64,000 nucleotides of DNA from an uncultured bacterium (GTDB lineage: Bacteria > CSSED10-310 > CAZUFC01). Shown one piece after another: positions 1 through 64,000 of this stretch (position 1 is its first letter; each line of letters begins with the position of its first letter). The translations under genes were made by a program, and so were the position numbers. The notes under the pieces are model-generated. The model ran no database searches. It saw nothing but the letters and a program-made list of their open reading frames with translations, and was not told the DNA's origin. Location of the stretch: positions 1 through 64,000 of the forward strand of contig CAZUFC010000001.1 of NCBI GenBank assembly GCA_964619725.1. The letters run 5' to 3'.

Positions 1-1320
1 ACGCCCACTTACACACCGACAGATACACCGACCGATACGCCTACCGTGACGCAGACGCCCACTAGAACGCCGACGGATACGCCGACTTATACTCCGACAG
101 ATACCCCGACCGACACGCCGACAATCACTCAGACGCCCACTAGGACACCGACGGATACGCCCACTTATACACCGACAGATACACCGACCGACACGCCGAC
201 AATCACTCAGACGCCCACTAGAACACCGACTGACACGCCGACTTATACTCCGACAGACACCCCGACCGACACGCCGACAATCACCCAGACGCCCACTAGA
301 ACACCGACGGATACGCCCACTTACACACCGACAGATACACCGACCGATACGCCGACCGTGACGCAGACGCCAACTAGAACGCCGACGGATACGCCTACTT
401 ATACTCCGACAGATACCCCGACCGACACGCCGACAATCACCCAGACGCCAACTAGAACGCCGACGGATACGCCGACTTATACTCCGACAGATACCCCGAC
501 CGACACGCCGACAATCACCCAGACGCCCACTAGAACACCGACGGATACGCCCACTTACACACCGACAGATACACCGACCGATACGCCGACCGTGACGCAG
601 ACGCCAACTAGAACGCCGACGGATACGCCTACTTATACTCCGACAGATACCCCGACCGATACGCCGACAATCACGCAGACGCCAACTAGAACGCCGACGG
701 ATACGCCGACTTACACGCCGACAGATACCCCTACCGATACGCCGACAATCACGCAGACGCCAACTAGAACGCCGACGGATACGCCTACTTATACTCCGAC
801 AGATACCCCGACCGACACGCCGACAATCACCCAGACGCCAACTAGAACGCCGACGGATACGCCGACTTATACTCCGACAGATACCCCGACCGACACGCCG
901 ACAATCACTCAGACGCCCACTAGAACACCGACGGATACACCGACAGTAACCCAAACACCCACCGACACGCCCACCGATACACCGACTGTCACTCAGACAC
1001 CCACCGACACCCCGACCGATACGCCGACGGTCACACAAACACCCACCGACACCCCGACCGATACGCCGACGGTCACACAAACACCCACCGACACCCCGAC
1101 CGATACGCCGACTGTCACACAAACACCCACCGACACCCCGACCGATACGCCGACGGTAACTCAGACACCCACCGACACCCCGACCGATACGCCGACAGTA
1201 ACCCAAACACCGACCGACACGCCTACCGACACCCCGACTGTCACACAAACACCGACTGACACGCCCACCGATACACCGACTGACACGCCCACCGATACAC
1301 CGACTTATACTCCGACACCC
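1..1320 (+). repeat. Coding tandem repeats: about 12 x 78 bp (26 aa), then 8 x 42 bp (14 aa)
   Basis: (I/V)[13 protein letters not shown] units start at 46, 124 ... 904. [14 protein letters not shown] units start at 946 ... 1240. Copies differ mainly at synonymous sites. Confidence 0.95.
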
Positions 1321-3288
1321 ACGCCGGTTTTACCCGAATGTCCTCCCGAATCGATATGGTCTCAACCTCCCGCCGGCCCTGCAGACGGCATCGCTTACCT
1401 CAGCGACGAATCGGCCGGCATATACATGTATGAAATGATAGACGGCCCAACCGATCCGGTTTGCGGACTGATCTGGTGGGGCGCTGAATTGGATTTGCTG
1501 CAATTTACGGAATGTTCGAAAGATGTGCTTTTCGACGTAGTAATATATGAGGACCAGGGCGGCATGCCCGGAGCGGCGCTGCTGAGTCAGTCGGTCGCCC
1601 CAGTAAAAACATATACCGGAATATTATATGATTTAGGACAATTGCAGTATGAGTTAATCGAATATGAAGCGGTTATCGATCCCTGCTTCATACCTTCCGG
1701 GACTTTCTGGGTCTCGGTTTCAGCCGATCCCGATCCGGGACAGGATGAATGCCGATTCAACTGGATGACCTCATCAACGGGCGACAATTTCAGCTATATG
1801 TGGATCGGAGATGCTTTTGAACCTGTGGAGGAAGATTTAAGTCTATGTCTGTTGACCGGTATTTTGACGCCGACTCCGACCTCTACAGATACCCCGACCC
1901 AGACGCCGACGGAGACACCGAGCTGGACGCCGACGGATACGCCGACAGAGACGCCGACCGTAACGTTGACGCCCACGGGAAGCCCGACGGAAACCCCGAC
2001 GAACACGCCAAGTCAAACTGCGACCCGCACGCCGACGGGAACGCCTACGGTCACCTTAACGCCTTCGCAAAGTCCGACAATGACGGCGACCATCACGCAA
2101 TCGCCCACGAATACTCCTACTTCAACCCCGACCAATTCGCCGACGAACACCCCGACACGCACGCCCACTCAAACCCTGACGCCTACAGCCACCCCGACGA
2201 TTCTCATCACCTTCCCGCCTTCGCCGACTTTTGAGCCAACCATAACGCCTTCCATAACGCCGGAACCGACTCTGACGCCGGCCTGCAGCATACTGGAAAT
2301 ATTATCTCATGAAATTGAATTCGATCCCCCTATGGGCTCTCCCGACCGACTTGTTACAATTACCGCTCCAGTTCACAACGTCGGCTGGATGGACGTCAGT
2401 TACACCGAAGTCTTTTTCGCCTATGAAGCGACCCCTGAGAACCCTCTGGACGATCCCAACATGATATTCATCGGGGACCCCGTGCCGCTTACCGACCTGG
2501 CAATAGGCGAGGTAAAGGAAGCCAGCGTAATATGGTATACCGAGGGATTAGACCCGATCATCTATCCTGTCTATGTATTCACCCATAATACCGAGCCGCC
2601 GGAATGCTACGCTCACTTGACGACGACCGAATATCTCGTTCCCGTATGCCTGTATAAGTTCATCGCTGTTCCCAAGGACAATGCGCTTGAACTGCAATGG
2701 ACGACCGTTACCGAAATCGACAACGTGGGATTCCATATCCTCCGGTCGGATTCCTATTACGACGGTTTCGAAATCGTAACAGAATCGATGATTCCCGGAG
2801 CCGGCACAAGCTACAGCAAGCATGAATACACTTACACGGATAAGCATCTTACAAACGGCTCGCCATACTTTTACAAACTGGCCATGATTGATTCGACAGG
2901 AAATAAAGACCTCTCAGAAATCATCTGCGGCGTCCCCAACCCGGAAACGCAATGCAGCGTCAGATTCGAAACCTGGAGCGATCAATCCGTTTATTCCGCA
3001 TCCCAGACCCTGCGCCTCAGTTACAGAATCACCGGCGACGATAAATCCTGCACGCTCAAGTTGTTCACACCCATAATCATCAATGAAGTTTACGTTGGAG
3101 ACTTCATCCCGCCTGCAGACGTCGTTTTTACGCCGGAATTAGAGGTTTCCGGTGAGTTCTTCCGGTATGAATGGACCGGCCAGGAACCGACGGGAGAATA
3201 TTTGTTCCTGATCATTCTGACGAACACCTCCGGCAATGAGCTGAAATATATGGATATAAATTATTTCCGCTTTATAGGAAAACAATAA
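1..3288 (+). CDS. Large Thr/Pro-repeat cell-surface protein (5'-truncated by window edge), with beta-sandwich/CARDB-like and FN3-like domains and a C-terminal beta domain
   Basis: The frame is open from base 1. About 440 aa of TPT repeats are followed by a globular domain (ESIWSQPP...DLSLCL), a second PT linker, a CARDB-like segment ([11 protein letters not shown]) and a PV-L-type motif (LVPVCLYKF...[19 protein letters not shown]). Confidence 0.8.
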
Positions 3289-3356
3289 GCTCCGGCATCC
3301 ATATCTCACTTTTATACGCGACTGACACTGGCATTCAGATTCTTACCATACCGGGC

Positions 3357-3607
3357 CTTTGGCCTTAAGATAATAGGAACAGATAATTGTTTTTAAAGTA
3401 AAAAAAACTTAAAAATGGATTCGCGGTCGTGATCATTGTCGTTGTCAAGTTTAAACCTGACGCCCATTCAGACGAAATTGAATTTAAAACTTATTTCGCA
3501 CGATACTCCGACAACTAAAACCGCTTCGCCGGTAACGACAATGACAACGAAGCATCAGCCAACATATTGAGAAGCAATGAAGTAAGGCTTATCTTAATAC
3601 GTATTCC
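3357..3607. mobile_element. MITE-like element family A, copy 1
   Basis: Homologous to 14056-14266. Subterminal inverted repeat TTAAGATAA...TTATCTTAA. Flanked by the 8-bp direct repeat TACCGGGC (3349-3356 and 3608-3615). Confidence 0.8.
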
Positions 3608-5307
3608 TACCGGGCAGCCTCTCTCTCCCTCCTGAATTCTTCAATCTGTTCCAGCAAACTCTCATTCCCCGGCGACAGTTTCAATGCTGCATCATAGTGA
3701 ATTTCGGCATCTTCAAAACGTCCCTGTTCAGTATAAATTCTTGCCAGGTGAATATGAGTAAGAATCAGACGGGGATTTAAATGCAGGGCGCGTTTATAAT
3801 AGGCTATGGCTTCGTTCAAGCGGTTCAGACCAGCTAAAGTGTAACCGCGTGAATGAGCTTTCAGCGCAGGATTGACCCTTAATTCCATCTTCGTATTGAT
3901 GAAAGAGGCCAGAAGGATCAAAATAAGGATGTAAGCTGCAGCCCGGTCGATCTTTTTAAAAGCTGCGATGACCGCCCTGACCGCGTATCCTGCATACAGC
4001 AGGAGAACAGGGACTATGGGAAGTCTGTATCGGGCCGTTATGAAAAAGAGTATCACGGAAAAAGAATAGGTAATGAAATACAGAAAAAACAATAGATGTC
4101 CCCGTTTCCTTTTGATGTTCAGCGCTATTCCGAACAGCCCCAACGGCATAATAAAACCCATCGGAATAAAAGCTGCTTTTAACGACCAGGCTATTTCACG
4201 GAGAAACTCAAACTCAATATTAATCGGCACTTCATACCCGTTGAAAAATGCCCGCGCCTTCTTCACGGTTAAATCGAAAAAAGCTTTCGGATTCTCTTTT
4301 ATGAACTCCAGTCCTCTCCGAAACCAATAGGAGGAAGCTTCCGAGTCGGTCATGTTTTTCCGTCCCGTTATCTTCTCTGCAACCAGACGGGGAACCTCCT
4401 GATTGAATAATCCGGTTATCGGCGGCATTTCGGGCGGCGGCGTATAAAAACCCGTGGCATCCTTGTTGTTTCCGACGAAAAAGTTGATTCCGCCGTGAGT
4501 CGTCACCAGGACAGGCTCTCCGGTTATTATCAGGTTCCTTATGCTGAACGGCATAAAGCAACATGTGATGCCAAGCAGAACGAATCCCATTGATACGGCC
4601 CTTTTTCGCTTGCTCCTCTCCCGTCCATGAATGAAATAAGCCCATAAAAGCGCTGCGGGAAAAAAGAGCATGACGTTCGGGCGGGAAAGCGCGAACAATC
4701 CCATGCATAACCCGCCGAAAAACCAGTAAATCAAACGGTCACGCACCTCTGCCCTGTGCAGAAAAAATAAAAAAGCCGTCGGGGCCAATATGGAAAAGGA
4801 CGCATCGAGTATCTGGCCTTCATACAGCAAAATGAGGGAATAAAACGCGTATAAAAAGAGAGTGAACAAAGCTGTGAGTTTATCGAAAAGTTCACGAGCC
4901 AGAAAATATAGCAGAACCCCGGAAATCAAGCCCAGTAAAAACTGAAATGCGAGAACCGCCGTAAAATTTTCACCGAATACACTAAATATTATCCCTAAAA
5001 AATAATAATAAAGAGGGCTGAATGTCAGACTCTGACCCTTAAGGAAAAAATCGCCCTCCGCTATTTGCTTCGCCAGCTCTATCAATTCCGCCGAATCGGC
5101 AGACTTCACATAGTTGCCCTGGAATTCTACGAGATAAAGAATCCGCATGGCAATCATGAACGCAAGCAACGCCATAAAGAAAAAACGGTTCAATCGCTGC
5201 GTCAATCTTTCCATCAGCAACTCCACCGGGTCTGATTTCACATTTGATTCAATTTCTTCTTTTTTATTTCCCTTTTTTCGCCTGGATTTCGCTTTCCTTT
5301 TGCCCAT
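3607..5307 (-). CDS. GT-C (ArnT/PMT-like, family 39-type) membrane glycosyltransferase with C-terminal TPRs
   Basis: Many TM helices. Motifs SPLYYYFLG, LSRPN, GGINFFVGNN and ARYRLP. TPR repeats at the C-terminus. Confidence 0.8.
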   Translation of the reverse strand: MGKRKAKSRRKKGNKKEEIESNVKSDPVELLMERLTQRLNRFFFMALLAFMIAMRILYLVEFQGNYVKSADSAELIELAKQIAEGDFFLKGQSLTFSPLYYYFLGIIFSVFGENFTAVLAFQFLLGLISGVLLYFLARELFDKLTALFTLFLYAFYSLILLYEGQILDASFSILAPTAFLFFLHRAEVRDRLIYWFFGGLCMGLFALSRPNVMLFFPAALLWAYFIHGRERSKRKRAVSMGFVLLGITCCFMPFSIRNLIITGEPVLVTTHGGINFFVGNNKDATGFYTPPPEMPPITGLFNQEVPRLVAEKITGRKNMTDSEASSYWFRRGLEFIKENPKAFFDLTVKKARAFFNGYEVPINIEFEFLREIAWSLKAAFIPMGFIMPLGLFGIALNIKRKRGHLLFFLYFITYSFSVILFFITARYRLPIVPVLLLYAGYAVRAVIAAFKKIDRAAAYILILILLASFINTKMELRVNPALKAHSRGYTLAGLNRLNEAIAYYKRALHLNPRLILTHIHLARIYTEQGRFEDAEIHYDAALKLSPGNESLLEQIEEFRREREAAR

Positions 5308-5372
5308 TATGAATACCTGTCCTCTAAGCTATATCAATTCGATTCCAAAGGTGCCCCGGTCGACTCTGAACC

Positions 5373-6791
5373 CTACTTGCCGAAAAAGAAATGCTTGAAT
5401 GTATGCAATCCCAAACGAACGACCCGGCCGAATGAAATATTTTCACTTCCCATATAATTATAGGCATACCACATCAGAAAAACATAATCATAGAAAGGAT
5501 TCGGCGGCAGCTTTATCAGTTTTTTAATGATGAATTTGAGACGGGGAAACCGGACAGCGAAAAAGAAAAACTTCTGGAGATTGGCGAATTCCCGGGAGGA
5601 ATCGCTTTGAATTACGCTCGATTTATAAAAGGATGACCCCATATTGTCTATGTTGTAATCTTTCGGGACCATCCCCATGGATATCACTTTGTCTCCCAGC
5701 TCTGTTTTAGGATAAGGCTGATAAACCGAACATGACGGATAATCTGTTCGGATTTCCTGGTTGATTTCTACGGTTTGAAACGCTGTTTCTATCGTTTCGC
5801 CCGGCAAACCCAGCATGTTAGTGGTCCTGATAGGTATATCGTAACGATGAAATAACCCCGCGGCATCCCTGATCTGACGGTTACTTATCGTCTTCTTCAA
5901 TACCTTGCGCCTTATCTCGGGATTCCCGCTTTCAACCCCGAAGTCCACACTGTGACATCCCGCATCCTTCAGCGACCGAACTATTTCATCCGTAACCAGG
6001 TCCGCCCTGACGTGACAGATGAAAGGAAGCCGCACTTTTTCTCCGTAAAGTTTTAAAAAAGGCTTCAACCGCGAAATTTTAAGTATAAAAGTGTCGTCCT
6101 GGAAGCATACAGTTTTTAATCCGTAACGATCGCGGACGCCGGTAATCTCTTCAATCGTCTTTTCCGCAGACCTGAAACGAGTGAAATGTCCCTTATGCCG
6201 GTACATTTCTTTTAAACTCGCCATCGAACAATACGCGCAATTGAAAGGACACCCGCGACCTGATATGAAATTTTTTGTCGGATTATCAGCCAAAAAAGGA
6301 TATTGGTAATACAACTCACGATCAGGCGCAGGCAAAGCATCCAAATCCTCAATCAACGGAGCCATCGGGTTGCGAATTATTCTCCCCTCAGTTTTTACCC
6401 ATAAATTCGGTATATCGCTGAAGGAACGTCTCTCTTCCACCCTCTCCGCTAACATACGAAACGCATTTTCACCTTCGCCTCGACAAATTACATCCAATCC
6501 CTCTTTCTCAATTACTTCGGGGAAATACGTCGGATGAGCGCCGCCCATCACGATCAAAGCGTTCGACTTCGACTTTATATGTCCCGTCTGCTGCAGCGCC
6601 CAGAGATGAGTCCCCGTCGTTACCGAAAATGCCGCTATATCCGGATTTATCCGCTCCAGTTCCCCGGCCGAAATCGGCGATGCCCCTATCTTCAGATATA
6701 CTTCATGACCCTCTTTCTTCAAAATTGAAGAAAGATACATCGGCCCTAGATTCTCAGACCATATTTTCTGGAGAAATAATACGCGCGCCAT
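5373..6791 (-). CDS. B12-binding domain radical SAM protein
   Basis: N-terminal cobalamin-binding domain (MGGAHPT), GRGCPFNCAYC (CxxxCxxC), GVESG and MLGLPGET. Confidence 0.9.
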   Translation of the reverse strand: MARVLFLQKIWSENLGPMYLSSILKKEGHEVYLKIGASPISAGELERINPDIAAFSVTTGTHLWALQQTGHIKSKSNALIVMGGAHPTYFPEVIEKEGLDVICRGEGENAFRMLAERVEERRSFSDIPNLWVKTEGRIIRNPMAPLIEDLDALPAPDRELYYQYPFLADNPTKNFISGRGCPFNCAYCSMASLKEMYRHKGHFTRFRSAEKTIEEITGVRDRYGLKTVCFQDDTFILKISRLKPFLKLYGEKVRLPFICHVRADLVTDEIVRSLKDAGCHSVDFGVESGNPEIRRKVLKKTISNRQIRDAAGLFHRYDIPIRTTNMLGLPGETIETAFQTVEINQEIRTDYPSCSVYQPYPKTELGDKVISMGMVPKDYNIDNMGSSFYKSSVIQSDSSREFANLQKFFFFAVRFPRLKFIIKKLIKLPPNPFYDYVFLMWYAYNYMGSENISFGRVVRLGLHTFKHFFFGK

Positions 6792-6794
6792 AAA

Positions 6795-8492
6795 TTAATG
6801 ATATATCCATACCTGGCGGAATCTTAACAGATCATCTGCAGGTTCTTCCAGTTTCTGCACATAGGTACGGTAAGCCCATATCCTGTCCGGTCGGCACAAG
6901 GGTATTGAAGGAAGCTCATCTCTCAAAACCTTTTCGAGTTTCAACGCGGTTTCCGGTTTCGGCTGCTTTTTCAACAACTTCAAAAGATCGTCGAAACGTT
7001 CGTTTTCCCAATTGCATTTGTTGCCCGGATGATACGAACCGAAATATTCATAAAACTGAAGCATTTCCTCTCCGCCCCGCCAATCCTCGTAATCCTCCAG
7101 GGCCGCCTCAAAATCCTGTAGGCCCTCTTCCTCGCCTTCATATATCCGCTGAAATACTTCTTCTTTCGGCAAGGGAACTAACTTAAGATCAACCTTTGCT
7201 TTTTTCAACTGCTCCTTAATGATTGCCGCCTGGTCCCTGAAAATTTCCTCATCCGTATATATCAATTCAACTTCGATCTCTTCCTCATCATCATTTGCCT
7301 TTAAACCTTCAGAACCGGAATACTCATAACTTTTATCGTCAATACCTTCTGCTCGCATGACGCCCGAATCCAGAATGAAATCGGGCACATGTCCATACGC
7401 CGGTTGAGCATAACCGTTGAAAACTCCTTCGACCAACCGGTTTCGATCCACGGCTTCATAAATCCTGCGTCGAAGCCTGATGTCGCTCAAAGGCCCTTTC
7501 TGCGTGTTGCAGTAAATCTGTTCCAATAATCGCCTGGGCCTGCGCATGAACCTGACCTTGCCGGGGTTGGTCGTCTCCCCGGTTTTCGTAACCGGAAATT
7601 CCGTCACAAGGCCGTAACGGTTTCGCGATATCCCGCTGACCAGATCATCATCGTTTTCCGCAATTTTAAAATGTATCCTCCGAATGAAAGGCAAAGCTGT
7701 CAGAGGTTTTTCTTCCTCGGTTTCCCTGGTTTCCTCAGTTTCCCCTGACGCTGTTTTTTCCGGTTCCACACCTTTTTTTATCTGTTCCCATTGTTCAAGC
7801 GTCAACCAGTAATCCTTAAACCCTTCCAAAGTTAAAATTTCACCTTTAGCCCACTCTTTAAGCCGAAAAGGACCTGTTCCGACAGCCATCGCTTCGCCGT
7901 ATTTCGGTCCGTACTTTTTAACCGTAGCCTCCGACAATATGAACATCTCATGCCGGGATAAAAGGTCCATAAGAGTCGTCGCATCAACGCCGGTCTTTAC
8001 CCTGATTCCATAGCGACCGTCAGTCCGTATGGATCGGATGTCCCGAAAACGTTCTGCAGTCGGACATTTCGTCTCTGCCGCAACTAACCTCCGGAATGTA
8101 AAAACCACATCCTCTGAAGAAAAACTCGACCCGTCGTGAAAAACAATATTTTTTCTCAAGGGGACGAAATATTCATCATCCGAAGTTATTTCCGGTTCGC
8201 CTGCAGCCAGCACAGGCAGATATTTATCTTCCGCTCTCTTCTCGTACAAAGCTTCCTGAATATTGGCAACCACTGTCAGCGAAGGTATATCATAGATAGC
8301 CTGAGAATCAAGGCCCTTTATTTCAATAGCTAAACCAATGCTGAACTCGCCGCCGCTACGGGAATCCCGAGTAATTTCCCGGGCCGTCAAAGGACCGCTG
8401 AACCACAGAACAGCAAGAATACCGACAGCGGTTATTCGAAAAGCCGGCCTGCCGAACCATTCAGTCATTTTCCTTATCGTCGCCCTGCTCAT
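6795..8492 (-). CDS. ABC transporter substrate-binding protein, family 5 (peptide/nickel)
   Basis: LRKNIVFHDGSSFSSEDVVFTF, VGTGPFRL and PLSDIRLRR motifs. The start codon is uncertain. Confidence 0.8.
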   Translation of the reverse strand: MSRATIRKMTEWFGRPAFRITAVGILAVLWFSGPLTAREITRDSRSGGEFSIGLAIEIKGLDSQAIYDIPSLTVVANIQEALYEKRAEDKYLPVLAAGEPEITSDDEYFVPLRKNIVFHDGSSFSSEDVVFTFRRLVAAETKCPTAERFRDIRSIRTDGRYGIRVKTGVDATTLMDLLSRHEMFILSEATVKKYGPKYGEAMAVGTGPFRLKEWAKGEILTLEGFKDYWLTLEQWEQIKKGVEPEKTASGETEETRETEEEKPLTALPFIRRIHFKIAENDDDLVSGISRNRYGLVTEFPVTKTGETTNPGKVRFMRRPRRLLEQIYCNTQKGPLSDIRLRRRIYEAVDRNRLVEGVFNGYAQPAYGHVPDFILDSGVMRAEGIDDKSYEYSGSEGLKANDDEEEIEVELIYTDEEIFRDQAAIIKEQLKKAKVDLKLVPLPKEEVFQRIYEGEEEGLQDFEAALEDYEDWRGGEEMLQFYEYFGSYHPGNKCNWENERFDDLLKLLKKQPKPETALKLEKVLRDELPSIPLCRPDRIWAYRTYVQKLEEPADDLLRFRQVWIYH

Positions 8493-9276
8493 CCTCAGCC
8501 TCGGCGCCTTCCCGCTCTTCTATTGCAGTCTCAATTCGTTCCAACGTTTCTGAAGCCATATTCGCTAATTTGTCGTCAGAATATTTCTCCGTCACTTCTT
8601 TCAAATATTCCTTCGCCTTATCATACTCGCCTCTCTCATAATGACTGTCGCCCAGATAATACAGAATTTCCAACTTCTGTTCCTCATCCCTGACCGACTT
8701 CATAGCATATTCAAACCTTCTGATCGCAGCCCTGAATTCATTTGTCCTGTGGTAGAATCTGCCGACGTAAATCTCGTGTTCTATCAGAATGTTATGTAGT
8801 TTTTCCGATTCTTCCGCCGCTTCATCGGCATATTCTGATGAAGGATACAAAGCCACGATTCTATCGAACGCCTCCTTTGCCCTCTTCGTGGCGGTCTGAT
8901 CGCGATCAGGAGAACGAACGTCCTTGCTGAGGCAGGTCGCAAACCTGTATTGTGCATATGGAGCATCCGGATGCGAGGGGTGCCTTTCGACAAACCATTC
9001 ATATTCAACGGACGCCGAAGTATACTTCTTCTGATTGTAAAAAGTATCCGCCAGCAACAGTTGAGCCGAATCGGCATACTTGCTTGCCGGATACTCATCT
9101 CTTATCTGCTCGAAAGCCTGCCTAGCCTTCAACCACTTTTCCTTCTCCATGCGCTGCACGCCCAGTCTGTGCCATTCTTCCGGGGAAAGCCGTATGAATT
9201 TGTTTACGGTGCAGGATGCAAAAGTGAAAATCGAAATTAATAAAACCGCTGAACTGTATTTTCTTAAAAAACGCAT
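8461..9276 (-). CDS. bamD: Outer membrane protein assembly lipoprotein BamD
   Basis: Lipobox FASC, TPR-like repeats, and the motifs YPASKYA, HPSHPDAPYAQY, DRDQ, HEIYVGRFY and AAIRRF. Confidence 0.85.
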   Translation of the reverse strand: MRFLRKYSSAVLLISIFTFASCTVNKFIRLSPEEWHRLGVQRMEKEKWLKARQAFEQIRDEYPASKYADSAQLLLADTFYNQKKYTSASVEYEWFVERHPSHPDAPYAQYRFATCLSKDVRSPDRDQTATKRAKEAFDRIVALYPSSEYADEAAEESEKLHNILIEHEIYVGRFYHRTNEFRAAIRRFEYAMKSVRDEEQKLEILYYLGDSHYERGEYDKAKEYLKEVTEKYSDDKLANMASETLERIETAIEEREGAEAEDEQGDDKEND

Positions 9277-9372
9277 TTTATTGTCGTTCTATTCTCCTTA
9301 ATGCTTTGCGGCGCCCCGTACTTCTCGTGTTGCTTCCGCTGCCGTAATACACCGAAACCCCTTGCTGCTCCG

Positions 9373-10626
9373 CTATTCATCAAAAAAATTGGTCAGAATT
9401 TTTCCCTTTTGCTGAAAGCGCCTCCTCAACCAACCCTTCAATCGAACCAGTTCCGTGTGAGAATCATTGTAAATGTCGCCTGCCAGCAACGATGCCAACG
9501 CTCTGTACTTGGCGTGATCCTTCAATACCTCGGCGAAGAGATGATTAAAAAACGTTCCCTCGTAAAAAGTCCGTGTCAACGCATAAAAAATTTCCTGCGC
9601 TCCGGTCACGGCATGAGCATATCTCTGCAAAGCCTCTGCATACATGGATGGAGCGCCGGATAATTCTTCGACTGTACCGGCAGCCCATATGCCCATGTTG
9701 ACGGCCAAATAAACGCCGTGAAAAAAAGCAGGGTCCATGAATCCCGCGGCATCGCCCGCCAGCAGATAATTCGTACCGTATAACGGACGACAATAATAGG
9801 AAAAATTTGAGTACTGTTGAAAATTTACCTTCTGCCGCGCCTTCTGAAGAAAAGGCTTGAAAGAAGGTATCTGAATTATTTTGTTCTCCAGATTCTTGCG
9901 GGACAGAGACGAATTACGGGAATTTTTGTCGCTGACGAATCCGACCGTAAACCTGTCTTCCACAGACGGTATCATCCAGGCCCAACCGTTCGAAAAACGA
10001 TGTATCCGAATCAGGTCCCCGTCGCTTTTCGGCGCACTATTTCCATACTCGAAAACGGCTATGTACGCATTCATGTCATGAAATTCCATCCGCCGTATCT
10101 CGCCCATCATCTCCGCCAAAACACATTCCCGGCCGCTTGCATCAATGAAAAAATTCCCCCTGACGGTCTGCTCCTTTTTACTCGCCGCATGCTGAAGCCG
10201 TAATGATACGATGTGATCCTTCTCCACTACCGGCTTGACAGCTTTCCAACCCTCCAGAAGCTCCACGCCTCTCTGAGCCGCATGGTTAAGCAAAAGGCGA
10301 TCAAAAGCGGTTCTGTCCATTAATAACGCTTCTGAATTTCTCTGATCAAAACTGTCCTGAAACAGAACCCTGTATTCCTTTCCCTTTTGATCGGTAAAGT
10401 AGAATCCATTGCCCTGTTTGAATTCTATCGTATCCAGTTTCGGTAATATTCCGAACTGTCTGAAAAGCGGTTTTATCTGAGGAAGAAGCACGCTGACGCC
10501 TTGAAAAACCGATCGTCTTGATTTTTCAATCAATAATACGGCAGCGCCCTCAGTCGCCAACTTTGCCGCTGCAGAAGCTCCTGCAGGCCCGCCGCCTATT
10601 ACTATCACGTCCCAGACCGTCTTCAT
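9373..10626 (-). CDS. FAD-dependent oxidoreductase, flavin-dependent halogenase/geranylgeranyl reductase superfamily
   Basis: GGGPAG, DRTAFDRLL, DASG, WAWMIP (WxWxIP) and GDAAGFMDP motifs. Confidence 0.8.
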   Translation of the reverse strand: MKTVWDVIVIGGGPAGASAAAKLATEGAAVLLIEKSRRSVFQGVSVLLPQIKPLFRQFGILPKLDTIEFKQGNGFYFTDQKGKEYRVLFQDSFDQRNSEALLMDRTAFDRLLLNHAAQRGVELLEGWKAVKPVVEKDHIVSLRLQHAASKKEQTVRGNFFIDASGRECVLAEMMGEIRRMEFHDMNAYIAVFEYGNSAPKSDGDLIRIHRFSNGWAWMIPSVEDRFTVGFVSDKNSRNSSLSRKNLENKIIQIPSFKPFLQKARQKVNFQQYSNFSYYCRPLYGTNYLLAGDAAGFMDPAFFHGVYLAVNMGIWAAGTVEELSGAPSMYAEALQRYAHAVTGAQEIFYALTRTFYEGTFFNHLFAEVLKDHAKYRALASLLAGDIYNDSHTELVRLKGWLRRRFQQKGKILTNFFDE

Positions 10627-10775
10627 AGAAATACCCTCTCACCGACAATAAGATAGATGAAAAACCGCTTTTTGTCGAGACTTTTTTTTGTTTTTTTGAA
10701 ACAGATGTACTGGGGGGAACCAAACCTGCTGTATTCTTTAAATTAAAAGCCCCTGTGACGCCGCAAAACATCCTG

Positions 10776-10804
10776 TTGACCCCTCGGCTGCTCTGATTTA
10801 CAAT
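10776..10804 (+). promoter_or_regulatory. Putative sigma70 promoter of the RuBisCO-like gene
   Basis: TTGACC-N17-TACAAT, followed by a GGAGG RBS and ATG at 10827. Confidence 0.6.
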
Positions 10805-10826
10805 CCCCCGCGGAGGAATAACGATT

Positions 10827-12017
10827 ATGGACCATATTGACTTAGACCATAAACCGACGCATGATGAGTTATTATGCCGGATTTTCATTGAACTGAAAGA
10901 GAACGAGGGATTGGATAAAATTGCGGGGCGACTGGCGGAAAAAGTTTCTGCTTGCGCTGAACTCTCTGCGCTCTATCCCAATCTGTCTGTTCAGCGCCTG
11001 AAAACCAGAGTTTATAAAATCGAATCTCCCTATATCTGGTTGGCCTGTCCTGCAGTTATGTTTGAGTATCCCAATGTCGTTAACATGCTCTCCCGTTTCA
11101 TCGCTCCTGCCCGCACGATTCCCGGCATTCAAAAACTGACGATAGATGATATCCGGTTTCCTGATTTTTCACTTGAAAGGTTTCCCGGACCGGATCGAGG
11201 TTCTGTCGGTTTTAAGGAATTCATGAGTGATGACCGGCGATTGTATCTCTCGGTGAACCTGGAGGATTTTTACGGTATCGACGCTAACGAATTCGCCGAA
11301 TTGGTTCTTAAATTTTTCTTGAGTGGAGCGGACATTGTATTCGAAGGCAATAGAATAGCGGATCAGTCGATAAACAGGTTCAAGGAAAGGGTTATGCTGG
11401 CTGAAACCATGAGGCAGAAAGCGGAATCGAAAACCGGCAGCGCCAAGATATTCATCGCCAACGTCACCGCTGATCCGCACACCATGCTTTATCGCTCCCG
11501 TTTTTTAAGGTCCGTCGGAGCGCCGGCCTTTTCAGCGGATATGGCCGCCGTAGGCATTGCCGGCGTTCATGCTCTCAGAAACCAGGAATTGCGGCGGTTC
11601 ATTCGTGCAGACTCTTCAATTTTTTCTCCTGTCATGAACAATACGAAAGCAGTCCTATCCGATTTTTTACAACTTAAATTGTTAAGGTTGGCGGGAGCCG
11701 ATATAATATCCGTCAGCGAAATTGACGACGATGACTCTTCATTAACGGAAAATTACAGCGCTTTCTACAATATCCTAACATCTGACGGGGATGCTGATGA
11801 ACAGAGAGAAGGCGGATTCCCGCAACGCTGGACTGAAGTGAGAAGCGCGGTTCCCGAACTCTCCATCAGCGCTGACAAAGCAATCTCATCGACTTTGATT
11901 GGCAGCGGTCGTTTCCCTTTATGCATCATGCTTAACAATATCCTGGGCGAATTTGAACAAATGCAGGAAATCGTGAAACAGACTCGTCGCCGTTTCGAAG
12001 AATTGGAAAAAGTTTGA
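10827..12017 (+). CDS. RuBisCO large-subunit-fold protein, degenerate active site
   Basis: FPGP..G, ADQ..N.FKERV, KAESKTG..KIF..NVT and LRLAGADI match the RuBisCO/RLP barrel. The KxK and KDDE motifs are absent. Confidence 0.75.
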   Translation: MDHIDLDHKPTHDELLCRIFIELKENEGLDKIAGRLAEKVSACAELSALYPNLSVQRLKTRVYKIESPYIWLACPAVMFEYPNVVNMLSRFIAPARTIPGIQKLTIDDIRFPDFSLERFPGPDRGSVGFKEFMSDDRRLYLSVNLEDFYGIDANEFAELVLKFFLSGADIVFEGNRIADQSINRFKERVMLAETMRQKAESKTGSAKIFIANVTADPHTMLYRSRFLRSVGAPAFSADMAAVGIAGVHALRNQELRRFIRADSSIFSPVMNNTKAVLSDFLQLKLLRLAGADIISVSEIDDDDSSLTENYSAFYNILTSDGDADEQREGGFPQRWTEVRSAVPELSISADKAISSTLIGSGRFPLCIMLNNILGEFEQMQEIVKQTRRRFEELEKV

Positions 12018-12062
12018 CACGGCTCCCCGGAAAATTCATAATCAGGATAGGGGAGGGAATCG

Positions 12063-13799
12063 ATGGCCAAGAATCCGGGTTTTACGTTTCCTAAAGACAT
12101 GTTTCGCAAAAAATCCAGGGAAAAACTTTCACTGCTCCAGGACCTCGCTTCACGTCCGGGAACTGACGTTACTCCAATTGCAAAAGGTTTATTCCTCAAT
12201 TCAGAGGAAGATATCAGGGTCAAAATTGAAGCGCTTAAGCTGCTGAAAGGGTGCGAAGAAAAAAAATTGATCGGCGAAGCGTACAGACTTTTCCGCAATC
12301 GTGAAAAATTAATCGCCAATATGGACGACGTAGAACAACACAGGCTTATGATCAATCTGCAAAGAACCGCAATGGAATATTTCCAGTCGCTGCCCAATAG
12401 GAGAAATATCCTATGCGTTAAAGATTTCCTTCGCTCAGGATTGCTCGAAAAACCCGGCGCCGGAAGACGATTGCAGAATTTCAAAGAAGCCATTAAACGC
12501 GATCCGCCGCAGGCCTTTGAATTCCTTAAATACCTCTTCGACGACAAAATGTTTCATCACCTGAAACTGGCAAGCGCGTTTCTTAAAGCAGGAATTATAA
12601 AAGCAGCTCAGATTGAACTGTACAAAGCCTGGACGGCCAAAGGGCACAAACCGCGTCTATGCCGGTGGTGCAGCCGTATGATGAAACTCGCTGATATGAA
12701 ACAGGCCGCTATGGAAGAAAATGAACATGCCGAATTCCTCGAAGAATCCCTGGACGTCTACGATGAAATAAATCTTAAAATTGAGGATAAAGGCAGGGAC
12801 GATATGAGCTTCGACAAGCAATTCCACAAATTGATCCTGGCCAATTCGTTCCAGGAAGCTTTTCAGCTCGTATCGCGCAAATTGATCGACGACAGGGACA
12901 ACCCGATCTTTCATATGCGGAAAGGCGATGTCTTCGCGTTCATGGAAAATTTTGATGAAGCGGAAGCGGCCTACCTTAAAATCTTTGATTCCGACCCCTA
13001 TTATTACGAAGCATACATATACGCCGCTTTTATGTTTCAATTCTTCGGCGAAAATGAAAAAGCCCTCAAATATTACTCAAAATATATCGAAAAAGTCCCT
13101 CATGACCTCGAATTGCTGGCCAGAACAGCATATCTTGAAGAACTCTGCGGCGATCCGAAAAAAGCACAGGAGCTTTTCAAAATATGCATGGAAATATCAG
13201 TGGATGAACCCGGCGTAAGATATGATTACGGACGCTGGCTCAAATTACGGAAAAAACATTTGAAAGCCGTCCAGGTTCTGGAAGATACCTCCAAAAACAA
13301 AGAATTCAAAGTGGAAGCGCTGTTCGAGGTTCTTTGCGTGCACATGGAAATGGGCAATATTAAAGCGGCCAGGCAAACAGCTCACAAAATCATGGACAAC
13401 ATGAAACCATTTTTCGCCAAAGTCGAAATATTCGTGGAAAGCCTGGTCGACCTGAATCTTATCAAGGAAGCCCAAAGAGTCCTTATTTACCTCGAAAACA
13501 GAGGCATTAAAACCCCTCAATTAATGCTGCAAAAATCGCGATTATCTCTGATATTGAACAGAGATTCGCAGGCCATCAAAAACCTTTCGGAAGCTTTCTG
13601 TTATCCTTTCGGAGTAAAAATACTTGATTACTGGAAACGCAAAGGCTTTTTTATGGTCAGGTTCAATGAAAAAGAGCTTCGAAACTTGATGCAAAAAATG
13701 GCGAGTTATGACATTTTCAAACGCCTTAAAAATTATAAAGACTTCAAACAACTCCTGATTTACAGCCGCTCACGCTGCAACGAAGAAAAAGATTCCTAA
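12063..13799 (+). CDS. TPR-repeat protein
   Basis: Long ORF with an RBS and TPR-like helices (KGDVF...EAEAAYLK, KALKYYSKY). Confidence 0.7.
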   Translation: MAKNPGFTFPKDMFRKKSREKLSLLQDLASRPGTDVTPIAKGLFLNSEEDIRVKIEALKLLKGCEEKKLIGEAYRLFRNREKLIANMDDVEQHRLMINLQRTAMEYFQSLPNRRNILCVKDFLRSGLLEKPGAGRRLQNFKEAIKRDPPQAFEFLKYLFDDKMFHHLKLASAFLKAGIIKAAQIELYKAWTAKGHKPRLCRWCSRMMKLADMKQAAMEENEHAEFLEESLDVYDEINLKIEDKGRDDMSFDKQFHKLILANSFQEAFQLVSRKLIDDRDNPIFHMRKGDVFAFMENFDEAEAAYLKIFDSDPYYYEAYIYAAFMFQFFGENEKALKYYSKYIEKVPHDLELLARTAYLEELCGDPKKAQELFKICMEISVDEPGVRYDYGRWLKLRKKHLKAVQVLEDTSKNKEFKVEALFEVLCVHMEMGNIKAARQTAHKIMDNMKPFFAKVEIFVESLVDLNLIKEAQRVLIYLENRGIKTPQLMLQKSRLSLILNRDSQAIKNLSEAFCYPFGVKILDYWKRKGFFMVRFNEKELRNLMQKMASYDIFKRLKNYKDFKQLLIYSRSRCNEEKDS

Positions 13800-14055
13800 T
13801 CAATAAGTACGGATGCCCATTTCCGGATAAGTAAAAAGCGCAAACGCGGCAAAAAGACAACCGCACCAAAGCCCGGTTATCCGCCGACCGCTCAAAAAAA
13901 TTAAAAACAGACCGGATAAACGGACAACCCAGGCAAAGGAAAGCTTTCCGCCCATCAACCCGCTAACGGCAAAAACAAACCTGCAATAAAAACAAAACAA
14001 AAACCTCAATCCCGCCGAAAAACAACCCAGTCTTACTCCCCCTCTCCAGCCATGG

Positions 14056-14266
14056 CTCTGGCATTAGGATAACAGGAACCAATCATTTTTCTTAAAGCAA
14101 AAAACGTTAAAAATGTATTCGTTGTCGCTGTCGAATTTAAACTCGAAGCTCATTCATGTGAAATTGGGTTTAAAATTCATTGCGCACGATACTCCGACAA
14201 CGACAACGATTCATCAGCCAACATATTTAGAAGTAATGAAGCAAAGCTTATCCTAATACGTATTCC
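14056..14266. mobile_element. MITE-like element family A, copy 2
   Basis: ATTAGGATAA...TTATCCTAAT inverted repeat and 8-bp direct repeat AGCCATGG (14048-14055 and 14267-14274). It interrupts a CCCCTCTCC...GGAGAGGGG hairpin. Confidence 0.8.
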
Positions 14267-14295
14267 AGCCATGGAGAGGGGGCCGGGGGGTGATG

Positions 14296-15387
14296 TCACC
14301 CGTTTTTTTGAGCGAAACTGTTCATAAAATCAACCAGCGTTTTAACATCTTCAATCCTAACGCCGTTATAAAGACACACCCGCAAGCCTCCCACAGACCA
14401 ATGACCGTGCACTCCGGTAATGCCTTCTTCTTTCGCTTCTTCTATGAATTTTGCCTCTAATTCCTTGTTGGGGCAGCGGAATATTGCGGTCGTCAGGGAG
14501 CGGCTATCCTTTTCTGCCGTTGTTTCATAGAATCCGCCGTCTTCGTCGACGGCATCATAAACTGATCTTGCTTTCGCTTTGACCTGTTTTTCCATTTCCT
14601 CGATGCCGCCGTTCTTCTGCATCCATTTCAACATTTCATTCATCATGTAAACGGAAAAGACGGGCGGAGTGTTATAAATGGAATCGAATTCCGCGTATTT
14701 TTTGTACTGGAAAGGCGTGGGTATGTCCGTCCTGGCTTTTTCAAGCAGAGATTCCCGGATTAAAACCAGGGTCATGCCGGCTGTACCCAGGTTTTTTTGA
14801 ACGGCGGCATAGATGAAGCCGAACGGTTGTAATTTGAGCCGTCTGGTCAGCAGATCGCTTGTCATGTCCGCTGCCAGGGGCGTGACGCCTGTTCTGGGAA
14901 AATCGTTAAACTGAGTTCCATAGATCGTATTGTTTGAAGTAATATGAACGTATACGGCAGACATATCCAACCGCAGTTCATCCTGTCGCGGGACGCGTCG
15001 ATATGTTCCATTTGCTTTCATATCTGCCGCTATGTTTGCAGCGCCGACCCTCCGGCCTTCGTACCAGGCGTCTTCCGCCCATTTGCCTGTGATGATGTAG
15101 TCAGCCGTTTTACCGGCCTGCAGAAAATTCATCGGCAACATGCCGAACTGCTGCCTGGCTCCTCCATGAACGAACAATATTTTCCATTCGTCATCCAGCT
15201 CCAGCAAATCGCGTAAACGCTGCTGCGCCTCCTGGTTCAATTCTTTATATGCCGGCGACCTATGCGGCAATTCCGTTATGGACATTCCCGTATCTTTATA
15301 ATTCAGAAATTCCTCCCGGACCGATTCCAGGACTGCAAGAGGAATCGCTGCCGGACCGGCGTTAAAATTCATCATTCTTTCTGTCAA
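14296..15387 (-). CDS. serC: Phosphoserine aminotransferase
   Basis: NFNAGPA, HRS, NNTIYGTQ, DMTSD, QKNLG (PLP lysine) and YNTPP motifs. Confidence 0.92.
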   Translation of the reverse strand: MTERMMNFNAGPAAIPLAVLESVREEFLNYKDTGMSITELPHRSPAYKELNQEAQQRLRDLLELDDEWKILFVHGGARQQFGMLPMNFLQAGKTADYIITGKWAEDAWYEGRRVGAANIAADMKANGTYRRVPRQDELRLDMSAVYVHITSNNTIYGTQFNDFPRTGVTPLAADMTSDLLTRRLKLQPFGFIYAAVQKNLGTAGMTLVLIRESLLEKARTDIPTPFQYKKYAEFDSIYNTPPVFSVYMMNEMLKWMQKNGGIEEMEKQVKAKARSVYDAVDEDGGFYETTAEKDSRSLTTAIFRCPNKELEAKFIEEAKEEGITGVHGHWSVGGLRVCLYNGVRIEDVKTLVDFMNSFAQKNG

Positions 15388-15481
15388 TGTCTTTCCTCCT
15401 GTAAGTTCCGCTGCGGGCCCGCCGAGCTGCAGGGTGCGGAAGCGAAAAAAGAGTATTATTCGATCTGAAATTCATCGAGCA

Positions 15482-16720
15482 TTATTCAGCCAGCGAATGC
15501 AAGATCAATCCCGACCTGAGTTTAGGTTCAAACCAGGTGGATTTGGGCGGCATGACTTTACCGGCATCCGCAATAGCCATTAACTCATCTATCGAAGTGG
15601 GAAATAAGGCGAATGCGGCTCCTCCTTCGCTGTCCGCCCGGCGCTCCAGTTCTTCCAGTCCGCGGATTCCGCCGACAAAATCGATCCTGTCGTCTGTCCT
15701 GGGGTCTTGTATTCCCAGCACGGGAGTCAGAAGATTATTCTGCAGAATGGACACGTCCAGCGATTCCACCGGATCATCCTTTTGATAAGTTCCTGGTTTA
15801 GCTTTCAAGCGATACCATTTTCCTGCAACATACATGCTGAATATCCTGGGTCTTTCGGGTGAAAATTTCTCCCTTTCCTCAACCTCAAAAGATTCGCTCA
15901 CTGCTTTCAGTAAAGCTTCCGGGGTCCTTCCGTTCAGGTCTTTTACGACTCTATTGTAAGGAAGAATAAGCATCTGATCGTGCGGAAAAACCACCGTCAA
16001 AAAGAAATTATACTCCTCATCGCCATTATGACTCGAATTCCGTTGCTTCCTTGCTGCTCTGACCCGGCAGGCTGCCGCGCTCCGGTGATGACCGTCGGCA
16101 ACGTACAAAGCGGGGATTTGCCTGATCATCGCATGCAGACGGTCGATGTCTTCAGGATCGCTCACAGTCCAGAATGTATGTCTTATTTTATCCTCAGAAG
16201 TGAAATCATATTCCGGAACCTGCAGAGTCAACTGATCGATCAGATCGTCCATGCCCGGCAGTTTCCGATAAGTAAGGAAAACCGGACCGGCCTGAGCGTT
16301 CAACGTTTCAATATGGCGCGTCCGGTCATCTTCTTTCCTGGGACGGGTAAATTCGTGTTTTTTTATCAACCCTCTTTCATATTCATCGACGGATGCGCAT
16401 GCGACGAGTCCTGTCTGAACATGCTCGCCCATCTGCTGCCGGTAAATATAATAACAGGGTTTTTCATCCCTGATCATGTAACCGCCGGATACCAGACGCT
16501 TCAAATTTTCAGCGCCCTGCTGATAAACCCTCGGATCATATACGTCCACATCAGGTTCCAAATCTATCTCAGGCTTGACCACATGAAGAAATGAAAGCGG
16601 ATTGCCTTCCGCTTCAATCCGCGCTTCAGCGGAATTTAAAACGTCATAAGGAGGACTCGCAATCCTGGCCGCATATTCTCCCGCAGGCCGTACGCCGCGG
16701 AAAGATTTAAGTTCGGACAT
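15482..16720 (-). CDS. DUF1015 family protein
   Basis: PPYDV, IKKHEFT, YVADGHHRSAAA and MPPKSTWFEPKLRSG motifs. This family is a common neighbour of serC. Confidence 0.92.
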   Translation of the reverse strand: MSELKSFRGVRPAGEYAARIASPPYDVLNSAEARIEAEGNPLSFLHVVKPEIDLEPDVDVYDPRVYQQGAENLKRLVSGGYMIRDEKPCYYIYRQQMGEHVQTGLVACASVDEYERGLIKKHEFTRPRKEDDRTRHIETLNAQAGPVFLTYRKLPGMDDLIDQLTLQVPEYDFTSEDKIRHTFWTVSDPEDIDRLHAMIRQIPALYVADGHHRSAAACRVRAARKQRNSSHNGDEEYNFFLTVVFPHDQMLILPYNRVVKDLNGRTPEALLKAVSESFEVEEREKFSPERPRIFSMYVAGKWYRLKAKPGTYQKDDPVESLDVSILQNNLLTPVLGIQDPRTDDRIDFVGGIRGLEELERRADSEGGAAFALFPTSIDELMAIADAGKVMPPKSTWFEPKLRSGLILHSLAE

Positions 16721-17159
16721 GGTACATCTCCTTGAAATATTTGATTTCCTGTCTTCGTCAACAGCAATTTTTACCTGCAGAATAGGATGACAAACGCTGC
16801 GACCGGCAGATTCTAACAGGTTAACGCCGAACAGACAACCAGTTGAAATCCGCCCAACAAACTACGTTTTCGGGGCGCGTGAGATATTCTGAGTTTCAAA
16901 ACGTATCGACCCACAATGGCGGATTGCGTTCGAAAAGGGATAGAATTGCTGTTTTTCCGTTACTTTCTTCACTTTGACTTATTTTTTGAAAATTATCCCG
17001 TATATAGACAATTATACGGCGATTTCATCCATCATGTTTCCATAATCAACCTCATATTCAACGAGGGAGTCAATTCGTGGAAATATATGAAAAGCTTCGA
17101 CCGAAATTTTGCGCTTCGTAAAAAACGCTGAACGAATGAAACCGGCGAGCATTAAAAAA

Positions 17160-17416
17160 AAGACTGAACAAACAGGGGTTACACTTCTTTCAGAACTTTT
17201 GAAAGTTTGTTTCAGTAATCGGGGTCTGAATCGTTATCGGGGTCGGCGTCGGGAGCAGGAGCGGGATCGGGGTCGGGATCGGGGTCGGCGTCGGGATCGA
17301 TATCGGGATCGGTATCGATATCGGCGTCGGTATCGGGATCGGGGTCGGGGTCAAAACAAAATGAGGGGAAATTCTCTCTAATCGTAACCTCAAAAGAGGC
17401 ATTTTTGATCAATGCC
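17160..17416 (-). mobile_element. MITE-like element family B with internal hexamer microsatellite
   Basis: Reverse complement of 52085-52299 and 63072-63241. It ends in TTTTTGATCAATGCC and contains RTCGGG-type hexamers. Confidence 0.75.
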
Positions 17417-17474
17417 GTTTATCGGACTGAACAAATCCGCAACCTGACGCAGCATTGGGGGAAATTCGCCCGTT

Positions 17475-17546
17475 TATGGATCAAAAACCCAAGTGACTGT
17501 CCAGCATTAAATTTTGAATCGAGATTCGAGTTTATGGACAGTCACT
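17475..17546. repeat. Dispersed hairpin element, also at 52399-52470
   Basis: TATGGATCAAAAAC..CTGTCCAGCATTAA.TTTTGAAT.GAG.TTCGAGTTT..GGACAG is shared by both copies. Confidence 0.7.
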
Positions 17547-17584
17547 AACTAGCTGAATTCCTGCTGTTCCGCGAAGCGGACCAA

Positions 17585-18640
17585 TTAATTCTCGCTCGCG
17601 AGAATTAACCCTTCCGCAGTCTCTTCAGGACTGGTCAGCATGAGTTCCACACCGAGGAGCTTCTGAATAAAATAGTCATCGGCCCTGTAATTTTCATAAA
17701 CGTTTTGCCGGGTTATCATACGAACGAAAACCGGAAAAGATGAGGCATCTTTCGTGTGCATCGAATCGGAATAAACGGTAAAGTTGAACGTGGAATACCC
17801 TCTTTTCTCATAATAGGACAGGACCTTCGACATTCCTTCGGCCAAACCCCTCAATCCCGTTTTTTTCAATTCTCCGAGAGAACGGCATTCCGGAAGGATG
17901 CCCAGGACTTCATTGGCGCCCATGGGAGCAAAAGGCGTCACCCAATGAACGGAATTCTTCTCGCCGACATAGCGCTCATTATTCTCCTTTTCCGTCTCGA
18001 TGAGTTCCTTGAAATAGTCGCCGCGGTTTTCATCCCGGTATCTGTCGCAGTCGCTTTTGAGTTTTTCGATTTCAGTGAAAGCGTTTTTGCCTCCCATTAA
18101 TTGAAGATGAGGATGAACGATCGTGGCGCCGGCAGGAAAAAGATAATTGCCGTTTATTGTCATATGCTTCAAATCTTCGTCCGAACGGTGCACTATTTTC
18201 GCAAAATCGACGGCCGCCTTTAATCCGTCATACAGCAACTCAGCGTCGAATTCCGATAGTTCCCGGTAATGACGCTCGCCCAGGATGATTACAGCATGAA
18301 TCGGCGCCAGGGGAAAAAGATTGGGAACAAGCAGTGCATCTCCCTGTTTCAAACGGCCTTCAGACAGCCACTCGCTTTTGTATTTCGGCGTTGTCTTGTA
18401 AACGTTTTCAGGACAGAAAAAACAGTTTTCCCGCGTCTTTTCCGCTACCGCTTTTATCAATTCTCTGTCGCTTGCGCCGAAAAACATGCCGGCCTTGTCC
18501 TTCAACCGGGACGTCCCGATCGCCCAGCGACCCGTTAACGGGTCTCGGCGCCGCTCTATAACGTCTTCAACTTCCTCCATATTCTGCAAAGGATTGTGGA
18601 ATCTGATCGATTCTTTCACGGATTCAAACTCAATACCCAT
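17585..18640 (-). CDS. GalT-like (HIT superfamily) nucleotidyltransferase
   Basis: RRDPLTG, CFFCP, PNLFP and GATIVHPHLQ (HxHxQ) motifs. Confidence 0.8.
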   Translation of the reverse strand: MGIEFESVKESIRFHNPLQNMEEVEDVIERRRDPLTGRWAIGTSRLKDKAGMFFGASDRELIKAVAEKTRENCFFCPENVYKTTPKYKSEWLSEGRLKQGDALLVPNLFPLAPIHAVIILGERHYRELSEFDAELLYDGLKAAVDFAKIVHRSDEDLKHMTINGNYLFPAGATIVHPHLQLMGGKNAFTEIEKLKSDCDRYRDENRGDYFKELIETEKENNERYVGEKNSVHWVTPFAPMGANEVLGILPECRSLGELKKTGLRGLAEGMSKVLSYYEKRGYSTFNFTVYSDSMHTKDASSFPVFVRMITRQNVYENYRADDYFIQKLLGVELMLTSPEETAEGLILASEN

Positions 18641-18667
18641 AAATCTGTCCCCTTCCTCAGCTTCAGA

Positions 18668-19717
18668 TTAATCCCTCTTTTTCGCAGAAATAATGTCGCC
18701 GAACTGATCGATGTCCATTTTAACGATCTTTCCCGCGTCGTCCTTTTCAAAACTAACCTTGATGTCTTCTATCTCATCCATGAAGAATGAGGTTTCCGAT
18801 TCAGGCACAAGCAGAAAAACAACCCCTGCCGGAGTCGACAAATTCAAATTTTTGCCTTCGACGGAGACGTCGAAAAATTTATCGGGGCTTCGAACCATGG
18901 CGTATCGCCCGGAAGCATTCTGAAGCGCAGCATCGTCAAGCACTGCCGTTTTTTTCTGTTTAACCTTTCCCACAGGCGCAATATATATCGTGAACTCATC
19001 CGTGCCGTCGACATCCAGCACATCATCCATTTTTTCCTGAAGATAAGCCCCGATAGCGCATGTTCCTCCTCCTACGGCTTCCGCGGCCAGGTAAAGGTTC
19101 TGGCAGACATGCCCGGCATCCAGGGCGATGAACTTGCATCCGTAATGCATATAGCGCCATTCCATGCGGTAGGGCACTGCCGTCCAGATGAACACGACTG
19201 GAGCGCTCCCCACGAATCCCTGACCGTGGCATCCGTCGGTAATCCTTTCTGCCAGGTCCCGGCCGGACTTGAGGAACACCAGTTTATGATCCAGCGGCAA
19301 ATAACGGTACAAACCGGGATCAACGCCGTCGACTTTATTGATCAGCAAATATGTCTCAAAAGCATTGCGCGCGCCCGCCGAAGGAACCGTCCTGATTGTC
19401 GTCGTAGGCTTGCCTTCCTTGTTGCGTCTCGTCTTTTTTACTCCCTGCGTCGTATACAAGAGAAAAGACAATTCCTCTATCGTCAGAGGAATATCCTCGT
19501 AACGCCGGCGGCTTCTACGCTGTATAACGACGTCGAACAAAGGCGGCGTTTTTATCCCTGAAGCATCAGGGTCGGGGAGGTCAACAAGCCTCGCATCAGC
19601 GTCATATCCCTTCTGCATTTCCGGCATTGCCTTCCCCATACTCTGATCGCTCCGGAAATCCTCCAATCCCTCTTCACTGTATCCTTTTAAAAATATCCGG
19701 TAATCCTTCTTATTCAT
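18668..19717 (-). CDS. SagB/ThcOx-type nitroreductase-family protein with extra C-terminal domain (DUF3471-like)
   Basis: RRSRRRY, RTVPSAGARNAFETY and DAGHVCQNLYLAAEA motifs. Confidence 0.85.
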   Translation of the reverse strand: MNKKDYRIFLKGYSEEGLEDFRSDQSMGKAMPEMQKGYDADARLVDLPDPDASGIKTPPLFDVVIQRRSRRRYEDIPLTIEELSFLLYTTQGVKKTRRNKEGKPTTTIRTVPSAGARNAFETYLLINKVDGVDPGLYRYLPLDHKLVFLKSGRDLAERITDGCHGQGFVGSAPVVFIWTAVPYRMEWRYMHYGCKFIALDAGHVCQNLYLAAEAVGGGTCAIGAYLQEKMDDVLDVDGTDEFTIYIAPVGKVKQKKTAVLDDAALQNASGRYAMVRSPDKFFDVSVEGKNLNLSTPAGVVFLLVPESETSFFMDEIEDIKVSFEKDDAGKIVKMDIDQFGDIISAKKRD

Positions 19718-20248
19718 CGGTCTCCTCCTTTTTCAAAATTAATCGCTTAAAAAAATTTATATGCACTCCCCGGTTCAAACGCCCGCAAGAAAACAGATGC
19801 ATGCTTTTATTTATACCGGCAGACGCTGACGGACGTCTCTCCATACTCCGGCATCTATCCTGAACCAAAGCAGCATCCAGAACATTTTCAACTCCAATCA
19901 GACAAAAGTCAACCAAACACAGAATCCGAACACTCATCAAACATGTCCGTTTTCTGAACGCACATGTTCAGTTAATGAACCCGAAGGCAGGAAACTTCTG
20001 GAAAAAAAGCGTTCCTTATGATGAAAAATGGTTCCGCAATTGTAAATCTGCCCAAAGAAATCATCCCCAGGATCAAAAGCCGGCAACGATATTGCTTCTA
20101 TCTCGTAAGGAAAAGATTCTGTTAAAAACAAGCAGAATCTTCTGGAGAACAATGACTGACTCGAACGCACAATTAAAATTACCCGGGCATATTGAAAAAA
20201 ACGTCTTGCTCCCTGGTCCCTGGGGCAATCGAGGAGGAGGATGAACCG

Positions 20249-20785
20249 ATGAAAAAAACATTCATTTTAATTATTCTGTCTCTTTTTCTGTTATTCTGCG
20301 TCGGTGGAGCATACGCTGAACCCGTTGAACCAGACGAAAATGAACACGAAAAATTGTTCATGCTTCATTATGAAAACGGTAAATTGCTCCTGGACAAGGA
20401 TGAATTTGAAAAAGCCGCCGAAGAATTTTCAGCCGTCATCGAAACAAACTCTGAATATACCGAAGCCTTCTTCAACCGGGGACTCTCGTTCGCCTACCTG
20501 GGCGAGTATGAAAAAGCCCTGGAAGATTTCACTCAGGTATTGAAAGTCAATTCCAATGACGGAGATGCCTATTACAATCGGGGGAACGTACATTTCGATC
20601 AGGGCGACTATGAAAAAGCCATAGAAGACTACAAAAATGCCCTCGAAATCGATTCAGAAGATGAAGAAGCCGAATACAACCTGAATCTGGCCAATTTTTA
20701 CCTGGAAAACAACCGGATCGATTCAGATGAATCCGTTGAGGAAAATCAGGAGCAGCATCACCGGGATACTGAAAGCGCCGAATAG
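20249..20785 (+). CDS. Secreted TPR protein
   Basis: GAGGAGG RBS, signal peptide (AYA) and canonical TPRs (AFFNRG, AYYNRG). Confidence 0.85.
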   Translation: MKKTFILIILSLFLLFCVGGAYAEPVEPDENEHEKLFMLHYENGKLLLDKDEFEKAAEEFSAVIETNSEYTEAFFNRGLSFAYLGEYEKALEDFTQVLKVNSNDGDAYYNRGNVHFDQGDYEKAIEDYKNALEIDSEDEEAEYNLNLANFYLENNRIDSDESVEENQEQHHRDTESAE

Positions 20786-21046
20786 TTCTCATGCGGTTAA
20801 TAAGGATTCTTCGCTCATCATGAAGAACATGAAGCTCACGAAGAATGCAGTAAAGACGGCATATTCCCTAACAGGATTAGACCCGGTGTAGAACCCGTCC
20901 GAAATGCCTGAAGACCTCTTCTTATCTTCTCTGTGAGAATCCGGCATCAAGCATCCGGAAAATAGCCGGCGACTTTGCAAAACATAACGATCCTGAAGGA
21001 ACCGATCCATCCCTTTTTAATGATCGGCATACTCAATTGCAGCCGG

Positions 21047-21760
21047 CTATTCTTCATTCGCCGGAACAGCGATAAAATCTACGAAAACATGGAATCTGTC
21101 TTTATTTCTGAATGCTCCCAGGAATGCTGAGTAGGGTTCGATATTGAAATCAGTAAAATTGAATTCGCCTACTCCCAGGACATGAATCGATCCGTCCTCT
21201 TTTCGTTTAATATTGGCTGAAAATTCTCCGGACTTTTCTTTTCCGTGCAGCGATATTTTTACTTCGGCCTTGTAGTTGAAACTTAAATTTCCCCTTTGCG
21301 ATTTTTCCTGGAAAACGCGGAGAAGCTCAGCTTTGAAGTCCGGAAACCTGGATGAATCGAGCTGTCCGGGGCCAAGCATGGACTTCCTGATTTTTTTCCG
21401 GTCATTTTCATTGACCCCGCGGAACGGTTCATCCTGGATTCCGGCTTCCTTGATGTGCGGAAACCATTTTTCCAGCATGTCCGGTTCGTCGGTTGTGAGA
21501 TTTTCGACGGGAAAGTTGAGTTTGAAAGTAATCTCATCGGGTATTTCATTTTTCCCTTCGGCGGTAATTTGAACCTCGTATTCGGCAGGATACACCAGGT
21601 GATTATGGGCCAATGCAGCGCCTATGCCCGCCTTATGAGTCACCACGGCGAATATGGAACCGTCTCTTTTAACATCGAATCCCCTTTTTTCGCATCTTGC
21701 CGTCTCACCGATACCGAACCATAACGTTAATAGAACTATGATCGCCGCTTTATTCTTCAA
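21047..21760 (-). CDS. YceI-like lipid/polyisoprenoid-binding secreted protein
   Basis: Signal peptide and the motifs [22 protein letters not shown] and [13 protein letters not shown]. Confidence 0.7.
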
Positions 21761-23279
21761 TGATCCTCCTCAACTCCTCTATTTCCCCCTCCAGTTTTTC
21801 GTTGATTGTCTGCTGCTCCTGCAATGCTCTTGTCAACACAGCTATGGTTTCGTTAAGAGTGACCTGTCTGCCGTTTTTGTTCTCGCCTTCCTCTATAAAG
21901 AATCCATATCGCTCGCTTCCGCCGTCTTCAGAAACAGCGGTTTTCAGGGCTGCCAATTTATTCAGGGCCTTTTCTGCGCTTAATTCGTGATGCGGGCGGT
22001 CATTTTTGAAAAATGAGTTCGGTAAAAAGTCATCGGCCCGAACGATACCCATCACCTGTAATTTATCTCCCGGAGCATCCGTGCCGATACCCACATTTCC
22101 GGTGTGATCAATGATCATCCTTGACAGAAGCAACGTTCCATCTTTTGTATAGAATCTCAGCATTCCGTTATTGACGCCTTGTTGAGCGTCAGTGCTGCAT
22201 AGTATCTTTGCAATGGCATCGTCGGTCTGGCCGGGACGGTTGGAATCATTTATGAAATCTATACCTGCAATAGAATAGGAACCCCCGGACGCGTTTTCCG
22301 CTCCTTCGATTTTCAGAGTCGTTTCCATTCCGTCCATGCTGTTTAAATTTTTCCCTAAAAGCATCCCGTAAGTATTATCGACAACGATATTATGTTTCAT
22401 TGTCCAGTATTCTCCGGTACCGCCCGTATATAATTCGAAGAAGCCTCCGCCCATGCCGTTTCCGTCGAACTTCAGATAACCCTGCTGTTTCTTCGTTCCG
22501 TTGTCGTCTCCGTTGAAAGTGATGATCTTGGCATGCTGGGGATCGCTGGACTCTATTTCTATGCCGCCGAAATCATTGACGAAAACATGCAGGTCCTGGT
22601 CCACGCTGTTGGTTCCTATGCCGACGTCGCCGCCGTCATACCAGATATTCGATCCGTCCTGCTGCCAGTAGGGATCGCCATAGGGACCGGTAGGACCTGC
22701 AGGTCCCGTGGGTCCCGTCGGTCCCTGCGTTCCGGCAGGTCCGGGCGGTCCCGAAGGTCCCTGAGAACCGGGAGGACCGCTGGGGCCGCTCGGTCCAGTC
22801 AATCCCGTGGGGTCTCCAACCCATTGACCCGAACTGTCGATCACCTGACCGTAACCGCTGATGTGAACCGATGACGGATGAATCGCTTCCTCCACCACAT
22901 CCTCCGCATGATACGCCTGACCTACACTCGTCAACGGCTGCCTGGGACTCAACGTCTCGTCTTCCACCTGAATCTCCAGCCAGAACAGACCGTCGAAATT
23001 CATATCAAGCAACGCAACTTCCCCTAATACCACATTGAATAAACCTTCATTTACCGCTATTCCCGGTTGACTCTCCGTCCATAACGGCGCTCCGCCCGAT
23101 GCCTGGTCGAATATCCGGAAAGTAAAATCAAAATTCCCCGTCATCAGAGTCCCCTCAGGACTCGTTAAATGACCCTGATAATTTATCTGATAGGGAATTT
23201 CGGCCGTCGCCGCCGCTGCGAATATCAATAAAAAAATGACCATACCTGCATTGAAAATGACGCTCTTCCTTGAATTCAT
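21750..23279 (-). CDS. Secreted collagen-like/fibre protein
   Basis: RBS and signal peptide, [10 protein letters not shown]-domain, about 15 Gly-X-Y triplets, two VGIGT motifs and a C-terminal coiled coil. Confidence 0.75.
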
Positions 23280-23599
23280 TATGCCTCCTCCTGCACAATT
23301 TGAGTTAAAAAAAATGACGAAAATCAAAAAGTTACCCGAAAACTCAAAGCCTTAAGAAAAGAATGACTCACCTCCTGTCAAAATAAAAAAATCAGACTTC
23401 CTGCTTTTCCCGGAAATATATTGTAAAACCGGGTCAATGATTACAATATTATTAATAATGCAAAACACCGAAAAGTCAAGCCCGAATCACTCTAGCCGGC
23501 GATTATCCGTAAATTCGTTCAACAGCTTAAATATAATTAAGGCAGGCCTTGAAAATAATCCCGACATGAATAGCAACAGTCCGGCGCATGATTCGGCGA

Positions 23600-23628
23600 T
23601 AGACAAAAAAACTTAGAAAAATTATAAT
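23600..23628 (+). promoter_or_regulatory. Putative sigma70 promoter
   Basis: TAGACA-N17-TATAAT upstream of the ATG at 23694. Confidence 0.65.
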
Positions 23629-23693
23629 TAAAAAGCGTGCCGTTTTCATATTATTATTTTCATTTTTTTGGGTTCAAAAGAAGGGAAGAAGCA

Positions 23694-25892
23694 ATGAATT
23701 TATCGAATGTTGTAAAAGGCATGTTTTTAATTGTTATTTTGTCGGCGACCGCGCTTTTTTCCGGGCATTACGCCGAAGCGACTCAGGAGTATGCTCAGAC
23801 GACAGGCAAGGGTTGCAAATTCTGTCATGCGGAGGGGACTGGAGGACCTTTAAATGAGACAGGATTCGCTTATGCTCGAAACGGATACCGTTATCCGATT
23901 CCTGAACGGATATTGAAAAAGAGCAGGATTCTGCAGTCGCCTTTTCACAAGGTGATACGGTTCATCATCGGTTATATTCATCTTCTGGCGGCTGTGGTAT
24001 TTTTCGGGGCTATATTTTACATACATATCTTCGTAGGACCCCGCCAGTTTCGCGGCGGCATACCACGGCACGAACGCATACTGGGGTTGAGCTGCATGGC
24101 GCTGCTGACGTTTACGGGAGTATATCTGACGTGGGCTCGAATGGACCGGTGGGCTAATTTTTTCAATAATACCTTCGGATTAATGCTATTAATAAAAATA
24201 GTTCTTTTCGTCCTGATGGTCGCCATAGGACTGACAGCCGTAACGATCATTCACCGGAAAATGAAAAAAGAAGCGGAAATGCCTCTACCGGCATCAGAAG
24301 GAAAAACGCCGGCGACCTTGGCGGAACTGCGAAAATTCGACGGGCAGGAGGGACGTAAGGCGTATTTCGCTCATGAGGGTAAGGTATATGATGTAACGGG
24401 AAATCAGAAGTGGAAGGGAGGACGCCATTTCGGCAAACATAACGCGGGCGAGGACCTGACGAATGCGATGAATACTGCGCCGCATGGTAAGGAGGTATTA
24501 AACAGGGTGGAATCCAAGGGAGAATTGGGAGCGGCAGGAGCAGTTCAGGAATCCGAGAGCAAGGCGAAAAGGATTTTCGTCGTAATGGCGTATGTCAATT
24601 TAATCGTTATATTTCTTATACTGGCTTGCATCAGCGTCTGGCGTTGGGATTTGCCATTGGGATTTAATTATCAAGAAGCAGGAATGATTGCAGGCGTCTC
24701 CGCGGCAGAGGTCAAAAATTGCGTAGATTGTCATGAGAACAAGACTCCCGGCATATACCATGACTGGCGGCAGAGCGTGCATTCTTCAGTAGGGGTCGAC
24801 TGTTATGATTGCCATAAGCCGGATGTGGAAGCGCCCATTGTCAGCCTTTCGCATCTGGAGCACTCGAAAACCGAGGTTTCTCTGGTTGTGACGCCGAAAC
24901 GGTGCAGCGGCTGCCATCCGAAAGAGGCGGAAGAATATGCCCGGAGCAAGCATGCGCACACGCTTGAGATTATCTGGAGCGTCGACAAGTGGCTTCAGGA
25001 CGGCATGAACAACGCCGTAGAGAGGACGACGGGGTGCTATTCATGCCACGGCTCAGTCGTTGAAATTGAAGACGGGCGTCCCGTGGCGGGAACGTGGCCC
25101 AATGTCGGCGTGGGACGAAAGAATCCCGACGGATCATTGGGAAGCTGCAGCAGTTGCCATACCCGGCACCTGTTTTCCTCTGCTGAAGCCCGAAAACCGG
25201 AAGCCTGCGATCAATGCCATCTGGGACCGGACCACCCGCAAATAGAAATCTACAACGAATCGAAACACGGAACCATATACCATGCCCAGGGAGATCAATG
25301 GAACTGGCGGCCGGAGAACCGCGCGTGGAAACCCGGCGAGGACTACAGAGCCCCGACATGCGCTGTATGCCATATCTCAGCCGTAGGAGACGTGAAAAGA
25401 ACGCACGATCAAACCGAACGGCTCTCCTGGGAAACGCAAGCCCCCCTGACCGTCAGACCAGCCGATTTTAAGGCTTTCCCGGCAGGTACCGACTGGCGGC
25501 AAGAGCGCAACAAAATGAAACATATCTGTCTTCAGTGCCACTCCGTCAACTGGACAGAAGATCATTTCGACAACCTGGATAATGTGATACACAACTATAA
25601 TGAAGTTTATTTCGTCCCCGTTAAAAGCAGAATCGACGAATTGTACGACAATGGACTGTTGTCCCGTGAAAAATATTTTGACGAACCCTTGGAATGGGAA
25701 TTCTACGAATTCTGGCATCATGAGGGAAGAAGGGCCCGTATGGGAGCGGCCATGATGGCGCCTGACTACGCCTGGTGGCACGGTTTCTACGAAATGAAGC
25801 ACAGGTTCACTCATATCATGCATGCTTGCGATATACTAGAATCCACAAAAAATTCCGTCAGATTTGAAAATTTCCCCGGCAGACACGAATAA
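23694..25892 (+). CDS. Multiheme cytochrome c of the HAO/octaheme family fused to a monoheme domain, TM helices and a cytochrome b5-like domain
   Basis: Nine CxxCH motifs (1+8). CHTRH, CHLGPDHPQ, ESKHG, APTCAVCH, HHEGRRAR and APDYAWWHG motifs. b5-like GKVYDVT...H.AG.DLT...APHG. Confidence 0.85.
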   Translation: MNLSNVVKGMFLIVILSATALFSGHYAEATQEYAQTTGKGCKFCHAEGTGGPLNETGFAYARNGYRYPIPERILKKSRILQSPFHKVIRFIIGYIHLLAAVVFFGAIFYIHIFVGPRQFRGGIPRHERILGLSCMALLTFTGVYLTWARMDRWANFFNNTFGLMLLIKIVLFVLMVAIGLTAVTIIHRKMKKEAEMPLPASEGKTPATLAELRKFDGQEGRKAYFAHEGKVYDVTGNQKWKGGRHFGKHNAGEDLTNAMNTAPHGKEVLNRVESKGELGAAGAVQESESKAKRIFVVMAYVNLIVIFLILACISVWRWDLPLGFNYQEAGMIAGVSAAEVKNCVDCHENKTPGIYHDWRQSVHSSVGVDCYDCHKPDVEAPIVSLSHLEHSKTEVSLVVTPKRCSGCHPKEAEEYARSKHAHTLEIIWSVDKWLQDGMNNAVERTTGCYSCHGSVVEIEDGRPVAGTWPNVGVGRKNPDGSLGSCSSCHTRHLFSSAEARKPEACDQCHLGPDHPQIEIYNESKHGTIYHAQGDQWNWRPENRAWKPGEDYRAPTCAVCHISAVGDVKRTHDQTERLSWETQAPLTVRPADFKAFPAGTDWRQERNKMKHICLQCHSVNWTEDHFDNLDNVIHNYNEVYFVPVKSRIDELYDNGLLSREKYFDEPLEWEFYEFWHHEGRRARMGAAMMAPDYAWWHGFYEMKHRFTHIMHACDILESTKNSVRFENFPGRHE

Positions 25893-25931
25893 AACATCAG
25901 CGACCTTCTAAATAAAGCCTGGCTGAATACC

Positions 25932-26114
25932 TGACCCGGATTTCTCCGACAAAATCGTAGCGAGAGCGTTCAGATTCCCGCAAATTAAGACGTGGCGGAC
26001 TGAAGGTCTGCGGAAACATGGCAGCTCGCTGTTGAGCAAGTTCGTAAAGAGCATCCCTTGAAGGCGCCGAAATATGGACGCTAGTAATAGGTTTTGTATG
26101 AAAAATGCAGGACA
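25932..26114. mobile_element. Palindromic MITE/REP-like element family C, copy 1
   Basis: Homologous to 45982-46131. Nested inverted repeats CCGGATTT..ACAAA/TTTGT..AAAT and GCGTTCAGAT/ATATGGACGC. Confidence 0.6.
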
Positions 26115-26151
26115 TATACTCCAAACCAAAAATTGACCTCAGCAAAGCGTT

Positions 26152-26793
26152 ACTGGGAGCGCAGGCTTCCAGCCTGCTTGAGCAAAACTTTACTTTAGCG
26201 CAAAAATATACTTTCAATGCCCTGAGAAGGTTCATGAGGTTATTCTTTACGGCGAACCGCATTGCCGATGGGTTTAATTTTTTATCCAGTCTTTTTCGAC
26301 TCGAACGCCGAAGGTTAATTATTCGGGCGATTGTCTGATTGTCGCCCGGGAATCAATCGGGGCCGATCCTTAAACATTATCGATGCCAAGGCAGGCTGGA
26401 AGCCTGCGATCCCAGTATCTGTCATTCCGACTTGTTCGGCTTATTGCTATACGCTTGGGGCTGGCCATGGAGGGGTACTATTCAATTCTCATTGATGACT
26501 TTTCACTGGGAGCGCAGGCTTCCAGCCTGCTTGAGCAAAACTTTACTTTAGCGCAAAAATATACTTTCAATGCCCTGAGAAGGTTCATGAGGTTATTCTT
26601 TACGGCGAACCGCATTGCCGATGGGTTTAATTTTTTATCCAGTCTTTTTCGACTCGAACGCCGAAGGTTAATTATTCGGGCGATTGTCTGATTGTCGCCC
26701 GGGAATCAATCGGGGCCGATCCTTAAACATTATCGATGCCAAGGCAGGCTGGAAGCCTGCGATCCCAGTATCTGTCATCCAGATTTGTTCGGC
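26152..26793. repeat. REP doublets (REPIN/BIME-like), two ~290-bp copies at 353-bp period
   Basis: ACTGGGAGCGCAGGCTTCCAGCCTGC at 26152 and 26505. Inverted GCAGGCTGGAAGCCTGCGATCCCAGT at 26391 and 26744. Confidence 0.9.
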
Positions 26794-26838
26794 TCTGAGC
26801 AATGCTCTTCTTGCCCCACTGTTCCATTCTTAATGAAT

Positions 26839-27468
26839 TCAATCCGGCTTTTTTCTATATGCGCTTCCGAATCTCCAGTCTTCAATCCTTTCCACCAATC
26901 CTGCCTTTACTGCGTTCGTCTCTATGTAATATTTCGTGTTCCTGAAATGTTTCTCATCTCTGATGTAACGATCGTAATAGTCCTTGTGCCAGAAACTTCC
27001 TGTTCTGTTTAAAACTTTATTAGCTTGATTTGCTGTGTATGAACGCCAGGAATGGATTATCTTTGAGAGAGAATTCCCCGATAAAACTGTTATTAATGCG
27101 TGAACATGATTCGGCATGATGATCCAGGAATGCTGTCTGTATCTTTCTCCGTTAAAATGTAGTAAAGCGTTTTGCACTATCTCGGCTATTTCAGGATTCT
27201 GCAGCCAACAATTCCCTCTACATTTATCCAGATATTTTTCTATTTTCGCATACAGCATCATCTTCGCCTTATGCTTTTCAACCACTTCCATCTGTTCAAT
27301 CCACATCCTGAGCAGCCTTTCCGGAATCGAATCATGTAACCTGAAAGTAATGAACTGTATGACATCTCCTCCATCATAATGCGGCAAATAACCTCTGTAA
27401 TGCCATCCTTTGTGTTCTTCATCATGCTCTTTTTTAAATTTCATCTCTCTTATTGACTCTTTTTCCAA
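26839..27468 (-). CDS. REP-associated tyrosine (HUH/Y1) transposase, RAYT
   Basis: RGYLPH, FITFRLHDS, IMPNHVH (HUH), FW...YYDRYIRDE, YIETN.VKAGL and W.FGS motifs, with adjacent REPs. Confidence 0.9.
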   Translation of the reverse strand: MEKESIREMKFKKEHDEEHKGWHYRGYLPHYDGGDVIQFITFRLHDSIPERLLRMWIEQMEVVEKHKAKMMLYAKIEKYLDKCRGNCWLQNPEIAEIVQNALLHFNGERYRQHSWIIMPNHVHALITVLSGNSLSKIIHSWRSYTANQANKVLNRTGSFWHKDYYDRYIRDEKHFRNTKYYIETNAVKAGLVERIEDWRFGSAYRKKPD

Positions 27469-27707
27469 CTATAAATTTTTACTGTCTTATTTAAGACTTT
27501 TCTCAGCACTCTTTTGTCCCCGAATAATTTCAGTAAATCACTGTCGTTTGTCCAGCATGAAACTTTAAATCATTATTCCCGTTTTTTGACCATTACGAAC
27601 TGGTCGATTTTCAGCTTCTCGTATGGGAATTAACCGGGATCGTTCCTTAACGCTTGTCTATACGAAGGCAGGCTTCCTGCCTGCTCGATCAAAACTGTTT
27701 GTTAATA

Positions 27708-29801
27708 TCACGGCTGCAACCCCACCTGGTCGGCCATAAAGGCCCATAAGTCCGTCAGTTGTTCTATTCTTACCGAAAGGGTCGTTCCTCCGGCGTGTCC
27801 GGAGGCTTTTCTTACCAGCAGCAGGATGGGATATCCGTTTGGATCGGCTTCCTGCATCCTGGCTGCGGTTTTTCTTGCGTGGAGGGGTTCTACCCTGGCA
27901 TCGTTCTCAGCCGCAATGAAGAGAATGGCCGGATATTTTCTTCCGTATCTTATGTTGTGATACGGCGAGTATTCCAGCAGGTATCTGAACTGTTCCTTGT
28001 CTTCGGCCGTTCCATATTCTCCGGCATAGGCTTCGGCTACTCCGAACTTATGATATCGGACCATATCCAGCAGGGGATTTTCGCTGACTACGGCTTTAAA
28101 GAGATCAGGGCGTTGCACGGCCGCGGCGCCGGCCAGAAGTCCCCCGTTGCTTGATCCATAGACGGCCAGTTTTTCAGGTTTGGTATAGCCTTGCTCTATC
28201 AGCCATTCCGCTGCTGAAATAAAATCGTCAAATGTATTCTGCTTATTTTCCAGCATTCCCGCCTGATGCCATTCTTCGCCGTATTCCCCGCCGCCTCGCA
28301 GGTTGGGAATCGCTGCCATTCCGCCGGCTTCCAACCACAAGTAATACATCACAGAAAAATGGGGAGTTTCAGAAACATTGAATCCTCCATAACCGTATAA
28401 AAGAACAGGATTTTCTCCTTGCTTTTCTGTTTCTTTATGATGAATTAGAAACATGGATATGCTTGTTCCGTCTTTTGATTCGTACCAGACCTGATCGGTC
28501 TCGTATGATTCCATATCGACCTCAACCGGAAATTTCCGGTACAGTTCAAGCTCATTTTTATCAAAATGATATTTGAAGGTCGTTGCGGGATAAGTGTAAG
28601 AGGTAAACCGCAGCCAGACGTCCGGTTTCGACCAGAAACCGCTTACGCCCGCCGTCCCGATTCCGGGAAGATTCAAATCCCTGATATGCTTGCCCACCAG
28701 CGAATAAATCCTGATCAGGGTGTATGCGTTATGATTATATACGGCATAGATATGTCCCGCCACCGGATTGATATAAGAGAGTTTGTCCTCTTCTTCCGGC
28801 AGGAATTCCTTCCAATGCTCTCGTTCCGGCTTATCGACATCAGTAACGTAAACCTTGTATCGCGGAGCGTCCGAATCCGTCGTAATGAAAATTTTATCCT
28901 CAACGACATCCGCAGAATAGGATGCATCAAATCCCGTCGCCAGGGGAGTCTTGCGGTCCTCCTCACCCGGCTTTCCCAGAAAAACTTCGTTTTTACCATG
29001 ATGATACCTGTAATAAATTACATGCTCGCCGTCCTCGGAGACAAAAGCGCTGTGGTAATAATCCTTTTTTTCGCCGTGAGAGAATATTTTTTTATCATGA
29101 GAAGCCGGAGCGCCCAGTTCATGGCGATAAACGGCATGCCAGAAATATTCTTCACCTTCGGGAACTTCACCTTTGAGGGGATGAGCCCAGTAATAGAAAC
29201 CTTTATTGCCGGGCAGCCAGGATATGACTCTCTGTTTCCACCCCCGCAGCCTGTCCGGCAATATTTTTCCCGTGTCCGTATCCATAATGCAAGCGACCGC
29301 GTTTTCATCGCCGCCCCTGGCTTTGCCGTATGCGACATATCTGCCGTCACGCGAAGGTTTGACGAAATCGAGCGTTTCTTCGGCATCCCATTTGTTCGGG
29401 TCCAGAAGCGTCTCAGCCGTTGCGTCCTCCCCTTTTTTCATATTGTAAACCCACTTTTCGTCATCCTTCTTCCTGGACCAGAAAAACAGCCGATCGCCTT
29501 CTATGACCTCCGAAGGGGTCGACTGGTCGTCATATCGCATCAGGCGATTCATCCCCCTGATCCACCATTCACGCTGCAATATGGAATCAAGATGTGTTCG
29601 GGCCATTTTCCGCTGCGCTTCAGTCCACTCCTGTACGGCAGGGTCCTCATCCTCCTCCAGTCGCCGGTAATGATCCATGAGCCGCGTTCCATGCACGACT
29701 TCCAGCGTCCCTTCCGCATCGAAAACCGGATATCGAGTCTCCCCGAAAACCGCAGGCGAAAAGCATAAAACCGTTATTAAAATGATTACTCGCTTTCTCA
29801 T
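27708..29801 (-). CDS. Prolyl oligopeptidase (S9A), secreted
   Basis: YGYGGF, NLRGGGEYG, GSSNGG (Ser), NDARV (Asp) and SGH (His) motifs, plus a signal peptide. Confidence 0.93.
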   Translation of the reverse strand: MRKRVIILITVLCFSPAVFGETRYPVFDAEGTLEVVHGTRLMDHYRRLEEDEDPAVQEWTEAQRKMARTHLDSILQREWWIRGMNRLMRYDDQSTPSEVIEGDRLFFWSRKKDDEKWVYNMKKGEDATAETLLDPNKWDAEETLDFVKPSRDGRYVAYGKARGGDENAVACIMDTDTGKILPDRLRGWKQRVISWLPGNKGFYYWAHPLKGEVPEGEEYFWHAVYRHELGAPASHDKKIFSHGEKKDYYHSAFVSEDGEHVIYYRYHHGKNEVFLGKPGEEDRKTPLATGFDASYSADVVEDKIFITTDSDAPRYKVYVTDVDKPEREHWKEFLPEEEDKLSYINPVAGHIYAVYNHNAYTLIRIYSLVGKHIRDLNLPGIGTAGVSGFWSKPDVWLRFTSYTYPATTFKYHFDKNELELYRKFPVEVDMESYETDQVWYESKDGTSISMFLIHHKETEKQGENPVLLYGYGGFNVSETPHFSVMYYLWLEAGGMAAIPNLRGGGEYGEEWHQAGMLENKQNTFDDFISAAEWLIEQGYTKPEKLAVYGSSNGGLLAGAAAVQRPDLFKAVVSENPLLDMVRYHKFGVAEAYAGEYGTAEDKEQFRYLLEYSPYHNIRYGRKYPAILFIAAENDARVEPLHARKTAARMQEADPNGYPILLLVRKASGHAGGTTLSVRIEQLTDLWAFMADQVGLQP

Positions 29802-29945
29802 AAATTCACTCCTCTGAATGTTACGGAATAAGTTGTTTCCTTTCTCGAACGAATACGCCAAAAGAAGTATAAAACGATTTTCAGGGAATGTTCAAATGGT
29901 CAGCAGAACCTTCTCCTGCGCGGATTCCGGGTTTTTGCCGATTAT

Positions 29946-30392
29946 TTGACAGGGGCATTTTTCATACTTGCGAATGAACTGTTTTCCTTTTCACTGAGAC
30001 GCAGGATGATGAACGCTAACAAAGTATACCTGATTGATACCGGTTTTTTGACATTAGCGCAATCTTTCTCTGGAAATAAAGGAAAGGTTCTGGAAAATGC
30101 AGCGGCTATTGAATTTTTCCGTAGAAGGAGGGAATTTTATTATTACAGGAGAAAAAAAGAATGCGCTTTTATACTAAAAAGGGAGAGCCGGGCGGAAATG
30201 GCCGTTCAGGTATGCTGCTCCCTGGAAACATATAATGAAGAGAGAGAGTTTAAGGGTTTGTCGGAAGCGATGGAGAGTTTCGATATTCATAAAGGCATAG
30301 TTTTGACGTATCAGCAGGAAGAGGTCTGCCGCTATAAAGGCAGGGAAATAAGAGTCGTCCCGTTATGGAAATACCTGCTTCATCATGCGTAG
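29946..30392 (+). pseudogene. Remnant of AAA+ ATPase/DUF4143 gene (C-terminal part only)
   Basis: KVYLIDTG, LEN, ECAF (usually ECDF), QVC and IRVVPLWKYLL motifs. There is no Walker A region and no good start. Confidence 0.65.
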
Positions 30393-31210
30393 CTGTGAAG
30401 TCCTTTAAAAACAGATAGGTAATTGACTCCCAGGTAGGTAAAAATAACGAAAAGGAAGCCTATGATGGAGATGACGGCCAGTTTTTTGCCTCCCCAGCCT
30501 CTGGTGACTCTTGCATGGAGGAAAATAGCGTAAACGAACCAGGTGACCAGGGACCAGACTTCTTTAGGGTCCCAGCCCCAGTAGCGTCCCCAGGCTTTGT
30601 AGGCCCAGGCGGAGCCGGAAATAATTCCCAGGGTGAGCATTAAAAAGCCGACCACCACGGTGTGATGCATGATCCTGTCCAGGTTTACGCCGGCTTTTTC
30701 ATCGTCTTTGTCCAGATGTTTGCCTTTTATCAGACTGATAATGGCGGCGATGAATGCAGCAGCAAAGGCAGCGTAACTTAAAAAACATGTCACTACGTGA
30801 AATAGCAGCCAGTTGGATTTCAGCGCCGGCATCAGGGGCCTTATTTCCGCATCCGCTCCCGGAATAAAAGTAGTCGCTGCAATGGCCAGGGCGCTTAAAG
30901 GCATAATGAACCCCCCCAACCGCCTTAATTTAAGTTTCTTCTCGAATATCAGGAATACCACTGTTATGGACCAGGAAAAGAAAATAAAAGATTCATACCT
31001 GTTGGACAGCGGAGCGTGACCGTACCCTACCTGGTAGCTTCTGATCCAACGGTAAATCAGGCTTCCGGTATGAATGACGAAACCCGTCCATACGACCGGC
31101 ATGGCGAAACTTTTCTTTTTATCCTTCTTCTGGAAGAATTCGTATAAAAAAATGAATGCAGCAAGCATGTAAAAAAGCATAGCGATTTGGTTTAAGGTAG
31201 AATCATCCAT
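30383..31210 (-). CDS. ccsA: System II cytochrome c biogenesis protein CcsA/ResC
   Basis: GHAPLSN.YES, PALKSNWL..HV, WWD domain WA..AWGRYWGWDPKE.W, and GLHSY motifs. Confidence 0.95.
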   Translation of the reverse strand: MDDSTLNQIAMLFYMLAAFIFLYEFFQKKDKKKSFAMPVVWTGFVIHTGSLIYRWIRSYQVGYGHAPLSNRYESFIFFSWSITVVFLIFEKKLKLRRLGGFIMPLSALAIAATTFIPGADAEIRPLMPALKSNWLLFHVVTCFLSYAAFAAAFIAAIISLIKGKHLDKDDEKAGVNLDRIMHHTVVVGFLMLTLGIISGSAWAYKAWGRYWGWDPKEVWSLVTWFVYAIFLHARVTRGWGGKKLAVISIIGFLFVIFTYLGVNYLSVFKGLHSYA

Positions 31211-31216
31211 CTGTTC

Positions 31217-32632
31217 TTATCCTTTTCTGTTTTGAGAAGCATCTGCTTGTTTCCGGAAAAATTGCATCAGATCATCCAGCGGTTCGATATTAACATATTT
31301 TTTCGCCTTGAGGGGATATCCGTAAAGACTCAATTTTGTACCTTCCGGGACGGTTTCCAGTTTTGTCCAGACTCTGTAGGGATGAACGAAGAAACTCAGG
31401 ATGAGTCCTAAAACCAGTACGCCTGAGCCGAACCAGATGAATCCGCTTCCCGGATCACGGCTGATTTGAATGCCGGTAGCATAAAACGGCGCCAGGTCCT
31501 TGAATATGACTCGATAATCCATGCCTTCCTTCATCCCGTGAAAGTTGGGATGCATCATGAAAACCCATTGATTTACAGGTTCTTTATCTTTCTCGCTTAT
31601 ACTCAGAAACAAAGCGGGATTTTTAAGCTGATCCGATTTGGAATAGGCTTCGCCGGAAGCATCGATGCTGAAATTAGGTTCAAATCTCTGGGCTTCGATC
31701 ATAATAGGATTTCCTTCGGGCGGTTGAATTTCAAATTTCTGATTGAGTCCCATCATGAATTCTTTTTTTGCTCCGTTTTTGAACTCTATTTCCATAACCG
31801 CCTTATCGACTCCCGTCTGCTGATAGCTGGACTGAAACAGGCGGAATCCCCCATAGGAAAGCGGATGATTCACCAGGAGAGTATGAGTGAGGGTTTCATC
31901 CTGCTCATCCTTGATGGTAATTTCCGATCTGTATTGATCCACGCCGCCGTCGGGATAATAATCGATCTGAAAATCCTCGCAAAGAATCTCAAAACCCAGG
32001 GGAACGGATTCTCCGTTCATGGTCGTAAAGGATTCAGCTGATTCTCCAGGATTGAGCCATATCATGCCTTCTATTCCGAGCAGACTGCTCACCAGTCCTC
32101 CGATAAGGATAATAAGCAAACCGAGATGAGCGAAATAGAAGCCTGATCTGCCTGAAGCGCCTTTTTTACCTGACCACAGGCCGCTTCTGATTTTTTTCGG
32201 TTTGAAGCCGAACCGTTTAAGAGCCGGAAAAACCGAATCCTCCATTTTTTCGAATTCGGCGTCGATTGTTATTTCTCTATACCTGGATTCTTTTATTTTC
32301 TGCGGAAATTCATTTTTCTGTTTTTCTCTGCGCATTCGCTCCAGTTCACCCGGCAATCGATTGTAAGTGCAAACGATCAGATTGACGAATAAAAATGCCA
32401 AGGCCCCTATGTACAAAGGCGAATGATAAATATCGAAAAAACCCAGCCGGGAAAAAATTCGAATAATCGCAGGCGAATATACATCGTGAATATGCCTGGC
32501 TTCATCAGTCCCTTTCTGAATGATCAACGTTCCCAGGATGGAAAGAAGGGTCAGCACGATCAGCAGAAAGATCGTCAGCCTGGTGGAACCTAAAGATATC
32601 ATGAATTGTTTTTTCGGTTTGTTCGATTTCAT
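31217..32632 (-). CDS. resB: System II cytochrome c biogenesis protein ResB/Ccs1
   Basis: SILGTLI.Q, LG..DIYHS, NLIVCT, HLGLLIILIG, VNHPL.Y.G..LFQSSY and TGIQISRDPG motifs. Confidence 0.92.
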   Translation of the reverse strand: MKSNKPKKQFMISLGSTRLTIFLLIVLTLLSILGTLIIQKGTDEARHIHDVYSPAIIRIFSRLGFFDIYHSPLYIGALAFLFVNLIVCTYNRLPGELERMRREKQKNEFPQKIKESRYREITIDAEFEKMEDSVFPALKRFGFKPKKIRSGLWSGKKGASGRSGFYFAHLGLLIILIGGLVSSLLGIEGMIWLNPGESAESFTTMNGESVPLGFEILCEDFQIDYYPDGGVDQYRSEITIKDEQDETLTHTLLVNHPLSYGGFRLFQSSYQQTGVDKAVMEIEFKNGAKKEFMMGLNQKFEIQPPEGNPIMIEAQRFEPNFSIDASGEAYSKSDQLKNPALFLSISEKDKEPVNQWVFMMHPNFHGMKEGMDYRVIFKDLAPFYATGIQISRDPGSGFIWFGSGVLVLGLILSFFVHPYRVWTKLETVPEGTKLSLYGYPLKAKKYVNIEPLDDLMQFFRKQADASQNRKG

Positions 32633-32657
32633 TAAAGAGTTCTCCGCCGCCTTTCAT

Positions 32658-33782
32658 CTAAATAGAATGACATTTGCTGCACAGTTTCTGATAATCCCCG
32701 GCCTTCAATAATCCCTTTGCATTGCTGAAATGAGGGGCATGACACGATACGCAACTCATTTCACTCTCCTTGTCCAGCGGGTCCTGAACTTTTTCTACCG
32801 GATGATTGAATATGGGATGTTTGAGGTGCGCGTATATTTTTTTATCGTGACAGTTCCAACAGAGTTCATTAGGAGTCGTTTTGAGGAAAAAACGGTCGTC
32901 AGCGGAATGGGGATCGTGACAGACAGTGCATCCTTGAACCTGTATCACGGCATGAATAGTTACTGACGTTTCGGTTTCCTTTTTCATATCCTCATGACAA
33001 TTAAAACACAGCGAGGGCTCATCCGCATGAAGCTGATATTTATATCCCGAACCATGCGGATCATGACATACGCCGCAATATCCCGCTCCCAGAGGACCAT
33101 GAACAAAAGCCTTCTTCTTTGTTTTCAGCGCGGTTTCATGGCATTTGCCGCACAATTCAGACTCCTTTTGAATGACTGCAAACCTGCCCTTTCCTTCTTC
33201 GCTCTTTTCCTGATGACAGGTGAAACAACGATAAGCGCCCAATGGTCCGTGAAGATATTCGGCTTGCGTTTTCCGGGCATGACATTCATTGCAAATGGAA
33301 TCCTGCCTGGATACCGGCTTTCTCGTCGATTCATTCACCGTCAGTTCATGACATTGCCTGCAGGTCCCGTCATGCCCGGCTTCATGAAATTCGTCGGTCT
33401 TTTCCCCATTTAACTCGCCGCTGCTGAAATAAGGCATTCTCTTTATCGTAATGCTTTTCTCGGCTGACCCTGAACCTACAGTGAGGGCATTACTTCCGGG
33501 GACGAGGTCGATTCTCCCATGAGAAAAATCAGAATAACGGTCGCTGCCCGCGAAAGGTTCGATCTTCTTTCCGTTTAATTTTACTTCAAGTGACGTCGAA
33601 GTGGATTCCACTATGAGAGTTATGGATGAAGCGCCCGTCACGTAGCCGTCTAAAGGAACTTTTACGTCGAATTCTTCGGACAATTCTGCGCAAAAAGCGA
33701 CTGATGCAAACAGAATGATCATGCCTGTCACTATTCTGCAACCATAATCGCCCATGCCCATATAATTTGTCCTGCGATTCAA
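32658..33782 (-). CDS. Decaheme cytochrome c (paired CxxCH, HGP..CxxCHDPH type)
   Basis: Ten CxxCH motifs, a signal peptide and an N-terminal beta-rich segment. Confidence 0.9.
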   Translation of the reverse strand: MNRRTNYMGMGDYGCRIVTGMIILFASVAFCAELSEEFDVKVPLDGYVTGASSITLIVESTSTSLEVKLNGKKIEPFAGSDRYSDFSHGRIDLVPGSNALTVGSGSAEKSITIKRMPYFSSGELNGEKTDEFHEAGHDGTCRQCHELTVNESTRKPVSRQDSICNECHARKTQAEYLHGPLGAYRCFTCHQEKSEEGKGRFAVIQKESELCGKCHETALKTKKKAFVHGPLGAGYCGVCHDPHGSGYKYQLHADEPSLCFNCHEDMKKETETSVTIHAVIQVQGCTVCHDPHSADDRFFLKTTPNELCWNCHDKKIYAHLKHPIFNHPVEKVQDPLDKESEMSCVSCHAPHFSNAKGLLKAGDYQKLCSKCHSI

Positions 33783-33813
33783 ACTATCTCGACCTCAACG
33801 GTCAGTATTGCCC

Positions 33814-35496
33814 TCAGCGATAACTCACCGGATTCTTCCTGTCATAATCGAAGGGCTTGTGACAACCTACAATGCACCCGCCGCCCGTTTCCGTTTTCGT
33901 ATACTTAATTGGATAACTCCACATCTTACCGTACGGAACTTCTTCCCGTATATGCTTCCTCTGCGATCCCGCATGTATCTCATGACAGGCTTTGCAGCTT
34001 CGGCCCTTTCTCTCCTTGTTCACATGCACGTAATGAAGATTGCGGTCCCCGTTCCTGAAACCGGTCATATCATCGGTCCGCGCCTTTTTAGCTATGTCCG
34101 AACTGTGACAATCAAAACAGAGCGCATAATTTTCCTCATCATAGGAAACATAAAATTCATCAGGAAAATATTTCGTCAACAAATTCGGTTGCGTTGCCCC
34201 ATGCGTAAGGTGACACGAACCGCAATCTCCCCCTTCTACAGGACCATGCTGATATTCACTCGCCTTTACTTGAGCGCCCATTTCCTTGTGACAGATAAAA
34301 CATATTTCTTCCGATGATGCTTTTAAAAGGCTTGAGTGGGCCGAAGCATGAGCATCGTGACATTCTCCGCACCGGCCTTCCTGAACCGGTTCATGCCCCA
34401 CCGTCACCTGCTCCAGTTTCGCTGCAAAATCAGGCGTCATATCCTTGTGACACTCCATGCAGAATTTATCCTCCGCCGCAAAAAGCATGTTGGGGTGATT
34501 CGATGAATGAGCGTTATGACATTCCGTGCAGCCCTGAAACACAATCATATGCAGTGATTTGTCCTCGAATTCCTCCTTCTTGTCGGAGTGACAGGAATAA
34601 CAAGCTTCATTACCGTCCGCGCTCAACAGGGCTGCATGATCGGTCGAATGAGGATCATGACACATGGAACATTCCAGCATCTGAACAGGCGTATGAACCA
34701 CTTCGCCTCCCGTTATCGCTTCCTTTCCATGACACTCAAAACATAATTCGCTCTCGCTGTCATGCAGCAATTGATACCTGACCTCGGATTCATGCGGCGA
34801 ATGACAACCCGTGCATTCGCCCGCATCCAGCGGATAATGAATGTTGCTCTTCTTCCAGAAAGACTCAGCATCCACATGACATACAAGACATAATGATTTG
34901 TCCTCACGAGACAACTCATTCTCATCAAATGAACCATGAGGATTATGACAGTGTATGCACACTCCGGCCCCTACCGGCCCATGCACATACTGTTTTCGGC
35001 CCATATCAGAATGACAGTTCCCCGTCCCGCACGTCGAAACCGGCTTGATCATTCGATAACTCTCTTTCCCGGTCCCTGTTTCATGACATTCGGAACAACG
35101 TTCCATAACAGAAATGCCATCATGACGGTAGAATCTCCGGTAACCTGCCTTCGACGTCTCTCCACGGCGTAAAACATATGCCTCAACCTCCACCGATTCC
35201 AATTCCGAATCCAAGGCTTTCACCTCTATCACGCATTCACCACGCTTCAACTCCACCAGCTTCGAAAACGTCCCGTTCTCTACCCTGACCGTCCGGTCAC
35301 CCGGAGCCTTCCCGTTCGAAACAGAAAATTTTACCTCTTTCACCCCGGAAGGAACCGTCCCGACAACCTCAAAGACGCCCTCTTCCAACGCACTCTTTTC
35401 AGGAGGATAAATTATCCGGAATTCCTCCTCAGCCTCCGCCGAAAAAAACGGCATAATTAAAAAACACAGCATTACGATTAAAATTATCCTCAACAT
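33814..35496 (-). CDS. About 16-heme cytochrome c (paired CxxCH type)
   Basis: 14 CxxCH motifs plus CGTGNCH (Cx4CH) and CIVGCH (Cx3CH), a signal peptide and an N-terminal Ig-like segment. Confidence 0.9.
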   Translation of the reverse strand: MLRIILIVMLCFLIMPFFSAEAEEEFRIIYPPEKSALEEGVFEVVGTVPSGVKEVKFSVSNGKAPGDRTVRVENGTFSKLVELKRGECVIEVKALDSELESVEVEAYVLRRGETSKAGYRRFYRHDGISVMERCSECHETGTGKESYRMIKPVSTCGTGNCHSDMGRKQYVHGPVGAGVCIHCHNPHGSFDENELSREDKSLCLVCHVDAESFWKKSNIHYPLDAGECTGCHSPHESEVRYQLLHDSESELCFECHGKEAITGGEVVHTPVQMLECSMCHDPHSTDHAALLSADGNEACYSCHSDKKEEFEDKSLHMIVFQGCTECHNAHSSNHPNMLFAAEDKFCMECHKDMTPDFAAKLEQVTVGHEPVQEGRCGECHDAHASAHSSLLKASSEEICFICHKEMGAQVKASEYQHGPVEGGDCGSCHLTHGATQPNLLTKYFPDEFYVSYDEENYALCFDCHSSDIAKKARTDDMTGFRNGDRNLHYVHVNKERKGRSCKACHEIHAGSQRKHIREEVPYGKMWSYPIKYTKTETGGGCIVGCHKPFDYDRKNPVSYR

Positions 35497-35559
35497 TTGC
35501 TCACTCCTATTTCCCGCTTCCTTTTATCAGACCCCGGCGGTTTTGACAACCGGTTTTAT

Positions 35560-36895
35560 GGAATTCAACCACGAATCATAATAATACCGGAATTCAACCG
35601 AGAATCACCCGAATCGCACGAATAAGAAGGGCAGATTTAACCCGTATCGCTTGTCGTCTGGGTTCGGGTCACATCGGATACTGCGAAAAATGTTCATTGA
35701 TGACTATATTCTTCTGATTCGATTGGTTCGGGAGATTCGCGGTTCCCAAAAAATACAACCACTGCAAATAAAACTACCCTATGCAAGGCTTTTACGGCGT
35801 TTCATCTGTACATTTGACGGAATTCAACCACGAATCTCACGAATCGCACGAATAAGAGGGAAAGACTTAACCCTTATCGCATGTCGTTGGAGTCCGGGTC
35901 ACATCGGATACTGCGAGAAATGTTCATTGATGACTATATTCTTCTGATTCGATTGATTCTGGAGATTCGCGGTTCCCAAAAAATACAACCACTGCAAATA
36001 AAACTACCCTATGCAAGGCTTTTACGGCGTTTCATCTGTACATTTGACGGAATTCAACCACGAATCTCACGAATCGCACGAATAAGAGGGAAAGACTTAA
36101 CCCGTCTCGCATGTCGTTGGAGTCCGGGTCACATCGGATACTGCTGAAAACGTTCACTAATGATTCTACTCTCCTGATTCGATGGATTCGCGAGATTCGT
36201 GGTTCCCAAAAAATACAACCACTGAAAATAAAACAACCCTATGCACAGATTTGATGACGGCGTTTCTTCTGCATATTTGACGGAATTCAACCACGAATCT
36301 CACGAATCGCACGAATAAGAGGGAAAGACTTAACCCGTCTCGCATGTCGTTGGAGTCCGGGTCACATCGGATACTGCGGAAAACGTTCATTAATGATTCT
36401 ACTCTCCTGATTCGATGGATTCGGGAGATTCGCGGTTCCCAAAAAATACAACCACTGAAAATAAAACAACCCTATGCACAGCCTTGATGACGGCGTTTCA
36501 TCTGTACATTTGACGGAATTCAACCACGAATCATCCGAATCGCGCGAATAAGAGGGGCAGGCTTAACCCGTATCGCATGTCGTCCGGGTCCGGGGCGCTT
36601 AGGATACTGAGAAAAACGTTCACTAATGATTCTACTCTCCTGATTCGATTGGTTCGGGAAATTCGCGGTTCCCAAAAAATACAACCATTGCAAATAAAAC
36701 AACCCTATGCACAGCTTTGATGACGGCGTTTCTTCTGCATGTTTGACGGAATTCAACCACGAATCACACGAATCGCACGAATAAGAGGGGCAGGTTTAAC
36801 CTGTATCGCATGTCGTTGGAGTCCGTGGCGCTTCGGATACTGAGAAAAACGTTCATTGATGATTCTACTTTCGTGATTCGATTGATTTCGTGGTC
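35560..36895. repeat. Non-coding tandem array, about 5.6 units of 230-233 bp, each with an inverted REP-like pair
   Basis: GGAATTCAACC at 35589, 35819, 36049, 36282, 36515 and 36748. Each unit has AACCACGAATC..CGAATC paired with GATTCG..GATTCG(C/T)GGTT. Confidence 0.92.
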
Positions 36896-37194
36896 TCATA
36901 TTAGACCTGGGTCGGCACTTTGAGCTCCTCTCCAGGATCAATCATTAAGCTGCCAGATGCATCAAAAATGTGTATCGATACATCGTTCCATTATGAGACA
37001 GTTTTATCTTTAAGCCTGCGTGTTAACCGGGGGCTATAAAAAAGGAGTATTCAGGGGAATGAATTATAGGCCGCACTGAGCGATGCTGCAGTTTTCTGCG
37101 GCATTAAGGAAAAGCGTATGGGTCTTATCATGAACTTTCAGCGTTTATCTTGCATGCCGCCGTGTCGGCAGAAGGAATCAGCGGTTAGCATTCG

Positions 37195-37857
37195 CTATTT
37201 ATCGTGGCAGGTCATGCAGAAGGCGCTGGCTTCATTGGATACTCTGAGAGAAAGAGTTTCCGTATTGGGCCCGAAATGGCATCCGGTGCATCCGGCGTCG
37301 TTTCTGGAGACATGGACGTCGTGGCAAGAGCTGCATTCGAGTCTGTCGTTGAACAGGAGGTCATCTGAGATGGTTCCGCCGAGACCCGAAGAGGCTGTTG
37401 CGGGATCGAAGAGTTCTCCGTCCTGGAGCGACAGACCGGTGTCATAGGTAATGGAGATGGGGTGATGTTTTTCGAAGTCGGTTCCCAGGAATCCGAAGTC
37501 GTTGCTGTTCAGAAAGTGTGTTCCGGTATTTCCTCCGAAGCTGTCGAGGGCGACGGAGCCGTCGTGGCATGAGAGGCAGAGTTTGGAGTGGCTTCCGGGT
37601 TGATTAGGTGTTGCATCGAGTGTCGGGCTGGTGTAGGGTTGGAAGACAGAAGAGGTAACTTCATGGTTCCACAGAGGAGCGTCGGCAACAGAGGTATCGG
37701 CATTATGAGGGATATGGCAGGGTTTACAGATTTCATCGTCGCCCCACCCTGCCCAACTGAAATCGTGATGAGAATCTTCAATGCCGCCGGAAGCGACCGA
37801 ACAGATAATGAAAAGGGTGATATGAATGCAAAGAAAGTGTCTCACAAAAGGTCTCAT
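37195..37857 (-). CDS. OmcE-like cytochrome c with five hemes
   Basis: Signal peptide and the motifs HDFS..ICKPCHIPHNA..PLWNH..SKLCLSCHDG..HPIS..CSSCHDVH..CTGCH..CMTCHDK. Confidence 0.85.
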   Translation of the reverse strand: MRPFVRHFLCIHITLFIICSVASGGIEDSHHDFSWAGWGDDEICKPCHIPHNADTSVADAPLWNHEVTSSVFQPYTSPTLDATPNQPGSHSKLCLSCHDGSVALDSFGGNTGTHFLNSNDFGFLGTDFEKHHPISITYDTGLSLQDGELFDPATASSGLGGTISDDLLFNDRLECSSCHDVHVSRNDAGCTGCHFGPNTETLSLRVSNEASAFCMTCHDK

Positions 37858-37933
37858 TTATTCCTCCTTGGTACGACCTGCGGAAACTGCAAAAATAATC
37901 GGTTTCGATTGAATCACGGACTGTTGCGACTAA

Positions 37934-37949
37934 TGGTAAGAAAATTGCA
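37934..37949 (+). promoter_or_regulatory. sigma54 -24/-12 promoter of the NHL-barrel-cytochrome operon
   Basis: TGGTAAGAAAATTGCA (GG-N10-GC), 40 bp before the ATG at 37989. Confidence 0.65.
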
Positions 37950-37988
37950 CCGTGTTCCTTTTTCCTTAAGAAAGGAGTCAATCTTAAC

Positions 37989-39059
37989 ATGTTAAGCAAA
38001 TTTCGTTCCATTTTACTGCCCCTGATATTCATTTTGATGTCGGGTTGCGCCAAAAGGCCGCCGGCGGCGCCTACGGTATTTTATCCTTCGTTGCCTGCCG
38101 AACCGCGGCTGCAGTTTTTGAAGAGTTACAGCAAGGCGGAGGACGTGCTGAAGGCGCCCGGGGCAGTGAGTTCGTTCATATTGGGTGATAAGGAGGAGAA
38201 AATAGAATTCGTAAAGCCTTATGGAGTAGCCGCCCGTAACGGACGCATATATGTATGCGACACAAAGCGGATGTGCGTGCATGTATTGAATCCTGGAGCG
38301 CATCAATACGAGGTAATGGGCAGGAATATTCTGAAGAAGCCGATAAATATAGCTTTCGATGAATCGGGGAGGTCTTATGTAGCGGACACGTCCCTGAAGC
38401 AGATATTGGTATTCGATGCGGAAGGACGGTATCTCAAGTCGCTGGGGGACCCTCTCATGATTCGCCCGACTGATGTAGCGGTAAGCGGTGACGAATTGTA
38501 TGTATGCGACATAAGGAATCACGTGATAAGGGTCTGGAACCGTGAGACGGGCGAGGAACTAAGGACTGTCGGCGAAGCTGGAAGCCAGGAAGGCGAATTA
38601 TTTCATCCCACCAACATTGTTGTGGATAAAGAGGGATATTTGTACGTTTCCGACACGGGCAACTTTCGCGTACAGAAGTTTGATGATCAGGGCAACCACT
38701 TTTTCACATACGGGGGCATAGGTTTTTCACTGGGTAAATTCGCCCGTCCGAAAGGGATAGCTCTGGACGACCAGGGACGTTTGTACGTGGTTGATTCGGG
38801 ATTTGAAAATATACAGATTTTCGACCAGGAGGGGAGGTTGCTGCTGTTTTTCGGGGAACCGGGGAATCAGCCCGGACAGATCAATCTTCCTGCCAAAGTG
38901 ACTGTATCACGCGAACTCACGGATTATTATCAACAATTTGCAGAAGCGGGGTTTGAACTGGAGTATCTGGTATTCGTAACCAGTCAGTACGGACTGAACA
39001 AAGTAAACATTTACGGCTTCGGACGATATGTTCCCGCTAGCGAACAGGAAATGGAATAA
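37989..39059 (+). CDS. NHL-repeat six-bladed beta-propeller lipoprotein
   Basis: Lipobox LMSGC and NHL repeats (LFHPTNI, LYVSDTGNFRVQKFD, FARPKGIA). Confidence 0.9.
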   Translation: MLSKFRSILLPLIFILMSGCAKRPPAAPTVFYPSLPAEPRLQFLKSYSKAEDVLKAPGAVSSFILGDKEEKIEFVKPYGVAARNGRIYVCDTKRMCVHVLNPGAHQYEVMGRNILKKPINIAFDESGRSYVADTSLKQILVFDAEGRYLKSLGDPLMIRPTDVAVSGDELYVCDIRNHVIRVWNRETGEELRTVGEAGSQEGELFHPTNIVVDKEGYLYVSDTGNFRVQKFDDQGNHFFTYGGIGFSLGKFARPKGIALDDQGRLYVVDSGFENIQIFDQEGRLLLFFGEPGNQPGQINLPAKVTVSRELTDYYQQFAEAGFELEYLVFVTSQYGLNKVNIYGFGRYVPASEQEME

Positions 39060-39079
39060 AGTTTTCGAGCACCCGAAAG

Positions 39080-41062
39080 ATGACCTGGAAGCATAGCGGC
39101 GCACTGAATATATTATTGAGATACTCATTGATCGTTTTACTTCTATGGGTTTCGTCCGATCCCGCTGCGGGACAGGAAACTCAATGGTTGTCCATCCGCA
39201 GCATAAGCGGTTGGGCGGGATTCGAGTTCATGCAGGAGTATGAAAAAAACGAAACTGAGCCGGGCGTTTATTATGAGGAGAGGACAGGCTCTTATCTGTA
39301 TGAGACTCTCAACCTGCGCCTACTTGGTTCAGTATACCATCCCCGTTTTTTGTCCTGGTCTTTGAACGGAGCGGCCGGTTTGACGCAGAGCTATTTTGAC
39401 TTTTACCGGGATTATGCGGAGGATGAGGAAACGGAGGAGACGGAATCCAACAATTTTATAGGTGATTATGAGTTTGAGGGGACGTTTTTTAAGGACCATG
39501 CATTCAGTTTCGGTTTTTTTTCTATTTATCATGATGCGGTGATCAACAGGCGGTTACGCGAAAGATTCGAAATAGAGGACCGGGCGCGAGGAATAATTTA
39601 CAGGCTGCTTTTACCGGTTTTTCGTTCAAGAGGCAAATACACGGTACGGAACAGCACGGGAAGGCGGTTCTCGGAGAACGTCGACGAGAGAAATGAGTTT
39701 TTTTCCGTTTACGGTGAAGGCGATATCGGAGCGAGGTGGGACTTACAGGGGAATTACGATCTTAACAAATACAGCGAGCGTAAATCGGAGCTGGAGCGCA
39801 CGACTCAATTCGCTCATTTTACGGTAAATACTCAATTGTCCGAAGACGCGTCGGACAGTTCAATTTTTTTCCTGCATTTTCACAAGCAGGAGGGATTCGT
39901 AAAGGCACGAACCATTACTGCAGACGAGAGGCTGTCGTATAAGATAAACGATATGTTTTCCATAAGACCAGCTATGAGCCTAACGGATGAGGAATACGAA
40001 AATTTTGAAGGCTTCCGTCAGTCTTATCAGGTGGAATGCGCTTTTCAACCCGTCCCTGAAGGGGGTTTCAGGGTAATTCCGGAGTATATAAGAGAAGATT
40101 TCACTTCTGCTGAAAGGGAAGAACGGGCCATTGAATTAGGCGGCTGGTATCGAAAAAGAGTGGGGAGGCATATCATTTCGGCATCGGAGAATTATCAGTT
40201 CCGCAGGACTTCGATCCGATCGGAAACCGGATATGCTGCAGTCATAAATGAAAGGCATGCATTTGATGAAGATGATCGGGTCGAGTTGCAGAAAAGTAAT
40301 ATACTGGCGGAAACCATAGTCGTTAAAAACGCTGCAGGCACATTTTTTTACGAAGAGGGGCGCGATTACGTCGTCAGGGTATTTGGAGGCGTAACAGCGC
40401 TGATCCGTTCAGCCGGCGGACTTATACCCCGTTTCGGTGAAATACTGACGGATTACCGTTATGAAGTACCGGGAATAATGGATTATGAAATGCATTATAA
40501 CGGAACCAGGGCTGAGCTGTCGCTGTTCGAGACCGCTTCAATGTATTACATGTTTTCAACGGCCCGTCCCGACATCATAAAAACGACGAACCAGGCGTTC
40601 CTGGAAAGATTCACCAGGCACACATTGGGTATTGAATTCATGCATTCGTCGGCATCCTTGAGGGCCGAATACCACGATAAAGATTCAAATATTCATCCTT
40701 TACACGGCTATATCTTTTCCGTCAAAGCTTCCTCGCCGGAATTCAGGGGAATAACGGCATCGGGCGAAGCGGGATACCAAAGTTTTCAATATCCCGCGGA
40801 CGACGACTTCAATGATTTAAAATACGCGCATCTGCGATCATCATGGGGCATATCCGACAGAATGCGCCTTTCCGGCGTCATCTATGGACGGGAAGACAAC
40901 AGCCGTTTCGCCGAAACGAAAGCCTGGGATATGGAAATTATCGCAGAATGGCGACTGCGTTCCTTGACATTGGAAGGTATTATTCTTTATCGTATAATAA
41001 GGGAGAACGAAGTTCGAAGTATCGAACGCATTTCCCAGGTGAGTATCCGGCGAAGTTTTTAG
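39080..41062 (+). CDS. Putative outer-membrane beta-barrel (porin of a porin-cytochrome conduit)
   Basis: Signal peptide, GSVYHP motif, aromatic-rich amphipathic strands, C-terminal Phe (RRSF), and its position among cytochromes. Confidence 0.7.
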   Translation: MTWKHSGALNILLRYSLIVLLLWVSSDPAAGQETQWLSIRSISGWAGFEFMQEYEKNETEPGVYYEERTGSYLYETLNLRLLGSVYHPRFLSWSLNGAAGLTQSYFDFYRDYAEDEETEETESNNFIGDYEFEGTFFKDHAFSFGFFSIYHDAVINRRLRERFEIEDRARGIIYRLLLPVFRSRGKYTVRNSTGRRFSENVDERNEFFSVYGEGDIGARWDLQGNYDLNKYSERKSELERTTQFAHFTVNTQLSEDASDSSIFFLHFHKQEGFVKARTITADERLSYKINDMFSIRPAMSLTDEEYENFEGFRQSYQVECAFQPVPEGGFRVIPEYIREDFTSAEREERAIELGGWYRKRVGRHIISASENYQFRRTSIRSETGYAAVINERHAFDEDDRVELQKSNILAETIVVKNAAGTFFYEEGRDYVVRVFGGVTALIRSAGGLIPRFGEILTDYRYEVPGIMDYEMHYNGTRAELSLFETASMYYMFSTARPDIIKTTNQAFLERFTRHTLGIEFMHSSASLRAEYHDKDSNIHPLHGYIFSVKASSPEFRGITASGEAGYQSFQYPADDDFNDLKYAHLRSSWGISDRMRLSGVIYGREDNSRFAETKAWDMEIIAEWRLRSLTLEGIILYRIIRENEVRSIERISQVSIRRSF

Positions 41063-41082
41063 CCGGAGGGGGAAACCCGGGT

Positions 41083-41673
41083 TTGGCTAAAAAGACGAAT
41101 ATCATTGAAAAGAGTTTCTTTCCGGTTTATGAAACGAAACTCGCCCTGATATTTATCTTCAGCCTTCTTCTGTTTGCTCTCATCATCTATTTCCTTCTCG
41201 ACGAACCCCTGAAAACCGTTTACTTTGAAAGCCTCAGCGCCATTCACTATGCGGGAGAAATCGTCAACGTCTGCATCGGAGCGACCCTGCTGGCACAATG
41301 CCTTATCCTCGGTATAATTTTATTTTTCATAGGATTGTATGCGTCACACCGTCTGGCCGGGCCAATGTACCGCATGCTGCTGGTCAGCAGGGAACTGAAA
41401 AACGGCAAGTTGCCCGCCAGAGTCAAATTTCGTAAAACAGACAGAATACATCAGGTAGCCGAAGCAGCTAATGAGATGACGGCGCGTGTCAGGCGACAGG
41501 CACATCAGGCGAAAGCTGCCGCGGATCATATAAAAAAAGCAGAAGAAGGGCTGGATAAAGCAGCCGGTATTTCAGACAAAGAGCTGCAAGAGAGTGAAAC
41601 GCACATTGCCGCTGCAATTGCGTGTTTGAATTCGGCGCTTACCGTAGAAGCGCCGCCGGGACATGATACATGA
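41083..41673 (+). CDS. Two-TM HAMP-domain membrane protein
   Basis: A TTG start after GGAGGGG is likely (the ORF track starts at 40843). SHRLAGPMYR...VKFRKTD HAMP-like motif. Confidence 0.65.
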   Translation: MAKKTNIIEKSFFPVYETKLALIFIFSLLLFALIIYFLLDEPLKTVYFESLSAIHYAGEIVNVCIGATLLAQCLILGIILFFIGLYASHRLAGPMYRMLLVSRELKNGKLPARVKFRKTDRIHQVAEAANEMTARVRRQAHQAKAAADHIKKAEEGLDKAAGISDKELQESETHIAAAIACLNSALTVEAPPGHDT

Positions 41674-42500
41674 CCGACCAGGGGTCTTTTCGGCGTTATT
41701 TCGCTGTAACATTATTCGGTATCATAACAATGCGGATGTTTTTCGTTTTCGTCAATGCAGATTCAGAGGTCCATAATTTTACGGGCCGATGCGGAACGTG
41801 TCACTTGAATCTGGATGAATCCGTTGAAGATATCCCGGACCGCCTTCTTTTTACAAAGGATGTAAACGTCCTGTGTCGGGAATGTCATGCGGAGCACGAC
41901 CAGAATTCGCATCCGACGGGAACAACGCCGACGATGCTCGTCCCGGCCGATATGCCGCTGAACAGCTCCGGTGAAATAAGCTGCATTACATGTCATTTTC
42001 CCCATGAATCCTATCAGAATCCGGCATCACAAAAGAACCTCATGCTGCTGCGTCGTCGCCGGCCGGGAAAAACGTTCTGTATGAACTGTCATCCCGGAGG
42101 ATTCGAAAGTATGCGTCTCAGTCATGAATCCGTCCTGACTCTCGCACATTCCCGAAAACGCAAATACCGGTCTACAGGAACTGAGATCATAGACAAAGCG
42201 TCCCAGGAATGTATTTCCTGCCATGACGATTCATTTGCTTTCGGGGCGGACATGAGCATTAGTACAGGGGAATGGCTTCACGATTCCGGCGTGAGGCATC
42301 CCATCGGAAAGGCTTATCCGGATACTTTTCCGGATAACAGGTATTACCGGCCTATCGAAACTCTGGACCCCGCAATAAGGTTGACGGAGAACGGCAAAAT
42401 AGGCTGTGCGACATGCCACGACAAATTTTCACCGCACGATAAATACCTGGTTATGTCCAACAATCGAAGCAGGTTGTGCCTTTCCTGTCACGACAAGTAA
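41670..42500 (+). CDS. Heptaheme cytochrome c
   Basis: Seven CxxCH motifs with SHP/HP distal His motifs and an N-terminal hydrophobic leader. Confidence 0.9.
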   Translation: MTDQGSFRRYFAVTLFGIITMRMFFVFVNADSEVHNFTGRCGTCHLNLDESVEDIPDRLLFTKDVNVLCRECHAEHDQNSHPTGTTPTMLVPADMPLNSSGEISCITCHFPHESYQNPASQKNLMLLRRRRPGKTFCMNCHPGGFESMRLSHESVLTLAHSRKRKYRSTGTEIIDKASQECISCHDDSFAFGADMSISTGEWLHDSGVRHPIGKAYPDTFPDNRYYRPIETLDPAIRLTENGKIGCATCHDKFSPHDKYLVMSNNRSRLCLSCHDK

Positions 42501-42509
42501 GGAGCGTCC

Positions 42510-43106
42510 TTGAAGAATCCCGAAAAAAAATTCACGCACAGAAGAACCTATTTCGTCATGAAATCGTTCCAGGCCAGATTTATATTAGTATCCGCTCTGC
42601 TGATCATTGCAGGACTCGCCGCCGCAGCCTGGTATACTGCATACGAAGTCCGGGATGCCCTGGAAAACGCGCTTTATCGCTCGCACATTACTCAGGAATC
42701 CACCGGACAATTCATATTGCCCATCCTGCTTAGGGTTAACATACTCGCCGCGGCAGCTTTCCTGGCTCTCGCCCTCATCATCTTTACCGCTTTGAAAAGA
42801 CGCTATAACTCGTATTTCGAGCGTTTAACGCGAAAAATGAACTTCCTCCCAGACCAGGAGGATACGGTTCTTCCGGCAGTAAATTCACCTTTTTCAGACA
42901 TTGAAAAGAATCTGGAGCAATTCAAAAAAGATGTGGAGCAAAATCAAAGGGAATGCCGCAGCATGATGAAACAAGGACAGGATTTACTCCAGGATATACG
43001 ATCATTAAGGTCCCGTAATGACAAAAGAGAAGTTTTGATCTTAAAAGAAAAATTGGACGCCTATCGTTCCAATATGACAAAAATTTCAACTCGTTATTCA
43101 ATTTAA
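42510..43106 (+). CDS. Two-TM membrane protein with coiled-coil tail
   Basis: RRTYF..SFQARFI N-terminus and two hydrophobic helices. TTG start after AAGGAG. Confidence 0.65.
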   Translation: MKNPEKKFTHRRTYFVMKSFQARFILVSALLIIAGLAAAAWYTAYEVRDALENALYRSHITQESTGQFILPILLRVNILAAAAFLALALIIFTALKRRYNSYFERLTRKMNFLPDQEDTVLPAVNSPFSDIEKNLEQFKKDVEQNQRECRSMMKQGQDLLQDIRSLRSRNDKREVLILKEKLDAYRSNMTKISTRYSI

Positions 43107-43108
43107 GC

Positions 43109-44212
43109 ATGAGTGTTCCAGAATCCAGCGAAATGAAGCCGGGCTGCGGACCTGAAAGGAAACAACGCCGATTCAGCAGCCGCCTGATTCAGCGAGGCGG
43201 TTTATGCCTGGGCGTGTTGTTCGCATTTTTCCTGCAGTCGATGCTCTGCTGGACCTGTATTTTGAAAAAGCCTCCTTCGGCAGATCAAATCATCCGCTGG
43301 CCTGATGCGGGGAAGGAGCGAATCAGGTTTTTGAAGACGGTATCGAGTCCGAAGGAAATGGGAGTGGGAATCGGATTAATGAAACAGGCGGTTTCTGTTT
43401 TCAGCGGGAGGAAAGCGACCCGGATAATGCATCCTGTGGGAGGGAGTTCGTATAAAAGCGACGTGGTGGTCGTTTTGGACTCTTATCAAAAGGGCATACA
43501 CCGTTTTGACCTTCGAGAAGGCAGATATAAGTTCATCGAGGGTATCGGGAATGTGAGACTGCAATCCCCGGTTGATGCAGCTTTTTCGAAAGACGGCCGC
43601 CTTTTCGTAACCGATTCGAAAGCAGGCCGGATATTCCGATTCAAAGCCGACGGGAAAGGGGATGCCGTTTTAAAGAGTGACCCTCCTTTGCAAAGACCAA
43701 CGGGCATATGCTACCATGCTGCTGATAATATGATTCTGGTCTCGGAAACCGTCGCCCACAGAGTAGCGAAACTGTCACTTGATGGAAAGCGGCTGGGTTT
43801 CATAGGCCGGAGGGGAACGGGAGAAGGTTGTTTCAATTTTCCGGTACACCTTGCCGTCGACCGGCAGGGAATGCTTTACGTATGCGATGCCATGAACTTC
43901 AGGATTCAGAAATTCAAAGAGGGGAAATATGCGGGAGAGTTCGGAACATTAGGCGACGGGTACGGCAGTTTTTCGAAACCAAAAGGTATCGCCGTTGATT
44001 CCAAAGGTCATATTTATGTCGCTGACTCATTTTTAGAAGCAGTGCAGATATTTTCGCCGGAAGGCGACCTGCTTCTTGTAATAGGACGGCCGGGACATGA
44101 AGCGGGAGAATTCTGGCTTATTTTGGGACTATGGATAGATGAACGGGACAGATTGTACGTCGCCGATTCTTATAACCAGAGACTTCAGATTTTTCGGTAC
44201 GTTGGAGGATAA
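43109..44212 (+). CDS. NHL-repeat beta-propeller protein
   Basis: FNFPVHLA, DAMNFRIQ, FSKPKGIAVD and YVADSYNQRLQIF motifs. Confidence 0.88.
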   Translation: MSVPESSEMKPGCGPERKQRRFSSRLIQRGGLCLGVLFAFFLQSMLCWTCILKKPPSADQIIRWPDAGKERIRFLKTVSSPKEMGVGIGLMKQAVSVFSGRKATRIMHPVGGSSYKSDVVVVLDSYQKGIHRFDLREGRYKFIEGIGNVRLQSPVDAAFSKDGRLFVTDSKAGRIFRFKADGKGDAVLKSDPPLQRPTGICYHAADNMILVSETVAHRVAKLSLDGKRLGFIGRRGTGEGCFNFPVHLAVDRQGMLYVCDAMNFRIQKFKEGKYAGEFGTLGDGYGSFSKPKGIAVDSKGHIYVADSFLEAVQIFSPEGDLLLVIGRPGHEAGEFWLILGLWIDERDRLYVADSYNQRLQIFRYVGG

Positions 44213-44214
44213 TC

Positions 44215-45981
44215 ATGATCCAGGGCAAGGGCAGGAACTTATACGGCAGCCAAACCGCATTGATTGCCTGCGGCCTGTTGTTTTGCGCTCTCTCCGTCCG
44301 TGCAACGATAAAAATGGTCGACAGCCCCCATAACCTCTCTTCATCAGGCCCCGGACCGACCAGATTCCTGGACCGTGACGAAGTATGCGTCTTCTGCCAT
44401 ACGCCTCATGTTTCTGGTTCCGAAAAACCTCTCTGGAACGAAAAAATGCAATCCAGGCATCACAAGAAGCACGGTTCTCCGAACGTTCATTCCAGCCTTA
44501 GAGTCCCTACGGGAAAATCGAAGTTATGCCTGAGCTGTCACGACGGCACGGTAGCCCTGGGGACGGCGGGAGCATCGAACCAGCAGTCTTTGCAGAACCG
44601 GGACATGAATAAAGGTCAAAGAACGGATTTGGGAGTCGATCTGTCGAACGATCACCCCGTTTCCGTTCCATATCGTTCTCTTTCCTCATCATCGACCGCC
44701 TTGTCCTTACTCCCGTTAAGCGCCGCCGACCCCGTCAAACTCGATGAAACCGGCTGCATCCAGTGCACATCATGTCACGATCCTCATGACAACCAATACG
44801 GCGACTTCCTGGTTATGGATAACCATAAAAGCTCACTCTGCCTGCAATGTCACAACATACCCCATTGGGCGGGAAACGCACATCATACCTCCTCCGCCCG
44901 ATGGAACGGCCTTCCGCCCGATCCCTGGCCGGAATCCCGGAAAAAGAGGGTTTCAGATAACGGCTGCCTTAATTGTCATGATATTCACGGCGCAGCAGGA
45001 AAAAATGGACTGCTTAAAAATGCTGACGAAAATGAAGTCTGCCTCTCCTGCCACAATGCCAACGTCGCTGAATCCGACATCAAAAGCCGATTCGAAAAAT
45101 TCTCCAGGCACCCCCTGGCTGACTCAATGCGACAAACCGTCAGCCGGAAATGGAACGCTGCCCTTCCCAGGTACGTCCGATGCAGCGATTGCCATGACCC
45201 TCATAACGTCACTACCGCCCCGTCCGGAAATGTCATCGGTAAAATAAACGCCTCTCCTGACGATGCCTTACTGTCGCTTCCTCTTTCAACCGCGACAAAA
45301 AATGCTGAATACCGGTTATGCAGCCGATGCCACGGCGAACCCTCCGAAATGAGAAAACCCTATATCCCCCGACAAATCATTCAAACTAACGTCCAACGAG
45401 AATTCGATACGGATAATCCTTCCTACCACCCCATTGAAGCAGCCGGAAAAAATCCGGACGTCCCCAGCCTTATCCCGCCGTTAAATGAAAAAAGCCGGAT
45501 ATCCTGCACCGGTTGCCACGCTGATGACGACTCATCTCCCAACGCCTCCGGTCGATCAGGACCGCATGGCTCACGATACGCTCCGCTACTTCAAAAAAAA
45601 TACGAAACAATGGACTTCGCCATAGAATCCTCTGATTCATACGCCCTCTGCTATAAATGCCATGACAGAAATATCCTCCTCTCCGATCTCTCAGCCTTCC
45701 CCCTTCATCGCCTCCACGTCGTTGATTCCAAAACGCCCTGCGCAGCCTGTCATGACCCGCACGGCATAAGCGCCGAACAGGGAAATTCCCTCAATAACTC
45801 CAGGCTCATTAACTTCAATCTCCGCATCGCCTTCCCACACGCAAACGGACAATTGCGGTTTCTCTCCCACAGACCCCGGTCCGGAAACTGTACGCTCTTC
45901 TGCCACGGAAAAACTCACACAAGCTCTTCATACGGCGCAGGAACCAAAATTATAAATCGCCATATTCAACGGCCGAAATAA
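44215..45981 (+). CDS. About 12-heme cytochrome c with N-terminal OmcE-like module
   Basis: 11 CxxCH motifs plus CTLFCH. The first four hemes follow HNLS..CVFCHTPH..PLWN..SKLCLSCHDG..DLSNDHPV..CTSCHDPH..LCLQCH. Confidence 0.88.
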   Translation: MIQGKGRNLYGSQTALIACGLLFCALSVRATIKMVDSPHNLSSSGPGPTRFLDRDEVCVFCHTPHVSGSEKPLWNEKMQSRHHKKHGSPNVHSSLRVPTGKSKLCLSCHDGTVALGTAGASNQQSLQNRDMNKGQRTDLGVDLSNDHPVSVPYRSLSSSSTALSLLPLSAADPVKLDETGCIQCTSCHDPHDNQYGDFLVMDNHKSSLCLQCHNIPHWAGNAHHTSSARWNGLPPDPWPESRKKRVSDNGCLNCHDIHGAAGKNGLLKNADENEVCLSCHNANVAESDIKSRFEKFSRHPLADSMRQTVSRKWNAALPRYVRCSDCHDPHNVTTAPSGNVIGKINASPDDALLSLPLSTATKNAEYRLCSRCHGEPSEMRKPYIPRQIIQTNVQREFDTDNPSYHPIEAAGKNPDVPSLIPPLNEKSRISCTGCHADDDSSPNASGRSGPHGSRYAPLLQKKYETMDFAIESSDSYALCYKCHDRNILLSDLSAFPLHRLHVVDSKTPCAACHDPHGISAEQGNSLNNSRLINFNLRIAFPHANGQLRFLSHRPRSGNCTLFCHGKTHTSSSYGAGTKIINRHIQRPK

Positions 45982-46131
45982 GCGTCCAGATTCCCGCAGA
46001 TTAGAGCAAGGAGTACCGGAGGATTGCGGAAGCATACCGGCGCCATGTTGAGCAAGCCCGCAGGGAGCAGCGCTTGATGGTAAGGTGATATGGACGTTCG
46101 TTACAGGGTTTGTATGAAAAATCCGGGTTGA
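45982..46131. mobile_element. Palindromic element family C, copy 2 (left end missing)
   Basis: GCGTCCAGATTCCCGCA..TGCGGAA..TGTTGAGCAAG..ATATGGACG..TTTGTATGAAAAAT is shared with 25966-26106. Confidence 0.6.
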
Positions 46132-46364
46132 AACCGTATTGTAATGAAAGTTGTCTCATTATAGTTTTGAAACACACCGGCGGGGCTGCTTTCTTCTAAC
46201 TTCCAGTCTTTGCAGTAATTTCCTGTTCAAATGGCGATGAACGGTCCGCTGCGGGTTATTTCAGGAAAAAAGAGGATCGAAATATGTGAATTTTTATTTC
46301 GGCATGAATGAAACCTTGGGAACAGGATGATAGAGGATAGCGTCTCTGTTCGGACATGAGTGAC

Positions 46365-46380
46365 GGGCAGGAAAATTGCA
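46365..46380 (+). promoter_or_regulatory. sigma54 -24/-12 promoter of the tetraheme OmcE-like gene
   Basis: GGGCAGGAAAATTGCA (GG-N10-GC), followed by a double GGAGG RBS and ATG at 46444. Confidence 0.7.
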
Positions 46381-46443
46381 TATTTTATTCTGATGAGAAC
46401 TTTTTTTGAAATGATACATTTTAATGGAGGAAATAGGAGGATT

Positions 46444-47073
46444 ATGAAAAAAGTATTATTTACAATGGGAGTTGCGGCAGTAGTGACGGCAATAATGAGT
46501 CTGGGAACGACGAGTTTTGCGGGCATAGTTGGTTCAGCGCATGATTTTTCTGCTGAAGCGTGGTCCGGCGGCAGGATTTGCATTGTTTGTCATACGCCTC
46601 ATAATGCAGACACGAGCATATCGGAAGCGCCCTTGTGGAATCATGAATTAACGACAGCGACCTTTACGCTGTATTCCAGTCCGACGTTGGATGCGACGCT
46701 CGGACAGCCCGGCGGAGCGTCGAAGCTTTGTTTAAGTTGTCATGACGGGACGGTAGCGATAGACAGTTTCGGAGGAGCGACGGGTACCGAGTTCATAACG
46801 GGTGCGGCTCTGTTAGGAACTGATTTAGCGAACGACCATCCGATTTCATTCACTTATGATACGGCGTTAGCGACGCAGGACGGCGAATTGTTCGATCCGG
46901 CGACCGCTCCCAGCGGATTGGGCGGAACGATTGACGATGATATGCTTTTTGAGGACATGATGCAGTGCGCATCCTGTCACGACGTCCACAACACGGTGAG
47001 TGAGGGCAACCAGAAGTTGCTGGTGATAGACAATACGGGCAGTCTTTTGTGCCTGACATGCCATGACAAGTAG
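46444..47073 (+). CDS. OmcE-like tetraheme cytochrome c (putative nanowire subunit)
   Basis: Signal peptide (SFA) and the motifs HDFS..CIVCHTPHNA..PLWN..TFTLYSS..CLSCHDG..LGTDLANDHPI..CASCHDVH..LCLTCHDK. This matches the motif order of Geobacter OmcE as I recall it. Confidence 0.85.
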   Translation: MKKVLFTMGVAAVVTAIMSLGTTSFAGIVGSAHDFSAEAWSGGRICIVCHTPHNADTSISEAPLWNHELTTATFTLYSSPTLDATLGQPGGASKLCLSCHDGTVAIDSFGGATGTEFITGAALLGTDLANDHPISFTYDTALATQDGELFDPATAPSGLGGTIDDDMLFEDMMQCASCHDVHNTVSEGNQKLLVIDNTGSLLCLTCHDK

Positions 47074-47121
47074 AACAAGGAACGCTATTCTTTTCTAACG
47101 AATAACAAGAGCTCAGCTAAC

Positions 47122-47166
47122 ATCAAACGGCATTTTCCGCAAGGGAAGATGCCGTTTGATTTTTTT
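47122..47166 (+). terminator. Rho-independent terminator
   Basis: Stem ATCAAACGGCATTTTCC / GGAAGATGCCGTTTGAT followed by a T tract, between convergent genes. Confidence 0.85.
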
Positions 47167-47179
47167 GTTCTTCGTTTTT

Positions 47180-48910
47180 TTATTTTTTCAAATAGCGATA
47201 GAGAGTAGCTCTTCCGATTTTCAGGAGCGCCGCCGCTTTTACTTTATTGCCGCCGGTTTGCTTGAGCGCATCGAGGACGATTTCACGGGAGAGTTTTTTA
47301 GGTCGTCCTGCTTTGGGTTGTTTTTCTTTTTCTGAGGATTTCTTTGATATGTAGTGGGGCAGGTGGCAGGATTCCAGTGTAATGCTTTTGCATTTGATGG
47401 CGGCATATTGAAGTGCATTTTGCAGTTGCCTGATGTTTCCCGGCCAGGAGAAGTCGCGTAAAGCTGACAGAAAATCGGGCGAGCAGGTTATTTTGCGTCC
47501 GAATTCAGTAGCCAGTCCCTGGAGGAAAAAGTCCACCAGGAGATCGATGTCATCGAGGCGTTCGCGCAAAGGCGGAAGAGTAATCGGGAATCCGCACACC
47601 CGGTAATAGAGGTCTTCACGGAATTTACGTTTTCTCATCAGTTCTTCCAGGTTTCTATTGGTGGCGCTTATGACGCGGACATCAACCTTTTTAGTCTGTT
47701 CGCTTCCGACGCTCGAAAAGACGCCGCTTTGGAGGACCCGAAGGATTTTCACCTGCATGAAAAGACTCAGTTCACCGATTTCATCCAGGAAAATTGTTCC
47801 TCCGTCAGCCAGTTCGAACCTCCCTTTTTTATCCCTGACTGCGCCGGTAAAAGCGCCTTTGACGTGTCCGAACAGCTCGCTTTCCAGAAGTCCTTCGGGA
47901 ATGGCGCCGCAGTTGATAACTACAAAAGTTTTTTTTCTTCTTTTGCTGATCTTGTGGATGGCTTCCGCCACCAGCTCCTTGCCGGTACCGCTTTCGCCCT
48001 GGATAAGAACGGAGACGTCGGTAGGACCTACATCCTTTATGTTCTCGAATATCTCACGGATAAGCGAAGATTTTCCCACCACTCCCATGAAGTGATTTTT
48101 GGGATTATATCTTGTTTTTTTCTTTTCGCTGCGCTCAAAATCCCGGATGGAAACAACAGCGCCGATAACCTTCTCATTACAGTTCCTTATCGGCATGATT
48201 GAGATTTCGGCCGGACGTCTTTTTCCGTTTCTTAACTCTATCTGACGAAAATACCGGAACGCGTCGAATGAATTGCTTGCAGCTTCATAAAAAGGGCATT
48301 CGGAACCGCACAACGACCTGGGAAAAACTTTACGGCATTCCTTTCCCAGCACTTCTTCCCTCGAATACCCGAAAATAAGCTCTGCAGAACGGTTGAAATA
48401 AGTTATGCGCCCATGCTGATCGTGAATGACCATGGCTGAATCCGCATTTTCAAGATAGGACAGCCATTTAATCCGGTTTGACTTCAGTACGTTTATATTG
48501 CCCTTCATCAGGAGGTCCTTTATTTTAACCTCCAATCGGCGCCTCATATCCTCATATCGTTCGTCAGCAAATTCTTCATTACCTTCCCGCTCTCTATCAT
48601 AGGAAAAATCAGACCAGTGAATTATTGAAGGATTCCCCGGAAGAGCCTGCCATGGTTCAATGATACATTCTTCAAATGTTACGATGACGTCGCTGTTGAT
48701 GATTTTATTGATGGTGACGAATTGTGAAGACGCTTCGGCAATATTGAATCCTTTTTTTTTCAATGCTTTTAACACGCCCTCGTTCGGTTTTTCACTGTCC
48801 GTCACCGCGCATTCCACCCGGAAATCTCCCGGTAATTCTTGCTCGGCTATTGATTTGGATATCAGGCTTAATCCGTTCCGCCCCGACGATATGAACAAAA
48901 TATTCATCAT
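47180..48910 (-). CDS. sigma54-dependent activator: ArsC/LMW-PTP-like + PAS + AAA+ + Fis HTH
   Basis: GESGTGKE, ESELFGHVKGAFTGA, FLDEIGE, WPGNIRQL and an HTH. PAS motif FNRSAELIFGYSREEVLG. The start is probably MMNILF (the ORF track begins at 49039). Confidence 0.9.
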   Translation of the reverse strand: MMNILFISSGRNGLSLISKSIAEQELPGDFRVECAVTDSEKPNEGVLKALKKKGFNIAEASSQFVTINKIINSDVIVTFEECIIEPWQALPGNPSIIHWSDFSYDREREGNEEFADERYEDMRRRLEVKIKDLLMKGNINVLKSNRIKWLSYLENADSAMVIHDQHGRITYFNRSAELIFGYSREEVLGKECRKVFPRSLCGSECPFYEAASNSFDAFRYFRQIELRNGKRRPAEISIMPIRNCNEKVIGAVVSIRDFERSEKKKTRYNPKNHFMGVVGKSSLIREIFENIKDVGPTDVSVLIQGESGTGKELVAEAIHKISKRRKKTFVVINCGAIPEGLLESELFGHVKGAFTGAVRDKKGRFELADGGTIFLDEIGELSLFMQVKILRVLQSGVFSSVGSEQTKKVDVRVISATNRNLEELMRKRKFREDLYYRVCGFPITLPPLRERLDDIDLLVDFFLQGLATEFGRKITCSPDFLSALRDFSWPGNIRQLQNALQYAAIKCKSITLESCHLPHYISKKSSEKEKQPKAGRPKKLSREIVLDALKQTGGNKVKAAALLKIGRATLYRYLKK

Positions 48911-49176
48911 CTTTTTCCGTAATTTATCACCTGGCTTATTCTGAAGATTATTATCGTCTGAAATCACGGAATTCTTTTCATTCCGCTGCCAGTCATCATT
49001 TTTAAAGCGCTGCCCAGAATCAGAAGATTCTATTCTCATATAAAAGAATTGTTGTATAAAGTCAAGAGACCATCAGTTTCTCTTTTCCTGAGACGGAGAG
49101 AGAGATGCTTTTGCTGAGACGAGACGGACGGGGCAGTTCAACGCGGGCTTTGGGGGATTGTTTTACTTTTGATTTC

Positions 49177-49204
49177 TTGACTTTTGTGCGCCGATTATTA
49201 TGAT
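49177..49204 (+). promoter_or_regulatory. Possible sigma70 promoter
   Basis: TTGACT-N16-TATGAT. Confidence 0.4.
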
Positions 49205-49382
49205 TAAATTCAGATACTTCCGACTGGATAAGAATGGGTCAGCGAAGTCTCCATACATAATTGCCAGTGATCCGTAAATCCAGACAAGGGTTAACATCCG
49301 TCGCTTCTGCATTCTCATTTACAGACCGGCCATTTTTATCAGTCGAAAAGCGTCAAAGAAAAGAAAACGACAGGAGGAAATA

Positions 49383-51998
49383 ATGAGGGAAAAAAAGAAG
49401 GTATTTTTGTATTCATCGATACTGGTCATCATATTGGTTCTATATTCGGGTGAGCGTCAAACAACGTATCAGGAATCATTTTTGGATTCTGAACGGCGCT
49501 TGAGCAATCCCGAATATGACGATTTATTCAATCTTGACGACAGTAAGCAAAAGACTTTTTTTCATCATGTGGAGGATTGCACGGTTTGTCATTGTTTAAC
49601 ATCGCCTAATCTGGCGAATGTATGTGAAGTTATTTCGACTCCGAACGGAGGTGACAGGGAAGTCGTTTTCGTCTCTCGTACAGGAACCAACTCATTTGCT
49701 GACGGCGATGCCGTTTATGACGGGGTATGCGAGGTGTGTCATACGCAGACGAATTACCACCGCCATAATGGCGAGAACCCGGACCCTGATCCTCATTATG
49801 CGGGAGAAGATTGCATAGAGTGTCATGCTCACGAAAACGAATTCAGTCATGGCGGAGGTGAGGATTGCATAGCGTGTCACGGGCATGATGCGGGTTATGA
49901 GTATGCGCCGGGCGAAGTCAGTTCAGGAGCTGGGACATATTACAGTCATTCGACGCACACGGAGGATGATGCGGACGACAGGAAGGGCCCGTACTTAAGT
50001 TGCGCTGCCTGTCACGACACGGAGAATTTTCCATATTTCAAGTCAGGGTTGGGCGATCCGCCGTACAGTCTTGCAGCGACGGATGTGTGCGATGCCTGTC
50101 ACAGTCCCGGCGGCAGTTATGACGGATTGGACGATCCTGTGACGGGAGCTCGGTACAACTGGATTGACGGAGCTTATATAAAATCGAAAAACTTACGCCC
50201 CGGAATGGAAAAGTGGTGTGCGGGGTGTCACGATGAGGAGCCGGCCAACTGTAAAATGGAACCGTCGGGGGCCTGGGCGCCGTCGGTCATAGGCGATGAA
50301 ACGGCTGCGACGGATTACGGTATCGGATACGGGTATTATATGACCGGGCATGGACTTCCGGCTGATGAAGTCTATCCAGCGACGGAATCTTCCGGCGCGG
50401 GGCTGGAGTGCCTGGAATGTCATGATCCTGAAGTAAAACATATTGACTGTGCGCGCCGGACCTATGTTCCCGACAGCGATTACCTGACATATGATCCGGA
50501 AAGCGAGAGTTATATGAACGGATTCCGGTTGAGGGCAGTTGATTCGGGATATGACGGAATTTACCCCATGCATATTCCCCGTACCGGCCATGTTTATCCG
50601 CCGGGATTCAGAGAAAATTGGGAGTTCGCTCTGTGCTTCCGGTGTCATGATCGTAATACGTTGTTTGACGGAGGCGACTCCGTAACGGGGGCCGGCGGAG
50701 GAACGAATTTCCGCGCCGTCAGTGACGGCACGCCCGGTTACGGAGGGAATCCGAAGCCCACGGAAGGGGCATGGTACAGCATGCACGACGTCCATACCTG
50801 GGGAGCCAATGGACCGATAGAAGCAGAAACGCCTCAGTACGATTCCGATTTTGACGGCACGGCGGATTCGCGGTTGAGTTGTCCGGCCTGCCATAACGTC
50901 CACGGTTCGTATTCGCCGGCCATGGTGCGGCATGGAGAACTGATCAGTTCTATGGGCACGACGGATAAAGTCCCTTCAATCGAATTTCAGTATACCCCGG
51001 ATGAGACTTACCCTTTGCTCCTGGACAGCACGGGCGGACGAACCCGGTTTATAGGAACAGGCCCCGGAGATGTACTCAAAAACGGCATTTGCAATATGTG
51101 TCACAATGATTCAACTATTTACTCCAGGATAGCGCTCGGCGTTCCCGTTCCCGAAGCATCCGGATTTAACCCTCCGCATACGGCCATAAACGTTTCCGTC
51201 GATTCCGAATTGACGTTTACGCTGTCCCAGGAGGCGGAAGGCATTGACTGGACGACCTTTTCCATAGAGTTGTCCGGCGATCAGGGATATTATCAGGAGT
51301 ATACGGATGAAAACGGTTCGGTCGTTTCCATATCCGGAACGCCTCAATCCTATGACGTAACGGTCGCTCCTTCTGAGGATTTCGCCATGGGAGAAGTCAT
51401 CACCGTTACGATAAACGTCAATGATCTGGCGAATCCTCCGCATCCTTTGATACCGCCCCAATGGGTTTTCACTGCCGTACCGGACGGCCCGGGTACGCTG
51501 ACGTTACATCCGGCCGGCATCGCCGATAATTCGGGAGAATTCGGCACGCTGGGCGGCGACTGGAGCACGGTCATGGACGTTCACGACAGCGACGCATCAT
51601 ACGCGCACAGGTGCTGCGGACCGCCCGTCTATTCATGTCGCCTGGCAATGGATGATCCGATCGGGTTGGACAATTCGACCGTCACCGGCATTACGGTTTT
51701 CGCCTACGCCCGCTATCTTGAAGGCGCCTGGCCCGATGCCGCACCCACGACCGGAAACGTTATGCTCGGCTATAAAACCGGATCGGCCGTAATCTGGACA
51801 AGCGCTATCGGTACCGACGCTTCAGGAGAATACAACCTGATCTTTTCCAATACCTACACTGCCGATTCTGACGGAGGCGAACTCGACGTAAACGATATAA
51901 TAAACCTGGAAATCCCCGTCAAAAGATACATCGGCGGACCGCTGCAACTTAGAATCACGGAACTTTTTGCTGAAATAGAATATTTGCCCCCGGAATGA
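49383..51998 (+). CDS. 11-heme cytochrome c with C-terminal Ig-like/beta-sandwich domains
   Basis: N-terminal hydrophobic helix and 11 CxxCH motifs. P...AINVSVDSELTFT...EVITVTI resembles an Ig-like domain. Confidence 0.85.
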   Translation: MREKKKVFLYSSILVIILVLYSGERQTTYQESFLDSERRLSNPEYDDLFNLDDSKQKTFFHHVEDCTVCHCLTSPNLANVCEVISTPNGGDREVVFVSRTGTNSFADGDAVYDGVCEVCHTQTNYHRHNGENPDPDPHYAGEDCIECHAHENEFSHGGGEDCIACHGHDAGYEYAPGEVSSGAGTYYSHSTHTEDDADDRKGPYLSCAACHDTENFPYFKSGLGDPPYSLAATDVCDACHSPGGSYDGLDDPVTGARYNWIDGAYIKSKNLRPGMEKWCAGCHDEEPANCKMEPSGAWAPSVIGDETAATDYGIGYGYYMTGHGLPADEVYPATESSGAGLECLECHDPEVKHIDCARRTYVPDSDYLTYDPESESYMNGFRLRAVDSGYDGIYPMHIPRTGHVYPPGFRENWEFALCFRCHDRNTLFDGGDSVTGAGGGTNFRAVSDGTPGYGGNPKPTEGAWYSMHDVHTWGANGPIEAETPQYDSDFDGTADSRLSCPACHNVHGSYSPAMVRHGELISSMGTTDKVPSIEFQYTPDETYPLLLDSTGGRTRFIGTGPGDVLKNGICNMCHNDSTIYSRIALGVPVPEASGFNPPHTAINVSVDSELTFTLSQEAEGIDWTTFSIELSGDQGYYQEYTDENGSVVSISGTPQSYDVTVAPSEDFAMGEVITVTINVNDLANPPHPLIPPQWVFTAVPDGPGTLTLHPAGIADNSGEFGTLGGDWSTVMDVHDSDASYAHRCCGPPVYSCRLAMDDPIGLDNSTVTGITVFAYARYLEGAWPDAAPTTGNVMLGYKTGSAVIWTSAIGTDASGEYNLIFSNTYTADSDGGELDVNDIINLEIPVKRYIGGPLQLRITELFAEIEYLPPE

Positions 51999-52084
51999 AA
52001 GAACGAATTTCTCTCCAAATACGGCTATTTTCCCCTAACGCTTCGTCAGGTTGCGGATTCGTTCAGTCAACGTATAAGAAATCC

Positions 52085-52299
52085 GGCATTGATCAAAAAT
52101 GCGTCTTTTGAGGTTACAATTCGAAATAATATCTCATCATTTTGTTTCGATTGCGATTGAGACCCCGATGCCGACCCCGATACCGATGCCGATGCCGATA
52201 CCAATCCAGACCCCGAACTCAAAACCGAACCCGAACCCGATTACTGAAACAACCTGTAAAAAGTTTTGAAAGAAGTGTAACCCCGGTCTGATCAGTCCC
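52085..52299 (+). mobile_element. MITE-like element family B
   Basis: Ends GGCATTGATCA / TGATCAGTCCC. Flanks AGAAATCC and ATAAATCC form a 7/8 direct repeat. Internal hexamer tract. Confidence 0.8.
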
Positions 52300-52398
52300 A
52301 TAAATCCGCTTACATAAAGGCTTCAGCGTTACAAATTACGACTCATTCGTAAATCCTTCCCTTCCTTTCCATAAGAAAAAAATCCTCCCGCGTCGCGG

Positions 52399-52470
52399 TA
52401 TGGATCAAAAACCGCAACGCCTGTCCAGCATTAAGTTTTGAATTGAGCTTCGAGTTTGCGGACAGGCGAT
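52399..52470. repeat. Dispersed hairpin element, second copy
   Basis: Matches 17475-17546. Stem CGCCTGTCC / GGACAGGCG. Confidence 0.7.
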
Positions 52471-52656
52471 GTTCAATGATTAGGATACTTTCAACAACAT
52501 TCCCCTGAACGGGGTTTTTATGTTTCACAAAGGACTCACGTCAAAAAAAGTTATGGAAACGATTTGATTTTTTCCCGTGGTTCATAATAGATTAGATTAT
52601 GGGAGCTTGATGAATTTTTGACAGCGGGTAGGGCTGCTCATCACGGGAGAGTAAAA

Positions 52657-55600
52657 TTGAAAAAAGAGAATATAATTCAAGTCAATGCGGTTTTGACTGT
52701 GATCATTGTGTTTCTGATTGTTTTTTCAGGCGCGGCAGGAGCATGGACGGTAGTGGAGGATTTTGAGCCGCCTCATGAGGAATGGAGGTTCACCAGTTAT
52801 TCGGGCCAGGATCAGCAGCCGAATTTTTTTGATTATTCGGATGATCATGCAGCGGGGGGAACGGATTATTCGTTGAAGATATGGGGCAACTGCTGGAAGC
52901 TTGAAGATATATCTGACAGGGAGGTATATATACACCGGTCGAGCATCTGGCGCATAAGTCTTTATACTCCGTGGAAGGGGACATTGCAGGCATTCGGGAT
53001 TACGGACGGGACTAATGCCGTGATTTATCCGTTGAACAGCAGCGCTGAGCCTCCGGACGGCGAGGAATGGGTGACGGCATATGACGGCTGGAAGGACACG
53101 GAAGATCAATTCAAGTATTACAAGCTGCCGGTTGGAGAGGACTGGTACGACAGGTACGGTGGAGGAGACTGGACGCAGGTAACGGGATTGATATTCATCA
53201 ATGACGAAGATACGGACAACGGGATTGTTTATTTTGATCAGATACTGGATATAACGGAGGACGAGCCGGCACGGCCTGTTGTCGACGCAGGACCCGACAA
53301 GTATGCAGCGGTGGGGGAATCGGTATATTTTGAGGCATCGATCGAGGACCCGGACAGCATAGCTTTTGATTGTTTCTGGGATTTCGGCGACGGTACGGTT
53401 AGCGGAAGCATGACGGCAGAGCATTCATTTTCATCGCCGGGAGGATACAACGTTCTTTTTTGCGCGACCGATGAAAACGGCTGGAAGGATTGCGATTCCC
53501 TTCTGGTTATTGTAGGCGGCGACGATTCTTCCCGGATCGCAAAGCTTCTTTTCGGCGGAGACGCCATGTTTGGAAGGCGATATGAGGATGCCGACGAGGA
53601 CGGCATACCCGGAAACAATGACGGATCGTTGATACTGCCCGGTGATGACGGTGAGGGAGCCCAGGCCATCGGTCACTGGACTCGCCGCCATTCTGCGGAC
53701 CTGAAGATAATCAACCTGGAAACGCCCTTGTCGAACCAGGGTTCACCTCATCCCACCAAGACGTATACTTTCCGCAGCCGCCCGGACTCCGTTGCCGGCT
53801 TGACCGAAAACGGCGCGGACGTGGTGAGTCTGGCCAACAACCACATCATGGACTATGGAGAACAGGCGCTGACCCAGACGATGGATGTCCTTGCCGACCC
53901 TCAGGCTTACAGCGAATATGCCCGTGATTATCCCATAAGTTTCACGGGCGCGGGAAACAGGCGTTATGATGCCGCTTTCCCCGTTACGAAAGCGATAGAC
54001 GGCCTAAGGATCGGTTTCGTGGGATTATGTTCCATTGACGGCGTCAGCAACAATCATCAGCCGTTTCTTCACGCCGGTTACGACAAACCCGGATTCAGTC
54101 AGCTCAATCTGTATAATTTGACCAGAAGCGTTCAGAAATGCGAACAGATGGCTGATTTGACCGTTGTTATGATGCACGGCGGGTATGAATACGAAGTTTC
54201 GCCGTCCGGAACCGTTCTGGAGCTGGCGCATGAAGCCGTCAATTTAGGCGCTGACCTGGTTATTGCGCACCATCCTCATGTGAGCCAGGGAATAGAAATA
54301 TACAACGGCGTTCCTATCGTTTTCAGTCTGGGAAATTACATTTTTGAGCAGAAATTTTTGCGGACCATGAAGACCTTTATGGCTGAAGTGCAGTGCAGTC
54401 GTGACGGAGTATTGAATCTTCTGACGGTACCGGTTTTTATCGAGGATTACGTGCCCAAGTTCGTGGTCGGAGGCACAGGTGATGAGCTGATTTACAGAAT
54501 AGGCGCATTTTCAAGCGAATTCGACACCACGATAATTCCCTGCAGAAGTAAAGGCATAGTCTCATTGACAGGTGATGAATTCGATAAAACATTAATTCCT
54601 TTTGAGGAATCGATACCTCTGACTTACAGGAACCTTATCCAGGACTATGGATCGACTGTGATAGAGCTTTCGCCGGGGCTTCATCTACAGAGCATCGATC
54701 AATTGCATAACGTTCCGGGGTCTTTCAGCGTTTTAACCGGCTATGACCGGCTGGTCTTCGGCAACATGGAGGATGATGACCTGGATGACGAGGTTAACGA
54801 GGGAACAGGATGGGCGCTGGAACCCGGAGCGACTCAGACCATTTCTCAGTATAATCCTTTTGACGGCGAGAACAGTCTCCGCTTACGGCTGCACGAATCA
54901 GCCTATTATCCGACCGAGGTGGAGACCGACGGCCGTATGCCCATCATCCACTCGGAATTATACTCCATATGCGGTTATGCAAGAACGTCTGACGCAGGCA
55001 GTTCCTATGTCGATATTTACTGGATGTATTATCCTTACACCTGGGATTCCTGGGATGATTATCGCCAGGTCTGCTACGGCCCCATTTCGGAATTTAACGA
55101 CTGGCACTGGTTCGACAGTTACTGCCGGGCCCCTTACGATCTGGAGTATGCTCGCGTTCAGGCGCGACAGTATCCGCCCGATGACGGTTCGGACTACGGA
55201 TACTTCTACATGGATAATGTAAGGCTGATCGAGTGGACGGAACATGAACAGCCTTTTATGCCGATGTATTTCAATGCTCCGGGAGGAATAAGATTCATAG
55301 CCGTCAAGGCCGGAAGTTCAGCCGCGGACAGCTCCGTCTCATATACTGTCGCTGAATACGACGCAGAAGATTACGACGAAGACGGACTGTATGATTTCCT
55401 GGAAGATGCAGACGGCGACGGCGTTGTCGATTTCGGTGAAAGCGATCCGATGCTATATGATACGGACGGCGACGGCCTTTCAGACGGCGAGGAATTCTAT
55501 TTCGGCGATGACGGTTATGTGACGTTTGCATATCTGATCGATTCTGACGGCGATATGTTTTCCGATTATCAGGAATGGGATGCCGGAACCGATCCCACCG

Positions 55601-56235
55601 ACGATCAGTCATTCCCCGACTGGCCTACCCCCACTTTTACCGCCACTCTTTCACCGACTCCATCTCCCACCGCATCTCCAACCCGAACGCCTACATCCAC
55701 TCTCACCCCTTACCCGACGTCAACTCTTTCACCGACCCATTCCCCTACCTATACGCCTACACTCACGCCCACCCTATCACCTACTCACACTCCCAGTTTA
55801 ACGCCTACGGATTCTCCCTCCTGGTCTCCCACATCAACCGCCGCGCCGACAGACACCATAACTCCTGTTCAGACCGGTACGCCTGTCCCCCTTCGCAACG
55901 GCGTTCGACTGATCCTCAACGACACATTCTTCCAAGCCGGCGACAACTTTCATCTCCACGTCGAAATTGGCAACGACGGAGCCGACGTATACCTTGACCT
56001 CTATGTCCTGCTCGAAGTCTACGGCGCTTTCTGGTTCTACCCTTCCTGGCTCCAGGAACTGGATTCGGAATTACACTTTGCTTCCTACGGAATTACTCCC
56101 GTACAAATTCTCGATTTCATCTGGCCGGATAATGCCGGACAAATGAACGGCGTTATATTCTGGTCTGCCGTTTTCCACCGGGGCTCCTTCGACATATTCG
56201 GCCATTTTGATTCAGTCGAATGGAATTTCGGTTGA
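52657..56235 (+). CDS. Secreted CapA/PgsA-family metallophosphoesterase with PKD domain, acidic Ca-binding-type repeats, PT linker and conserved C-terminal domain
   Basis: WDFGDG (PKD). [33 protein letters not shown] and SLGNYIF motifs. [12 protein letters not shown] repeats. Confidence 0.85.
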
Positions 56236-56549
56236 TGAAATTTGCTTTTAATACCTCGTTTAATATTATTATGCTTGACGGGCTCGCGAGTTTTAAGCCC
56301 CATATTCGACAGTTTTCCACGCCGGCTCAGCCGACATTGCTTGAGAAAAATTGTGAATTGTATGACGAAATGCGACAATCGAAAAAACAATACTAATAGA
56401 AAAAAGTTCTTCCGCTCGATGAGGTTTTTGGAGGGGCTAAAAACGGCACAATCTTTATGCCGACTCGCATTGTGAATACAACTAATTCAACAGCTCAGGA
56501 TATCTTTGTCAAGATTGCTGCACCTGCTTTTTCGCTCCAGGGTAAAGGA

Positions 56550-59519
56550 ATGAATACTAAAAACAAAAAACAGATTTTTGCGCTTTCAGCTCCTGCTGTC
56601 ATATTGGCAGCGTTCATCGTTCTGACGGTCCTTCAACCGGCCTTTTGCCTCGCTCAATCGCTGCAGGACCGTTGGATAGTCCGGATTACTCTTTCAGAAT
56701 ACCTGGAAATGGCCGGCCGGCATGAAGATTGGTTTGGAGATATATTCGACGTTGTGGGGCGGTCACAGGAAGATCAAACCGTCGATGTGCTGACGGAGGC
56801 AGATGGTCTTGAAGCATTGGAAGCCAGGTTCGGAACTATGCGTATCGTAATGACGCCCGGGGAAATCAATGACAGGGACATTGATCCGCAATACCTCAAT
56901 TATGATGAGCTGGAAGGGCTTTTGACCGATTATGCTGCGGATTACCCGGATATCACGGAATTGCATGATCTGGGAACCACGCATGAAAACCGGACAATCT
57001 GGGGCATTAAAATTTCCGATAATGCTGAAACCATTGAGGACGAACCCTCCATACTGATAATGGGGTTGCACCACGCCCGGGAAATCATGTCGACGGAAAT
57101 CGCTGTGGACGTCGTGGAACAACTTACCGGATATTACGGATCAGACCCCGACGTCGACAGATGGGTGGAGGAACTGCAGATATGGGTCGTTCCTATGGTC
57201 AATCCTGACGGCAGCGCTTACTGCTGGAGCGACGACATGTGGTGGACCAAAAACAGAAGAGAAAACATCGACGGCTCCTATGGCGTTGACTTGGACCATA
57301 ATTATCCGTTCCAGTGGGGCGAATGTTTCGGGTCCAGCAGCGATCCTGAGAGCGCGGGATACCGCGGTCCCGAACCGGGTTCTGAACCGGAAGTGCAAGC
57401 GATAATGAACCTGGCTTCTCAATATCGCTTCATCCTGGCGCTTTCCTACCACAGCTTTGACGAATTGCTCATCATGCCGTACGGTTGCAGCTTTCAGTAT
57501 GTCCCGGACCGTTTCGCCCTCCAGAATTACGGCAACCGGATCGCTCAGGAAATACGAAAGGAAAACGGCTATTACGGATATGATGCCGGCGTCTGGTGGG
57601 AAATCCTTTATCCTACGGACGGAGTGGAAACGGACTGGTTCTACGGCGAATGGGGAACGTTCTGCTACCAGATTGAAGTTAACGCGGAAAGTTATTATCC
57701 TCCTTATTCGCTCAGGGATGAAACCGTGGAACGTAACCGTCCGGGATGGCAGAAGATGCTGGACCTGGCGCTGGACGGGAGCATGATCACAGGACATATC
57801 TTTGATGAATGCACGGGCGAGCCCCTGTCAGCCGCTTATTCGGTCGAAGAAATAACCCTGGAAAACGGCGAAAAAGAAAGAATGTCCGATCCGCTCTTCG
57901 GCAGTTTCTATTATCCCGCTTTACCTCTGGCTTATCATCTCTGCGTTTCTGCAGAGGGTTATGCTGAAAGAATACGCTTCGTCTCCTTAAGCGATGAACC
58001 GCTGTCAGTCGAACTGGGGATTGTGCCGCTGGATGAGTTCGGACTGCTTTACGAAACCAATACTGTATACGATCAGGAGGGCGACGACGACAGGACCCTC
58101 GATCCCGGGGAAACAGCGAATCTCATGGTCGCCGTCAGATCGCCGGGGTATGGCCTGTCGGGCATATCGGCCCTGCTGACCTCAGATGATTCCTATATCG
58201 ACATCATAACCGACACCGCATACGTCGGCGATCTTTTCGGAGGCCAATTGGGTTGGACCCTCGATACGGGATTCAGAATACACGCTTCTCCTTATACGCC
58301 CGATAATCATATCGCTGATTTTAATCTGTTTCTCTCTTCAGACCAGCCTTTATGCGACGATGTGGAACATTTTGAATTAAAAATCTGCAGCTATGTGGAC
58401 GTTTGTCCTCTCTACGAAGAATCCCTTGATTCAAACCCCCAGTGGGATATCGAAAATACCGGCGAAGGGGGATGGGAATTCGGCATACCCGCAACCGGTC
58501 CGCCGGGACCTTACACCGGAAACTTCGTTTACGGAACCAACCTTACCGGGCACTACGGAGACAACGGTTTTTATCAGTTGACTTCCGATCCTTTCGACTG
58601 CTCCGAACTTTCCCAGACTGAACTTCGTTTCATGCGATGGCTGCACAATGAGGAGAACTACGATGAAGCCTACGTGCAGGTCAGCGCCGACGGTTCCAAT
58701 TTCATTACCGTTTACGAAGGATATGAAAGCGACGCCCAATGGATGGATATGCGCTACGACATCGCTTCGGTAGCTGACGGGGAAGACTCCGTGTACGTCC
58801 GGTTCATCCTGGATACCGACGTCAGCATAAACTGGGAAGGCTTCTATATCGACGATTTGAAAATTTGCGGACGTTTTGAAGGTCAGGTCCCGCCCACATT
58901 CATTCCCACGGAATCGCCCATGCCGACCTTCTCAACCCGGACGCCTACACCCACGCCCACTTCATCACCCACTCTCTCACCCACAGAAACCTGCTCGCCG
59001 CCGCCCACAGCCACACCGACCGTCACATCTTCGCCTACCCTTTCGCCTACGCCTTCGTCTACTCCCACGCGCTCGCCTACCCGCACAGTAACCCGGACCC
59101 CTACCGCCACTTCCAGCCCCACACTTACCGCTACACCCAGCGGAACACCTGAAATGTCGCCTACTCCCGCTGAATTCTTCCTTACCGATATACAACTCAG
59201 CCAGAACCTTTTCCACGCCGGAGACATGTTTATTCTCAACCTTGAAATCAAAAGAAACGGTCCGGCCGTCGACGTGATGATATTTATTATTCTGGACGTC
59301 TGGAACGATTATTTCTTCTGGCCGGGTTGGACGCCTGAAGCCGACTGGCAGGAAGAACACATATATCACGGCTATTCCGACATGACCAATATCCTTTCAT
59401 TCATCTGGCCGGACGATGCCGGAGCCGCCCAGGGACTGAGATTCTGGGCCGGCTGCGTCAACCAGGCCGATAATGATTTGATCGGCAATATCGATTTTGA
59501 GGACTTCAGTTATGAATAA
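56550..59519 (+). CDS. M14 zinc carboxypeptidase (carboxypeptidase T-like) with accessory domains, PT linker and conserved C-terminal domain
   Basis: HHARE, VNPDG, KNRR, GVDL, YRGP..SEPE, SYHS and QIE motifs. Confidence 0.9.
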
Positions 59520-59633
59520 TACTATTTTGTTTGCTTTATTACGCCTTTCGAAAAAATATAAATTGAATCGAACTTGTCCTGCAGAATTCTCTTTTTATCC
59601 TCAGCTTTTTTTTCAACATGGAGGATGCAAATT

Positions 59634-62357
59634 ATGAAAAAAATCGGCCTATTGACGGTTGCCATCGGATTCCTGGGCATAATTGCAGCCGGAACTGCCG
59701 CTCAAGCCGGCATATTCGGCGACGGCTACTCCCTTAAGGTTACTAAAAACGACAGGGAAACCAGAGTCTCCATTAAGATAAAAATCGACGACTTTCAACT
59801 TTCTACTAAACGTGTGCAGGGAGTTCCCTATACCATACCTGTAATAGCCGATGCCGGATACGCCGGCGCTCCGGGCGAACCTTATCTCCCCATTATCGGT
59901 CATTTCATACAAATATCAGACACTCAAAGGGCGGAACTCTCAATGACCGAACTTAAAACCGCCGAGTATTTCCTGGATTCTGAAATATTGCCTGTCCAGG
60001 ATGACCAGGAACCTGTCGATGTAAACAGGATAACGAGTTACGACGAAACAGCTTACTCAAGTTCACATATTTTACCGGAAAAGACCGTTTTCATAAGCAA
60101 GCCTATGATATTGAGAGACGTCCGCGTGGTTCAGCTCGGATATTGTCCTGTCCGTTACGATCCTGTAAGGAATTCTATAATGTTGATCGAAGAGGCTGAA
60201 GTGCATCTGACCATGCAGGGTCCGGACGACGTAAACGTAAAAACCGTCAACCGGGGGATCACGCCGTCCTGGAAAAAGTTGTATGAAGCTGTTGTGATAA
60301 ATTTTGAGCGAGGTTCGAATGATCGAACGGGCGAACTGGAGCATTACCTGCTGGTGATGCCGGACGAATACGAATCGAGATGCCAGGCTTTTATACACTG
60401 GAAGGAGGAGCAGGGATACATCGTGGATATTCTGCGTCTTTCGGAAATCGACGATAATCCTACGACTTACCAGGTGAAAACGGCCATAAGGGATATATAT
60501 GAAAGTGCCTCGCAGCCTTCCTACATGATACTTTTCGGCAATCACAACAACTTTCCTCTGGCTGAATCATACGATAATTACATGCCCGGATGGTATACCG
60601 ACGACGTTTATTATACCTTGATGGAAGGCGACGATTTCCTGCCTGATATATGCAGTTCCCGCATCCCCGCAGAAACGCCCAACGGCGCATCAGTGATATT
60701 GAATCGCGACCTCTACTGGGAACTCACCCCCAATTTGGATAACGAAGAATATTATAAGTCGGCTCTCATGGCCTGTTCGGGACTCTATCAGAGCCAGCAG
60801 ACCGTTAAAGAGCAAAATGCCGTCAGACTCACGGATTATCTGGACTACGAATCGATCCATACCATGTATGACTGGACCGGCCAGTCGCTGAGCCAGGTTA
60901 AAAGCTGGATAAACGACGGAGTTTCGATCATCAATTACCGGGGCGAAGGGTGGCAGTCCGGATGGAACCCCGGACACGCCTACAGCTTCCACTATGACGA
61001 CGTCTGGACATTGCAGAATGAAGACCGTTTTCCCATCATAACCAGCGTGGGATGCGGCGTCAGTATGTTCGGCGACGGTTCAACATGCTTCAGCGAAGCC
61101 TGGATTCTTCTGGGCGACATGATTACCGTCAGAGGCGCTGCCGCCATATACGGTCCCTCCTGGAATACGCGCACCACCTTCAACAACTGGATGGACAGGG
61201 GCATCTACCGCGGGTTCGCCTATCACGACGTCAACCAGCTTGGAATGGCTTGTCTCTACGGAAAACTATACATGTACAACCATTTCCCGGAACCGCAAAA
61301 CCAGGGATACAATGAAACTCACATCAGGCAATATGTCCTTTTCGGCGCACCCGATATTTGGTGGAGAACAGAATTGCCCCGGGAACCGCTCGTAGGACTG
61401 ACATTTTATCCCGGCTCTTCAAGACCCGCCGTGTGGGTCAGACAGGGGCACAACAAACATATCTGCCCCAACGCACTGCTCAGCGTCATGCTTGAAGACG
61501 ACCGGAGAACATTCTTTACCGACCACGGCGGAGGACATTCCATTACCATCTACGGCATTTGGGAAGAAGAAGGCTTCGACCTCACCGTATCAGGCTTTAA
61601 CCTCCTGCCTTACCAGACATTCATTGAACTCCCCTGGCAACTCAATCCCGACCGAAACCTCATCATAACAGAAATCAAACCCGATATCCCCACCACAGGC
61701 TCCCAAGGCGATATGGTCGAATTGTACAATAACGGCGATGCCGACATCGATCTCCACCGCTGGATCATGACCGACCTCGACGGTTACGATGCCGTCATTA
61801 TTCAGGACCACGCCATACTGCAACCGCAAAAAATCGCAGTCATTGAATTCGTCGGTCCAAACGGCCAGGAAACTATCCAAGAAACTGATTACGGTTTCCG
61901 CATTACTTCGACCGCCTTGCCCTGCTTCTCCTCACTGGAAGACCAGGCCGTCCTAAGAAGCCCCACAGGCATCCCCGTCGACAGCATCGTATGGACGGAC
62001 AAAACAGGACAATCCGCCACCAATGAAGCCCTCGACATGTCAAGATTAACCCCTCCCACCGCACCCTACGACGCAATGGATGAGGAAGCCTGGTGGTCCG
62101 CTCCAGACGAAATATCGCAAATGACTTACGAAAACTACGCCGTCGACTGGTCGGAATTCGCAGGCAACGGAGGCCCAGGATCAATCCAACGAATTTATCA
62201 ACCCGTAAACGCCCTCACTGACCCCGCTGCCCTGCCGGACGACCGCTACGACAGCAAAGACGACTTTATCGTCTCTTCATCGGATAGTTTCGGACAATAC
62301 GGCGCTGCTAATAATCGACTACGACCCGGCTCATTTCTTCGTGTCGACAGCAAATAA
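59634..62357 (+). CDS. Peptidase C25 (gingipain-like) with propeptide and lamin-tail-like domain
   Basis: PGEPYLP propeptide, HWKEEQG, D.YYTL.EGDD..PD, INYRGEG, SVGC, CFSEAW and LFG.P motifs. C-terminal LIITEI..DMVELYN. Confidence 0.8.
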   Translation: MKKIGLLTVAIGFLGIIAAGTAAQAGIFGDGYSLKVTKNDRETRVSIKIKIDDFQLSTKRVQGVPYTIPVIADAGYAGAPGEPYLPIIGHFIQISDTQRAELSMTELKTAEYFLDSEILPVQDDQEPVDVNRITSYDETAYSSSHILPEKTVFISKPMILRDVRVVQLGYCPVRYDPVRNSIMLIEEAEVHLTMQGPDDVNVKTVNRGITPSWKKLYEAVVINFERGSNDRTGELEHYLLVMPDEYESRCQAFIHWKEEQGYIVDILRLSEIDDNPTTYQVKTAIRDIYESASQPSYMILFGNHNNFPLAESYDNYMPGWYTDDVYYTLMEGDDFLPDICSSRIPAETPNGASVILNRDLYWELTPNLDNEEYYKSALMACSGLYQSQQTVKEQNAVRLTDYLDYESIHTMYDWTGQSLSQVKSWINDGVSIINYRGEGWQSGWNPGHAYSFHYDDVWTLQNEDRFPIITSVGCGVSMFGDGSTCFSEAWILLGDMITVRGAAAIYGPSWNTRTTFNNWMDRGIYRGFAYHDVNQLGMACLYGKLYMYNHFPEPQNQGYNETHIRQYVLFGAPDIWWRTELPREPLVGLTFYPGSSRPAVWVRQGHNKHICPNALLSVMLEDDRRTFFTDHGGGHSITIYGIWEEEGFDLTVSGFNLLPYQTFIELPWQLNPDRNLIITEIKPDIPTTGSQGDMVELYNNGDADIDLHRWIMTDLDGYDAVIIQDHAILQPQKIAVIEFVGPNGQETIQETDYGFRITSTALPCFSSLEDQAVLRSPTGIPVDSIVWTDKTGQSATNEALDMSRLTPPTAPYDAMDEEAWWSAPDEISQMTYENYAVDWSEFAGNGGPGSIQRIYQPVNALTDPAALPDDRYDSKDDFIVSSSDSFGQYGAANNRLRPGSFLRVDSK

Positions 62358-62783
62358 ACCGCCGCCCCCCTCCGAAAAAACATCATCCAAGTCGGAAAGC
62401 CTCGTGCCTTCCAAATAATCCCGGAACAGCTTCTGCATCTTGCCCAGAACTCCACCGAATATGCACTTCTTTCCGTCACATACTGACTCGTCGAACAAAC
62501 ACGCCCGCAAAACCGGCGGCCCTTCTATCGCTTCGTATAGCTCCATGAGCGTTATCGAATCAGCTTCCCGGCCTAATACGAATCCGCCGCGAGGGCCTCT
62601 CGTCGATTTAACCAACCCCGTTTTCGACAACCTCTGGAGCACCTTGGATAAATGAGCAGCCGATACATTGAGTCGTTCTGAAATTTGACGGGTCGTCAGC
62701 GATTTGCCTTTATTTGATGCCAGCAATGCCGCCGCATGAAACGCTATCGTCGACGCCTCCGATAATCGAAATATTCCCGACAT
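62331..62783 (-). CDS. Rrf2-family transcriptional regulator, probable Fe-S binding
   Basis: HLSKVLQRL..GLVKSTRGPRGGF, ITL..LYEAIEG and C-x6-C-x4-C. Confidence 0.92.
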   Translation of the reverse strand: MSGIFRLSEASTIAFHAAALLASNKGKSLTTRQISERLNVSAAHLSKVLQRLSKTGLVKSTRGPRGGFVLGREADSITLMELYEAIEGPPVLRACLFDESVCDGKKCIFGGVLGKMQKLFRDYLEGTRLSDLDDVFSEGGGGLFAVDTKK

Positions 62784-63071
62784 CCTACCTCCTCTTCACT
62801 TGCTCCTCTTTCTTTTACTCCAAATATCCCTTCCATTTCAACCATTGCTGTATCGAAATGATGAAAGCCCCTGTTACCGACAATCGATTAAGGGGAAGAA
62901 GACCCGCTGGAACAGTCTCCGACCCCTCCGCAAAGAAAGAACTCAGCATAAAAGCCGAAAAAAAAATCGTATACGGTCATAAAGACTTGACGGCTCATCT
63001 CGGCGTGTTCGATATTCACACCGGGAAAGCGGCAGGATGCCGCTTCTACATTTAATTCTTCGATTATTATT

Positions 63072-63241
63072 GGCATTGATCAAAAAATCGTCTTTTGAGG
63101 TTAAAATTCTACAGAAACTCACATCATTTTATTTCGAATTTGATCCCGGCGATACCGATTCAGACCCCGATAACGAATCCGATCACTGAAACAAACTGTC
63201 GAAAGTTTTGAAACAAGTGTAACCTCTGTTTGATCAGTCCC
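63072..63241 (+). mobile_element. MITE-like element family B, short copy
   Basis: GGCATTGATCAAA...TTTGATCAGTCCC, with internal sequence shared with 52085-52299. Confidence 0.78.
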
Positions 63242-63477
63242 CGGTTTTCAATGAAATTTGCTTTCTTCCGACATCTGAGATTCAGCATTCTGCAGTGTTT
63301 CGTTCAGCTCTATAGAATCCATACGTTGCGGGGACGGACAGGCGATGTGATTTTATAAACAAAAACTGGCTACTTTTATTCTGCCAGGTAGGTCTTTTTC
63401 TTGATCGGTTCTGAATGCTGCGGCTTAATGATCGCAGCGGTTTCAATTTATGAAACAAAAAAAAATTAAAAAAAGTC

Positions 63478-63505
63478 TTGACACAAAAAATTATTCTGGT
63501 ATTCT
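63478..63505 (+). promoter_or_regulatory. Putative sigma70 promoter
   Basis: TTGACA-N16-TATTCT with an extended -10 TG. Confidence 0.55.
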
Positions 63506-63670
63506 AATACCACAATGCTGTTTCGGCTTGCGCCGGAGGGCATTGCTGATGAAACGAGGATGCAGGTCTTTCGTTAAGGACGTTTGAAGGGCCTGTTGGA
63601 TAAAAAGAAAAACTGATCGGTTCAGAGGGGCTATTCCGATGAACTGATTTAATTTGAAGGGAGACAAATC

Positions 63671-64000
63671 ATGAAACGGTTAAATTTTTTACAGACATCA
63701 ATAACGCTGTTGGTTTTTCTGACAGCTTTTGTTTCGGTAAGTAAAGCTCAGTATGCGAATCATTTTCAGAAAATTTTCGATACGGGAACGGATACGGATA
63801 TAACGGCCATGACGAACACGTTTGACGGCGGATACGCAATGGTCGGGACCTACATGGACGACGGAAGATACAAGTATCCGCTTATGATGAAGCTTCACGA
63901 CGATTTTTCTGAGGAATGGACTCGAACGTATGACGTTCTGCAGCTTCCCTACCCCGGCATCATTTTGCCGAAGGACGTTCAGCAGACACATGATGAGGGG
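63671..64000 (+). CDS. Secreted protein, 3'-truncated by window edge (beta-propeller-like DGGY repeats)
   Basis: Not in the ORF track. GAAGGGAG RBS, then MKRLNFLQTSITLLVFLTAFVSVSKA-QYANHF...TFDGGYAMVG...QQTHDEG, open to the end of the window. Confidence 0.75.
   Translation, partial: MKRLNFLQTSITLLVFLTAFVSVSKAQYANHFQKIFDTGTDTDITAMTNTFDGGYAMVGTYMDDGRYKYPLMMKLHDDFSEEWTRTYDVLQLPYPGIILPKDVQQTHDEG

Follow-up and report, generated by a model that had tools for sequence, protein, structure and literature searches.

The omcE gene cluster, known from Desulfuromonadia and reported by Petersen et al. (bioRxiv 10.1101/2025.10.22.684050; mBio 2026, PMC13712944) to have spread beyond them, is the closest described counterpart of the locus studied here. 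As these authors define it, the minimal cluster encodes the OmcE subunit, two β-propeller lipoproteins, a large barrel and two multiheme cytochromes, and lies next to resB/ccsB; four CxxCH motifs and four further histidines are named there as conserved OmcE features. In the OmcE filament, a histidine of one subunit is described as bonding the heme of its neighbour (PMC9473688). Other systems that offer a comparison are the MtrCAB and related porin-cytochrome conduits (PDB 6R2Q); the osc (OmcS companion) cluster of G. sulfurreducens (Shen et al. 2025, as described in PMC13194489), a gene set proposed to fold, secrete and shape a cytochrome filament; and the DFE_448-451 and DFE_461-465 clusters of D. 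ferrophilus, whose NHL propellers and multihemes are proposed to form an outer-membrane complex (Deng et al. 2018, PMC5815863). What cytochrome filaments do physiologically is itself under dispute (PMC11077965; PMC13194489).

In the window, by which we mean the whole 64,000-nucleotide stretch of DNA analysed, a gene cluster of OmcE type occupies a 21-kb block (30383-51998). The host is not Geobacter but an uncultured bacterium of a microbial mat, and its small candidate phylum, which counts only 14 species genomes, is outside the five that Petersen et al. list. A second, odd rpoB-like frame was seen on contig C78 of the same genome. The features of the block and its surroundings are as follows.

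23637-25892: CopD/cytochrome b5/multiheme membrane protein, 751 aa, outside the block; nearest candidate for quinol oxidation
30383-31210, minus: CcsA, System II cytochrome c maturation (Pfam Cytochrom_C_asm, E 3.5e-53)
31217-32632, minus: ResB/CcsB (Pfam ResB, E 2.7e-78)
32658-33782, minus: c10, 10-heme cytochrome of paired-CxxCH type (10 CxxCH; Paired_CXXCH_1, E 3.8e-41)
33814-35496, minus: c16, 16-heme cytochrome of paired-CxxCH type (14 CxxCH, one CxxxxCH, one CxxxCH; Paired_CXXCH_1, E 5e-68)
37195-37857, minus: E5, 5-heme OmcE-like protein (220 aa, 5 CxxCH)
37934-37948, plus: σ54-like −24/−12 element TGGTAAGAAAATTGC, 40 bases upstream of the NHL1 operon
37989-39059, plus: NHL1, NHL β-propeller lipoprotein (NHL, E 1.5e-25; lipobox MSGC, residues 17-20)
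37996-38010, minus: putative σ54-like −24/−12 element TGGAACGAAATTTGC, ~140 bases upstream of E5
39080-41062, plus: predicted outer-membrane β-barrel, 660 aa (~30 strands; inserted domain, residues 400-463)
41083-41673, plus: TM1, small 2-TM protein (TTG start at 41083 behind GGAGG; two hydrophobic helices)
41670-42500, plus: c7, 7-heme cytochrome (7 CxxCH)
42510-43106, plus: TM2, small 2-TM protein (two hydrophobic helices)
43109-44212, plus: NHL2, second NHL β-propeller (NHL, E 9.8e-30)
44215-45981, plus: c12, 12-heme cytochrome with OmcE-like N-terminal domain and 8-heme tail (11 CxxCH, one CxxxCH)
46365-46379, plus: σ54-like −24/−12 element GGGCAGGAAAATTGC, 65 bases upstream of the E4 gene
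46444-47073, plus: E4, 4-heme OmcE homologue (209 aa, 4 CxxCH)
47180-49039, minus: σ54 enhancer-binding protein with PAS sensor, lacking a receiver domain (Sigma54_activat, E 4.3e-70; PAS_9, E 1e-13; HTH_8, E 4e-10)
49383-51998, plus: 11-heme cytochrome with Ig-like domain, 871 aa (11 CxxCH; Big_5, E 5.7e-5)
52618-56235: PT-rich secreted protein, flanking the block
59574-62357: C25 peptidase, flanking the block

An earlier sequence-only reading had drawn up the gene list of the block, and all its genes are open frames at these coordinates. Its heme count came out the same on recounting (62 CxxCH plus 3 longer-spaced motifs across seven cytochromes), and Pfam agrees with its ccsA-resB pair, its two NHL propellers and its σ54 activator. 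The two small membrane proteins, the two matching promoters and, in the flanks, a PT-rich secreted protein and a C25 peptidase were likewise found, and its suggestions that 46444-47073 and 37195-37857 are OmcE-related and that 39080-41062 is barrel-like are borne out by the comparisons below. In the genome as a whole, 16 frames have four or more CxxCH, and nine of these are on the window's contig, as would suit an island.

Judged by its sequence, the gene set of the block matches the published minimal omcE cluster, with a lipobox seen in one of the two propellers, NHL1. The likeness to the clusters of Desulfuromonadia extends from the tetraheme subunit, with four CxxCH and four histidines as in G. 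sulfurreducens (PDB 7TFS) and the bundles of D. soudanensis (9YUQ), to the two propellers, the large barrel, the extra multihemes and the adjacency to resB/ccsB. Of the multihemes, c7 and c12 are in the operon and c10 and c16 with resB/ccsA on the other strand. The block differs in a ninth conserved histidine of E4 where OmcE has arginine, in a 5-heme paralogue within the locus, in predicted σ54 control and in a conserved 12-heme protein bearing an OmcE-like head; for the operons that they treat, Petersen et al. report no encoded OmcE-like tip or anchor candidate.

E4 matched the solved OmcE filaments over its full length (7TFS, E 1.5e-23; 9YUQ, E 2.3e-22), and its family profile did so at E 4e-41 and 6.1e-38 respectively. 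Among 88 four-heme relatives, the four CxxCH are each kept at 92% or more, as are the histidines beyond them (H33, 98%; H53, 92%; H132 and H182, 100%), and both sets are fully kept in 11 five-heme relatives and 53 c12 heads. Motifs and histidines show no variation in alignment A2, and the four histidines align with histidines of 7TFS and 9YUQ. The E4 subfamily also conserves a ninth histidine, H67 (LWNH), which 90% of the 88 relatives have and which is invariant in A2; its position is arginine in both solved filaments. Sequence comparison thus identifies E4 as a true OmcE homologue and presumably a filament subunit, its homology suggesting that it forms filaments. By contrast, the match of OmcS, which the osc cluster serves, to the E4 profile was marginal (E 3.4e-4 over 16 residues); what osc shares with the block is a dedicated gene set proposed to serve a filament.

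OmcE-like sequence recurs in E5 (9YUQ, E 1e-16; 7TFS, E 9e-13) and in residues 16-214 of c12 (9YUQ, E 1.4e-21; 7TFS, E 5e-19). In E5 the fifth CxxCH is inserted between the third and fourth motifs, and the tree groups the protein with mostly 5-heme relatives in a supported clade (SH-aLRT 96). Petersen et al. (section 9) propose 5-heme OmcE-like proteins as a new nanowire family, which E5 resembles in its OmcE-like length, sequence and fifth CxxCH but from which it differs in having a 4-heme paralogue in the same cluster. Such pairs occur in at least nine related loci as well, and many related loci carry extra E4/E5 copies. Relatives covering at least 50% of c12 were found in 55 of 79 related loci; its AlphaFold2 model (pLDDT 52.5) was unusable.

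The barrel protein has no Pfam family. Its AlphaFold2 model (mean pLDDT 88.8, pTM 0.70) has about 30 β-strands, and its structural matches are outer-membrane barrels only, with Cir, MtrB, FimD and LptD as the best Foldseek hits and, by VIA, BtuB at Z 19.5 and MtrB at Z 17.5 (rmsd 7.0, 456 residues aligned). MtrB, a 26-stranded barrel, is the solved structure that aligns over most of the model, at 10% identity and a TM-score of 0.33, the window's barrel having more strands. The block resembles MtrCAB-type conduits in encoding a large outer-membrane barrel with multiheme cytochromes, and differs from them in its propeller partners. Above cut-off, Pfam MtrC/MtrF domains matched only c16 and c12, overlapping stronger generic heme families, and none of the block proteins matched the MtrA family. 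NHL propellers encoded with multiheme cytochromes are also shared with the D. ferrophilus clusters, whose cytochromes differ (330 aa/14, 413 aa/16, 378 aa/7 and 386 aa/7 hemes; PMC5815863 supplement table) and which have neither a ~205-aa tetraheme nor a ~560-aa 12-heme protein. A DFE_461-465-type cytochrome architecture was ruled out for the window by these sizes and heme numbers.

The cluster is not rare: at least 564 stretches in a collection of species-representative genomes, spread over a dozen or more phyla, encode a close relative, and propeller, c12 and barrel are all kept in 34 of the 36 loci with full 10-kb flanks. In the 79 related loci, NHL1 relatives lie directly 3' of the 4-heme gene (77 loci; a rough lipobox pattern in 55 of 76 relatives), NHL2, in which no lipobox was found, is always directly 5' of the 12-heme gene, and barrel family members are present in 68. 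Relatives of c10 occur in 64, and in 36 of these the match spans at least 50% of the protein; c10 and c16 are presumably periplasmic relays. Relatives of c7, which had no significant PDB sequence relative, form the trailing end of the cluster in proteobacterial and Nitrospirota layouts, and those of TM1 adjoin the 7-heme gene in loci L008 and L016. TM2, by its sequence similarities a distant paralogue of TM1, matched the same ORFs in both loci, although a direct BLAST of TM1 with TM2 gave no match. The 11-heme cytochrome is specific to the host lineage, with partial matches in only 2 of the 79 loci and no PDB relative; its position suggests that it belongs to the system. Phyla are mixed in the E4 tree (35 label changes against a minimum of 11), the window's protein does not group with same-phylum relatives, and identity across phyla is 60-72%, the closest relatives being only 71-72% identical.

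Many related loci have a σ54 activator gene ahead of the 4-heme gene. TGGTAAGAAAATTGC and GGGCAGGAAAATTGC have the GG-N10-GC spacing of σ54 promoters and the 10-mer GAAAATTGCA in common behind GG, and TGGAACGAAATTTGC, whose function would be that of a third such promoter, is the sole 1-mismatch match to the pattern in the window. Since the window as a whole shows no enrichment of the pattern (22 matches with at most two mismatches versus a shuffle mean of 45.6), the predicted promoters weigh by position, not statistics; of 76 related loci put through a crude scan, only 5 had a strong −24/−12 match ahead of their 4-heme gene.

These parts suggest how the system could work. Apo-cytochromes would be exported and receive their hemes from the locus's own CcsBA pair (ResB/CcsA), after which the paired-CxxCH proteins c10 and c16 would carry electrons across the periplasm. 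In the outer membrane, the ~30-strand barrel may provide a passage or an anchor, with the NHL1 lipoprotein and NHL2 as possible assembly or scaffold partners, and c12, with its OmcE-like head and 8-heme tail, could join barrel or periplasm to the fibre. Outside the cell, E4 would polymerise head to tail by analogy with the histidine-to-neighbouring-heme bond of OmcE, and E5 may be a subunit variant whose one additional heme is more exposed. The PAS enhancer-binding protein would activate −24/−12 promoters of the propeller operon, of E4 and probably of E5. The sequence-only reading had seen here a full, self-contained route with its own maturation and regulation. Its maturation genes (the second ResB/CcsA pair of the genome, the other ResB copy being on contig C14) and the σ54 activator hold up, but a full route does not: Pfam revealed no quinol-oxidising inner-membrane component in 30383-51998, so that 'self-contained' was overstated, and the 751-aa protein, with relatives in none of the 79 related loci, is not conserved with the cluster.

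Going by the sequence, electrons could either be passed outwards to an acceptor or be taken in from a donor. That the cluster works inwards, drawing electrons from a solid donor such as minerals of reduced iron or sulfur, or from a partner in syntrophy, is a tentative possibility that we consider rather doubtful. The nearest relatives of the c12 tail (47-48% identity) come from Candidatus Thiodiazotropha, which are sulfur-oxidising symbionts, and many betaproteobacterial and gammaproteobacterial carriers adjoin 18- to 24-heme cytochromes; yet multiheme wires are reversible, nothing in the sequence sets a direction, and a RuBisCO-like gene in the window (10827-12017) has a modest score only. 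NHL-plus-multiheme clusters have also been proposed for electron uptake in D. ferrophilus (PMC5815863).

It is unlikely, and somewhat more so, that the same homologous cluster builds no fibre, E4 and E5 being monomeric surface or periplasmic cytochromes and c12 being threaded in the barrel as a static, Mtr-like conduit. Should H67 be a ligand of the heme left open in OmcE for the neighbouring subunit, E4 would be a capped monomer, and the replacement of the arginine of both filaments by H67 fits the 'nine histidines and four hemes' that Petersen et al. give as the signature of a non-extending anchor; these authors also describe OmcE-like tetrahemes as widespread and do not require all of them to form wires. 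E4 nevertheless keeps the N-terminal histidine and all four distal histidines of true OmcE, its identity across phyla points to tight packing constraints, and the extra E4/E5 copies of many loci fit major and minor subunits. The MtrB alignment over most of the barrel model would suit a conduit, but the barrel looks larger than MtrB. Finally, it is highly improbable that the block is bin contamination from a commoner phylum with the host wrongly assigned: the bin has 344 contigs and 6.5% contamination, two rpoB-like frames and an rpoB contig (C180) whose tetranucleotide correlation with the genome mean is only 0.919, but C1, the contig of the window and at 204 kb the largest, correlates at 0.997 (the 103 contigs of 30 kb or more have a median of 0.987), and even the closest E4 relatives are distant.

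The block is thus probably a horizontally spread, σ54-controlled gene cluster of the OmcE cytochrome-nanowire type, a reading for which homology of the parts, conserved linkage and the barrel fold are observed. The sequence-only reading had proposed extracellular electron transfer in an unrecognised, non-Geobacter lineage and had seen novelty in the unusual host; the non-Geobacter host is upheld, but the novelty is not, with close relatives in hundreds of species genomes from many phyla. Because the cluster type is published and very widespread, the bacterium is a new carrier of this system and not the bearer of a new one.

Every reading frame that the sequence-only reading had placed in the block at 30383–51998 is present at its position, and the heme counts given there were exact, with 10, 14 + 2, 5, 7, 11 + 1, 4 and 11 motifs making 62 CxxCH plus three longer-spaced ones. 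Pfam assigned CcsA, ResB, two NHL propellers and a PAS-containing sigma-54 activator, matched the cytochromes to generic multiheme families, and left the 660-aa barrel protein and both small membrane proteins without a family. The parts discussed below are:

37195–37857 (−): E5, 5-heme OmcE-like protein
37989–39059 (+): NHL1, NHL propeller
39080–41062 (+): 660-aa barrel protein
start TTG at 41083 (+): TM1, small membrane protein
41670–42500 (+): c7, 7-heme cytochrome
43109–44212 (+): NHL2, NHL propeller
44215–45981 (+): c12, 12-heme cytochrome
46444–47073 (+): E4, 4-heme OmcE homologue
49383–51998 (+): c11, 11-heme cytochrome

TM1 and the second small membrane protein, TM2, showed no similarity to each other by BLAST, and in phmmer searches both matched the same ORFs in other loci. 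Neither c11 nor c7 had a significant match in the PDB, an Rfam search of 28000–54000 found no family, and no tRNA was found in the window. The gap between the 16-heme gene and the E5 gene is filled by a 233-bp tandem unit (35588–36887; 5.6 copies, 91% matches), which has no Rfam family and of which the short 'ORFs' at 35651–35947 and 35881–36147 are read-throughs. Outside the block lie a RuBisCO large-chain-like protein (10827–12017, +) with modest Pfam scores (E = 5.8e-21), possibly not a carboxylase but a RuBisCO-like protein, and a frame weakly similar to an IS200-type transposase (26839–27468, −; E = 5.3e-8), some 3 kb away from the end that holds ccsA. A 751-aa membrane protein (23637–25892, +) with CopD-like helices, a cytochrome b5 domain and nine CxxCH in a multiheme domain might let electrons enter the system at the inner membrane; none of the 79 related loci described below has a counterpart.

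The likeness of E4 and E5 to OmcE, proposed earlier from the sequence alone, was upheld by searches against the two solved filaments, 7TFS from G. sulfurreducens and 9YUQ, which a literature search links to the OmcE bundles that Petersen et al. describe for D. soudanensis. E4 matched both over its entire length (E = 1.5e-23 and 2.3e-22 respectively), and a profile of 50 members of its family gave stronger values (4e-41 and 6.1e-38). Matches were also obtained with E5 (9e-13 and 1e-16) and with the head of c12, residues 16–214 (5e-19 and 1.4e-21). By sequence comparison, then, the OmcE relationship of the 4-heme protein, the 5-heme protein and the c12 head is real. When 88 four-heme and 11 five-heme relatives were aligned together with 53 c12 heads, each of the three groups kept the four heme motifs and the E4 histidines H33, H53, H132 and H182 at 92–100%, and the fifth heme of the 5-heme class appeared as an insertion between motifs 3 and 4. 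A ninth histidine, H67 (in LWNH), is conserved in the E4 subfamily, whereas Arg occupies this position in both solved filaments and in most c12 heads; H67 could cap the open heme, which counts against a fibre, and it offers a concrete point at which fibre and monomer might be told apart by experiment.

The barrel-like character ascribed to the 660-aa protein was borne out by an AlphaFold2 model from a 35-sequence alignment (mean pLDDT 88.8, pTM 0.70), which shows some 30 strands; the family's most conserved residues lie in a small domain inserted at residues 400–463. Its best Foldseek matches were Cir, MtrB, the FimD usher and LptD, with TM-scores of 0.28–0.40. VIA-align gave Z values of 19.5 for BtuB, 19.3 for PiuA, 18.1 for Cir, 15–16 for pilus ushers and 12.9 for LptD; MtrB (Z 17.5) gave the longest alignment among the chains listed, with 456 residues spread over model positions 39–660. 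The predicted fold is thus that of an outer-membrane barrel without a close solved relative, from a family that the protein atlas annotates only as 'hypothetical protein'.

Relatives of E4 are numerous: more than 7,300 of 8,000 scored candidates reached E ≤ 1e-3, the best 120 (the window's own protein aside) being 60–72% identical and coming from MAGs of many phyla, and in a one-genome-per-species collection at least 564 of 610 candidate stretches encode one. We kept 79 related loci for comparison. Their usual order is NHL2, c12, often a one-heme protein of about 490 aa and a sigma-54 activator, then the 4-heme protein and NHL1, followed by a small 5-heme protein, the barrel, an 8- to 14-heme protein and optional extra 4- or 5-heme copies. 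NHL1 occurs in 77 of the 79, 68 have a member of the barrel family, and 55 have the 12-heme protein with a coverage of at least 50%. Flanks of the full 10 kb were available for 36 loci; propeller, 12-heme protein and barrel occur together in 34 of these, the other two being from Bdellovibrionota. The order in the window (NHL1, barrel, TM1, c7, TM2, NHL2, c12, E4) is closest to proteobacterial and Nitrospirota layouts. The tree is consistent with this, as it groups E4, with weak support, with proteins of Desulfobacteraceae, Myxococcota, Bdellovibrionota and Pseudomonadota. So is the c12 tail, whose closest matches (47–48% identity) come from Candidatus Thiodiazotropha; cultured Azoarcus sp. DN11 is also among its matches. 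In related loci (e.g. L009, L013, L035, L051 and L067) the sigma-54 activator that lies upstream of the 4-heme gene is regularly preceded by a single-CxxCH protein of about 485–500 aa; this protein is absent from the window, where the activator is fused to a PAS domain instead. The betaproteobacterial clusters L036, L058, L059 and L077 adjoin 18- to 24-heme cytochromes on the opposite strand. The locus contains three −24/−12 (sigma-54-like) promoter candidates. The motif has no statistical support of its own, and a crude scan with estimated gene starts found a match of at least 9/11 upstream of the 4-heme gene in 5 of 76 related loci.

The window is the start of C1, at 204 kb the largest of the 344 contigs in a bin of 9.17 Mb (90.9% complete, 6.5% contaminated), and the tetranucleotide profile of C1 against that of the bin gave 0.997. 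As had been suspected, the host is not Geobacter: the nearest relatives of its RpoB (74–79% identical) are named only 'bacterium', and the next (70–72%) are from NC10, Nitrospirota, Schekmanbacteria and Nitrospinota. This RpoB (contig C180, 5890–10077, −; 1,421 aa) has a cysteine-rich, zinc-ribbon-like insertion near residues 78–150, and its nearest relatives (1,421–1,502 aa) seem to have the same extra length. Contig C78 (14707–17577, −) has a second, much weaker rpoB-like frame inside an open frame of 1,903 aa; it represents contamination or else a divergent polymerase. The host is the sole member of its family in a phylum of 14 species genomes. The sequencing runs listed are four, all of DNA and from a single study, and carry the label microbial mat metagenome; the best match among them may be the source, and no RNA run is listed. 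Only three of the 14 genomes have an E4-like gene. The other two copies are 46–54% identical to E4, less than those of Bacteroidota or Calditrichota, and in the tree they pair together, apart from the window protein. Only 16 frames of the host genome have four or more CxxCH, nine of them on C1, and of its two ResB copies one lies inside the locus. Taken together, the distant same-phylum copies, the tree, the cytochrome clustering on C1 and the extra ResB make the locus look like an island acquired by a host that has few cytochromes elsewhere.

The homology of the parts, their linkage and the barrel fold come from these comparisons; all of the assembly we infer. The locus's own System II pair would attach the hemes, and paired-CxxCH cytochromes would pass electrons across the periplasm to an outer-membrane station made of the barrel and its two propellers. 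The 12-heme protein would act as adaptor, the 4-heme protein would form the fibre with the 5-heme protein as variant subunit, and the PAS-type activator would act at the three −24/−12 promoters. The AlphaFold2 model of c12, with a mean pLDDT of 52.5 and a pTM of 0.39, is of too low quality for fold comparison. On one speculative reading, which we think unlikely to hold as a whole, c12 would serve as the base, or the cap, still missing for wires of the OmcE type: its OmcE-like head would join the fibre by the same histidine–heme contact, and its 8-heme tail would pass through the ~30-strand barrel into the periplasm. A separate NHL propeller would act as dedicated assembly partner for each OmcE-like module, which matches the conserved pairs E4–NHL1 and NHL2–c12, and the set would be a mobile cassette bringing fibre-based extracellular electron transfer to a dozen or more phyla, the host's candidate phylum included.

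Identity with the D. ferrophilus DFE clusters was rejected, since the architecture differs. The paper of Petersen et al. (bioRxiv 10.1101/2025.10.22.684050; mBio PMC13712944) reports OmcE homologues in Thermodesulfobacteriota, Pseudomonadota, Aquificota, Campylobacterota and Nitrospirota and OmcE-like proteins with five hemes among uncultured members of diverse bacterial phyla, and states that the operons encode no tip or anchor candidate. The text of a 2026 peat preprint (10.64898/2026.05.27.727921) describes 'OmcE-like' cytochromes in conserved Acidobacteriota/Verrucomicrobiota clusters, which may or may not be of the type seen here. A literature search for the cluster outside Desulfuromonadia gave only these two. 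The locus does not reveal a new kind of system: of the earlier interpretation, the OmcE relatives and the barrel stand, and the self-contained full route (the block has no quinol oxidase) and the novelty (the cluster type is published) are overstated or unsupported. Among the related loci the cluster was seen in genomes labelled Bacteroidota, Ignavibacteriota, Calditrichota, Gemmatimonadota, Planctomycetota, Verrucomicrobiota, Deferribacterota, KSB1 and Bdellovibrionota, and it is far more widespread than the five phyla named in print. A small, barely sampled microbial-mat phylum thus joins the carriers of OmcE-type machinery, and its locus offers two testable details, H67 and the c12 head. 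The conserved 12-heme protein with this head is a candidate anchor for specialists to test and, if that reading is true, would answer the question of initiation and anchoring left open by Petersen et al.
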